DNA of 44,752 nucleotides from Parasteatoda tepidariorum (Eukaryota). Under the pieces are notes generated by a model. The model had not been told where the DNA came from. It did no database searches and saw only the letters and a program-made list of their open reading frames with translations. The DNA lies in NCBI RefSeq assembly GCF_043381705.1, contig NC_092214.1, positions 2,460,096 through 2,504,847 on the forward strand, in the 5' to 3' direction. The translations under genes and the position numbers were made by a program. This document shows, in pieces, positions 1-44,752 of the stretch (within the stretch, counting starts at the first letter, position 1; each line of letters opens with the position of its first letter).

Positions 1-562
1 AATAAATACAAGAAAACACGAAGAAAGTTAAGAAAAACAATAAGTTTCATTTATTGCGCATAAGCTGCAAGTAAACAGAACTCCTTAGATAAGTTCAAAA
101 TGAAGATGAAACAAAGAAAAAGTATAGACAGATGAAAAAAGTGGGGGAATAATAATTTAAAAAAATAACAAATAAGTGATTAAAAAGAAAAAAGGATGAA
201 AATGTATTTAAAAAAACCGGGGAAAAAAAGATATAATCTTTTCATCAGCACACACGATTATATCCGCAAAAAAGAGTGCTTTCTGATATTGTATCAATAT
301 AGCCAAAGCAAAATATATTAATACAATAGTGTGAGGAGCACTCAAAAAAATTTTTTGCAAAAATTACAACAAATTAAATAGAACACAATATGTAAAAATA
401 ACCCGTAAAAACAGAAAATAAAATAAAATTAAGAGAAGAAACAGTATAGCACATAAACTATAAAGCGAGTAGCGAAATCAGATGTACTTACATGAACAAG
501 AAATTTTTCAATAATGATTTAAAAATGTTTTCGCAACAAGATTACCAGATTACAAAATCATC

Positions 563-629
563 TTTTTTTTTTTTTTTTAATCAGTTGCTTGTTATTTTTT
601 AATTATTATTCCCCCCCCCTTTTTTTTTT
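563..629. repeat. Homopolymer tracts T16, C9 and T9
   Basis: Direct reading. Confidence 0.9.
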
Positions 630-2418
630 CATTTGTCTATAATTTTTCTTTGTTTTATCTTCATTTTGGAGTTATATATATATATATATATACACACAGT
701 GCTCAGTGAATTCGAACTTGCAATTTTAACTTCATGATCCAAATTGTTTTAGAATTAATATAAAATTTTAAAAAATAAATTGTTTACCTGTAAATTATTT
801 ATCTCTCATTGAACGGGTTTTTTTTTTTTTAATTCCGTTCGGTGTGATATTTGAAACCAAGAATTTTCCCCATTGGTCATCAATAAGACCATATATTTCT
901 TCTGCGGGTGGGTGAGTTAGGGATGATTTGGTAGCAGTTTTCACCAAAGAAGTGTTAAAAGCTCACTTGAAATAGAAATTTTTTTTGGAATTCAGACACA
1001 AAAAAAAATTATCTTTTTTTTCAAATTGTAAATTTAACTACGCAGATATTGAGTGAAAAATTGCAATATTAGAAAGGGCCTTTCATTTATAAAATGTGAC
1101 CCCCAATCAAACAATATATAAGGTTCCCCGGTTCTGTGGTTCCTGTATCTAGTGCTCGCCGTAACATTTTTTAGAATGTTATCAGGGGCGCCGCGAACTT
1201 AAATTTTAGAGATGGAAGAAATTCCCCTTTTCCCGAATGAAATTTCGAATTTGACCGAATCATAAACAAGTATGTAATTCAATGTTGCTATTTTCGCAAT
1301 TTCCCCCCTCCGTCCGTTAAAATTGTGATGGAATCTCTTGTGTTTAATTCGTGGTTTGTGGAAATTGTGATGGAATTCTATAATTTTTTGAAGATGTTAT
1401 GTACTATACCAACAATCTTACCAAAAAATTTACATTTTAATTTCAAAACCAAAAAATGCAGTAAATATTATATTTTATCTAAATTAAATTTGCACAAACA
1501 TTGCATACGAGATAACATTGCACATAATTGCATACGAGAAAGAGAAGAATAAAGATAAAAAATTTTACATTATCTTTTAAAAGCTGCCTTTAGTATTAAT
1601 GATCAAAATTTGACTACAATCAATTACTCTTTTGAGAATGCTGCTATAACAGAATAGAATTTTGTTTAAAACAATTTTATTGCTTGTATTTCTATATCGC
1701 TTATTATATTATCTGTTATGAAATAAATAGGTTTAAAAAAAAAGTAGGTGCAATATGTAAACAATTTTAAAAAAAGAAAATTTTAAAACAATTAATCAGG
1801 TACTGTAGTCAAGTTTCTAGTATTGCTGAATTAGCCGTAAAAAAAAACTATATTATTCGTTTAGTAATAAATACAATGCTAGTATATAAATACTCAAAAG
1901 CTCGTGCTTAAAAATGCTAAAACAAAATTACTTCCGATATCTTGAAAACTTAAAAGAAACCACCAAACTTTAAATACATCTGTTTTCATAATACTTAAAC
2001 ATTACTATAAAAATTTTCTAACATTATATCTTATTTAAATTTTATTAATGAACATATCATATCTGCCAAACCCCCTTTTCTAAGATTCTGAAGATTTATT
2101 ACGAATTTGCAGAATAAATTACACTCTGCAGTAGTTACGAATGAAAAAAAATCTCGACAAACATAATTTCATAACTTAATTATTTTATTTTGAAACAAAA
2201 CACGACATAAAAATTAACTTCACTCAATTATAAAAGCAATTTATTCTTACCGTCATTGTTTAAATAAACATATCGATAATCTTTTGGTAAAATACAAGTT
2301 AGGAACACATATTTGTCATAAATAAAATAATTTGTATTTTTTATTCCAAAAAACAGGAGTCGTACTATGTGCTAAAATTTTATTTAATATTATTTTTAAA
2401 TAAAAAATGAATTCCAAA

Positions 2419-2823
2419 ACTTTACAGTCATTTCATGTTGTTTAGAGTTTTTTTTTTCCCTTCAATTGCAATTTTTTGCTTACGTACAGCTATATTTCAC
2501 AGCAAGAAACTGAGGAATCTTTGCTTTTTTGAAAGGTTTTATAAAATGGTCAGCAAGAGCTAACAATGTGTATACCACATGAACACACACACAGCGGAGA
2601 TGAATCACACAGGTACGCGTCTCTCCCCAAACTTCCCAAAACAACAAACAAGAGGACTTTACAGCCATTTCATACAGTTTTTTTCCTTTAAAGGCAAGTT
2701 TTTGTTTACTTGCAACTATATTTCCGAGCGATAAACCTGAGAATCTTTAAATGCTCTTTTGAAAGATTTTATAAAATGATCAGCAACAGTTAATAATGCG
2801 TATATGACACAGATACACACAGT
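2419..2823. repeat. Tandem duplication, two copies of about 237 bp at roughly 80% identity
   Basis: ACTTTACAG(T/C)CATTTCAT...CAGCAAGAAACTGAGGAATCTTT...TTTTATAAAATGGTCAGCAAGAG...ACACACAG recurs with substitutions at 2419 and 2656. Confidence 0.7.
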
Positions 2824-4261
2824 AGGGTCAAATCGAATAATTTTATTTTCAATAATTGAAGTAAATTAGATAATTTCTGAGCTCAAATCTGCCGTATTTC
2901 ATAAAAAATTGATGTTATTAAGTAATTCTGGTGGGTTCGAAGTGAAAATTTATTTTAGTTATTTAGAGATACGTTGTTAAAAAAGGTGGCATGGTTGCTA
3001 AATTTTGAATAATTCCCTTTTTTTGGCAGTCCTGATTTGGCCTCTTTCTATTTGTTTATTACTGTTTGTTCTTGTTGCAAGCTGTGCAGCATCTCTCGTT
3101 ATTGTTAGCACCTTTAGCATTGTAAATACAAGTACCACGTTTGCTAGAATCTCAAAACACAACGATCACGTTGTGAGGCAAATGGCTTTAAAATACACCA
3201 GAAACAGTAACCCGGAAGTATAGGCGGTATGGAGCTTGCAGCGTTCTCTAGTGTAGACGTCTCGGCTGCTGAGCCAGGAGCTTTAGTGCAACGTAAAGTA
3301 CCTACCTGCCTATTAAGTTATGAATCTGAATCTGGCAAACTGTATTAGTGGGCGATTTATCAGTGTATTTCATCATGAATTTTGAATTTGTGTAAAGTAT
3401 GTTTAGTTGGTTTTTGTATTTAATGTAAATTAGTTCTGCTGAAACGTTCCATTTGTAATAATAATTTTTATTTATTTGTTTCTAAGAATGTATTTCACAG
3501 AAATGTATAAATATTTTTGCGCTATGTTTCTATAAAATAATAAAAACATATAGACGGCAGATCTTTTTTGTGGGGATAATTTTGTAATGAAGCGCAGTTT
3601 TATTTATTTAACTTCGATATGAACGCCGTTATTGATGCGTCAGTTTCAGTTATTATTTAAATGATAAAAATAATTTAAAATTGAACCGCGTAAAAATGCT
3701 GAATGAAAGCGTAATTTTTTTGAATAATCATTTCGGCTAAAAGTTACGGACAAGCTAATCTTGTATTGATATAGCGAAATTTAAATTTCATAGCATTTTT
3801 ATTCTCTAATTTGTAGGATTAACATGATATGTTTGTAATGTGAAACTACCTTCTTATATTTTAGTTAGGTACAGCTAAAGATATTTATCCTCAACTCTTA
3901 GTAAATTTAAATATTAAATTGTCACTTTGAAGAAATATATCCTCTTTTTCACTGCTGTATTTTTTCAGATTGCTATTAATTTTGTTTCAATTTTTTTACT
4001 TGGTCTACAGATGTAGCAAGTTAACTCCGATTTTCATAAATAGTATCTTCACTTTTCATTTATTCCTATAGTAACCCTCAGTGGTCTGATTCTAAGGCAG
4101 GGCGCTCAGTAAATTACCAAAGTCAAGCATTTCTGGCAGTGGTGTTTATCCAGGTAGATGTCCACTTTAGTCAGCCTGTGAAAGAATTGAGGGTGTATGG
4201 TATCAATTCCTGGTTAAATTGTTCTACTTGTCATCAAGACTGATTTCTGCCTATTTCTAAA

Positions 4262-5345
4262 CCATAAAGCAATTTAGATGAAATATACAAATTATATTTT
4301 AAAATGTAAAATGAACTGCATTATGTTTTTTTAGTTATCATAGGACAAATGGTGTACTTAAGAAAATATATCTTGAAATTAAAATGATAACAATTTGTTT
4401 TCTAGTTAATTGTAATTACTGTCCTTCGTTGTAATTACTATCCTAGTATACAAAAGCCCATTTCAAAATATAAAACAATAATGATTGTGCATTTGCTTAC
4501 AAAATGTCTTACTTAAGGCAATTTAAAAAATATAAGTGATACCAAGATGTTTTTACAAAGAAAAAATTTTCTATATTTCTTAAAAGTTCTAGATGTAATC
4601 TCTTTTTTAAAAGAATATTAAATCAGGTCTCCCGCAGATTATGAAAAACCTGGAATTGTCGTGGTATGATATGTTAACTCTAAACAGCAAAGAATAATTG
4701 GGAAAGATGCTTTTTTTTTTTTTTTTTTAAATCTGGAAAATTTCTATATCATACCTGGAAAATAACCAGTCTTAGAATTGTCAGTAACAGTTATCAGTTA
4801 TTGAAATTAGAGTTAAGTAATTCTAGCATTTATTATTATTTATAAAATTCTTCTTTTTAGTGAAACTTTTCCAGATTTCCAATCTCATTCTATTATATGT
4901 TTTTGCTTCCAAAATCTAATATTTGATATAACAAATTAAAAATTCAAAGTCATCTGATGAAAAACTGGATGGTATAGATAAAATATCGTATGGATTTACA
5001 TTGAAATTTACCTGATATACCTGGAAAAGTCGCGAAATCTTTTTTTCTGAAATTGCATGGGAACCCTGTTAAACTTTCAACTAAATACTATTTAAAATGT
5101 TCATTTATTTATTAATTATCGATAAATAGACGGAAAAAAAATTTATTTGTTCGTTTTAAAACATCTAAGTAAAGGGACAGTAAGTATATTTTTCCAATAA
5201 ATTACAATTAAAAACTGTTACTGAATTCTTATTTTTAAAGTTTTTTCATTGCTGGTCACTTAAATGCATTAATGTAAAAATGATCAACATGAAGTTAGTT
5301 ATGTGGTGAATTTTTCGTAATTAGCCTAGGCAAAAGTTAACGTTA
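4262..5345. repeat. Copy A of a dispersed or segmental repeat shared with 7683..8395
   Basis: Co-linear blocks include CAAATGGTGTA(C/G)TTAAGAA, ..TTGTAATTACT..GTATACAAAAG.., TGCATTTGCTTACAAAATGTCTTACTTAAGGCAAT and ..TTAGGCAAAAG(T/C)TAA(C/T)GTT(A/T)T(G/A)AGAAAATCACC. Identity is about 70-75% with indels. Confidence 0.6.
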
Positions 5346-5519
5346 TGAGAAAATCACCTATATACTTTAGTGAAATTAAATGCACATGTCTTTTTGTTGC
5401 GCATGGTATGCTCATTTGTATTTTTCAGTGTATGAATTCTTTATGTGCCTTACAATGTACGAAAGATTATCAATTTTTATTTTAAATATAAATTTTTCTT
5501 TTAAAATGTATGAAAAAGA

Positions 5520-5808
5520 TAATTTAAGATTTCAATGAACATGCAGAAATGTTCATTAAAATTATGTACCATGATCACATCAAAAACAACCAATATCTAC
5601 ACTATGCATTCAGATTTTGTTTAATATGTTTAATATTATAATATATATTATATGTTTATGTTTTGTATTTGTCATAATGTAAATAATTTAAGATTTCAAT
5701 GAATGTATATAAAGTTCATTAAAATTAAAAATTATGTACAAATTATTGCATGAACCAATAACTACAATATGCATTCACATTTTATTACTAAATGATTATA
5801 TGTTTAAT
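5520..5808. repeat. Tandem duplication of about 164 bp (TAATTTAAGATTTCAATGAA...ATATGTTTAAT)
   Basis: The copies start at 5520 and 5684. Confidence 0.7.
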
Positions 5809-6906
5809 CTTTCTTTTGTAAATAACAAAACTTTTACCAACTAAAATATTAGCCAACAAAAATAAGATTCAGAAATATAAAATAAATTTTTGTATTGGTC
5901 ATAATATAAAATATAAACTTAATCTCAAGTGTCATGAATATTTCATTAATCTAAAAATCAGAAAGTCTCTTTTTATTGAAATATCTAATCGTAACAAACT
6001 TTTTGTGCATTTTAGTCCCTAAAGAATTTAACAGTTTGAACTGATCTTCTAATCTAAAATCAGAAAATATTCTTTCTAGTCTAGCTGCAAAAAAGAAGCA
6101 GTGAATAATTGAGTAATTGGACTAGATGTTTTGGCTTTCCACTGATATTTTAAATTAATGTAATCAGGGTTGAGGTTTTGGACAGGACACCTGGGTTTTA
6201 CTGTCATAAAGTGTCCACAACCTTGAACATTGGTAAAAGGTAAAAATTCTATATGTGTAACCATTGTACACATAATAATTACATATATTAATAAATATTT
6301 GATACGTTTTTATACAATTTGCTTTTATTAAAGGAAAATAATATGATATAATAGAAAAACATTTAAAATTGACTGCAATTGTCCATTCATTGAACAAAAA
6401 AAAGTGAATACCTTATCCTTTAAATATGAATAAATATGCTTTGAATACTGATAAATTATGTTTTTGCATAAGGTTCAATATTGCAATATTAAAAATAAAC
6501 TTTTTTAATAAAACCAAAACTTGTCTTCATTTTGTTTCTAGTTAAAAAATTAACATTTTATTTTTTGCAATATTTTTTTTAAAATTATGACATAATTTCA
6601 GGGCCAGACTTAGCGTATTTGGTCCCAGGACAAAAACTTCTTTGGGGACCCCCTCTGCTTCTCTACTTCAGTGATGAAGAAATAAACTTTATGGAGATAC
6701 TTAAATTTTTCACCTCATTATAGATAACAAGAAATTTGACTCGAACCTAAAATAAGTATAAGTCCCTCCCCCTCCAATGGTCAAACAAAATATCGTTCTG
6801 TCCATTTTATTGATTTTCTATCAATTCTATGTCTATCATGCCGAATGTAGTTTTCTGATTGTTAACTTGGTCGTCTAGCTGCGGAAAATTCATATCCTTG
6901 CTGACA

Positions 6907-7076
6907 TTAGAGCAGAATTCGGCTGAATTTTCGCAATAACGATGACTCAATTAAGCCAATCAGAAGCCTGTATTTTTGTAAACATATGGCAAAATGCGAT
7001 CTGTAAAAATACAGGTTTTTGATTGGCCAAATTTGTCTTTCGTAATTGCAAAAATTTAGCTGAATTTGCTCTAGAA
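6907..7076. repeat. Foldback inverted repeat of about 170 bp, MITE-like hairpin
   Basis: The left arm 6907..6985 is about 80% complementary to the right arm 7004..7076. Matching blocks are TTAGAGCAGAATTCGGCTGAATTTTCGCAATAACG / CGTAATTGCAAAAATTTAGCTGAATTTGCTCTAGAA and GCCAATCAGAAGCCTGTATTTTTGTAAAC / CTGTAAAAATACAGGTTTTTGATTGGC. The loop is about 18 nt. Confidence 0.6.
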
Positions 7077-7682
7077 AGCCATGGATTTACGAAATATAGA
7101 TTGTGTTCATACGATAGATTAATGAAGATGCTAACATAAAACTGACGAATTTTACACTGCACTGATATTTTGTTTAAAAAAAGTTAATTTAAGAAGGAAA
7201 CTTAGAATAAACTTTCTATTCGATTTGGGGCCCCCCTCTGATGTGGGTGCCCGGGGCAACTGCCCCTTATGCCTCTGCCTTAGTGAGGCTTTGCATAATT
7301 TAAGTAAATAGGTTTTGGATAGTTTAAGGCATAGGGGTTTTAGATAGGACAGTTTAAACTGTGGATTAATCCATTCTGTCCTGAACCTTGCCAACTCTGA
7401 ATGTTATGATATTTTGAAAATGCAATAAGTAGTTTTAATGGAATTATCGTGTTTTCTTGTTACTTGTATTATGAATTGCATAATTTGGAATATTTGCACA
7501 ATTACTTTAACCTTTCACACCACTGACAGCTGTGTAGTGCCATCCAGAAGTCACCATTTTGAAATTTAAAGTTTTTGTATCTCAATATTTTATTACCACA
7601 TTACTTTATGATTATTAGCTGATATAAAGTAATATTGCATCCTATGTTTAAAAAATGCACCAAGGTCAATTTTTACTTATTT

Positions 7683-8395
7683 CCAAACCAGAAGCAGTTA
7701 AGATGAAATATTCAAATTATTTTTTAAAATATAAAGCTGACAATATCTGTTATGCTATTTTTTTTCAATTATTATAAAGCAAATGGTGTAGTTAAGAAGA
7801 ACAATTTTTTTTTTTTGAAATTAAAGAAACAATGGTTCTTTTCCAACTTTTCTCATTACTGTTGCTCTTTGTAATTACTCACTTGGTATACAAAAGTATA
7901 TTTTAAACTAACAAACAAGAGTTTTGGTTTTAAAGCATTATGTATTTGCTTGCAAAATGTGATCTTACTCAAGGGAATATAAAAATGTAAGAAATACAAG
8001 GATGATTTTAGGATGAAAAAGTAAAATTCACTTAAAATTTTTTAATATTTCTTCAAAATTCTATATATAATAAATTTTTTTTAAAAAAATTAAATTTTCA
8101 TTTAAATAGTGTTTAAAATGTTTTCTTTCATTTACTTGTTAATTATTGATGCTTAAAAAAAATAAAATGTTTCCTTCAAATTTTCAAAGCTTTTAAGTTA
8201 TTTGACAGTAGTTACATTTTCCATGCTATTTCAATTTAAAACTCAGTAAATTTATTTTTTAAGTTTTTTCATTTCTCGTCATTGATTTATATATTTGAAT
8301 GTAGGGTCAAAATGTAAAATTCATCCACATTAAAATAGTTTTGGGATGAAGTTTTCCTAACTGGCTTAGGCAAAAGCTAATGTTTTAAGAAAATC
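7683..8395. repeat. Copy B of the same repeat, same orientation, about 3.4 kb downstream
   Basis: See copy A. Confidence 0.6.
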
Positions 8396-11300
8396 ACCCT
8401 TATTCAAAGCTCTTTTTAGTTCATTTTAATAAAAATAAGTGTTTTTGAGTCTTCATTTTAGTAATAAAGAGCCATTTAAATCTTATTAAATTTAAAGTAT
8501 TTTAATACTTCAAATAATTTTTAAAAATAGCTTAATGATTTAATTTTATTTTTAGAAGTAGGGTTGTTATTTTTCTAGACTTGAGAAACTACAGGTTCTA
8601 AGGACCCAAGACTTCCGAATTTCAGCAGAACGTTTTAAATTTTCTCAAATGACAAAAAAAAAAAAATCACTTCAAGTGATGTTTCAAAAATTTGGAAAAG
8701 AAATAAAAAACTTAAGAAAAAGAGAGAGAAAGGTAGTCTCCAAGATGGAAAAAATTCAAAGTGATGTATGATATTTTGAAGAGGATCAATTCTCTACCAC
8801 CTCTTTATCCATCTATCAATATTCTCAGCTATAAGGATTTCATTAATTGAAAGACAAAACAAAGAACTTCAAAAAAGAAAAGAAATTTGAAATATTAGTT
8901 TTTAATTAAAATTTATCAAACTTTTGCCTCAAGGAAAAACAGCCGTGTTATTTAGTAATCTGAATCCTTTTCTCTTTTTAATTTAAAAAAAAAAATTCTT
9001 TTTAATGTTTAGATTAATTTTGCCTGCATAAAGATGGAAAATTAAGCTTCCAAGAGGGTATGTCACTCTTCTTTTTGGCCTATTTGACGTGTTACAACAT
9101 GTAAGCAAAACAGCTGGTGGTTTAAAAAATTTAATTTGAATAATGGTTTGAACTTTAATTGATCTTAATTAAAATTAAAACACTTAATGTTGTGAAAAAT
9201 GTCTAATAACTTTCATAATTGAAATCCTTAACTATCAGAAAAATAGGATAAGGTATAAAAATTTATTTATTCATATTATTTGATACAAATATTTATCAGA
9301 AAGAATTTATTTAACAAGTCAATTACTGGTTTAAAATGTCTTAAGAAATAGTATTAAGATTTTATTTAAAATTTTATCCATCTCTTAATATGTATGGGCA
9401 ATAAATTTTAGTTGAACACAATTTTTAAATGAAATAATAGCATAAAGATTTATTTTAAAATATATTTTTGAATATTCATGTTTTAAAATTTTTTCACACT
9501 TTATTAGTATTATTATGATATGTTAAAATTTTGGTCAAAAAATTGAACAATTAAGTTTAAATTGGAATTATTTTAAATCTGCATAAAACTAATTTACAAT
9601 AAAAGATAACCTCAAATTTTATTGTACAATTTAAAAAAAATGTTGGCAAAACATAAATTTCAAGCTATGTTTAGGCCTTGCAACTTTGGATATGAAGGGA
9701 ACCGTAATAATATTTATTTCATTAGATATTTTTATTTATTACTATAAGTAATTTATTACAACACCTTGTGTTTCGGAATTACTCTGTGTTTGCCATGTAT
9801 TTCACTTTTTCATTTGACAGAATAAAGTTATAAAAAAATAGTGCTGAATATTTAACTTATTTATATCTTCAACAAATTAAAAATTGAAATTCTTTTATTA
9901 AAAAAAATTCTTATATTAAAATCGAAATATTCTTGAGATATTTTATTACAATGCCCTCATTATATTTCACCTTTTAAATTTTATGTAAAATATTTGAAAG
10001 GTAAATAAAATTTAAATTATTAATCATTAAATTTTAATTAATTGAATAAATGTATTTAATTAGTGGTAAAAGAGTACTTGAACACATAAAAGTAAAAAAC
10101 AAATAATTACTTATACAATGATCAGAATTAATCCCAAAACTGGTTTTTTCTTTTTTTTTTAACAATCATATAAGATTTGAATTTACAATATTTTAATTAT
10201 GTCTTGATTTAGGAAAGTGATTTACTTATATGGTTTACCAATTGTATTGCATAACTATTAAAAAAATACTCGTACGTATATATGTAATTAAATTGTTAAC
10301 AGGTTTTTAAAAACTTATTTGTAGACCATGGGGGAAAAATGGTTTATGTCAATAAAAGTTGATGCTAAAAAAAGAAAAAAGTGATTAATGCAGAGAAAAG
10401 AAGGGTTTTTCCACAGTGCGACCCATCTTCACTGTGTAGTAACTCTCGGGGATAATCGATTTTACATGTTATTAATTTGTCAAAACTTAGTATTTCTCAA
10501 AATGCAAAAGATGGCAATCCAATAGTCATTTTTTTGTTGTTAAAAATGAACATAAACCCTTCTTCCTTTATATTCATATGTTTTTGTTCTATAAGAAAGA
10601 CAATCAACTTTCTATAAAATTTTGCTTTTTGAAAATAAGATATTGCACAGGTAAAGAACCTTTTACTTGTATTTTAATTCTTCTAATTTCTAATGAAAAA
10701 AAAACTAACAAAAATAAAAATCTCAATATACTTTGATGAGGAAAAAAAAAACTAATAAGTAGTCTTGAGTAAATTAGTTCTAAACAAAACAGGCTTAGGA
10801 ATAGCAATTTAACCCAGTGATGGTATTAAATACTATATATTATAAATAATAAGAAAAACTTACCTTTTATGATTTGGGGAGGATATTTCAATGTAGGTAC
10901 CTGTCCATACTGCTAAAAATGTTTAAGTAAATATTTTATCTCTTAACTACCAGCACATTTATATAAATTGTCGTTATAAGCTTTTATAGACAAAATATGT
11001 TGTGGATCCCTTGATTTTACATTTTTGATATCCGAGGAATATTAGAAAGCTATAGATGTTTTATATCATTCTTTGATGCTAGACTGGATATTCTGCTAAT
11101 ATTTTTGAAATGTTTTTGGACATAAATTTTTGATATCATTTTGTGATATTTAAATGATATTTCTCTAATAATTGTAAAATCTGTCCTGTTTTAACTTTAA
11201 CTGTATTTTTTTCACTTAATATGATGAAATGTAATGCTGTAAATATTGAAATAAAAATTTCTTTGTGAAAGAACTGAATAAATGATATTGTGGTAACAAT

Positions 11301-11853
11301 CTAAAAAGAAAAAAAAGTCACAATTTATTTCTTGAAAATTCCAAATATCTATTTGATATCATTAAGATATTATATAATTGTTTGTGTTACTTGGGTCTTA
11401 AAATTTGTAAAAAAAAAAAAATAATAATAATAAAAATAAAATTTTCTTAAAAAACTAAGCATCTAGATAGTAGCACGTAAAAATGCATTTATCATTATCA
11501 GTGAATTCAGCAATAAGTTGATACTTTTAAACATTATTGCAACTAGTTCAGAGTAATTGTCCACTCATTCTTAGATTCAGGATATTGATACAAATGGCTG
11601 CTCCATTCAAATCTAAATACTGCTCCATTCATAGTGAACTTAATACTATATTTTTTGATCGCTAAACTATTTATATTCTTTTAATAATTAGTTAAATTAC
11701 TAGAAATTAATATAAAAATGTATTGTTTCGAGTTGGATGTAGTGTATTATTCCTTTATGATTAATATAAAAAATTTTGATTGTTATAAAGCTTTTTGTTT
11801 CTGTGGTTTTATTTTATTTCATTAGAACAAGCAGTAGAAATGGGTAAACAAAA

Positions 11854-11876
11854 AGTGTGTGTGTGTGTGGGGGGGG
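11854..11876. repeat. (GT)7 followed by G9
   Basis: Direct reading. Confidence 0.9.
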
Positions 11877-14800
11877 GCAAGCCCTTGGTCTGAATGAAAC
11901 TTTTACAGCATCAAGTGAAATGTTTTTATTTGGATTGAGATAATGCTACTATCTTTCTTCAACATATTCATGAAAACCTTAACTTTTACTTCAATTTTTA
12001 ATCATCTGTACATTTGGTAGATGGCTTCAACCCCAAATAAAATTTTAGAGCCTACATCTTGTGCCCATTTCAAAAGATTGATCTTTTCAACTTTAGATCC
12101 ATCTTGAATCTGCTATTCAGTAAGGACACCAAGAAAAATTTCCAAATTATACACAAACCCAGTTTCTGTAAGTCTTGTTTTAATCCTGAAAATTTTGCTT
12201 GCTTTGCCGAATTTCAGAGTATGTCTTCCGAAGCATTAGAAAAAAGTTTGTGCCTTGTAGCATAATTTTTCCAAATAGCTGACACAGCTTGTAGATATAA
12301 AACTACCCATCTAACAAATGCTTAATGTTCTTCTAATGAAAAATATTTGCAATATGCAATTTATGCTCTTTTGCCTATTCCTTGAGCTCTCTCTTGTTAT
12401 TCAATGAAGTACTGTATACAGTGTAGTTCATGAAAAAATATTTTTTGAGCTATGCTATATCACAAGATTAAGGTACTTTTCTAGCAGTTAAGCTGCTACT
12501 CCTGTGTGTTTATCAATCATATTTTATGCTATGTCACTTGCAAAACAAAATAAGTTATTTGATAAATATTCATTGGATCCATGCTTATAAAAGCATTTTC
12601 AAAAGATTTTTAAACTTTCTGCAGATGTTAAACTATGCAGTTAAGGCAAATCCAGAAAAAAATGTTATAAGAACTCTTACCACCATAGCTCTAATACTCA
12701 ACACTCCACTAGAATCTTCACTGAAGTTAAAGGAGTGTAGATCAATTATTTTAGAAGTGGTATGGGTTTTAGTGGAATTCGAAGTAGGGGGACAAATGGA
12801 CAGTTTTTTGAAAAATGTGAGTTCATGTCACCCCACATCTACCCTTACTGCTAACACTGATTCGAACTATTAATAATGAATGCATGTTAAATATGTTATT
12901 GTTCTAAACACAATATTTGTAATTTAGAATTTTATTTAAATCAACTAAAATTTTATCTTGCGGGCAAAGTTCAAACTAAAGCAAATGAAAAGTAATACTT
13001 AACAGCAGTAACATTGTCTATTTTTCAGCTTTTCTATTTATTTAATATCAACCTGTATGATACCGAAACTATAGGTACTTGTAACTGATAATCAGTTGTA
13101 CTGGTATCAGTTTCTAACTAATACTGAAAAAAAAAAAGGTTCTTATCAATCTCTAAGCATGGATTTTCTCATTTGATGAAAGCTTCCAGTCTTTAATTGA
13201 CACTTGATATTAATCTTATTCTACATTTTGGTGAATACAGAAACATATTTGAGAACTGAAAAAGAATTTGTATAATATTAAAAACATTTATAAAGCGGGA
13301 TTTCTTACTTTTATATTGTCTCTAAAAATACTTATCAACAGTTATCAAAATATTTGATATATATAAAAATATCCAATATTATTAAAAATATCATGAAACT
13401 TACATGCACAAATAATAAAAATTGAGTTGGAATAATAGCACATATGTGTAATGTGTAATACAGTGAAACTTTTATCTATTGTTTTTCGTGGGAATGATAA
13501 TTACAGGAAAATAATAAAGTAAAAAACTTGCTTTATGAAGCATGATTTCATGTATGAAAATTAATAAATTTATAATAAGTATAAAAAAAATTTCCATTGA
13601 AAAAAAATAAGCACTAACTGCTAAAATATTTAAAATTCAAAAGATAGATGAATAAGCACATATATTTAAAATTAAAATTTTGATCTGAACTCACTTTTTT
13701 GTTCTGTACACAAGCAATAACTTTTAGCAATTTGTAACATATTGCTGTTGTTGATTTATTTTTTAAAAAATTAGTATGAATACAGAAAGTTTTTTTCGTA
13801 ATACCCAAGGGTTTAAGGCTGTGTGTACAAATCTGGTTCTGGTTTCCTTATCTTTGTTTCCATTAATATTTTCAGTTTCTGCATCCATAATTTCTACCAA
13901 CATCACACTTTAACTTTCAAAAATATGATTTTAGAATATTCTTTATCAAATCTATTCAAATTTACCCCTAAAAGAAAAAAATTTATCGAAAAATACTTTT
14001 CCAAATATTACTTTGCCGAATATTTGGCCAACCGAGTATTCGGCAAAGAAGGCTGAATACTTGTTACATCCCTAATCAAATCAAGGAAAGTTTTGGCAGG
14101 AATATAATTTTGAAATCAACTAAACTACCTGTTTAGATGGTTTCTGAAACTAAAAGATTCCTATCCATCGTAAGGGAATTTTACAAACATATGAGGGGAA
14201 AAAAATGTAAGTAATTTTGTTTTGAGGAGAAAACAGTAACGCCAGATGCTAATGACGAAGAAAGTGAGGATTAATCCCAGTTTGGTGAAAACATCTCAAA
14301 CATAATATTTAAACACATTCGTTAAGTTCTAAAACTTGTTAATGTTCTCAAAGTCAATTGAAAGTGAAATCTGAAATATTGAAACTAGATTACTTTATAG
14401 TGAACCATAAGTTTTGTAATTTTTTTTTCTTTCAATAATATTTAAACAAGTTAATTTTGTCGTTTTTTCAACAATTTATGTTTTAAAAATTGAGAACTTT
14501 TTATTATTTTTTTGTTTCATTGTTGCTTGTTCTTCTGTATTGACTATAACACATCATTTTAACAAAGCGTTTTTAATAGACTTTATTCTTTAATTGTCAC
14601 TTTTTTTGTATGGTAAGACAAACAACGGGTAACATAGAAAACTGTGATTCTCAACTTTAAAGTTATATTTCAGAACTAAGAATTTTTTTTTTCTCTTTCA
14701 TTTTAGCTTTTTTTTATTAACTTTTTCTCAGTATTTTTATTTAGACAACACTTTTTAAAGAGCATATCTAATGAACATTATTCTTTTATGATAATTTTAT

Positions 14801-15086
14801 TCCTGAAAATACAGCAATAAGAAAAAGTTAAATTGAGATTTTTAACGTTTTATTTTTGTTTTGGTTTCTATCTAGCTTTTCCTTTTTCAAGGAAATTCCT
14901 GTTTTTATAGACTTTTTTATTATAGTGTGGTAATTAAGAGGATTTCTATTAGACTTAAAACTTCTTTTTCTTGAAAATACGCCAGTTTGAAAACAGATGT
15001 TGAGCTTTAAAAAAATGAGATCAATTTTTATTTTTCTGTTTTGCTTTTGTATATAATCTTAATTTATATCCATACACATAGTTATG

Positions 15087-15114
15087 CACACACACACACA
15101 CATATATATATATA
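15087..15114. repeat. (CA)8(TA)6 compound microsatellite
   Basis: Direct reading. Confidence 0.9.
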
Positions 15115-17729
15115 GGCATTTTTATCATGGCACTGCATTTTTAAAGGCATTGATGATATACTTAATCTCCTTTAATATTTTATGGATAATTATTTTTCGG
15201 AAAATATTGTTTTTAGAATTAAAAGTTTTGTTTTCAGAATTAAGAGGATATTTTTTTTCTATTTCTCTTTTTTACAACTTCAAATTTTTTTTCCGTATGG
15301 CTGTTAGTCAGCTTTTTTTATTCATCTTGAATATTTCTTTATATGGAATATTATCTTAAAATCTAAATTAGCTTTATTATCTTAAACCTTTCTAATAAAG
15401 TTTTTTTCCCTTTGCTCCATACTAAAAATACAGCTAAGTTTTGATTATTTTTTAATAACGACCGACTAAACTTATTTATATATAAAAAATATCAGGGTGC
15501 AAAGCCAAATTTTTCAACAAAAAATAAGCACTCAAATATATTTAAGCACTTAAAAAAATCATAGTTAAGATGTACACACTAATAAAAATGTCTTTCTTTT
15601 TATTGTTAAACCTTCTTCATAAATACTTAAGCAAAATGCAAACTAGTTTTCAAAGAACTTCACATAATCATGATAAAATAACTTCTAACAACTCTTTTTC
15701 TGGATTATATTGGCCACCATCGAAACAGTTGATACACAATTTTAAAAATATTCAATATTGAGTGGCTCATTTTATTTTTGATATATATTTATTAAATGAT
15801 ATATATTTATTAACTATTATTTAAAAAGGTTATAGAATGTATTTTTTAGATTTAAATAAAAGATAAATATTATTAATATAGATTAATATTATTGATCATA
15901 CCAAATTTATGAAGTTAAGTAAAGAACTAAGAAAACTTTAATAAATTCATATTGCAAATGTAAATTAGTGAATGTCTCCTAATAAATTCTTATATTTAGT
16001 ATTTCTTTAGTGGAATGACTAAAAAAAAAATTTTTTTTTTGAAATGTAAATACAATAAGTATTGAAACTGAATATTTTTGACAGAAATAAATTATTATAT
16101 GATCCCAACACAAATAATATTTAACAAATATGAGATAATTTAGTTTTTTATTTCAATTTTTTTAAAAATCAAATCATTAAGTGATGAATTAAAGTTTTTT
16201 GGAATGACAAATCTGAATAGCATGCTGCGTTTAAAATATTGAAAGCCCCTCTCTTCATACTTTTTTCAAAATCTTGTCTCTTAATATTATTAAATTTTTT
16301 CATAAAACAAATTAGGTATACTGAAAATTTTCAAAGTAAAAATACAATAATAAAAAGTTTTAATTTAAAAAAAGTACAATGTAGGTTTAAGAAATTATGC
16401 AATTAGTAGTCTGTCCCTCAGGAAAAATATCTTGCGTATGAAATTCTCAATTAATTCTTATGTTTATTAAATTAATTGAATAAAAAGACATGGAAATTTT
16501 GAGATGACGAAGCTTTGTGATTCTTGACAGCTCTGGGGAGGACCCACATGAAAATACGTAATTAGTAAGTGATCCCCAAGTCAAATTTAAAGATTTGAGT
16601 ATTGCTCTATAAATAAAATATCGAGAGAAGGCCATTAGCTTGCCAATGATGAAGACGATGACACTTCACCAACAATGACATTAACAAGAGAAATAAAATT
16701 TTCTTTTGCTATTAGGGAAAAAAAATTGGCAATATTTAGTCTGTCCCTGCAATTAGTGAAAATTTGAGAGATTTTTGAAAACGCAGCCGAGTTCCACATG
16801 AGAGTGTGAGAATTCTCCCCACTGAATCTAGTTCTGTATATACACATGCAGGCCTGCAGGTATTTCATCAAACATGTAATATGATTAATGCTTTCATATG
16901 CTATGGACCGACAATACGCTGAAATGGGTTAGGGTTGAATTAGTGAAAACTTTGAATAGAGAAATGTCTTGTAGTATAATTCAAGGCAAAAATCAACCTA
17001 AAAAAATCTCATATTGGGAAAGGGAAAATTATACACTTTTTAAAAATACTCAATAAAAAAAAGCACCTTAAAGGGCTTTTAAAAAGCAGGAAAAAAAGAA
17101 AAAAACCTTAAAGCACATTTTAAAAATCCTATACACCCATATTTATTAGTTATTTTTTTAAAAAAAAATTTGCTATTTGGCTGAATATTCAGTATGCGGT
17201 CGATATTTTTGACCAAATCACTATTCGTTACATCCCTAGTTTGGATGTTACTTTTAAAACCACAAATACTGAGAATTATGATTAGAAATGTGAATGTAAA
17301 GAATTTTAAACCATAACCGCTCTTAAATAAAGAGCATTAAAGAATAACCTTTTTAATAATTTGTATGTTCAATTGAATAAATTTTTTTTCATAGTATAAG
17401 ACAAATTAATTCACCCAAGTTATAAAATCTTGGGTATTTTACTTCTAATATCTATGGTTAACTTGTATTTTGCAATATTTCATTATTTAAAATTTTTTGA
17501 TATCACTATTCTTTGACTTCAACCCTATTGCCTTTTTAGTGTATAATAAATAATTTAAGGTAAAAATTTCCATTCTATTAATTTTTGACTGAAGAAATAA
17601 ATTTTACTTTAATTTTGCATTGGTACTTAAGATATATCTAATAATTTTTTGTACCATCCATGATTTCTTCTAAATTTTTTGTTCTAATCATGCCTGTTTT
17701 ATAGAGCAAAGTAGTTCATGGTATTCAAT

Positions 17730-17845
17730 ATGGAAGGAAGCATACTGGAAAATGCCTATCTCGGTCTTACTCCTCTAACTTCAACTGTGAATGAGTTTCT
17801 TCTTCAGTCTAGTGTAATTGAACCGGATGAATCTTTACTCAAGAG
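17730..17845 (+). CDS. Candidate exon 1 (coding part) of a small host gene
   Basis: ATG at 17730 with A at -3. The open frame reads MEGSILENAYLGLTPLTSTVNEFLLQSSVIEPDESLLK(R). It is preceded by a pyrimidine-rich acceptor ..CCTGTTTTATAG| at 17703 and followed by the donor AAGAG|GTAGAT. An in-frame stop sits at 17712-17714. The region is GC-richer than its flanks. Confidence 0.35.
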
Positions 17846-19188
17846 GTAGATTTTCTTTTATAATTATTAATTATATTTTGAATTTTAGTTATTAAATTTT
17901 AATTGTTCTTAACTTTTCAAAATGATTTGAATGTTTGGATATTTTTTATTATATTCTACTGGACTTTACCATTTTCTTATTTTCAACTTCAAAATATTAG
18001 TTTAATAAAAAAATGAATTTATTCTAAATCTCATAAATTATCAACGATTGTTGCGACTTGTTGCCAAAAAATATGCTTCTAGAACTGATATGTTATCACT
18101 CTGCAGCTATTTTTTAATGATTTTTTTCATATCCCGAATCAGCGATAATAGCTGATAATGTGGTGTTTGAATTGGATGTGTTATAACAGAGAAGAAAAAC
18201 ATGATGTAATAATAAATAGGTTGAGAGGTGGTAAATATCAATGTGAGATTATATTATAAGTAATGTAATGATGAAGAAAGTTGGAGGAGAAAAATTGTTA
18301 AAACAAATATGGATTAAATAGTGGTGGTTATTTTTAAAGTTGTATTTTCCTTGGTGTTAAGACATTTTGATTTTTTAAGGTTAATTAAGGCATTTTTTTT
18401 TATACAGGGGCTAATATCTTTGTTGACAGTGTGCATTTGATCATATTATATTTATGGAAATAGAATGTGAATTGCAATTTTTTACATTTAAGGTTAATGT
18501 GAATAATGTTGAAACCAAGCTCAGAAACAAATTTTGGTTGATTATTTTTTAAATATCATTTGCTTGAAGACAAATATTTATACTATATACATTTCTGAGC
18601 TTGAATAGCTTAGCAAAAGCAATTATCAGTATTAATTATTAAGCATAACAGCTTAACAAATTGCATCCGAATTTGCTACTATCATATTTTGCATTAATTA
18701 TTAACAATTGATCCTAATTAAGAACAAGCAACTTCTATTCCAATTATAGACAAGTAGCTATTTTAATATTAAAAGAGTAAATCAAAAGAGGCCTAGGCAG
18801 AATGCCGTAAACTCCCAACATGGCCCTTTTAGCCACACAAATTATCTTTAAACATAAATCATTTAAAACATTAATCTTCAATTCTAATAAACATTCGACA
18901 CACATCTTGGAAAAAAAACTTCTAGAAACATGAACAAATTAATACTAATGAAAATTCAATCAATATCAATATTTAAATATGAATTTTTTCCCCAAATTCT
19001 TTCATAACAGAAACCAAGTAGTAAAAATGTAGAATATATATGCTATATGAAGTTTAAATAAATACAATAACATTTATAATAAAAATGAAATTAAGAAAAT
19101 ATTCATTCAGGAAGAACAAGAACTTTAATACATACAATTTTTTATTCATAACATATTTTTTTCTCATTATTCAGTATTAACTGGTAAT

Positions 19189-19261
19189 ATGCATATTTTT
19201 AATATAGCCCTTTTAAAAGTTCAATATGCGTATTTTTAATATAGCCCTTTTAAAAGTTCCA
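19189..19261. repeat. 38-bp tandem duplication (GC[A/G]TATTTTTAATATAGCCCTTTTAAAAGTTC) in the LINE 3' region
   Basis: Direct reading. Confidence 0.7.
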
Positions 19262-19360
19262 TGGGCTGTTTGCACATTTGCTATTTCAGCACAATTATTA
19301 CTAATATGAACTACATTTAAATTCTTTCTAATATCCATTTACGCTTAAAAAATAATTTTC

Positions 19361-21804
19361 TCACAGAATCACCATCATACCAGGTTTAATAATGTCCCAT
19401 ATTACTTTGGTACAACCTTGACAAAGAGGATCAGATACAACACCCATTATGTACAGGTGTCTCCTGAGGATGCAGTGTCCAGTGAGGAGACCAATGTTCC
19501 TCAAACTGTTCCTGTTTAGCTTAAGAAGCTCTTTATGACGCACACTTTGACAGTTATGATTCAGCTCTTTAGCCTGTCTCTTACAATCCGAGTTGCACCA
19601 TTGCTCCTGGGTAATTTTGCCATAGAGCTTGAAAATAGATGCCATGAACGATGTGAGTGAGATTCCCAAAGTTGGTTCAGGTCCCCAGAAAATCACACTG
19701 GAGATGGCTTGTGTTGCTTCTTCAGCCAGCTCATTTCGAAAAATATCCTATATGTCCAGATACCCAATGTAGGTATATTTTGTTACGAGTAGAAAGGTCA
19801 CAAAGAACTCAGAAGCATTCCCACACTAGTGAAGAAGTGAATTTACACTTTGATAAGAGAGCAGCCTGACTGTCAGAACAGATTTGGATAGGTATATTTA
19901 GATAATCCCTGTTTAAGCATATCCTGCAGCTCAAGATAATAGCTTTGACCTCAGCCTGAAAAGCAGTGGCTTAACTACCTAGAGGAAAGTAGAGTATGGT
20001 ACCATCATTGGAGCAGTAAATTCCTGCCCCTGCTTTAAGACCAAGCCTTGATACATCAGTGTCCCATACCAGACACTTGCCTTCAAGCCATCGAGAAGAT
20101 TTAGTCCATTCATGTCTAGTAGGAAAATGGATCTTGAAGGGCTTATGAAAAGCCTTTCAAGACTATGCAAGACTTACTAGGCATGATAAAAGAAAAAATA
20201 TCTGACACCTGCAAAACAAGATGACCCCTTGACAAATGCTTGGAATATTCCTTCCATAAGCCGAGGTACATAAGATGTTTAATACCTGTCTGAGCTTCAG
20301 CTTCAATTCAATGGGAGAAGCCCAAGTAAGCTCTCAAGAGCAGCTGCAGGAGTGGTCCTGAGACAGCCTGACAAGGCTACACAGACCTTTCTTTGCAGTC
20401 TGTTAAGACTTGACCTGATGGAGCTGATCCTAATCCTAGACCACCAGACAATAGCGCCATGTTTGTCAATGGGGTTAATAATCATTGAGTACATCCTGTA
20501 AACTGAGCTATCTTGGGGCATAACCCCCAGGTTCTACCAATAGCATTTCTGCAAGACCAGGATATCATCTTGGCCCTGTGGATACAGTATTCTAGATGAG
20601 AACCCCAGTTATGTTTGGAGTCTTTAAAATCACCAAGAAATTTGACTTTCACAGTTAGTTCTAACCTATAATCTAGGTAATACACATCACCTAGATTAAG
20701 AAGCCTTTTCCTGGTGAAGGCCACAAGACTTATCTTGGAATTTTTAACAGATAAGCCAGATTCAAAGCATTATCTAGCTACTTCTGGAAGTGCACTATTC
20801 ATGATTTCAAATACTGTTTTACCATAATTGCCTCTGACAACAATATCACCATCATCAGCATACCCAACACAGGGAAGGCCAAGATTGGCTAGCCAAACTA
20901 GCAGAGTCCATAACCATACACCTTAATGATGGGTGACGAAGCCCCTCCTTGAGGGCAGCCTAAAGTAGCATGAACTCTCATGCTTGTGCCCAGTAAAGAG
21001 GAACAAACATACCTGGAGGACAACTGATTAGCTATCCACCTGGTGATATCCAGATTGATACCTCTGGTTTTAAGTGCATTGATGATAGTCTCAACAGGGA
21101 CTTTGTCAAAAACATCTTCAATATCAAAAAAATACCGCCAGAGCAATCTCTTCATCTGAGAGTGCTTTCTCAAGCATGAAGGAGAACTCATATAAAGCAG
21201 AGTCTATTGATAGCAGAGAGCCAGGTTGATAAGCATAGCATACTGTGAGGAGAACAGTGGCTTATCAACGAGTACAGAGTCTCTAAAATATCTGCCAATA
21301 AGTTTTTCTATGGCTTTCAACAGTTATGAAGTGAGGCAAGACAGACAAGAGGTGAGGCTGATTGGTCTAAATGATTTAGCCTCAAAGTAATTTTCCTTAC
21401 TTGGTTTTGGGAAGAAAATTACCCTGGTATTCCTCCAAGAATGAGGTTTATACCCAAAGGCTATACAGGTTCAAAAGATCCTACATAGAATAGAGTATAG
21501 TATGTCAATCTCCTTAGTAAGCATTACAAGTATGATATCATCCATACCTGGTGACTTATAGGGCTTAAATATTTAATAGAGCATATTACTTTTCGTAGGA
21601 GATCACCATCTTGGGGGCCTCCCAGTCATTTTCACTGTAAGTAGCTGTAGGACTTTTGAAAACATAGTCATTCTCTACAGGATGAAATCCAGGGAAGTGA
21701 GCTTCAAATAATTCACCAAGAGCCTCTTCGTCTGACTCACTATATTTTCCGTTTGTAAGATTGATAGCTGTCGGAGCAGCACAACAGATTTTTGTACTCA
21801 ACAC
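19361..21804 (-). pseudogene. LINE ORF2 (RT and C-terminal zinc-finger region), fragmented
   Basis: As above. ORF-track segments 21586..21804, 20898..21191, 20482..20724, 20303..20521, 19979..20170 and 19361..19696 all belong to one decayed ORF2. Confidence 0.7.
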
Positions 21805-21822
21805 GACAGATTTTTGTACTCA
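21783..21822. repeat. 17-bp tandem duplication (ACAGATTTTTGTACTCA twice) at the junction between the two LINE fragments
   Basis: Direct reading of acaacagatttttgtactcaacacgacagatttttgtactcag. Confidence 0.7.
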
Positions 21823-22350
21823 GAAACATAATTGAACAAAGTCTGGAAATGAATTCTTCCTTATACTTAACTTTTATTGATTTCAGTAAGGCATTTGACT
21901 TCCTGCTAGGTGTTTTCTGAATTTCATTTTAGCCATAAGGTTTTCTTGTTAATCCTGATTTAGGGTTTTGGTTCAATAGACCTCTGGTCGATGTGACCTG
22001 CTTTTTGGAGCTGCCCAACCTCTGAGTCTAAGACATTTGACTCTCTCAATAAGGGTATGCTGTGGATGATCTTAAGGAATTATCCCTGAAAAAATTTTAA
22101 ACATCATAAAGAGTATTTTTGACAGCAGTAAAGCCAGTGCAGAAGTTGATGGCACACTGACTAGATCATTTAATGTTCAAAAAGGAGTAAGACAAGGCTG
22201 TGTCCTTGTGGAATTCCTATTTATAATTGTCATCAATTGAATCATGAGGCAAACAATTCAAAATCACATACAATGAAAATTTGACACCACTTTAGAAGAC
22301 CTGGATTTTGCCGATGATATTGTTCTTATATCTAATTTTAATGATCTGAG
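21800..22350 (+). mobile_element. RTE/CR1-like non-LTR reverse transcriptase fragment (plus strand)
   Basis: The plus-strand translation gives ..IIEQSLEMNSSLYLTFIDFSKAFDFL, ..LWMILRNYGIPEKI (the printed GIP is my memory of the consensus; the sequence itself reads LRNYP followed by a stop), ..KASAEVDGTLTRSFNVQKGVRQGCVLVEFLFIIVIN*IMRQ and ..LEDLDFADDIVLISN (the FADD box at 22307..22318). It has one frame disruption and two in-frame TGA codons at positions where Trp is expected. Confidence 0.6.
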
Positions 22351-23052
22351 TATGAAAACACTAAGAGGGACCACCTCCCCATATTGGGCCCTCCTCCCAA
22401 GAGCAACATTCTCCCTGGGTTTCCTACCAAGTTGGGTCAGCACACGGGGGGTCGGGCGTTGCATCTGAAGGCCTCTTAGCTCCATCACTTCTCTTAGCGT
22501 CTTCCACTTTTTCTTCAGTTTCTTTCTCTGTCTCTTAGATAGTCCCGCGGTGCCAGGCATACTGTCCCCTGATTGTCTCTGGCCGAAACTCCAACGGAAG
22601 CAGGACTTGTGCCTTTGGACCTCTCCTTGCCAGCATTACTAGCAATAAGCTGCAAAGCAGCAATATTAGCACTGGGCTCACCCAAAGGCATACCATGTGC
22701 TACTGGAGACTGTAGTTTACTTTTCGAACAAGAAACTCTGCCTGATTCCTGAACGCACCCCTTGTTAACTGGTGCAACAGATAATGCTGTATCATAAGGT
22801 TTAACTTGAAGCATCAATTTAAACTGCCTGCCATTTAGTTAGTCAATGAAGAGTATCCAGGGGGTGCCGGCATTAACCCCTCAAATGTTTTGTAAGAAAT
22901 ATAATTTTTGCTAGATTTATTGTTCCTATTGTTCCATAATGAAAACTTATATTTTGCTTGTTGAAGTGATTTTTTTTAATTAGTCAATATGGTATTTAAA
23001 GTTTTGCTTATCTCTTGCTTTTATAAAATTTCACATTTTTTTTAAATTTCAG

Positions 23053-23114
23053 AATTGTTTTAGAAGCTAATCAGAATGTTTTGACAACTACTAGGAATAT
23101 ATTTTTAGAAGAAG
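23053..23114 (+). CDS. Candidate exon 2
   Basis: Acceptor TTTAAATTTCAG| and donor GAAG|GTTAGT. Phase 2 carried from exon 1 gives (R)IVLEANQNVLTTTRNIFLEE with no stops. The alternative acceptor at 23063 creates a stop. Confidence 0.35.
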
Positions 23115-23509
23115 GTTAGTTTTTCTTTTGTTTTTAATGTTGCATATTATTGAATTCAATTTCAGATAGTTTTTTTTCCTTACGTCTAGATATTTCCTTA
23201 ATATGCGCTACTGCTATAAAATTTTAAAAGTATACTTATTTCTAATATTGAAAATATTTTTTCCACATTAAATAATCTTATTTATCATTTGAAAAAGAGT
23301 ATTGTTTGGTGAACAAGAATCAAAATAATGAGTTAACTGTGTTGATTCTGTTCACTATATAAATTTAATTTCCTAATAATAAACAAGTTCTATAATTATG
23401 TTTAAAAGTCTCGATATTTGCAATTTGTTGTGAAGATTTTAATTTTTCTAGGTTTTATTATTTTTGTCATATTTTGAAAACTGTTGTTTGCTATTTTTGA
23501 CTGGAAATA

Positions 23510-23540
23510 CACTGGTGTAAGAAATTAAGAGAATTTGCAG
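23510..23540. repeat. Tc1-like left TIR
   Basis: About 28 of 31 nt match the reverse complement of 25005..25035. Patchier similarity extends to about 60 bp. Confidence 0.7.
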
Positions 23541-23722
23541 ACTTGGTCGATTATCTCTAGAACTACTGGATCGATTGTAATTAAATTTGATATGTACATA
23601 CATTGATGCAATCCAAAACAAATAACCATTCAACAATTGTAATACACAATTGTGATCGTGCGTAATACTCATTGGAGTCCAAATGCATGAAACAGCGGTT
23701 GCAGAATAAACAAAAAAATGGG

Positions 23723-24761
23723 TTAATAGGGGGTATGGTCTCCTCTTACAGGTATACAGGCTTTGCAGCATGATTTCATACTTGAAATAAGGCAGTTTAT
23801 CATTTCATGTAGCAATTGGTCCCACTCGTTCCGCAAGACTGTTTTCATTCCCTGGATGGTTCTCGGAGGGGGTAACAAGTTGCAATTGCCCTCCCCAGAG
23901 CATCCCAGATATGCTCTATAGGGTTGAGGCCTGGAGATCTTTCTGGCCAATCCATCAAGCGACTATCCTCCCTTTCTAGAAATTCGTTGACCAGGTGAGC
24001 TCTATGTGGCCGTGCATTATCGTCCATTAAAATGAACTCGGCCAACTACACCCCTGAAAAAGCAAACATAGGGCTCCAAGACCTCATCGCTATACCTCAC
24101 ACCAGTCACATATCCTCATTCAAAGACATGGAGAGGTGTGCGGCTATCCAACATGAGACTTGCCCAGAGACTTATCCAACATGAGACTTTTAAATCTGCT
24201 CCGCCATAATGGTCGATGTCGCGGACATTGAAGGGTAGGTAGTGGGTCCCTGGCTCTCTCCATATGAATGTACAGTGAGAATCTGTGTTTAGGCTGAACC
24301 GGGACTGATCAGTGAAGAGAACCGTCGCCCATTGATCCATACTCCAATCTCTATGCACTATGCTGAGTGGACTCTCCTGTTTGTAGAAGTGAGCGTGACG
24401 CTAACAGGAAGTATTCTTGCAAACAACCCTTTCTGATGAAGTCGTTTGAAAACAGTCGCCCTTGATACACGGGCTCCTGTGGCTGCATACAAGTCACAAG
24501 AGAGTTGAGAAACTGCAGCCCTTCTGTTACGCTTTGCTGTAATGGACACATGGCAATCTTCTCTGCTGTAGTGTTTCTTGGTCGATCTTGCTCAGGCTTC
24601 CTTTCCTTGAATCCGTTATCCTGAAACTGTTTCAATAAGTTACACACGATGCTGGGCTTTAAATTGAACTCTCTACAAGTCTGGACCTGAGATTGACCTG
24701 TTTCTAGCCTTCCCACAATTTGCCACCTCAATCCATCATGTAAACGTAGGTGGTTACTCAT
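23723..24761 (-). pseudogene. Tc1-family DD34E-type transposase, split over at least five frames
   Basis: Conserved blocks appear in order on the minus strand. They are the N-terminal HTH (LRWQIVGRLETGQSQ..LLKQFQDNG..RKPEQDRPR), then RNRRA..SQLSCDL..RVSRATVFKRLHQKGLFAR, then HRDWSMDQWATVLFTDQSRFSL...FIWREPG, then FILMDDNARPHRA...MDWPERSPGLNPIEHIWD, and finally C..KACI..RGDHTPY. Each is in a different frame. Confidence 0.8.
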
Positions 24762-25004
24762 TTTTACTGTTACAATATAAATTTAACCTATTGCTGCAAA
24801 ATAATACCAAAAAGTTCGCCAAGGTGTGCTAGCGAATGAAATGCGGCTTAATTTACGCTCACTTATATAGCCTGTTTCTTTACTGGTTACGCCTACACAC
24901 ATGTGTACGATTATGTCTGTACTAAGATGTGCAAGATTTGCATTTTTATCTAGAAGCAGTAGTTTAGCATTCAGTTCAGTTCTTTTCATGAAATTCGATA
25001 AAAT

Positions 25005-25035
25005 ATGCAAATTCTCTTAATTTATTTCACCAGTG
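25005..25035. repeat. Tc1-like right TIR
   Basis: Inverted copy of 23510..23540, followed by TA. Confidence 0.7.
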
Positions 25036-25499
25036 TAAACTAGCTCATTCTAAGTGAAATTGACCCAAATAAAAATAAGTCTCAGTGTGGTCATGTCGCA
25101 GATTTTCATGACAATTTTTGTAGAAAAACAACTAAAATAATTTTTTCAAAATATTGAACTAAAACTAATGTTAGGCCATTTTGAAATTTGACTCAATTTA
25201 AGGAAATTGTGTAACTCTAGATGGTGGCTCTTTTGTTGAAAGTATCCATATCTTTCTTATTTATAAGCTAATTTTCTTAATTTTGGTATCATTATAAAAG
25301 AAAGGTCGACACAACACTATGCAATTACACTATCAAAATGTAATAATTTTTTTAAAAAATTTATTAGTTTTTTTATCTTCAAATTTTAAGAATTTCTTAA
25401 TAAGAAGTAACTTGCACCACCTAATTTTTTCCTCATTATGTTAAATACTATGTTATGTTACTGTTAAGCATATGAAAATCAAGTGAATGTTTTTTGTCT

Positions 25500-26366
25500 A
25501 AATAAATAAAAAATGATTTTCAACAAAAATTCTTCAAGATTTTTTTTTAGCACAAAAACAATATTTCGTAGCCTTAAGAGTTTTTTCTTTATAATATTGA
25601 CTATATTTTTCCATATAAAAATAAAATGGGGATTTTCTGTTTTTGTCATTAAAAAAACAAAAAATGGTTTTTTGCCAAAATACATAAAGATTTCCTTATA
25701 ATAACAAGACAGTTTATTGACCTCAATTTTTTTTCTTCTGTTGTTTAATGTCATCTTTTTCAATTTGAAAAATATCAAAAGGGTTTTTTTTTTTTTTGGT
25801 CAGTGAAAATATGAAAACTGTTTCTTAGTCTTAATTTCTTGTTGCTTAATTTCTTATAGCACAAAAACTTTCTTGACTTCAATTGTTTTTCTTTTCTTTT
25901 TTTTGCAACTTGAAATGTTGTATTTTTCACTCTAAAAAATTAGGAAGTATTTTTTGTCTTAAAAAGGATAAAAAGTGTTTTTTTTATTAGCCAAAATTAA
26001 AAATTTTTATAGCACGAAAACAAAGTTTCTTGTTGTCATTTTTACATATATAATATTAAATGTTATACTTTTCAGCAAGAAAGAAGTTAAAAAAGTTTTT
26101 GGTTTTGGTCCTTAAAATAATAAAAAGTGATTTTTAGTCCAAATACTTAAAAAAAAATGTAGGTGAAATAACGAAGTTCTCCAATCTCAATAAAAAAAAC
26201 ACCTTCTTAGTTTTTTTTTCTATATTGAAAAATATAGCATTTTACATTATGAGAAAAAAAAATTTAAGGTCAAGAAACTTTGTCTTTGTGCTATTGAAAA
26301 ATCTTTGACTATTTTAGCTAAAAATCACTTTTTTTTAATATCCAAAAACAAAAAAAACCCAGTTGT

Positions 26367-26397
<31 letters not shown>

Positions 26398-26560
26398 CTT
26401 TAAAAGGCTCAGAAAGGCTTTATATACATATCTTATCAGAAAACGACTTTTTTATGAAAAAAAAAATACCCTCTTGATTTTTTTTTGTTAAAAAGTATAT
26501 TTAACATTTTGAGAAAAAAGAAACTGAGGTTGTGAAAGTTGTTACTTCCCAATATTAAAT
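25500..26560. repeat. Array of degenerate AT-rich repeat units in both direct and inverted orientation
   Basis: Direct copies: T(T/A)TAGCAC(A/G)AAAAC.. at 25546, 25853 and 26007. Inverted copy: 26267..26345 (AGGTCAAGAAACTTTGTCTTTGTGCTATTG...GCTAAAAATCACTTTTTT) is the reverse complement of 25955..26036. Also (TA)13 at 26367..26392. Confidence 0.5.
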
Positions 26561-29500
26561 TCTTGAAATTTGCAGAAAATTTCTTTGAAAAGTTACATGA
26601 TTAAAAAATTATCCTTATATTTTCAACATTTCAGTAGCTTAGTGTTGATTTTTTTTTCTAATGAAAGAAAAATTAAAATAATTGGCTCATAAATAAAAGA
26701 AAAGATATAGACATTTTTAAAATATTTACCACCATCTGTAGTTATGTCATTTTCTTAATTTAAGTCAAATTTCAAAATGACCCTCTAACTATAGTTTTGA
26801 TTCAAAAATTCTAAAAAAAATTAGCCATTTTTCATCAAAAACTTTTCATGAAAATCTGCGATATTACGTCAAGAGCCATTGGTGGATTTCACTTTGAATA
26901 AGCACACGAAAGTTGCATATTGTTAATATATATACTTATGAGGAATTAAATTTTTGTGTTTAACTACATTAATACCTCTTGTTAGCATTTCTAATAATGA
27001 TATTTTCTATGTAATGTATGAAAATACAATTAGTAGAACAGGAGTCTTCTTTTTTTAAGGGGCTTCTTTTGTTTTTTAAGTCTATCTTTGTCTACTGGCC
27101 ATGCTTTCATACAGCTGACTCAGATTTTTCAAATATTTTAAGCACCGAATCAAAGTAATAGTATAATTTAGACAGTTTGGTCTAGTATTGCATCACACTA
27201 CACCAAACATCTAATTTAAATTTTTATTCTTTATGCTATGAGAGAAATTAATAGGAAAGGATTAGATATGGTGAAATGTGCAGTTTTTCTCACTCTGGAA
27301 ATAAATAAGATTCAGGATAATAAAAAAAATTTTTTTATCCTTTTTTTTGATAAAAATTTTTTTTTTATCCAAAAAAAAGTTTTTTTTTCATGGTTTAACC
27401 CAGTTTTTTTTTTTTTTTGATTTATTTAAAATTTTATAGTATTATAAGTATTTCAAAGAAATTGTTTTAACTAATGATTAATATTTTAATAAAAATTACA
27501 GAGATATTCACTTTTGTTCCTAATTAAGTGAACATGATAAAAAATACTATAATAACTAAAGATTTCTAGTATTTATTGCTACTTCACTTACCACGCAAAT
27601 AACCATTTAATATCAAAAAATTTTTTAGTATTGCATGTATGTAAAAGTTATTTAACCTCTGTAATTGTTAGTATATAAGGAAATGTGATTCAGAACTATT
27701 TATATTAATGTTCTTATTTTAAAGTATACAAATTATTGTATTAATATTAATTAATTGTTCTGAAATATACTTTTGTTTTTCATTTATTGAATCAAAACAT
27801 ATTTTAATATGAATGAGAGTGAGATATTCAAGGCAATAAATTTTTTTTTAATTCAAAATATTTAAAATTCTTAGATAAATGAAAACAAATGAAAAAGAAA
27901 AATGTGCATAAATAAAACATATTAAATAGTAAAGGTATGTTACAGTACAAACTGTTTGAAAAATGAAGAATAAATTACTTTTTTATTGTTTATTTTAACA
28001 TGATGGATCTCTAAATTTAACAATATTCTTATTGACTTATTGTAACATTCAATAATTAAGAAAATATACTTTAAAAATATTTTTAGTTCATTTAATATTT
28101 TTTTCTTTAACAGTTTTTTATATAATATAAAAAATGTAATTTGACAATAATAAACATAAACGTGCTGTATTTATACAATACAAATTTGTTTACACTGGCA
28201 GAAAATAATTCTAAAATTAAACTGAAAAAAATAAAATGTAGAAAACACTTCATTCCTATTTATACTTTTGATTGCAGCAAACATAATGAATTTAAGAAGC
28301 ATTTAAAAGTAAACTTTGAGAAACTTGAACTCTGTTAATAATTGCATTGTTTTGCTAATTTTAGAAACTACAGAACATGGGATGTCTATTAAATTTTAAG
28401 CATTTGAGAGAGGTTGATGTAATTCTAAATTTGCTCACATTATTTACCATCAAGGATGGCAAGTTTCTACCACTTCCAGAAAACTTCCCCGTAAGAAATA
28501 AGTTTTGGGAACCGAACTCTTTTTTTGTTAGAAAAGAAATATGACATATTTAAAAAATTTATAATTGCAATCCAGTTTAAGTATTAGTATTAATTTTCAA
28601 GCTATTTTTTTGTATCTCTTTTAAACAAGTTAAAACTAAAATGTAGAAAAAAATCAGGGAAATTTTTTGTATGAAATTTTTAAAAAATTAAAATAACTAG
28701 CTTTTCAATATTTTATGTTATACAATATTGCAATACTTAATTAAATATATAAAAAAACAATTAAAATAACATAATCAAGTTTTATTAATACCACTGAGTT
28801 AATAAATCATATACTAAACATATATATTACTAAAAACTTTCTTTATACATAGGTGGACCTGTGAAAAAAAAGAAATGCAAGAAGAAGCTTGGTGGCAGTC
28901 CTAAATGTAAACAGGGTGCGTAGCATTTTTAAAAAGTGCTTAAAAATGCTTATTTTTGATTTACGTTTTTCAAAAGCCCTTAAAAGTGCTTTTTTATTTG
29001 GTGTTTGTAATAAGTGCTTAATTTTTTTATCTTTTAAGAAGAGAATTTTTCTTTGCCATATCGATTGTCGTTCTAAATTACAAAAAATTCATGTTTTTTA
29101 TAATTTTCTCTGCAATATTTATCAGAAATTAGTTATTTTATCATGATTATGTAAAGTTTTTGAAAATGTTTTTGAGTTTTAGTGATTTTATGTTTATAAA
29201 TTAAGAACTTAAACCATAGAAAAAAAATTTTGTTACTGCACAGATCCTAGTTATGATTTTTGTTTTTTGAAAGTGATTAAAAATATTTTTTGAATGCTTA
29301 AAAAGTGCTTATTCTTTGATGAAAAATCTGGCTACGCAACCTGGTAAAATTATCCATAAGCCTGTCTTTCTCATTACAAAGTAGATAAAAAGTTTTATCT
29401 ACAATTATGGTTTAAGTTAAAGCTATAGGGGAGAGGGGAGCTAGCATGGATATTTTTACAAATTTGTCAGAAAAGCAAATTTAATATAGTTTTTAACTAA

Positions 29501-31293
29501 TGAAATATTTTTTAATATATTTAGGAATTATCAAGTTGTTTAATATGCCATAAGAATTTTTTTAAACAGGTGATTTATCCATACTTGCCCTACTACACAG
29601 GGCTAGAGTGGGCAATCTTGTTAACTTATTAAGTAGTCATTTAGTCCTTTATTACAATTAAGAAAGGTATATCTAAAGCTAAAATGAAATTAATATTAAT
29701 CTAAGGTAAATATTGGCATACTTTAATTAAAATACTAATTCATAATAGAGAATTTTGCTATTATACGAAAAGTATTTTAAACACAAATCAATACATCTGA
29801 AAGCAATTTTTCATTTTGATTAAAGTGTGTATGAAAATGCAGTTCTTGTAGTTCTACTAGTTTCTGCTTTAATTTAATGATGAAATGGTTTAAATGAACA
29901 ACACACAAAGTGCATGACTTAGCAATATTTCCCTCCCTGGAGCAATGTAAACAACTCACTGAACAGAAAATGGTTTCATTTGCTGATGTTTTGTTTCAAT
30001 TTAATGTGTGACAAAAAATAAAACATTAAATATTGATAAATTATTCAACATAAAATATTAATATTAAGGACTTTATTTTCTTTAATTCATCTATATTATA
30101 TTCTTTTAAAAAACTTTCAACTTTCTTAAATTTTTTTAAAAGTGGTTTAATAAAGTTTTGTGCTAAATTTTTTACTTGAGATTGTAAGCACTATTTTGTA
30201 ACGTTATATAGTTCTACAAAATCATGCTAATTTAAAAGATAAATAACATCAAAAGTATTACATTTGTAACCAATTAATATTTCTTCAATTGTTGAATGGT
30301 GCCCAATGTCAATGCCCACCATCATGTGCGAACACTAGCACCTCGATGACATGTGTTTGTTTATGCTTAATGCTGGTTAGTTGAAACTAAACAGAGCAAG
30401 TTAATATTAAAATTGGTTAAAAAGAAACAGTAATATCATATATTATGTGAAAATTCTGAAAATGTTAATGTTAATAAATGAAAATATGTTAATAAAAAAG
30501 TAAAGGGAAAATTTGAAAGTTACTTTTGCACCTTAACCTTCTTTTCAAACTAGTACCTTCTGTTACAAAGTATTTTATTAAACCTTTAAGTTTTCTTTAA
30601 AATTAAACCTTCTTTTTACAAGGTATTTACTGTGTGATTATGCAACTTCTGATGGAAGTATTCATCAATGTTACGAATCAACGATCTCTCAAATCTCACA
30701 GGGGAAATTTGACCAATAAATGAAAATTATTCAAGATGTCTACTCTAGCCTCATGCCAATCTCTCCTCTATTTGTATTTTTTTTTAACTTGCATCAAACT
30801 TTACTTTTAAATAAGGTTTGTTATTACAGCATTTTAACTCAGAATAGCATTTAAGTTTTTTTATTCAGCACTAGATAAAGTGTTTTACCTGTTATAATTT
30901 GTATTGAAATTCCACTTATTTTTTTTACTTACCTTTGACTTTATTATTAAGTAAAGACTCTATTATTGACTTTATTAGTAATTCACAATTTGAAATTTCT
31001 AGCATTTATACCAATAATATTTGGAATTTGAGACTTATATTACAGTATATCATGAATATCCAAACTTTTTACTCAAATGCATTTAATTGAATTAGCTAAA
31101 ATTATATCATTAAAGGTTCTTTTATAATTTCAAAATGGTCATTTATTTTTATAGCTTTAAAAACAATATTATCATTACTTAAAATAAAAATGTTGTTCTA
31201 CTCTTAATTTTAATTTATGGCTTTTATCAATTAGTTTAGATGAAGAACCTGAATTATTTCATAAATTTGATAGAAATATTATATCACTAATAG

Positions 31294-31482
31294 TTAAAAT
31301 ATTTTCATCACTAATATATCATTAATAGTTAAAATACTTTTAGATTTTTTTGTTGAACATTTAACATTATTTGTGGAATATTTACCTAAGTGAATTAATC
31401 TGTTTAATTTTTTTAAATAATATTTATCTTTCATCATATGAGAAGTAGTGCCAGAATCAAGAATCCATATTTTTTTAATCAA
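31294..31482 (-). mobile_element. Possible Ty1/copia protease remnant
   Basis: The ORF contains KKIWILDSGTTSHMM, which resembles the copia protease active-site block (W/Y)(I/L)LDSGA(S/T)xHM. Only about 20 aa are diagnostic and no flanking copia domains were found. Confidence 0.3.
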
Positions 31483-32349
31483 TTTTAATAGAATATTCTG
31501 ACTGTTCTTAGTCAGCTGTAGGTGTTTTTATAGTTTCTATACTAATTTAATAAGTTATTAAAAGTTGAAGAAAATTAGATTTGCAGGGCATATTTATCTT
31601 TTAGACAAAACTAGCCCAACTTTTCTGACTTGAGCTGATTGGTAAGCTAGAAGACAACCAAAACTTGCAATGGCTTAGCTTCATTAACACAGATTTTAAA
31701 GCAATTAAGATTTTGAACTGACAAGTTCAGGTGACAGAGAACAGCTAGAAGAAATGTTCTGTGGAAGACCCACCCCGAGCTTTTATACCAACGATAGTGA
31801 TTTTCATTTTCACAATTGAAATAAAGTTTTTAGAGTATGTTTGAATTTGAAGATCACTACTAGTCTAATCAGCATTTGAGAACTTGTTTCTGTTTTTGAA
31901 GATTTTATTTTCTCCTTTCTTTAGAAATGTTAAATTTATTAATGAAATAGCTAGTTTTTTCTATATGATTTGTCTTCTTGGAAATGTAGAACACTTTATT
32001 CATGTTATTTTTATTTCGTGTTTAGATACAGAAGGCTTCATTTTTCTCTGTAGAGTCATTCTTTTTTCTTTTTTTTTTGTAATTCTAGATATCTTTTGTG
32101 TCTAATGTCATCATAAATGTTAAAATTCTTATCAGGGAATTTTCAAAATTTCTTCAAGTTGTTTTTTTTCTATGTGTTTTTTAAATTCCCCAATTTTTGC
32201 CCATTTTTTTCTTTTTGTTCCATGAACAGTGTAATAAACTAATTCTCTTAATGAAATTTCAAGTCCTAAGCAAGATTTTAAGCAATTTCAAGTCCTATGC
32301 TTTTGATTTTTGTGCTAGCATCAATTTTCTGATTTTTCACTTTTCTAGA

Positions 32350-32782
32350 TGTATAAGTTTCGGTGATGGGAATGTAAGACTTTCAAATGAAACAATATGG
32401 CAATGAAACATCCTCTTTAATAGTAAAAGTTAACAAACCATCAAGAAACTTCACAAACTCCAATTAACAAGTTATTCGTTAAAAAAACATTAAAAGTTGT
32501 TATTAAAAGAACAATTAAAACTTAAACTTTTGATTGTAAATATCTCATACAGCAGGTGGGCGTCACCTGGTAGAAACGGGATATCAGGACGAAGTCTCAA
32601 ACACTGTACAACAACCCCTTTTCACTCCCTGCCTTGGCCGCCGGTTGATGCTCCTCCACCGGGATTCATCCGCGCAGGAACTATTTCGGTTCGTCCTCCT
32701 ACCTTCGGACTTCGATCCAATACTCGATCCTTCTACCTCGGTTTTCATGCTACCTCAGCTGTCGCAACCAACAGCCTCTACA
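32350..32782 (-). repeat. 3' LTR (in element orientation) of the gypsy-like element
   Basis: About 95% identical by eye to 36884..37307, with about 20 substitutions plus one indel of about 9 bp near 32540. It starts TGTATAAG and ends CTCTACA on the plus strand. Confidence 0.85.
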
Positions 32783-33586
32783 GTAGCCCCCTCCCAGCGC
32801 TAGTGAGACTTTTCCAGCACATTGCTGATACTTTCCCTGAAACTTAACTCGACGGCCTGGTCGTGTCTTAACCTCTTTTGGCATGTCACTAGGGTCTGGG
32901 ATAGTAGATTCCTCTGTAGATTCGCTCATAACTGTTGATTCGCTTTTAGGAAATATGTCCTGTTCACCTCGGGATACATATGCTGGTTTTAGATAATCCA
33001 CATTTACCGTAATTTCCCGCCCATGAATAAGAATCCTAAAAACCTTCTCCCCTCGACTCAGCACTTGAAATAGACCCTCGTATGGTGGCTGCAGGCCTTT
33101 TTTCAGGACATCGGTCCTCAGGAATACATGACTGCACGATGAAAGGTCTTTACTTACAAAAACTGCTCTATGACCCTGATGTCTGGACTTTACTGGCAGC
33201 AACTCCTGCATGGTCTCTTTGAGCTTTCCAACAAGGTTTGCGGGATCCGCTGTACCAGTAGACGGACATAAAAATTCTCCAGGCAGTCGTATCGGAGCTC
33301 CAGAAACCATTTCCGCTGTCGTTGCTTGCAAGTCTTCCTTCCATGCAGCTCTAAAACCTAAAAGAATCGTAGGTAAAACTCTGGTCCACTGACTTGTATT
33401 GTAGGCTCTAATCGCTCCCTTCATCTGTCTGTGAAATCTTTCCACTTGACCATTTCCTGCGGGATGATAAGGGCTTGTTCGATGACGAGCCGAACCCAGG
33501 AACTTAGTCAGGGCATCGAACAGTGAGGCTTCGAACTGTGTTCCCTGGTCTGTTGTGATGCATAGAGGTATTCCAAATCTAGCAAT
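32750..33586 (-). CDS. Integrase core and C-terminal GPY/F domain, same frame as 33587..35326 after the TGA
   Basis: Reading through the TGA gives IARFGIPLCITTDQGTQFEA...PYHPAGNGQVERFHRQMK (the DD..E core), then LQPPYEGLFQVL (GPY/F). The ORF ends in the PPT/LTR. Confidence 0.8.
   Translation of the reverse strand: MARFGIPLCITTDQGTQFEASLFDALTKFLGSARHRTSPYHPAGNGQVERFHRQMKGAIRAYNTSQWTRVLPTILLGFRAAWKEDLQATTAEMVSGAPIRLPGEFLCPSTGTADPANLVGKLKETMQELLPVKSRHQGHRAVFVSKDLSSCSHVFLRTDVLKKGLQPPYEGLFQVLSRGEKVFRILIHGREITVNVDYLKPAYVSRGEQDIFPKSESTVMSESTEESTIPDPSDMPKEVKTRPGRRVKFQGKYQQCAGKVSLALGGGYCRGCWLRQLR
32787..32795 (-). other. Polypurine tract GGGAGGGGG immediately upstream of the 3' LTR
   Basis: The minus strand reads CTGGGAGGGGGCTAC|TGTAGAGG.., where TGTAGAGG begins the LTR. 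Confidence 0.55.
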
Positions 33587-35326
33587 TCATCCAGCATAGA
33601 AAATCTCAGCAACCGATTTGGCTATTATATCTACGAGCGGGTAAACTTCTGGCCACTTGGGAAAACAGTTGACGCAAGTTAGACAATAGCGAAAACCTTC
33701 TGATGGCGGCAAGGGACCTACGATGTCGATGTGCACGTGCTGGAACCTGGAATTTGGTGGAACAAATGTACCAAGCTTGCTCTGCGTGTGACGTGTCACC
33801 TTAGAACGTTGGCAAGCTAAGCATTGCTGAGCCCATGTCCTAACATCTTTCTTTATACCAGGCCAAACATATCGCTCTTCCACCAACCTTATAGTAGCCT
33901 TAATACCTGGATGTGAAATAGAATGCAGTTTGGAAAAGACGTTTTTTCTGTCCACTTTCGGTACGAATGGTCGAATCCGTTTGGTAGATACATCACAAAA
34001 CAGTTCCACACCAGGATCACTTATTACGAATGGTTGAAGTACTAAAGATGAGTTACCGGTTTGAGCTAAAATTTCGGCTAGTTCCTGGTCACCTTTTTGG
34101 TTGTCAGCCATTTCTTGAAAATTGACGTGGGAAGGTGTTTCTATGGTAGCAATGTTTACTCGGGACAGCTCATCTGCAACCACATTATCTATTCCCTTCA
34201 CGTGCTGAATATCCGTAGTGAATTGGCCAATAAAATCCAAATGACGCCATTGTCTTGGCGAACACTTATCTTCCTTTTGTTTAAAGGCATATATAAGCGG
34301 CTTGTGGTCAGTGTAGATAGTAAACGGCCGACCCTCTACCATATGACGAAAGTATTTGACTGCCATGTACACAGCCAAGAGCTCTCTGTCGTAAGCACTA
34401 TACTTTTTTTGAGATGGTGCAAGCTTCTTTGAATAAAAACCAAGCGGTTGCCACTCTTTCTCGATCCACTGATGCAAAGCAGCACCCATCGCAGTATCTG
34501 AAGCGCCTACCACCATCGCCAACTGTGCATTCATGACAGGATGGTACAGCGTTGTTGAATTTGCCAATTCTTTCTCGCTCTTCACAAAGGCAGCAACTGC
34601 TTCCTCCGACCACTCGATCGCGCTTTTATCATTTTTCTTAGCACCTTTTAAATATTCCTTCAAAATTGCTTGAGTGTGGGCAGCTCTCGGTATGAATCTT
34701 CTATAAAAATTCAAGACTGCAAGAAATCGACGCAGCTCTCTAATTGTAACTGGTTGAGGAAAATCAGCAATTGCAGAAACTTTATCAGGAAGTGGAGTAA
34801 TACCCTTTTCCGTTACACAGTGCCCTAGGAATTCTACTGAAGACTGTCCCAGGACACATTTGCTTATGTTGAGTGTTACCCCATATTGAGCAAAACGTTG
34901 AAAAACTCTTTTTAAATGCATTAAATGTTCTTCTTCGTTCTTCAAAGCTACTAATACGTCATCAAAATAAGGTACACAAAATTCAAACTCATCTAAGACT
35001 TGATGAATGAAGCGTTGGAAAGTTGCGGCAGCATTTGATAATCCAAACGGCATATACAAAAACTCGAACAATCCAAACGGGGTTGTTACCGCAGTCTTTG
35101 GCACGTCTTTGCTACGCACCGGGATCTGATAATACGCTTTTTCCAGGTCCAAGGTAGAAAATATCCTTTTACCTTCCAAAACCTGAAAACAGTCTTGCAT
35201 GTGGGGAACAGGGTACCTATCTGGCACGGTCACACCATTGAGACGACGAAAATCACCACATGGTCGCCAGTCTTTTTTAGCACCATGTGCAACGGACTTG
35301 CCCAACAGCTTTTGGAAGGCTGACAA
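33587..35326 (-). CDS. Reverse transcriptase, RNase H and integrase N-terminal part, ending at an in-frame TGA
   Basis: Contains WRPCGDFRRLN; YQIPV..PFGLFEFLYMPFGLSNAAATFQR; YFDDVLV (the YxDD box); RNase H VVGASDTAMGAALHQ; the integrase zinc finger H..H..CLACQRSK; and HIDIVGPLP (the first D of the DDE triad). Confidence 0.85.
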   Translation of the reverse strand: MSAFQKLLGKSVAHGAKKDWRPCGDFRRLNGVTVPDRYPVPHMQDCFQVLEGKRIFSTLDLEKAYYQIPVRSKDVPKTAVTTPFGLFEFLYMPFGLSNAAATFQRFIHQVLDEFEFCVPYFDDVLVALKNEEEHLMHLKRVFQRFAQYGVTLNISKCVLGQSSVEFLGHCVTEKGITPLPDKVSAIADFPQPVTIRELRRFLAVLNFYRRFIPRAAHTQAILKEYLKGAKKNDKSAIEWSEEAVAAFVKSEKELANSTTLYHPVMNAQLAMVVGASDTAMGAALHQWIEKEWQPLGFYSKKLAPSQKKYSAYDRELLAVYMAVKYFRHMVEGRPFTIYTDHKPLIYAFKQKEDKCSPRQWRHLDFIGQFTTDIQHVKGIDNVVADELSRVNIATIETPSHVNFQEMADNQKGDQELAEILAQTGNSSLVLQPFVISDPGVELFCDVSTKRIRPFVPKVDRKNVFSKLHSISHPGIKATIRLVEERYVWPGIKKDVRTWAQQCLACQRSKVTRHTQSKLGTFVPPNSRFQHVHIDIVGPLPPSEGFRYCLTCVNCFPKWPEVYPLVDIIAKSVAEIFYAG

Positions 35327-35628
35327 ACCCCTGATGCTACCAGAAATTCAAACTCTTGTTTTGCAGCCTTCAACTTATCTGGCGATAAACGTCGAGGTTT
35401 CGAAAAAACAGGAGGTCCTTTTGTGTGCATCCAATGTTCTACTCCATGCTTAACTTTTCTTGGCGTGACACCTGACCTAATCAGAGCAGGAAATTCTGAG
35501 AACAAATTGTGGAATTTAGAGTTCTCTAAAATTACCTTTACCATTGAAGCATTCCCAGCATACCGGGTACCTCTTGTTTGCAACTTGGTCAAAGGATCAA
35601 TTACTGCAGCATTTTTGACGTCTACTAA
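35230..35628 (-). pseudogene. pol segment: protease C-terminus and reverse transcriptase N-terminus, ending at a frameshift
   Basis: ..KLKAAKQEFEFLVASGVCQPSKSCWASPLHMVLKK is the conserved RT N-terminal block. The expected continuation WRPCGDFRRLN is in the -1 frame. The shift falls inside the A6 run at plus 35273..35278 (T6 on the plus strand). Confidence 0.7.
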
Positions 35629-35982
35629 TTACCCAAAATTGCGTAAGAAGTCAGCTCCGATAATTGAATGAGGCACGGCAGCGATGATAAAAGGCCAGCT
35701 GAACTCTCCTCTGAGTCCGAGGTCTAATTTCAACAGGCGTTGGCCAAACTTTGGAATCGTCGAACCATTTGCGGTGAACAATTTCATCTGAGAAGACTGG
35801 TCGCTAGATGCATAGGCAGCACGAGGTATCACAGATATGTCAGCTCCCGTATCGATGAGATAACGTGAGGATGTAGACTTGTCCGTCAGATAAAGTCGCT
35901 GAATCATCACTTCGCCGTCACCCTTTTGACTGGATGACGGCCTCAGCAGTTTTCCGGTAAGAATGAACATGGAGGTCTGCAT
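35629..35982 (-). CDS. Retroviral-type aspartic protease, start of pol, closed by an in-frame TAA
   Basis: Carries LIDTGADISVIP, the D(T/S)G active site, and IIGADFLRNFG. The same frame reopens straight after TAA (35629..35631) with LVDVKN.., the usual protease-to-RT junction. Confidence 0.75.
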   Translation of the reverse strand: MQTSMFILTGKLLRPSSSQKGDGEVMIQRLYLTDKSTSSRYLIDTGADISVIPRAAYASSDQSSQMKLFTANGSTIPKFGQRLLKLDLGLRGEFSWPFIIAAVPHSIIGADFLRNFG

Positions 35983-36713
35983 TTTGTCGCTCGTTGTTTG
36001 AATATTTTATGATACCAGCAATACTGTGAACTTGCAGACTGTCGACTTCGGCTAGTAGAGCGTTTCTGACTAGTACTTCTTGACCGGTCACTTGTACGGG
36101 CTTCCAACCGTGAGACACGAGCAGTGATCTCTGTCAATAAAGACCGTAAATCCGTCTGATCCGCTGAACCAGCAACCACGCTGACTGACTGTGCGTTAGT
36201 TGTTGTAGCCATGATACCATCCGCCATCTCTGCCAGCTTGTCCAGGTTATCGTTGGAAATCGCCAAAATCTGCTGAACATTAGTAGGCAACCTCTGCAAA
36301 AATAAAGATTTAAGAAGTTCGTCGTTAATTCTCATGCCGGCTTTATTCCGCATTTCCAGAAGCAGTCTTGAAGGACGGCGGTCGCCAAGTTGCATCCCCG
36401 AAATTAAATCCCTTAAGCGTTGAGCTTCAGATTTAGCATACTGAGCGCACAATCTTTTTTTAAGTGCGGTGAAATGCTTATCCACAGGTGGACAGGTAAC
36501 AATATCACTGATAATCGCCAGTTCCTCCGGTTGTAGAGCAGAAATTACATGGTGAAATTTCGTTGACTCTGTAGTTACTCCAGCAAGAGTGAACTGACTT
36601 TCAATTTGTCTGAACCACAATTCTGGATTAGCTCTCCAAAAAGGTGGTGGCTTTACAGTGACACGAGCAATTTGTTGATCAGCAGTTTCCGTAGATTCGG
36701 GCATTTTTGGCAT
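35943..36713 (-). CDS. Gag-like capsid protein of the gypsy-like element
   Basis: A 256-aa ORF starts about 150 nt downstream of the PBS. It has an Arg/Ser-rich tail and a terminal Cys-His motif, CWYHKIFKQRATKCRPPC. It overlaps the protease ORF by 40 nt in the -1 frame. Confidence 0.7.
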   Translation of the reverse strand: MPKMPESTETADQQIARVTVKPPPFWRANPELWFRQIESQFTLAGVTTESTKFHHVISALQPEELAIISDIVTCPPVDKHFTALKKRLCAQYAKSEAQRLRDLISGMQLGDRRPSRLLLEMRNKAGMRINDELLKSLFLQRLPTNVQQILAISNDNLDKLAEMADGIMATTTNAQSVSVVAGSADQTDLRSLLTEITARVSRLEARTSDRSRSTSQKRSTSRSRQSASSQYCWYHKIFKQRATKCRPPCSFLPENC

Positions 36714-36863
36714 TAATCCAAAATTTATAAGTCTAACAATAGAAGTAATTTGTACTCACGGCTTGCCAAAAATTTTAAAACTTGAAACATACCAGCATTT
36801 CTCCGTGATCCTTCAACTAGGAGAATTTCTCAAATACAGTTTGCAGAAACAGAAATATACGTA

Positions 36864-36881
36864 TTCGTTCACAGGTCACCA
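36864..36881 (-). other. Putative tRNA primer-binding site, TGGTGACCTGTGAACGAA
   Basis: On the minus strand, 2 nt downstream of the 5' LTR end (..CA|AT|TGG..), 18 nt are complementary to a tRNA 3' end of the form ..TTCGTTCACAGGTCACCA-3'. The tRNA species was not identified. Confidence 0.5.
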
Positions 36882-36883
36882 AT

Positions 36884-37307
36884 TGTATAAGTTTCGGTGA
36901 TGGGAATGTAAGACTTTCAAAAGAAACAATATGGCAATGAAACATCCTCTTTAATAGTGAAAGATAACAAACCATCAAGAAACTTCAAAAACTCCAATTA
37001 ACAAGTTATTCGTTTAAAAAACATTAAAAGTTGTTATTAAAAGAACAATTAAAACTTAAACCTTTGATTGTAAACTGCAGGTGGGCGTCACCTGGTAGAA
37101 ACGGGATATCGGGACGAAGTCTCAGACGCTGTACAACAACCCCTTTTCACTCCCTGCCTTGGCCGCCGGTTGATGCTCCTCCGCCAGTATTCATCCGTGC
37201 AGGAACTATTTCAGTTCGTCCTCCTATCTTCGGTCTTCGATCCAATACTCGATCCTTCTACCTCGCTTTTCATGCTACCTCAGCTGTCGCAACCAACAGG
37301 CTCTATA
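36884..37307 (-). repeat. 5' LTR (in element orientation) of the gypsy-like element
   Basis: Direct repeat of 32350..32782 with TG..CA termini. The plus-strand ORF 37031..37342 inside it is an LTR artefact, mirrored by 32497..32847 in the other LTR. Confidence 0.85.
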
Positions 37308-38588
37308 CTAGTGAATATTTTTATTTATTTATAGGTTTCTAGCACTATTTTCATTTTTTCATGGTAAGCTTTTTTCATCTGATAATAAAAGCTTTATGTA
37401 TACCTCTGCACCAACAGTGCTTAGTGCTGTTTCCTTTCTTTTGGTTTTATATCATTAGGGCAATTTTCACACAAAACGCTATTGATTCTCTTTATAGTTA
37501 ACACCATATTTATTTTAATCGATGAAGGAATGTAGTTTACCCTTGTCTGCAATAAAGACGAAAGCAAGTTTCTATCCATGTTGTTGAACTCAAAACTTTA
37601 CATTCCAATTATTCAAGTTGGGAAGTACTTGCAGCAATACTGTCGTGGTGGCCAACTCGGAAGCTTTCAAATTTTGTCATTTAAAATTCATATTTGTACT
37701 GTCTTTTTGTATTTTATCATTTAACTCTCAAAAAGTTCTCAAGACGTAGTGCAATTTGCAAAAAAGGAAATTAACTTCAAAACATCTACATTTTTGATTG
37801 CTTTCTTGCCTAAATTGTTGTTCCAGATTTTCCAGATTGTGACTTCTCCCTATATTTTAAAAGTCAAGAATAAAGACATTAATATACTTATATACAATTA
37901 ATTTTGCACTTTCTCTCACATTTTCTTTACATATAAAAATGTTTTTAGAAACAATACTTTAAATTATGTTCAGAAAAAAAGTTAAAAATAAGAAAAGTTT
38001 GTATAATTTATTCAAGAGTATTTCAAAAAATGTAACGCCATGTAAACCTTTAAAACATATCACAAAGCTACAAAATTAAATATCTCTTAAATCTTCATTT
38101 GTCTTTGTTTTTCTTCTAATCTCTCACAAGCTTTTCACTGATGCTAAATTTCCTTGCAGTAATGTAGTTTTATTTTCTCTAGCATACACAATAACTTTCA
38201 ACTTAAAAAAACTTTTTATCCTGAAAACCTTTGTAGAGATAATAATTTTTATTATGTTTTTTTATTTTAGAAATTTTTATCTTTGATTTTTTCAGAGGTC
38301 TGACACACCCTTATACAATGGGCCGACTTATACTCTGAGTTATGCAGTATTTAGAGAAAGTGCTTTTTGTATTTGATTTTGTAACTTAAAATATCATTTA
38401 CACTAATTCATTAGCAATTTCAAGGTAATATCCTTGAGTCTTAGTATGTGAAAACCCTATAATTTAATCAAAAGTTATTCAAGGTGTTCAGCTATCTGTG
38501 CATTGTACACTTTCAGTAGAGAATTTTTAATCTTTTCATTTTAAATTTGAAATAAGTAAATATGTATCTTATGTATAATCTCTTTCAG

Positions 38589-38666
38589 GCAAATCATTAA
38601 AAAAGAGAAGACTTTGTGCAAGGGCAGATCGCATTTCTGCATATATCGATAGATCTTTATCTCGTG
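38589..38666 (+). CDS. Candidate exon 3
   Basis: Acceptor ATCTCTTTCAG| and donor CTCGTG|GTTAGT. Phase 1 carried from exon 2 gives GKSLKKRRLCARADRISAYIDRSLSR with no stops. The other two frames contain stops. Confidence 0.35.
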
Positions 38667-38839
38667 GTTAGTATAATCACTTCAGTATTAAATTTTTCTA
38701 ATAGTAGATATACAGGGTGGCCTTAAAAAGGCAAATTAAGAAAATTTTATCGATCTGAAAATGTAACGGAAATTAAAATAGCCAGAAAGTCAGAAAATAA
38801 ATAAATTTGAATTTAAGGTACCTAGAAGTCTATTTCTAC

Positions 38840-38857
38840 AAAAAAAAAAAAAAAAAA
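38840..38857. repeat. A18 homopolymer
   Basis: Direct reading. Confidence 0.9.
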
Positions 38858-38941
38858 CTGATATTCTAATGGTCCAAAAATACTTTTTATTTCTAAGTCT
38901 AATAGTTATTATTAGTGCTTTGTATGATAATTGATTTTCAG

Positions 38942-38957
38942 GAATAAGACACAACTG
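38942..38957 (+). CDS. Candidate terminal exon (coding part)
   Basis: Acceptor TTGATTTTCAG|. Phase 1 gives GIRHN and then TGA. A GC-richer 3' UTR-like stretch follows, with AATAAA at 39112..39117. Confidence 0.25.
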
Positions 38958-41900
38958 AGCTATTAACATTAAAATTTACATCACTGGCATGGGTGCAAGT
39001 CTTCTGCCCAGGGATAGAACCAATACGGAAATGATGCCAGGATGTGACTAGCTTCTTCTAGTAATTAATTGGGCCAGGAACTTGTTTTGATAACTTAAAG
39101 CTAAGAGATAGAATAAAAAGATAAAGGGAATATTTGTGATCATCTGTTGGTTTTGCAGTTTTTTTTCTCCATTTCCAACAACGAAGAATTGCATTTAAGA
39201 AAAAAAAATTTTTTAAAATTTGTATTAGCATTCATTTTATTGGAAATAAATTTTAATTCATTGAATAGGTATCTGTTTTGAGGCTGAATTAAAATATGAA
39301 ATCTAAATAAACTAATGTAAACATTTCAAAATTTTAAGATCATTTATGAAAATTAAGTTTAAATTAATAATTTAATCTGGAAAGTCAAAATACATTTATA
39401 ATTTAGAGAGTAAAGTTTATATTTTGAGTTATTATCAGGGCGTATTGTGCTCTTGAAAAAATCCGGATTTTTCGCTAGCCGTGATCTGGAAGTTTCCGGA
39501 GATCTAAGGTTCAGACATTTCAAAAAATCATTGATTACAAAAATTTTCAAAAATAAACTTTTTATTCCGGTGGAACTTAAAAGCACAGTTTATTTTATTT
39601 GTTTGTAATGGAGAGCCAGATACTTTATAAGCTTATATTCAAGATATTATTCATCTTTATAATTATTATCCATCTATTAATATTCATTTTTTATCAGTAT
39701 ATATTTATTATAATTATAAACTCAAGAAAGAAAGACATATTTGTAAATTTCAATTACTTCTCAAGGGCATCATAGGCATGAGTAAAATTTTAAATATGTT
39801 TTAAGTAAACTAAGAAATATTGAGAAAAAGGAAGAAACCTTGTTTAAATTTTTTTCTAATTTTTCGACTTATTCTTTTCGACTTAATTTTTCGACTTAGA
39901 CTTTTTCTTTTTGTTTACTCAAGAAATTTTCCGGAATTTTGACTTGGGCTCACAATCACCCCTCTATTATGAATTAAAGCAACTAATTTGATAAATAAAC
40001 ATATTACTATTTGAAAAATAAAAATTTAAATTTAAAAATTCCAGTTAGCTATATATTTATTATCAATCAAGAAAAAGCTTATAAAAATTATTGAATTATT
40101 CTTATATTAAAGAATATAATGCTATAACATTTTTTTTTCATTTACATTTTTCAAAAAATGTACTAACTTAGCTATGCAAAATTATAAATCTAAAAATTGC
40201 CACAGAAAACTTTTTACAAGTACAAGTCTACAGATACAAAATATAAAGTTACAGTTAGAATAACCAAATAAAATGTAAATTGCCAGATTTTTGAAATTTC
40301 AACTGAAATTGAAAAATATAGTACCGACCGACCCCTATCGAAAAGCTTAAAAAGAAAATCAAAACATTCAATGATTAAAAAATTATCCAATAAAGTGCTG
40401 CCATCTACATTTTTCAGGAACAAAAAAAATCCTTAATTTGACCGCATAGGCCTATTTATGCGGGCTTCAATATCGACCGAATTAAATTAACTTCTTTAAA
40501 ACGGATTGAATTAAAAAATTATAATTACAATAATTAAAAGGAAAATTATTATTCTCTGAAGTAATTTTGAAATTCTTATCCAAATCCAATTAATAAATTA
40601 TGTTGTAAAAATTTATGAACATGAAAATGTAAGAAAATATTAGCAAATGCAAATTTTCAATTTTTACATTAGATAATAATAATTAATAAAATAATAATTA
40701 AATGAATGCTCAATTATTAAGATAATATAAAACTATCAATTATAATATATGCATATTCTAAAAATATTATTTTTTCTTACATTTTACAACGATCATTTTT
40801 GTTAAAGATTAATTTCTAAATTACTTACAAGTTGGACTGAGTGACTTTTTAGACTTTTCAATGATAGATATAGTAAAACCACCAGCACTTGACTGCATAT
40901 AAATGTGATAAACCATGCAAAAATGTTGATAAAAAAATCGGTGCTAGTAGTATAAAAAACGATTAAAACAGAATAAAGCAGAATTAAATTATTCAAATAA
41001 CTTATCTTCTACTGCAATCTCTTTTTTCCTGAATGATTACAATTGCAACAGTAAGAAATAAGAGAGACAGTACAAATTCTTTTATTAAAAATGCAATATA
41101 TTTATTTAAATGATAGTCCTCTTCTAATGAAATGCTGCTTCAGGTTTATCCTATGTTACTGCTCTAGTCTAAGAATTCTCACAAATTAACCTCAACCTAT
41201 TCTTATATCTTTTCCTCAAAGACTATAAAACATCTACATTTTTCATTCTTTGTCCCATTCATTGCTCACTTACTCTTTTTCAACTGTAAAATCACTCTTG
41301 ATTTTAATTTGCATTTTATAAAATATTTCAATTTATAGTAAATTTGTATTTTGATTTGAAGTTTTCTATAAGAAAAAAATTCATCATAAATTGTTTAGGT
41401 TTGCCTTTGGCTAATATACTGGCTAATAATTTGAAGTCTTTAAACTGGGCCCTTCGAATCAATGTAATATTGTAACCTATTTGCAGTTTTACTGTTTAAT
41501 AACCTATGGAAATGAATATTTTTATGAAGCATTTTGATGTTCATAACATTTAATAATGCATAACTTTTATTAAAAATTTTTCAATGTAATTAAAATTATT
41601 TCTTACCTGATTTGTGACATAAAGTTGGTTTCTAAATTATGCATGCTAAGCAATATGTAAAACTTTTTACCTTAAAAATGCTATCTATTTATTGTAATAT
41701 ACTTTTATTCTTTGCATAGATATGCCTGATACTTGTGATATGGAAAGTATTCCCTTGAGTTATGAAGGTATTCAAAATATTTTATGTTAATCTTATTTTT
41801 AAGTTCTTAAAACCCTTTTTACTATTTTTCTGAATAACTATTTTCTGATAAACTATTTTTCTTATAGTTTCTTAGGTTTGTTTCAAAAATATCTGACCTT

Positions 41901-44752
41901 AGTTTTTTTACACTTAAACAAAGGAAGTAGGAATTCGTTTCCTGGTATAAATATATAAGAAAAGTTAATGCTCAATATTGAATTTTGGCCAGCTTTAGGA
42001 TGTATGGATAACTAACTGCTGTTGCATTTTTCTATTTGAGACAAAATGCAAAAATTCTTGTTCATTTTTGAGGTAGGGCAGGAAAAATTGTAAAAATTTT
42101 ATGGAGTCCCTTTTTTTGGTAATGAAGTCAAGATTCTGACATAAATAGTATGTGCTTGTTGTAATTGACTTCTACCTCAACTGTGATCATAAAAATAGAA
42201 TGTATGGCTTGTATTAAATGCAAGTGGCATGATAAAAGATATCAAAGAAGAAACCAATGAATCAAAGGTAGAAATTGATATAGTATGAACGTGACGGAAA
42301 ACAAATTTAACGTTTGAAATAAATAAATAAAAAGGGACACACATAACATAGTGGTGCATGATAGAATAATTAATTCCTACTCAAACCTTTTCTTGCAACT
42401 GCATATCTGCGTATGCATATAGTTTGGGAAAGATAAATAATAATTTAAAGCATAGCCATGAGCATGACAAAATGTTAAAAAGTAGAACACCAGTGAAAAA
42501 ACAGGTTAACATTAAAAGAGTTCTACACAAACTTTAAACAGTTCATAATTAGGAACAATTCAAATATATTTTGCTATGTTCTGTCTAAAATAGAAATACA
42601 GTTCTGTTACTCACAGTAGCAGTGTTTCCTTATCAAAGTTTGAACAAAACATAAGTAATTTACCAAACTATTCAAGCCAAATATAAAGATATATTTTCCT
42701 ACATTAAATTACTATACGATTAATGTTTTAGAAAATGGTTACTTAAAATATGACAAAAATCAAAGTTATTGTGGAGTGATTTACCTTGAGCGAAGCCTAA
42801 ATGCAAATTCACAAGAAAATTAATTTTAAGCAAAAAGAAGAAGAAAATATTTTGCTGTATCATATGGAAAAGGTGATGTCAGTGAAAATATAAAAAGCCT
42901 CATTCGACTTGAGTTATTACTCAAAATGTACTCCTCATTTAGTTGGAAATGGATTTGGCAAAATAAGCATACATGAAAAAAATCAAAGTAGTTTTTTTTA
43001 TGAACTATCTTGTCGAAACATTGCTTGGTTTCCCCCTGTTGCGTACATATGATGAACTACTGACGAACGTATTCACAATTTCTCAAACACTCACAATAGA
43101 AACAAATTCACTGCAATATCACAATGACTTTTAACATTTTAAAAAGTATTGCAAAGCGTTAAGCAAAAGCTTGAATTTTATAAAAATAAATGTGAAAAAA
43201 TTTTTCTTTTTCAATTTGCTGATTAAAATTTTTTTAAATGTGTTTTCAACTCCATTACACTTGCTTTGATTGTTATAAATAATATATTTTAAAAATTTTA
43301 AAAAAAATCATTAGTCTTAAATATTAAGGAATCATGTACACTTATGAAAATTACATGAAAATGACATTAATATGAAATTCTTTTTTTAAGATTAAAACTA
43401 CATTAAAACATTTGACTATTTACTTAAGAAATTGCATTAAAAAAAATCCTTATGGAACAGTGATGGGATTCAAATCATTTAAGAAACGGTAGTCTCAAAA
43501 TATTTTTGGTATTTTTTCAGAAGAAAAAGTAGTTATTATCGAACATAACAGGAACATAAATTAGGACATCGTTATTTTAGTTTTGAATAAAGATGGACTT
43601 CAGGAAAAGACTTTATTTTAGTTTTAAATTGCTTATTTTTTAAATATTTCCTAATGGCTCTTTGATTTTCACTTGATTCTTCCACTTTTTTGTTTTTCAC
43701 TCGAGTATCATCAGCTCTGTGCATACGCTGTAGCCATTTCATAACCAATGACTTTGGATCCCAGTCATTCAGAGGTAATCCCCATTAAAGAAATCATAAT
43801 TATATTTTAAACATTTTTGCTGTTCATCTGTTTCTTGCCTGTGTACAAATGGAATTCATAAGGCTTCTTTCAGGTTCAGCAGAACTTATAGCGACAATTC
43901 TTTAAATATTCTTTGCCTTCTGAATACTCTTAGGTATTACATATGAGTTATAGGATTGTTTAAAAAAAATTTCAGTATAATCCCTATAGTAATTGTTGTT
44001 TATCCAATGCTTAAAAATGTCAAAAACAGTTGATCTTCCTCATTTCTCCCAGGAACAACGATATCTCTGATTTTCCAGTATTTCGTTTCCAAATATTCTA
44101 TGAAACCTAGCAGATTCTGATCAAACTTGTTATCGCGCATTAATGATTTACTGGTTTTCATTAATCTGATTTCAGGATTTTGAATTGTGCTATCTATTAA
44201 CTTTTCCCATGCCAAACACTTAAATTTTGTGCTCTCACTAGAATGGATACATTAAATTTTTTTAGAATTAAAAGTTTTCTCGTAATCTCCATCATTAATA
44301 TTGAGCATTTCAAAAGCTTTAAATGTTTGTTGAATTAAATTTTCTGCTTAAATCGAATCCAAATTTCTCTCTTATAATGCTTTGGACAAAATAGTTTTCT
44401 GTCAAAATATCGATCATAAGGGGCCAGATATTTTTCAAAGTTATCATTTTCTAAGTGTTTCTGCATGCCTGAAATTTTTTAGTTAATTCGAAGAGCAAAT
44501 ACAGAGATGGATAAGCACACCAAACTGCAGTTGTTGATCTTAAACTGCATGCAGTCCAACGTGGCCCCAAAACACATTCAATTTTATTTATTTCATTTCC
44601 AAGCTGCTCTGAGATTTTGAAATTTGGTTTGATTGATGAAAAATTTTATACATTGTATCAATAATATTTTTAAATGATTGACTTCTCTGATTTCTTTTAT
44701 TGAATCATCTGAAAAAAGCTAAAGGCAAGGATTTAAACAATGCCAGGCTATA

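Follow-up and report, generated by a model that had tools for sequence, protein, structure and literature searches.

A long imperfect palindrome within a candidate 695-bp non-coding unit: probable remnants of nested non-autonomous transposons in a repeat-rich spider locus

The window, i.e., the whole 44.7-kb stretch of DNA that was analyzed, is eukaryotic rather than prokaryotic or viral, has ~25% GC and is almost free of open reading frames, of which only five reach 120 codons. The GC content lies between 0.21 and 0.31 per kb, except for two blocks of 0.34–0.46 that are transposons; outside the transposon coding regions the setting is therefore as AT-rich (75%) as a preliminary description of this DNA had stated. 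Spider genomes have been reported to be low in GC and rich in repeats, most of which are unclassified (PMC7788392). The transposons of the window include an LTR retrotransposon, LINE-like reverse transcriptase fragments, a Tc1-like element, a second element with terminal inverted repeats (TIRs) and a small non-autonomous element with CAGG...CCTG ends, in addition to the region described here (Table 1). The pol ORF has its best matches among spider proteins, from Oedothorax gibbosus (68%), Trichonephila (61%) and an entry present only in UniParc (78%), and the LINE fragments match best a protein of Parasteatoda tepidariorum, which points to the genome of a spider or a close arachnid.

The 445-bp CAGG...CCTG element interrupts one of the two copies of a dispersed repeat; the uninterrupted copy reads …AAATTAAAT|TTTCATTT… at 8094/8095. 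The element is flanked by TTAAAT and TTAAAC, and subterminal CCTGGAAAA motifs are repeated within it. Based on this empty paralogous site, small CAGG-ended non-autonomous elements did insert in this neighbourhood. The same approach was tried for the region under study, via the dispersed repeat 7658-8403 / 4232-5363; the repeat stops short of that region.

Table 1. Features of the studied region and of its surroundings, with positions in the window
Feature	Position	Strand	Remarks
Imperfect palindrome (foldback)	6908..7073	.	166 bp; candidate long-TIR MITE relic
Parts of the palindrome	left arm 6908-6985; loop ~6986-6996; right arm 6997-7073		from gapped alignment
Left terminal TA of the palindrome	6908..6909	.	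possible Tc1/mariner-type TA target-site duplication (TSD), or just the opening two nucleotides of the TIR
Right terminal TA of the palindrome	7072..7073	.	read from the sequence
GC-rich 17-mer, copy 1, TTTGGGGACCCCCTCTG	6641..6657	+	repeat search, motif scan
GC-rich 17-mer, copy 2, TTTGGGGCCCCCCTCTG	7224..7240	+	repeat search, motif scan
Left GC-rich block, U1	6592..6680	+	contains ACTTAG, AAACTT, 17-mer, CCTCTG
Right GC-rich block, U2	7185..7293	+	diverged direct copy of U1, with extra segments of 7 nt and 37 nt
Mini-palindrome GGGGCAACTGCCCC	7253..7266	.	inside U2; read from the sequence
Candidate 695-bp non-coding unit, CAGGGCCAGAC...GTGAGGCTTTG	6599..7293	.	ends CAGGG...CTTTG
8-bp flanking direct repeat, left copy, CATAATTT	6591..6598	+	candidate TSD
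8-bp flanking direct repeat, right copy, CATAATTT	7294..7301	+	candidate TSD
LTR retrotransposon	32350-37311		gag (DUF7041), RT, RNase H and integrase domains; LTRs 93% identical
LINE-like RT fragments	19364-22838		
Tc1-like element	~23508-25037		TIRs ~70 nt, start TACACTGGTG
TIR element	86-678		TIRs ~110 nt
CAGG...CCTG non-autonomous element, CAGGTCTCCCGC...GGGAACCCTG	4624-5068		445 bp

The central feature of the region is an imperfect palindrome that had been placed at 6907..7076 with arms of about 78 bp, and our analysis found it with nearly these limits. A repeat search returned ungapped arms of 62 nt each (6916-6977 / 7005-7066), 77% complementary and separated by a spacer of 27 nt, while gapped alignment extended the arms to ~78 nt at ~77% complementarity; compared with itself by BLAST, the palindrome was 76% identical across 173 nt. 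When the segment 6890-7090 was folded as DNA, its energy was -49.5 kcal/mol versus -19.5 +/- 3.1 for shuffled sequences (z = -9.75), a value that was reached by none of 200 shuffles. Folding of the hairpin as RNA, the check proposed in the preliminary description, gave -88.6 for the plus strand (z = -13.3) and -76.6 for the minus strand (z = -9.6). The palindrome is thus far beyond chance.

The boundaries of the palindrome read TAGAGCA.../...TGCTCTA, with (TA)GAGCAGAATTCGGCTG... as the terminus. Complementarity within the 40 nt outside each arm was no higher than in shuffled sequences (p = 0.69), so that the palindrome ends exactly at these two heptamers; a longer version, stretched to 6889-7093, was rejected, the extension not being significant. 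The chance expectation for TA is ~0.14 in the local composition and, because TA is its own complement, its presence at the two ends is uninformative as a test for a TSD. Divergence between the arms is ~22%, and between the two LTRs of the retrotransposon in the window it is 7%. If the arms began as identical sequences, the palindrome is therefore several times older than the LTR insertion, and a foldback MITE with arms this diverged would be old and inactive.

Two GC-rich 17-mers in direct orientation lie on either side of the palindrome, as had been described, and 16 of their 17 positions are identical. They are the sole matches in the whole window at up to 3 mismatches, where 0.05 would be expected by chance, and their core GGGGNCCCC is palindromic. 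The 17-mers do stand on both sides of the hairpin, as the view of them as its brackets would have it, yet they enclose it loosely and asymmetrically, 250 nt away on the left and 150 nt on the right; due to these distances they do not constitute a TSD of the palindrome.

Both 17-mers are embedded in larger GC-rich blocks, U1 and U2. At 6599/6600 the GC content jumps from 0.12 to 0.53, and its maximum, 0.67, lies at ~7230-7289. Direct, gap-tolerant local alignment of 6585-6720 with 7180-7310 gave a score of 56.5, which was not reached by any of 1000 shuffles, and with the 17-mer masked the direct alignment of U1 with U2 remained significant (p = 0.012). It spans ~7185-7286 in U2, and the block continues to the end of the unit at 7293. 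The collinear pieces common to both blocks are TAATTT, ACTTAG, AAACTT(T)C, the 17-mer, CCTCTGC and AGTGA. AAACTT, for which 0.48 occurrences are expected, was counted 4 times, and CCTCTG, for which 0.07 are expected, was counted 3 times; every one of them lies on the plus strand. U1 and U2 are diverged direct copies of one sequence; in the inverted orientation their similarity was not significant (p = 0.175). The extra 37 nt of U2 have CCTCTG at both borders and include the mini-palindrome GGGGCAACTGCCCC. A tandem array of the GC-rich unit was ruled out, with no third unit found either from 7294 onward or upstream.

The outer limits of the two blocks coincide with a candidate unit of 695 bp that is flanked by the octamer CATAATTT, a perfect direct repeat that is 8 bp long and no longer, the adjoining bases on either side being mismatched. 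At random window positions, an exact flanking 8-mer was found near two boundaries 695 bp apart in 1.4% of cases within +/-5 nt and in 0.3% within +/-2 nt, which corresponds to p ~0.014 and ~0.003 for the presence of this repeat at the composition boundaries. Of the 17 positions compared between the termini of the unit, 10 are complementary (p = 0.005 at fixed register), which makes a marginal TIR. Under a broad null, in which a search box of 160 x 180 nt was allowed, 8% of random AT-rich loci gave an 8-bp repeat together with at least 10/17 terminal matches, and under this null the outer TIR/TSD signal is therefore weak. An 8-bp TSD combined with a GC-rich TIR of the observed quality was found at 0 of 5000 random loci of the window, by a criterion that was chosen after seeing the data. 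Taken together, we consider the TSD/TIR reading of the 695-bp unit probable; the empty site predicted without the unit reads ...ATGACATAATTTAAGTAAAT....

The TIRs of hAT transposons start with YARNG (CAG.G type), and both ends of the unit fit this pattern, with CAGGG on the left and CAAAG at the start of the reverse complement of the right end, CAAAGCCTCAC. The target consensus of Ac-type hAT elements is nTnnnnAn. For the Buster group it is nnnTAnnn (PMC3517528). The octamer CATAATTT and its complement AAATTATG fit neither consensus, both of which are preferences and not absolute rules. No hAT transposase was detected in the 44.7-kb window.

The region was also examined for coding capacity, of which it has none. 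No open frame inside the unit exceeds ~80 codons, and the concatenated six frames of 6599-7293 had no protein match at E <= 10 among 5.8 billion sequences. The longest open frame at its right end, 83 codons that run across this end, matched nothing among 1.84 billion representatives. ARAGORN detected no tRNA-like sequence, and no similarity to tRNA, 5S or 7SL RNA was found in 6300-7700 (Rfam, E <= 1). A SINE was rejected, as these two scans gave no Pol III-type head and there is no A-rich or simple-repeat tail at either end; a Helitron and an LTR/TRIM element were rejected on a reading of the terminal sequences only.

Further copies were sought inside and outside the window. Self-BLAST of 6580-7400 (word size 7) returned the arms of the palindrome only, without a second copy in the 44.7-kb window, and none of the GC-rich islands or GGGG..CCCC motifs scanned there had ends related to these. 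Neither the palindrome nor the 695-bp unit was present in ~110 kb from Oedothorax, Trichonephila, Araneus and an ENA assembly; the LTR element was the sole sequence of the window shared with this set. Among viral contigs, the hairpin core matched nothing and the 17-mer had one chance match, in which the similarity stops at the 17-mer. The hairpin core had one chance match in metagenomes, to a contig with a GC content of 37-42%, with no similarity beyond 25 nt. The paired stem pattern was matched 32 times in prokaryote genomes, with none of the matches reaching past the stems, and a full-text search of the literature for the motif strings gave no match.

Based on these results, we favor, with moderate confidence, the view that the region is decayed non-coding transposon debris, most likely consisting of two nested relics, a foldback MITE inside a hAT-like unit. 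For the segment 6908-7073 the best reading is a non-autonomous DNA transposon whose hairpin is formed by its TIRs, given its small size, its lack of coding capacity, its long imperfect TIRs, its sharp TA...TA ends and the presence of other TIR elements in the window. This is the first of the origins that had been proposed for the hairpin, although the 17-mers that went with that proposal are no insertion duplication. A MITE would be expected in many copies, and the absence of a second copy of either unit from the sequences searched counts against this reading. The palindrome looks like a separate long-TIR foldback MITE nested in the 695-bp unit, and is possibly of Tc1/mariner type. It would have arisen when a long-TIR cut-and-paste element, plausibly of that type, lost its interior, leaving two ~78-nt TIRs and a short loop, and its mobilization would then have depended on a TIR-binding transposase supplied in trans. 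Similar to Tc1/mariner foldback and Stowaway-like MITEs, the palindrome consists almost entirely of long TIRs, with a short loop and TA...TA ends. Its TIR, TAGAGCAGAATTCGGCTG..., is unrelated to the TIR TACACTGGTG... of the Tc1-like element in the window, the sole Tc1-like element with which it was compared.

The older host of this foldback MITE would be a non-autonomous unit of ~695 bp, CAGGG.../...CTTTG, flanked by an 8-bp duplication of CATAATTT. Its architecture would be that of a hAT-type MITE. The two subterminal blocks go back to one sequence and have since diverged, and the 17-mer, which may once have been a motif bound by the transposase, would be the best-kept piece of this subterminal repeat. 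The idea that the 17-mers mark the ends of a composite element therefore receives some support, since they belong to related blocks that end a ~695-bp unit with an 8-bp repeat. Past mobility and multi-copy status are what we infer for relics of this kind.

Known hAT MITEs provide the closest comparison for the outer unit. Mar of Drosophila willistoni is an AT-rich hAT MITE of 610 bp with imperfect 11-bp TIRs, CAG(G/A)GGTAGGC, and 8-bp TSDs (PMC3517528). Like Mar and Vege from the same species (600-900 bp; PMC3517528), the 695-bp unit is non-coding with an AT-rich interior; TIRs in that pair start with CAG(G/A)G, to which the ends CAGGGCCAGAC / CAAAGCCTCAC and the 8-bp CATAATTT on both sides compare well. 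Unlike hAT MITEs, the unit has a TSD outside the Buster and Ac consensus and a TIR match of only 10/17, it is single-copy in the sequences searched, and its subterminal blocks match each other as direct and not as inverted repeats. Similarity confined to the direct orientation is not what a simple TIR element would lead one to expect, and it counts against the hAT-type unit. Within the window, the 4624-5068 element resembles 6599-7293 in being small and non-coding, with CAGG-type termini and repeated subterminal motifs, and it lies in the same neighbourhood. The two differ in that the flank duplication of the 4624-5068 element is ~6 bp and its insertion is demonstrated by the empty paralogous site, and they have no sequence similarity.

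The block orientation is better accommodated by the strongest of the alternatives, in which the region is a single non-autonomous repeat of ~700 bp with direct-repeat ends that has contained the palindrome from the start, either as a repeat unit of its own or as a fragment of the non-coding part of a larger element. In its favor, U1 and U2 align significantly in the direct orientation only, all common motifs are on the plus strand, and there is no independent sign that the palindrome arrived by insertion. However, the ends of the palindrome are sharp and fall on TA...TA, and the unit ends in CA...TG and not in the TG...CA of LTR-type terminal repeats. Moreover, no primer-binding site adjoins the left block, judged by eye, and a third unit is missing from 7294 onward. 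We regard this alternative as unlikely, although it ranks ahead of the others.

Slightly less probable still is a local rearrangement without any transposon, in which an inverted duplication, by fold-back priming or template switching, gave rise to the palindrome and a short dispersed duplication gave rise to the blocks, the result being single-copy and decayed. The region is indeed single-copy in everything searched, the blocks are direct repeats ~590 bp apart, and the TSD/TIR statistics of the outer unit are weak under the broad null. On the other hand, the jump in GC content falls exactly at 6599, adjoining the perfect 8-bp flanking repeat, and the window contains several TIR elements, one of them with a proven insertion. 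Long-TIR foldbacks with TA ends are, furthermore, a typical transposon-derived structure.

It has also to be considered that the 17-mers are themselves the TSD of an inserted or retroposed segment of 566 bp (6658-7223) within a GC-rich MITE of ~112 bp. A direct repeat of 17 bp, here matching at 16/17 positions, has a length that target duplications made by LINEs can have, and when 6658-7240 is removed a compact GC-rich unit is left with CATAATTT still on both flanks. Nevertheless, no poly(A) or microsatellite tail adjoins a 17-mer on either strand, and the segment has no similarity to elements that bear a reverse transcriptase. The similarity of the blocks is also collinear past the 17-mer on both sides, as the masked alignment indicated, and a simple TSD is insufficient to account for it. 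This origin is improbable and follows the local duplication in our ranking.

A hairpin-RNA or small-RNA source had also been suggested; Rfam gave no evidence of a hairpin-RNA or miRNA gene. If transcribed, the hairpin could act as a precursor of hairpin-RNA, endo-siRNA or miRNA, a role compatible with a transposon origin. As in MITE-derived miRNA and hairpin-RNA loci (MIR2600, MIR6140, Drosophila hpRNA), the hairpin is long, stable and imperfect, with a likely transposon origin. The RNA fold is very stable on both strands, and at E <= 1 Rfam returned sub-threshold matches only, to MITE-like plant miRNA families. The best match was MIR2600, with 26.3 bits against a gathering score of 98, followed by MIR6140 with 21 against 140. 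These scores are far under threshold, both families are from plants, and no family reached its gathering score anywhere in the window. The differences between the arms include four G:U pairs on the plus strand versus two on the minus strand, which is no clear strand bias, and thus there is no sign of selection on the RNA fold. Furthermore, arm mismatches of ~22% together with indels are what neutral decay predicts. A functional hairpin RNA is accordingly improbable as well, and we place it behind the 17-bp target duplication.

In an arachnid genome that is low in GC and rich in repeats, a feature of this kind is ordinary, and it is no pointer to a new mechanism or an open question. If the preferred reading of two nested relics were confirmed genome-wide, the repeat library would gain one or two MITE families that are so far unclassified, the hAT-like unit and the long-TIR foldback, which would be of some use in masking repeats and in dating transposon activity. 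Least probable of all, and hardly to be expected, is that the GC-rich blocks are functional direct repeats, recognized by a recombinase or a transcription factor and flanking a cassette with a transcribed regulatory hairpin RNA; if this were true, the region would be a domesticated transposon-derived module and not junk. The core GGGGNCCCC of the 17-mer also fits the Rel/NF-kB-type pattern GGGRNNYYCC.

Among the other repeats of the window, one insertion is documented by a filled and an empty site. Two copies of a dispersed repeat, copy A (4232-5363) and copy B (7658-8403), are ~69% identical, and copy A is split by a 445-bp non-coding element while the corresponding site in copy B is intact. 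The insert is flanked by TTAAAT and TTAAAC, and copy B has one TTAAAT, an arrangement that implies a target-site duplication of ~6 bp. Repeated CCTGGAAAA-like motifs were found near both ends of the element.

Mobile elements of the window
Feature	Window position	Details
445-bp non-coding element	4624-5068 (filled site); 8089-8095 (empty site)	CAGGTCTCCCGC...GCATGGGAACCCTG
Tc1-like element	23508-25037	~70-nt TIRs, TACACTGGTG.AA.AAATTAAGAGAATTTGCA
Ty3/gypsy-type LTR retrotransposon	32350-37311	minus strand

Two coding elements were also identified. The Ty3/gypsy-type element, for which spider proteins were the best matches, is bounded by LTRs at 32350-32786 and 36884-37311 with 93% identity to each other. 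Its gag contains DUF7041, and its pol, broken by frameshifts, carries RT, RNase H and integrase domains. The Tc1-like element encodes a frameshifted transposase with HTH domains and is adjoined by degenerate LINE RT fragments (19364-22838).

A perfect 17-nt palindrome, AAATTATG-A-CATAATTT, lies at 6582-6598, immediately to the left of the candidate 695-bp non-coding unit; the left copy of that unit's candidate 8-bp target-site duplication forms the right half of the palindrome. Within the GC-rich 17-mers of the unit, the cores are GGGGACCCCC (6644-6653) and GGGGCCCCCC (7227-7236), both of which match the Rel/NF-kB-type pattern GGGRNNYYCC. In Trichonephila clavipes (L039, BMAU01005049.1), a repeat-like stretch at 2380-2480, adjoining a Tc1/mariner transposase gene, contains many GC palindromes (GGGGCCCC, GGGCGCCC, CAGGGCCC); it resembles the GC-rich blocks at 6592-6680 and 7185-7293 in style but not in sequence.

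Another MITE-like element, located at 86-678 and unrelated in sequence to the palindrome or the 695-bp unit, consists of ~110-nt inverted repeats (86-193 and 567-678, 76-89% complementary) enclosing a ~370-bp interior. Two segments of ~700 bp (25090-25794 and 26189-26867, 66% identity) make up a long inverted repeat, possibly a large foldback or one repeat in two inverted copies. A local direct duplication of ~170 bp was observed at 2419-2591 and 2656-2821, with 75% identity.

What the first reader, a model, noticed from the sequence alone, without database searches (positions are those of the whole stretch)
17704..38957. Candidate four-exon gene for a small basic protein of about 90 aa, with transposon-filled introns
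Exon 1 (ATG 17730..17845), exon 2 (23053..23114), exon 3 (38589..38666) and exon 4 (38942, with stop at 38955..38957) each have a strong pyrimidine-tract AG acceptor and a GTAGAT or GTTAGT donor. Their phases chain without a stop (2, then 1, then 1). They give MEGSILENAYLGLTPLTSTVNEFLLQSSVIEPDESLLKRIVLEANQNVLTTTRNIFLEEGKSLKKRRLCARADRISAYIDRSLSRGIRHN*. The acceptor ahead of exon 1 (17703) implies an additional upstream non-coding exon. I cannot name the protein.
Basis: inference. Interest (0 to 1): 0.6.

Follow-up and report, generated by a model that had tools for sequence, protein, structure and literature searches.

The report
Unconfirmed small gene among spider transposons
The four short open stretches, their splice-like motifs and the transposons between them are really there. 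Nothing outside the sequence supports a gene, and a chain this good turns up by chance in roughly one window in ten, so it is most likely not a gene and at best an unremarkable lineage-specific one.

Summary
The observation reproduces. The four segments, the AG/GT motifs and the 90-aa translation are as described, except that the stop is at 38956-38958, one base later than stated. The DNA between them holds three real transposons, all on the minus strand: a LINE relic, a Tc1/mariner element and a young Ty3/Gypsy LTR retrotransposon. Their best protein matches are to spiders.

The gene reading is not established. The peptide has no Pfam domain, no PDB relative and no homologue in the large protein collections. 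An exhaustive search with exon 1 alone also found nothing real. Hundreds of thousands of four-exon chains meet the same splice and ORF criteria in this window, and in shuffled copies of it.

There is some support from the sequence itself. Realistic block-shuffled controls reach that score in 5-9% of strands, so the signal is marginal.

My estimates are about 0.5 for a chance chain in non-coding, transposon-rich DNA, about 0.33 for a real lineage-restricted small gene, and about 0.15 for some other transcript. Spliced RNA-seq reads would decide. Interest is low either way.

The parts
17704..17845 (+). Candidate exon 1. The ORF is open from 17715 to 17846, with in-frame ATGs at 17718 and 17730. 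The donor is GAG|GTAGAT and a putative acceptor lies at 17703.
   Evidence: GC is 0.40 against 0.20 in the flanks. GC by codon position is 0.55/0.34/0.29. Amino-acid composition score is in the top 1-3% of 356 non-TE ORFs. The donor is weak at 4 of 7 consensus positions. No homologue was found.
23053..23114 (+). Candidate exon 2, 62 nt, in the roughly 600-nt gap between the LINE relic and the Tc1 element.
   Evidence: Acceptor score 17 and donor score 6/7. It is the only AG...GT pair of that quality with an open frame on either strand; 0.25 per strand are expected in shuffles. It is open in a single frame, which matches the phase of exon 1. GC is 0.26, the same as its flanks. GC by codon position is 0.35/0.25/0.15.
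38589..38666 (+). Candidate exon 3, 78 nt. It encodes an arginine-rich amphipathic stretch.
   Evidence: Acceptor score 16, donor score 4/7. GC by codon position is 0.32/0.56/0.16. The antisense frame 38572-38667 is also open and scores even higher on composition. The maximum helical hydrophobic moment is 0.77 at residues 71-88, permutation p=0.005.
38942..38958 (+). Candidate exon 4: five codons and TGA (38956-38958).
   Evidence: Acceptor score 14. It carries no statistical weight, because all three frames close within 30 nt of the acceptor and the unspliced exon 3 also terminates at once.
19300..22900 (-). Degenerate non-LTR (LINE) retrotransposon inside the proposed intron 1. Boundaries are approximate.
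   Evidence: There is a block of 0.38-0.40 GC. Minus-strand ORFs are fragmented. Pfam RVT_1 hits 20898-21191 at E=6.8e-8.
23510..25035 (-). Tc1/mariner-like DNA transposon inside the proposed intron 2.
   Evidence: Terminal inverted repeats of about 43 bp at 86% identity. CACTGGTG...CACCAGTG ends, flanked by TA on both sides. Helix-turn-helix N-terminus of a transposase at 24351-24761. The ORF is broken across frames.
32350..37311 (-). Young Ty3/Gypsy LTR retrotransposon inside the proposed intron 2.
   Evidence: LTRs at 32350-32786 and 36884-37311, 93% identical. Gag (DUF7041), aspartyl protease and RT-RNaseH-integrase zinc domain are present. The Pol ORF is 68% identical to an Oedothorax gibbosus protein and 61% to a Trichonephila clavipes protein. 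The flanks are CTAGA and CTAGT.
25090..26867 (.). Large imperfect inverted repeat (foldback-like) inside the proposed intron 2.
   Evidence: Self-BLAST aligns 26189-26867 with 25794-25090 at 66% identity over 741 bp.

Best explanation
The region is most likely non-coding, AT-rich, transposon-rich DNA from an arachnid, probably a spider. It could be intergenic or a long intron. The four 'exons' are short open stretches that happen to lie between AG and GT dinucleotides and happen to chain in phase.

What is demonstrably present is three minus-strand transposable elements (a LINE relic, a Tc1/mariner element and a young Ty3/Gypsy element) plus older repeats. On this reading there is no mechanism to describe beyond transposon insertion into neutral DNA, and the 90-aa peptide is not made.
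For: Chance expectation:
- Short ORFs are cheap at 25% GC. There are 356 stop-free stretches of at least 35 codons outside the TEs.

No external support:
- No Pfam hit at E<=10.
- No homologue in 5.8 billion cluster representatives, which demonstrably include several spider proteomes.
- No exact entry among 15 billion proteins.
- An exhaustive phmmer search with exon 1 against 1.84 billion representatives gave only a tandem-repeat artefact.
- No PDB match.
- A composite of the 14 most protein-like non-TE ORFs in the window also found nothing.

Weaknesses of the model itself:
- Two of three donors match only 4 of 7 consensus positions, and GTTAGT and GTAGAT are not preferred donor forms.
- Exon 4 and the stop carry no information.
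- Exon 3 is equally open on the antisense strand, with a better composition score.
- No credible downstream in-phase exon exists.
- Block-shuffled controls reach the chain's combined score in 5.4-8.9% of strands, and a reversed-sequence control reaches 6.91 against 7.43.
Against: - It ranks first of 75,761 plus-strand chains on codon periodicity plus splice score (T=7.43). The best real-sequence controls reach 6.21 and 6.38.
- GC by codon position is 0.44/0.40/0.22, and position 3 is lowest in each of the three exons separately.
- None of 757 decoy chains from real sequence reaches its periodicity: 0.194 against a maximum of 0.109.
- Only 0.7-2.5% of mononucleotide-shuffled strands match it.
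- Its amino-acid composition score exceeds the maxima of all 30 shuffles.
- Exon 2 has the best splice-site pair in the window.

All three transposons are antisense to the proposed gene, which is the orientation favoured for TEs retained in introns. That rests on established knowledge and is weak here (1 in 8 by chance).

The homology searches are also insensitive for a 90-aa, fast-evolving protein. The source species itself appears to be absent from the protein collection, since the best hit to the TE Pol ORF is only 68-78% identical.
Confidence: 0.5

Rival explanations
1. A real, lineage-restricted (orphan) small protein-coding gene on the plus strand. It would have three coding exons (17718/17730-17845, 23053-23114, 38589-38666), ending either at the TAG just inside the next intron (86 aa) or after a five-codon fourth exon (90 aa). 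Its introns have been expanded from about 11 kb to about 21 kb by three antisense transposon insertions. The product would be a mostly helical, mildly basic protein with an arginine-rich amphipathic C-terminal helix and no assignable function.
For: - It is the top-ranked chain in the window on a combined periodicity and splice score.
- GC3 is lowest in every exon.
- The composition score is above all shuffles.
- Exon 1 shows a sharp GC step, 0.40 against 0.20 in the flanks, exactly at the proposed boundaries.
- The 17730 ATG has A at -3 and G at +4.
- Exon 2 has the best splice pair in the window, and its single open frame matches the phase of exon 1.
- There is an amphipathic segment with permutation p=0.005.
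- All three TEs are antisense.
- The peptide is not TE-derived, since it has no hits at all.
Against: - No homologue or domain was found anywhere.
- Realistic nulls give p of about 0.05-0.09 per strand.
- The donors of exons 1 and 3 are weak.
- Exon 2 shows no compositional contrast with its flanks.
- The antisense frame of exon 3 looks at least as protein-like.
- The periodicity statistic was chosen after the candidate had been looked at.
- There is no promoter or 5' exon evidence.
Confidence: 0.33
2. One or more of the segments, most plausibly 17704-17845 and 23053-23114, are real spliced exons, but of a non-coding RNA or of a transcript with a different exon structure. The 90-aa ORF would then be incidental or only partly right.
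For: - The splice-site quality of exon 2 and the long pyrimidine tract with a CTAAT branch-like motif ahead of 17704 are the strongest individual signals.
- Several alternative third exons chain almost as well: 25268-25339, 28853-28906 and 31925-32003.
- Exon 4 is uninformative.
Against: - There is no transcript evidence and no Rfam family in the window.
- The codon periodicity seen in all three exons would be unexplained for a non-coding RNA.
Confidence: 0.12
3. The GC-richer, periodic segments (exons 1 and 3) are eroded remnants of old coding sequence, either a decayed transposon ORF or a pseudogene. That would explain codon-like periodicity without a living gene.
For: - The window is full of TE relics and other GC islands of 0.36-0.55.
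- The codon-position GC pattern of exon 1 (0.55/0.34/0.29) resembles that of the Gypsy ORFs (0.53/0.38/0.39).
Against: - No similarity to any TE or other protein at E<=1, although TE families are extremely abundant in the collection: 3,543 hits for the Gypsy Pol ORF.
- No repeat copy of these segments occurs within the window.
Confidence: 0.05

Closest known systems
Chance ORF chains in AT-rich non-coding DNA (false-positive ab initio gene models)
   Same: The ORFs are short (62-128 nt) and barely longer than the proposed exons. AG/GT motifs are abundant. There is no homologue. The terminal exon consists of a few codons, and huge numbers of equivalent chains exist.
   Different: This particular chain is the best in the window on codon periodicity plus splice score. 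It sits in the top 1-9% of null maxima, depending on the null used.
Taxonomically restricted (orphan) small protein genes of arthropods
   Same: The predicted product is under 100 aa, has no detectable homologue or domain, and is simple and mostly helical. Such genes are easily missed by annotation.
   Different: Membership requires evidence of transcription and translation or of purifying selection. None is available here.
Spider genes with long, transposon-laden introns
   Same: The background is AT-rich (about 25% GC outside the TEs). Published spider genomes have 28.6-33.6% GC, with genes covering about 27% of the genome and CDS about 4% (PMC8693713). The candidate exons are short and separated by kilobases that contain LINE, Tc1/mariner and Ty3/Gypsy insertions antisense to the putative gene.
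   Different: That the TEs lie in introns, rather than in intergenic DNA, is exactly what is unproven.
Ty3/Gypsy LTR retrotransposons, Tc1/mariner DNA transposons and LINEs
   Same: These are the parts of the finding that are certain. The domain content, LTRs, TIRs and TA duplication fit the families.
   Different: Nothing is unusual about them. The Gypsy copy is young (LTRs 93% identical), but its pol is split into at least two ORFs. The Tc1 and LINE copies are degenerate.

Membership tests
Spliceosomal (GT-AG) protein-coding gene | A canonical AG acceptor and GT donor at every proposed junction | tested here: met
   All junctions are AG|...|GT. Acceptor scores are 14-17 and donor scores 4, 6 and 4 out of 7.
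Spliceosomal (GT-AG) protein-coding gene | A continuous ORF from ATG to stop across the junctions | tested here: met
   One search gives 90 aa, with the stop at 38956-38958. By itself this is expected by chance.
Spliceosomal (GT-AG) protein-coding gene | Coding statistics (codon periodicity, composition) beyond what non-coding DNA gives | tested here: inconclusive
   The chain ranks first in the window. Family-wise p is 0.007-0.025 against mononucleotide shuffles but 0.05-0.09 against block shuffles. A reversed-sequence control reaches 6.91 against 7.43.
Spliceosomal (GT-AG) protein-coding gene | Conservation of the product or exons in other genomes | tested here: not met
   Searches gave no domain, homologue or exact entry. 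Sensitivity is limited for a 90-aa query, and the source species seems absent from the collection.
Spliceosomal (GT-AG) protein-coding gene | Spliced transcripts spanning the junctions; a promoter or 5' exon | not testable with these tools
   No eukaryotic transcript or genome collection is searchable here. The upstream exon is inferred from a single ordinary acceptor.
Ty3/Gypsy LTR retrotransposon (32350 to about 37307) | Two direct LTRs flanking gag, protease and RT-RNaseH-integrase in that order | tested here: met
   The LTRs are 93% identical. DUF7041 gag, RVP, RVT_1, RT_RNaseH and Integrase_H2C2 are present in that order on the minus strand.
Ty3/Gypsy LTR retrotransposon (32350 to about 37307) | A target-site duplication of 4-5 bp | tested here: inconclusive
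   The flanks are CTAGA and CTAGT, matching at 4 of 5 positions. The exact 3' LTR end is uncertain by a few bases.
Tc1/mariner DNA transposon (23510-25035) | Terminal inverted repeats with a TA target duplication | tested here: met
Tc1/mariner DNA transposon (23510-25035) | A DDE/D transposase catalytic domain | tested here: inconclusive
   Only the N-terminal helix-turn-helix domains reached Pfam significance. The downstream ORF fragments gave no hit, and the ORF is broken.
Non-LTR (LINE) retrotransposon (about 19300-22900) | A reverse transcriptase domain without LTRs | tested here: met
   RVT_1 hits at E=6.8e-8. There is no flanking direct repeat. The clade and the endonuclease were not examined.

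The most novel reading that the evidence does not exclude
The three or four segments form a genuine, unannotated, taxonomically restricted gene of a spider. It would encode a protein of about 86-90 aa with an arginine-rich amphipathic helix, and it would have stayed functional while a LINE, a Tc1/mariner and a young Ty3/Gypsy element inserted, all antisense, into its introns.
Probability: 0.3. Interest if true: 0.25.

Novelty: not a real feature. Interest (0 to 1): 0.15.

Why it matters
It matters little either way. If the chain is chance, the region is ordinary transposon-rich arachnid DNA. If it is real, it adds one more orphan small-protein gene with transposon-expanded introns. That is a known kind of thing, of interest mainly for annotation of that species.

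The practical lesson concerns the scan. In a genome with 25% GC, AG/GT motifs and phase-compatible short ORFs carry essentially no evidential weight. Codon-position composition is the only intrinsic signal worth scoring.

Tried and rejected
Homology and lookup searches that found nothing:
- Pfam scan of the 90-aa peptide at E<=10.
- Word-indexed homology search with the peptide.
- Exact lookups of the M-E-G and M-V-F-N start variants.
- PDB sequence search; the best E-values were 0.5-0.8.
- Pfam scan of ten other long non-TE ORFs; only noise appeared.
- The last homology search, run on a composite of the 14 most protein-like non-TE ORFs to see whether the window lies inside a conserved gene.

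Exhaustive search:
- Its single hit, P0121, is a tandem-repeat protein whose five short matched stretches sum to 35 bits. I rejected it as an artefact.

RNA searches:
- The GC-rich patch after exon 4 contains a T-arm-like GGTTCTATCCC on the minus strand, so I looked for a tRNA or SINE there. ARAGORN and Rfam found nothing in the window.

Gene-structure checks:
- A search for a downstream in-phase exon that would extend the ORF found no convincing candidate.
- Other high-scoring plus-strand ORFs (29898-30008, 31709-31816) lack splice motifs.
- The possible cassette exon 28853-28906 is lysine-rich low complexity derived from an A-run.

Methods with limits:
- The amino-acid composition log-likelihood turned out to discriminate poorly, because the antisense frame of exon 3 scores highest in the window.
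- Whole-peptide helical periodicity was not significant: band p=0.35 and mean p=0.08.
- Structure prediction was not attempted, because spliced sequences are not accepted.
Full report
**1. What the sequence shows**

The window is strongly AT-rich, at 22-30% GC. Three blocks of 38-44% GC interrupt it at about 19-25 kb and 32-37 kb.

- Exon 1: ATG at 17730, exon end at 17845, followed by GTAGAT.
- Exon 2: 23053-23114, preceded by ttttttttaaatttcag and followed by GTTAGT.
- Exon 3: 38589-38666, preceded by ctctttcag and followed by GTTAGT.
- Exon 4: an acceptor gattttcag ahead of 38942.

Joining the four segments gives exactly the quoted 90-aa peptide.

Four corrections apply:
- The TGA stop is at 38956-38958, one base later than stated.
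- There is a second in-frame ATG at 17718, just after an in-frame TAG at 17712-17714.
- If exon 3 is not spliced, the frame ends at once (GGT TAG), so exon 4 is not needed to terminate the ORF.
- The product is only mildly basic, with pI 8.98 and net charge +1.6.

**2. The surroundings**

The GC-rich blocks are transposable elements, all coding on the minus strand.

- **Ty3/Gypsy LTR retrotransposon, 32350 to about 37307.** It has 437-bp LTRs that are 93% identical. It carries gag (DUF7041), aspartyl protease and an RT-RNaseH-integrase zinc domain. Its flanks read CTAGA and CTAGT.
- **Tc1/mariner-like element, 23510-25035.** It has terminal inverted repeats of about 43 bp and TA on both flanks. 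Its transposase is broken across frames, and only the helix-turn-helix N-terminus is recognisable.
- **Fragmented LINE, about 19300-22900.** It has an RVT_1 domain.

The Gypsy Pol ORF finds 3,543 relatives. The best named ones are from spiders: Oedothorax gibbosus at 68%, Trichonephila clavipes at 61%, and Araneus ventricosus. From this I infer that the window comes from a spider or a close arachnid relative.

No hit exceeds 78% identity for such a young element. That suggests the species itself is not represented in the protein collection. Published spider genomes are AT-rich (28.6-33.6% GC). In Tetragnatha, genes cover about 27% of the genome and CDS about 4% (PMC8693713).

So 'transposon-filled' is correct. 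Whether the DNA around the transposons is intron is the open question.

**3. External evidence for a gene: none**

- The 90-aa peptide has no Pfam match even at E<=10.
- It has no homologue at E<=1 among 5.8 billion cluster representatives, which demonstrably include spider proteomes.
- It has no exact entry among about 15 billion proteins under either start codon.
- It has no PDB relative.
The only hit below E=0.001 is an 831-aa tandem-repeat protein matched in five short stretches, which is an artefact.
- A composite of the 14 most protein-like non-TE ORFs from both strands of the window also found nothing. There is therefore no sign that the window sits inside any conserved gene.

These negatives are weaker than they look. 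The query is short, the word index needs exact 5-mers, and the species seems to be missing from the collection.

**4. Is the chain more than chance?**

- At this composition a codon is a stop about 9% of the time. The non-TE part of the window holds 356 stop-free stretches of at least 35 codons.
- Each proposed exon nearly fills its own small ORF.
- I scored sites simply, as pyrimidines in the 20 nt ahead of YAG and matches to MAG|GTRAGT. On that scale the acceptors (14, 17, 16, 14) and donors (4, 6, 4 of 7) are mostly ordinary. 409 of 2206 AG sites score at least 14, and 347 of 2033 GT sites score at least 4.
- Counting four-exon chains whose sites are all at least as good gives 295,204 on the plus strand and 38,000-670,000 in locally shuffled copies.

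**5. Intrinsic signals in favour**

Several independent looks were less dismissive.
- Exon 2 is the only AG...GT pair on either strand with acceptor at least 17 and donor at least 6 plus an open frame; 0.25 per strand are expected. Its one open frame matches the phase of exon 1.
- Exon 1 is a sharp GC island, at 0.40 against 0.20 in the flanks, bounded by the proposed sites.
- GC by codon position is 0.44/0.40/0.22 for the joined CDS. Position 3 is lowest in each exon separately: 0.55/0.34/0.29, 0.35/0.25/0.15 and 0.32/0.56/0.16. This is the pattern expected of coding sequence in an AT-rich genome.
- None of 757 decoy chains from real sequence reaches the candidate's periodicity, 0.194 against a maximum of 0.109.
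The best real-sequence controls reach 6.21 (plus strand without exon 1) and 6.38 (minus strand).
- A crude amino-acid composition likelihood also puts the chain above the maxima of all 30 shuffles.
- Residues 71-88 form a strongly amphipathic arginine-faced helix, with permutation p=0.005. Two other periodicity measures were not significant.

**6. How strong those signals really are**

The answer depends on the null.
- Mononucleotide local shuffles reach the candidate's score in 0.7-2.5% of strands.
- Shuffles of 7- or 11-nt blocks keep homopolymer runs and are closer to real non-coding DNA. They reach it in 5.4% and 8.9% of strands.
- Reversed real sequence gives 6.91 and 5.79.

Allowing for two strands, a chain this good is expected in roughly one such window in ten.

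The composition score is also unreliable. The highest-scoring non-TE ORF in the whole window is the antisense frame of exon 3, at 38572-38667.

I settled on the periodicity statistic after looking at the candidate, which inflates its apparent significance.

The remaining weaknesses are these:
- Donors GTAGAT and GTTAGT depart from the usual GTRAGT.
- Exon 2 shows no compositional contrast with its flanks.
- No credible further in-phase exon lies downstream.
- The inferred upstream exon rests on one unremarkable acceptor.

**7. Weighing**

- Prior: I take about 0.1 that such a window holds the 5' part of a gene with no detectable homologue.
- Intrinsic evidence: a likelihood ratio of about 4-7.
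- TE orientation: a small bonus because all three TEs are antisense. This is established knowledge about intronic TEs, and 1 in 8 by chance.
- Annotation: a small penalty for absence from every annotated proteome.

This gives about one chance in three that this is a real coding gene roughly as drawn. I put about one in two on a chance chain in non-coding DNA. The remainder goes to a real transcript with another structure or no coding role, or to a decayed coding relic.

**8. Comparison with what is known, and novelty**

The certain parts (Ty3/Gypsy, Tc1/mariner, LINE) are ordinary members of well-known families. The uncertain part would, if real, be an orphan small-protein gene with transposon-expanded introns, which is a known kind of thing. 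Nothing here points to a new mechanism.

Spliced RNA-seq reads across 17845^23053 and 23114^38589, or in-phase conservation at the syntenic locus of a related spider, would settle it. Neither can be obtained with the tools available.

Noticed in passing
window 32350-37311 (minus strand): A young Ty3/Gypsy LTR retrotransposon. Its LTRs are 93% identical. Gag (DUF7041), protease and RT-RNaseH-integrase ORFs are largely open, but pol is split into at least two ORFs (33587-35326 and 32750-33445). Its closest proteins come from linyphiid and araneid spiders at 61-68% identity, which is the only clue to the source organism.
   Followed up: partly
window 23510-25035: A Tc1/mariner-like element with terminal inverted repeats of about 43 bp (86% identity) and TA on both flanks. 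The transposase is broken across at least three frames.
   Followed up: partly
window 38572-38667 (minus strand): The antisense frame of 'exon 3' is also open (PRDKDLSIYAEMRSALAQSLLFFNDLPERDYT). It has the most protein-like composition score of all 589 non-TE ORFs of at least 28 codons. It lacks plausible splice sites on that strand. It shows that this 96-nt patch is unusual on both strands, or that the score is noisy.
   Followed up: partly
window 25090-26867: A large imperfect inverted repeat with arms of about 700 bp at 66% identity (25090-25794 against 26189-26867). It contains nested shorter inverted repeats and a 34-bp palindrome at 26363-26396. It could be a foldback-type element or two old inverted TE copies.
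   Followed up: no
window 4243-5358 and 7669-8398; 15490-15683 and 29131-29346; 86-193 and 567-678; 6908-7073: Old dispersed repeats: two direct pairs at about 69% identity, one inverted pair at 67%, a MITE-like inverted pair at 83% near the window start, and a 166-bp palindrome. None overlaps the proposed exons.
   Followed up: no
window 38942-39100: A GC-richer patch (up to 0.49) directly after 'exon 4'. It contains GGTTCTATCCC on the minus strand, reminiscent of a tRNA T-arm or a tRNA-derived SINE. ARAGORN and Rfam found no tRNA or other RNA family. All plus-strand frames are closed.
   Followed up: partly
window 44454-44645 (minus strand): A 64-aa ORF with the motif GPRWTACSLRSTTAVW...Y..LYLLFEL. 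From memory, it resembles the conserved C-terminal region of hAT/ZMYM1-like domesticated transposases. It had no Pfam hit at E<=1 and no hit in the composite homology search.
   Followed up: partly
window 3021-3380: The most GC-rich non-TE island, up to 0.55 GC, with overlapping ORFs on both strands. There was no homologue in the composite search. Its nature is unknown; it could be a TE relic or a CpG-type island.
   Followed up: no

Follow-up and report, generated by a model that had tools for sequence, protein, structure and literature searches.

A structurally complete, decayed Ty3/gypsy retrotransposon copy, very probably of the CsRn1 lineage, in Parasteatoda tepidariorum

Positions 32350-37307 of a 44,752-nucleotide stretch of Parasteatoda tepidariorum DNA (GCF_043381705.1 NC_092214.1:2460096-2504847; hereafter the window) very probably hold a minus-strand copy of a Ty3/gypsy (Metaviridae) retrotransposon of the CsRn1 lineage that is complete in structure, mutationally dead, and has decayed neutrally since its insertion. 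The copy is of a known kind and there is nothing novel about it as such. A first-pass annotation had called a Ty3/gypsy-type LTR retroelement here, and all of the parts on which that call rested were found, namely the LTRs, a primer binding site (PBS), a polypurine tract (PPT), gag, and a pol with protease, reverse transcriptase, RNase H, and integrase in that order (PR-RT-RH-IN); RT, RNase H, and integrase profiles gave matches, and the flanking repeats are direct copies of each other. The surroundings are AT-rich, transposon-littered DNA in which relics of other transposons were recognized, while a search of the whole window returned no further copy of the element and no solo LTR. The same annotation placed the element in the second intron of a candidate gene, a position for which computation gave no support; Pfam recognised no exon over the ~7 kb to its left or to its right, though the element may nonetheless be intronic. 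The features of the element, from its 5' end, are as follows:

32350..37307, minus strand, complete copy of the LTR retrotransposon, 4958 bp, recognised from its two LTRs, flanking duplication, PBS, PPT, gag, and pol
37308..37312, minus strand, target-site duplication, upstream copy, ACTAG in element sense, matching the downstream copy at 4/5 positions
36884..37307, minus strand, 5' LTR, 424 nt, starting TATAG and ending TACA, as aligned with the 3' LTR
36873..36881, minus strand, PBS of putative tRNA-Trp type, TGGTGACCT, two bases (AT) beyond the 5' LTR
35943..36713, minus strand, gag, intact ORF of 256 aa, Pfam DUF7041 (E=1.4e-25)
35967..36020, minus strand, Gag CHCC motif (CX2HX9CX3C; definition from PMC2582038), CWYHKIFKQRATKCRPPC in translation
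35949..35955, minus strand, candidate slippery heptamer for -1 frameshifting, G GAA AAC, two codons ahead of the gag stop TGA (35945..35943)
35914..35941, minus strand, 10-bp hairpin, putative frameshift stimulator, lying 7 nt 3' of the heptamer
32825..35955, minus strand, decayed pol (PR-RT-RH-IN), ancestral extent
35629..35868, minus strand, protease, Pfam RVP, DTG present
34820..35274, minus strand, reverse transcriptase, Pfam RVT_1 (2.8e-29), YFDD present
34220..34612, minus strand, RNase H, Pfam RT_RNaseH (1.7e-26)
33797..33964, minus strand, integrase HHCC zinc-binding domain, Pfam Integrase_H2C2 (1.8e-16)
33461..33751, minus strand, integrase catalytic core, Pfam rve (1e-7), D, D, E present
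32969..33151, minus strand, integrase GPY/F module, from alignment with relatives
32822..32824, minus strand, site where the pol stop codon stood ancestrally and CAA is now read, from the aligned 3' ends of seven elements
32783..32795, minus strand, PPT, GGGAGGGGGCTAC (GGGAGGGGG-CTAC), adjoining the 3' LTR
32350..32782, minus strand, 3' LTR, 433 nt, TGTAG...TACA
32345..32349, minus strand, target-site duplication, downstream copy, TCTAG in element sense

Direct repeats span 32350-32786 and 36884-37311, and the LTR lengths given above were set by the TG/CA boundaries within them. The two LTRs are identical at 404 of 424 aligned bases (95.3%), with a single 9-nt indel and a K2P distance of 0.049. 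This agrees with the ~95% identity initially reported; the accompanying statement that both LTRs read TG..CA holds for the 3' LTR and is off by one base for the 5' LTR, because its TG has mutated to TA. The flanks can be read either as a 5-bp duplication with four of five positions matching or as a 4-bp CTAG duplication shifted by one position, and a clean 4-bp CTAG duplication, the length reported as typical of the CsRn1 clade, would require an LTR one base longer. By simple arithmetic that assumes uniform base composition, random flanks would match at four or more of five positions in ~1.6% of cases. Applying K/2r to the LTR distance yields an approximate insertion age of 1.5 to 10 million years, the value varying with the neutral rate of the host. 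The first-pass description of the insertion as fairly young is to be taken as relative, since the LTRs are 4.7% diverged whereas published active-looking CsRn1-like copies retain LTR identities >97% (PMC2582038).

The order of the coding domains was read from a repaired pol of 1077 aa, in which Pfam matches fall at residues 39-118 (RVP), 237-388 (RVT_1), 458-588 (RT_RNaseH), 674-729 (Integrase_H2C2), and 745-841 (rve). This order, combined with RT, RNase H, and integrase profiles of gypsy type, is that of Ty3/gypsy elements (Metaviridae). Chance origin is ruled out by the profile E-values and by the >3800 homologues recovered at E<1e-30, the top one being 74% identical. BEL/Pao elements are likewise ordered PR-RT-RH-IN, and on domain order the copy could belong to that group or to another retrovirus-like element so arranged. 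However, the Pfam matches comprise RVP, RVT_1, RT_RNaseH, Integrase_H2C2, and rve, with none to Peptidase_A17, DUF1759, or Pao, and the gypsy-type domain set is found in all close homologues, leaving such an origin with practically no likelihood.

Nearly intact, the term first applied to the element, is apt for its structure but not for its coding capacity. The protease ends at an in-frame TAA (35631..35629) at which relatives encode Leu; in the RT, nucleotide comparison with six relatives revealed a 7-nt deletion at ~35273/35272 that removes Asn-Gly and shifts the frame. The catalytic DAS of RNase H has become GAS (GGC, 34507..34505), the Asp being invariant in 12 relatives, and the integrase core is broken by an in-frame TGA (33589..33587) where relatives carry Trp. 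Only because the ancestral stop codon was lost does the pol ORF reach into the 3' LTR, continuing for 24 codons to a TAG at 32752..32750. It should be noted that the coding range originally proposed, 32750..36713, overshoots, the ancestral pol stop being at 32824..32822. In all, pol carries 17 changes at positions that are invariant among the 12 relatives. The presence of every structural part, the intact gag ORF, and the retained catalytic residues (DTG, YFDD, HHCC, and D,D,E) could be taken to indicate an autonomous, potentially active element. Set against these are the two in-frame stops, the RT deletion, the lost pol stop, the RNase H change and the other substitutions at invariant positions, the divergence of the LTRs, and the mutated terminal TG of the 5' LTR, which together make activity extremely improbable; for the copy at 32350-37307, an active element was rejected, barring sequencing errors at the lesions. 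Owing to its two nonsense codons, 7-nt deletion, lost pol stop, and substitutions that include the RNase H Asp, the copy is unable to transpose by itself, with gag as the sole remaining open frame.

Hallmarks of the CsRn1 clade are a CX2HX9CX3C Gag motif, a tRNA-Trp PBS, and a GPY/F module in the absence of a chromodomain or env (PMC2582038). The reference used was CsRn1_Cv1 of Calliphora vicina, a published member of the lineage (PMC3630058, Additional file 4, Mob DNA 2013). Its gag is 41% identical to that of the element across 241 aa (E=8e-57), Pfam DUF7041 matches both proteins, and the CHCC motif is kept in both as well as in the relatives; a Pfam search of gag gave no zf-CCHC match, and the canonical CCHC knuckle is absent. 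Over its first nine bases the PBS agrees fully with that of CsRn1_Cv1, TGGTGACCTCGCG (PMC3630058). Eight of the 12 bases of the clade consensus, 5'-TGGTGA(G/C)CCCG(T/A) (PMC2582038), are matched as well, these being the first eight only, with tRNA-Trp as the candidate primer. TGGTGAC occupies the equivalent position in three relatives (L002, L005, and L006), and no tRNA gene was found in the window. At the other priming site, the junction of GCTGGnGGGGGGCTAC with the LTR start TGTRG is kept in six relatives. The GPY/F module that had been noted at the outset is present and aligns with relatives, but its signature reads G-L-F (CTA, 33073..33071) as opposed to G-P-F/Y/H in 12/12 relatives. A Pfam search of the repaired pol gave no Chromo match, and the 39 nt that separate the 3' LTR from the site of the ancestral pol stop leave no room for env, such that the combination of a GPY/F module with neither chromodomain nor env is that of the CsRn1 lineage.

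PR-RT-RH-IN order and a GPY/F module are common to several Ty3/gypsy lineages, and the copy might on those grounds be assigned to Mag, Mdg1, Mdg3, Gypsy/errantivirus, Osvaldo, or the chromoviruses instead. This is very unlikely in light of a Gag with CX2HX9CX3C and without the canonical CCHC knuckle, an end-to-end alignment of its gag with a published gag of the CsRn1 lineage, the lack of space for env, the lack of a chromodomain match, and the putatively tRNA-Trp-type PBS. Two of these candidates were rejected individually: the chromoviruses, as a C-terminal integrase chromodomain was not found in the Pfam search, and the errantiviruses (the Gypsy lineage proper), as the ancestral pol stop at 32824..32822 and the LTR start at 32782 leave env no space. 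Its diagnostic features and comparison with a single published reference, CsRn1_Cv1, make membership of the CsRn1 lineage very probable.

The likeness to CsRn1_Cv1 extends to a layout of two ORFs, with a gag of ~260 aa and a pol of ~1040-1080 aa in the -1 frame, and to a DUF7041 gag with the CHCC motif, a PBS starting TGGTGACCT, a G-rich PPT beside the 3' LTR, a GPY module without env or chromodomain, and a slippery site, stop, and hairpin at the gag-pol junction. Identities of 41% in gag and 45.6% in pol nevertheless make the element a clearly separate family. Further, its LTRs measure 424-433 nt versus 179-180 nt in CsRn1_Cv1, its target duplication is 5 bp (4/5 matching) versus 6 bp, and its decayed copy contrasts with the intact ORFs of CsRn1_Cv1. 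Compared by description only, CsRn1 (Clonorchis sinensis), PwRn1 (Paragonimus westermani), and AgCR-1 to -14 (Anopheles gambiae) share with the element the CX2HX9CX3C motif, a PBS of tRNA-Trp type (putative in the element), GPY/F, a PPT beside the 3' LTR, and the lack of a chromodomain and env (PMC2582038). They differ from it in their PBS, of whose 12-nt consensus the element matches only the first eight bases, in a clean 4-bp target duplication as opposed to 5 bp (4/5) or an offset 4 bp, in LTRs that end in AAA or ATA and not ACA, and in LTR identities >97% as opposed to 95.3% (PMC2582038).

The closest relatives that were found are elements on two Logan contigs, L001 and L002 (proteins P0001, P0002), and a Trichonephila clavipes genomic copy, L006 (BMAU01018699.1), with pol products 74%, 73%, and 54% identical to that of the element, respectively. 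All three share with it the PPT/LTR junction, the putative frameshift cassette described below, and a PBS starting TGGTGAC, and the gag and pol products called for them run without interruption wherever the contig covers them. Nucleotide identity to the element is ~73% at best, which is under the usual same-family thresholds, and the LTRs cannot be aligned with those of the element past the first few bases.

In all seven sequences compared, the element included, pol lies in the -1 frame relative to gag. The heptamer G GRA AAC near the end of gag is kept in 7/7 aligned elements, as G GAA AAC also in L001 and the Trichonephila copy and as G GGA AAC in four relatives; the latter fits the canonical X XXY YYZ, from which G GAA AAC deviates. 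The hairpin that follows folds with a minimum free energy of -25.1 kcal/mol (z -3.65), and across the seven elements 97% of cells are paired, with two compensatory pairs. Its covariation is modest, since 28/500 shuffles reach the observed values in these seven sequences, within coding sequence. CsRn1_Cv1 carries a hairpin at the same spacing with another stem sequence, and A AAA AAT in place of G GAA AAC. Because the heptamer (as G GRA AAC), the stop codon, and the hairpin are kept in six relatives, programmed -1 frameshifting is suggested. The offset could instead be a decay mutation in a once-fused gag-pol ORF, such as that of CsRn1 and PwRn1 (PMC2582038) and of the clade members P0010, P0100, and P0109, in a copy that carries other indels and a non-canonical heptamer. 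This is unlikely, however, as the -1 offset recurs, along with the heptamer, the stop next to it, and the hairpin, in six relatives whose products are uninterrupted where covered, CsRn1_Cv1 has the same layout, and a -1 gag/pol overlap, which the element shares, is reported for most Anopheles CsRn1-like (AgCR) elements (PMC2582038).

Given this anatomy and established retrotransposon biology, a life cycle can be proposed for the active progenitor. Transcription would be driven by the 5' LTR, and Gag would be made with its lineage-specific CHCC nucleic-acid-binding motif. Occasional -1 ribosomal frameshifting at G GRA AAC near the gag stop, aided by the hairpin, would yield Gag-Pol. The 3' end of tRNA-Trp, bound at the PBS, would prime minus-strand DNA synthesis and the G-rich purine tract would prime plus-strand synthesis, after which integrase would insert the DNA and generate a short target duplication.

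It is conceivable, if short of probable, that a sub-group of CsRn1-like elements that includes those of spiders shares a compact cassette of G GRA AAC, a stop 0-2 codons on, and a hairpin of 10-11 bp placed 7 nt downstream. If not yet described, such a cassette would modestly extend the catalogue of recoding signals in retrotransposons. Within it, the non-canonical G GAA AAC variant seems to be tolerated.

The first-pass annotation's reading of an LTR retroelement at 32350-37307 was right in its core, and the element is best refined to a decayed, minus-strand Ty3/gypsy copy that can be filed, with reservations, in the CsRn1 lineage. The two direct-repeat families reported by a repeat finder are a single pair of long repeats (32350-32786 and 36884-37311), and pairwise alignment of the LTRs gives 95.3% identity (404 of 424 aligned positions; K2P 0.049), the differences being 11 transitions, 9 transversions, and one 9-nt indel; the coordinates and the LTR identity of about 95% proposed earlier are thereby confirmed. 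The description of both LTRs as TG..CA holds for the 3' LTR but not for the 5' LTR, which has lost its terminal TG. All long open reading frames (ORFs) in the interval lie on the minus strand. Pol is broken into four ORFs by three lesions, and the pieces were joined into a repaired pol of 1077 aa before the Pfam search, in which the domains appeared in sequence, bearing out the gypsy order PR-RT-RH-IN.

Features of the element (window positions; pol domains as residues of the repaired pol)
37307..36884, minus: 5' LTR, 424 nt, TATAG...TACA (end sequence and LTR alignment)
36713..35943, minus: gag, intact, 256 aa, 771 nt; Pfam DUF7041, 1.4e-25
35955..35949, minus: putative slippery heptamer, G GAA AAC (junction alignment)
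35945..35943, minus: gag stop
35941..35914, minus: hairpin (folding and junction alignment)
Pol residues 39-118: Pfam RVP, E 2.2e-4
Pol residues 237-388: Pfam RVT_1, E 2.8e-29
Pol residues 458-588: Pfam RT_RNaseH, E 1.7e-26
Pol residues 674-729: Pfam Integrase_H2C2, E 1.8e-16
Pol residues 745-841: Pfam rve, E 1e-7
32782..32350, minus: 3' LTR, 433 nt, TGTAG...TACA (end sequence and LTR alignment)

The element is flanked, in its own sense, by the pentamers ACTAG upstream and TCTAG downstream, which can be read as a target duplication of 5 bp that mismatches at one base or as a perfect 4-bp duplication, CTAG, with an LTR one base longer. One other placement of the boundary was rejected, an LTR start at 32786/37311, to which the repeat finder had extended on a CTA match: CTAC is internal sequence kept in relatives, and CTAG next to the 5' LTR, on its upstream side, belongs to the target duplication. 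The G+C content of the element is ~41-46%, versus ~25% in the surrounding DNA, and the window holds no second copy or solo LTR of the element. Within each LTR a GC-rich 5' half gives way to an AT-rich 3' half, which carries an imperfect tandem repeat with a 25-nt unit (2.5 copies, ~76% matches; 32461-32524 and 36995-37058). Two antisense ORFs (116 aa at 32497-32847 and 103 aa at 37031-37342, plus strand) cross the GC-rich halves; their double occurrence simply reflects the repetition of the LTR, and there is no evidence that they have a coding role.

More than 3800 homologs of pol were found at E<1e-30 in a large protein collection, and those listed all carry the same domain set. The best matches among those listed (74% and 73% identity) are on unannotated Logan contigs, and the named matches share ~45-54% identity and belong to spiders, a pseudoscorpion, ants, Lepidoptera, Trichuris, and a cestode; these relatives are suggestive of a host among the arthropods or other invertebrates. 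The exact gag protein has no entry in the assembly collection searched. At the nucleotide level the nearest relatives found are ~73% identical, and the element is therefore probably a family of its own within a well-known kind. Members of the CsRn1 clade have a CHCC motif (CX2HX9CX3C) in place of CCHC, a tRNA-Trp type primer binding site (PBS; 5'-TGGTGA(G/C)CCCG(T/A)), 4-bp target duplications, a Gag conserved over its length, gag and pol that are fused or overlap in the -1 frame, and a GPY/F module, with neither chromodomain nor env (Bae et al.; PMC2582038); identical criteria are given in a study of Calliphora vicina (PMC3630058). The C-terminus of the element's Gag carries CWYHKIFKQRATKCRPPC, that is, CX2HX9CX3C, and this motif is kept in every relative with a readable gag. 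The full sequence of the C. vicina element CsRn1_Cv1 was taken for comparison from Additional file 4 of that study (PMC3630058); its gag is 41% identical to that of the element over 241 residues (E=8e-57) and likewise matches DUF7041, and its pol shares 45.6% identity with that of the element across 1016 residues. The PBS of the element begins two bases past the 5' LTR (TGGTGACCTGTGAACG as written for comparison with tRNA 3' ends), and its nine leading bases are identical to those of CsRn1_Cv1 (TGGTGACCTGTGA in the element, TGGTGACCTCGCG in CsRn1_Cv1). No Pfam match to a chromodomain was found in the repaired pol, and env is absent, the ancestral pol stop lying just 39 nt from the 3' LTR.

Together, the CHCC motif, the gag and pol identity to CsRn1_Cv1, DUF7041, the PBS, and the lack of chromodomain and env argue for placement in the CsRn1 lineage, with CsRn1_Cv1 as the sole reference element. 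The reservations concern the short PBS match and a target duplication that is not a clean 4 bp. TGGTGAC is found at the PBS position in three relatives as well (L002 and L005, both on Logan contigs, and L006, a genomic copy in the spider Trichonephila clavipes), and a search of the relatives for the full published tRNA-Trp PBS (TGGTGASCCC) found none; the match in this sub-group is a shorter or variant one. The T. clavipes relative is a full copy (BMAU01018699.1, L006:4730-9436) with LTRs of 330 nt that are 96.7% identical and the PBS TGGTGACCCTGG; a Pao-type element lies immediately downstream of it. The Logan contig of L002, the second-closest relative, is assembled in circularly permuted order around 3277-3754 (pol, one LTR, PBS, gag); the assembly may have collapsed an LTR pair, the copies may lie in tandem, or the reads may stem from a one-LTR circle.

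What is mildly new in this otherwise ordinary element is confined to its gag-pol junction, which holds a conserved putative frameshift cassette. Relative to gag, pol is shifted to the -1 frame in the element and in all six relatives compared (five from Logan contigs, one from T. clavipes), and the seven junctions align without gaps. Each has G GGA AAC or G GAA AAC, a gag stop codon 0-2 codons past this heptamer, and a 7-nt spacer followed by a 10-bp hairpin, a predicted layout that matches the architecture classically associated with programmed -1 ribosomal frameshifting. The 66-nt junction stretch of the element folds at -25.1 kcal/mol (z=-3.65), and 97% of hairpin pair cells across the seven sequences are standard pairs, versus just 24-60% in slid controls. 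Compensatory changes are seen at two pairs (U-A to C-G and C-G to U-A); the T. clavipes copy, which shares the G GAA AAC variant with the element, has a compensatory change in its hairpin. A shuffle control was only moderately convincing (28/500), and the stem lies within coding sequence. The junction of CsRn1_Cv1 is similarly laid out (A AAA AAU and a stop, then a 9-bp hairpin after a spacer of 7-8 nt), and its stem sequence is unrelated to that of the element. From these comparisons we infer that programmed -1 frameshifting would operate in the element, whose heptamer, G GAA AAC, is non-canonical as a slippery site. The conserved junction makes a convenient test case for -1 frameshift signals in retrotransposons.

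Lesions in this copy were called by aligning the repaired pol with 12 relatives and by comparing nucleotides with six relatives.

Lesions in pol (window positions)
35631..35629, minus: protease, TTA to TAA, in-frame stop (FG*LVD); first lesion breaking pol
~35273/35272, minus: N-terminal part of RT, 7-nt deletion, Asn-Gly of ...KKNGDWRPCGD... lost and frame shifted; second lesion breaking pol
34507..34505, minus: RNase H, catalytic Asp of DAS to Gly (GGC)
Integrase: CVDR to CVNC
33589..33587, minus: integrase core, TGG to TGA, in-frame stop (AG*IARF); third lesion breaking pol
33073..33071, minus: GPY/F module, G-P-F to G-L-F
32824..32822, minus: pol stop lost, now CAA (TGA or TAA in relatives)

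Reading the frame lesion in RT as a 1-nt loss in an A-run was rejected, since the six-relative comparison gives a 7-nt deletion. The element differs at 17 positions that are invariant among the 12 relatives. Because its stop has been lost, the pol ORF extends 24 codons across the PPT into the 3' LTR; the coding range had earlier been drawn to 32750, and the ORF does reach that point, but only through this read-on. The LTR divergence corresponds to ~2.4% change per lineage, from which an estimated 75-100 substitutions and a few nonsense mutations are predicted for the internal region. The observed damage fits this expectation of neutral decay, under which an intact 771-nt gag is unsurprising, and the copy, judged by its lesions, is non-autonomous. 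LTR divergence also allows a rough insertion date: with age taken as K/2r from the K2P of 0.049, a Drosophila-like neutral rate of 1.6e-8 per site per year gives about 1.5 Myr, and slower rates an age several-fold older. The importance of the element is mainly for annotation, in that masking should treat the 5-kb block as a Ty3/gypsy copy of the CsRn1 lineage, decayed and on the minus strand, and its ORFs should be kept out of the host gene set. A family consensus for the host genome can be seeded with the 433-nt LTR together with the repaired gag and pol.

No evidence was found within 7 kb on each side to support placement of the element in the second intron of a candidate gene: among all stop-to-stop frames of 40 aa or longer in 25.0-32.3 and 37.3-44.7 kb, the one Pfam match was a weak copia-type Pol_BBD relic. 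Short or domain-less exons near the element may escape such a scan. The GC-richest frames in 0-17 kb had no Pfam match, and the window contains no tRNA genes or Rfam families. The surroundings of the element are transposon debris. Decayed non-LTR (LINE) pieces occur on both strands at 19349-22840, in a layout that suggests nested or inverted fragments, and a decayed Tc1/mariner-type transposase, its frame broken between pieces, lies at 23726-24782 (minus).

Relics near the element (window positions)
~19812-19970, minus: LINE relic, RNase H-like stretch
20901-21203, minus: LINE relic, Pfam RVT_1
21768-22465, plus: LINE relic, RT motifs FADD and GVRQGC
23848-24045, minus: Tc1/mariner-type relic, DDE_3 match
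24354-24782, minus: Tc1/mariner-type relic, HTH matches

The copia-type protease relic (31297-31527, minus; WILDSGTTSHM; Pol_BBD E=4e-4) is ~0.8 kb from the 3' end of the element. Several moderately GC-rich open frames at 43575-44645 (minus) have no Pfam match and resemble remnants of hAT-type or ZMYM1-like transposases.
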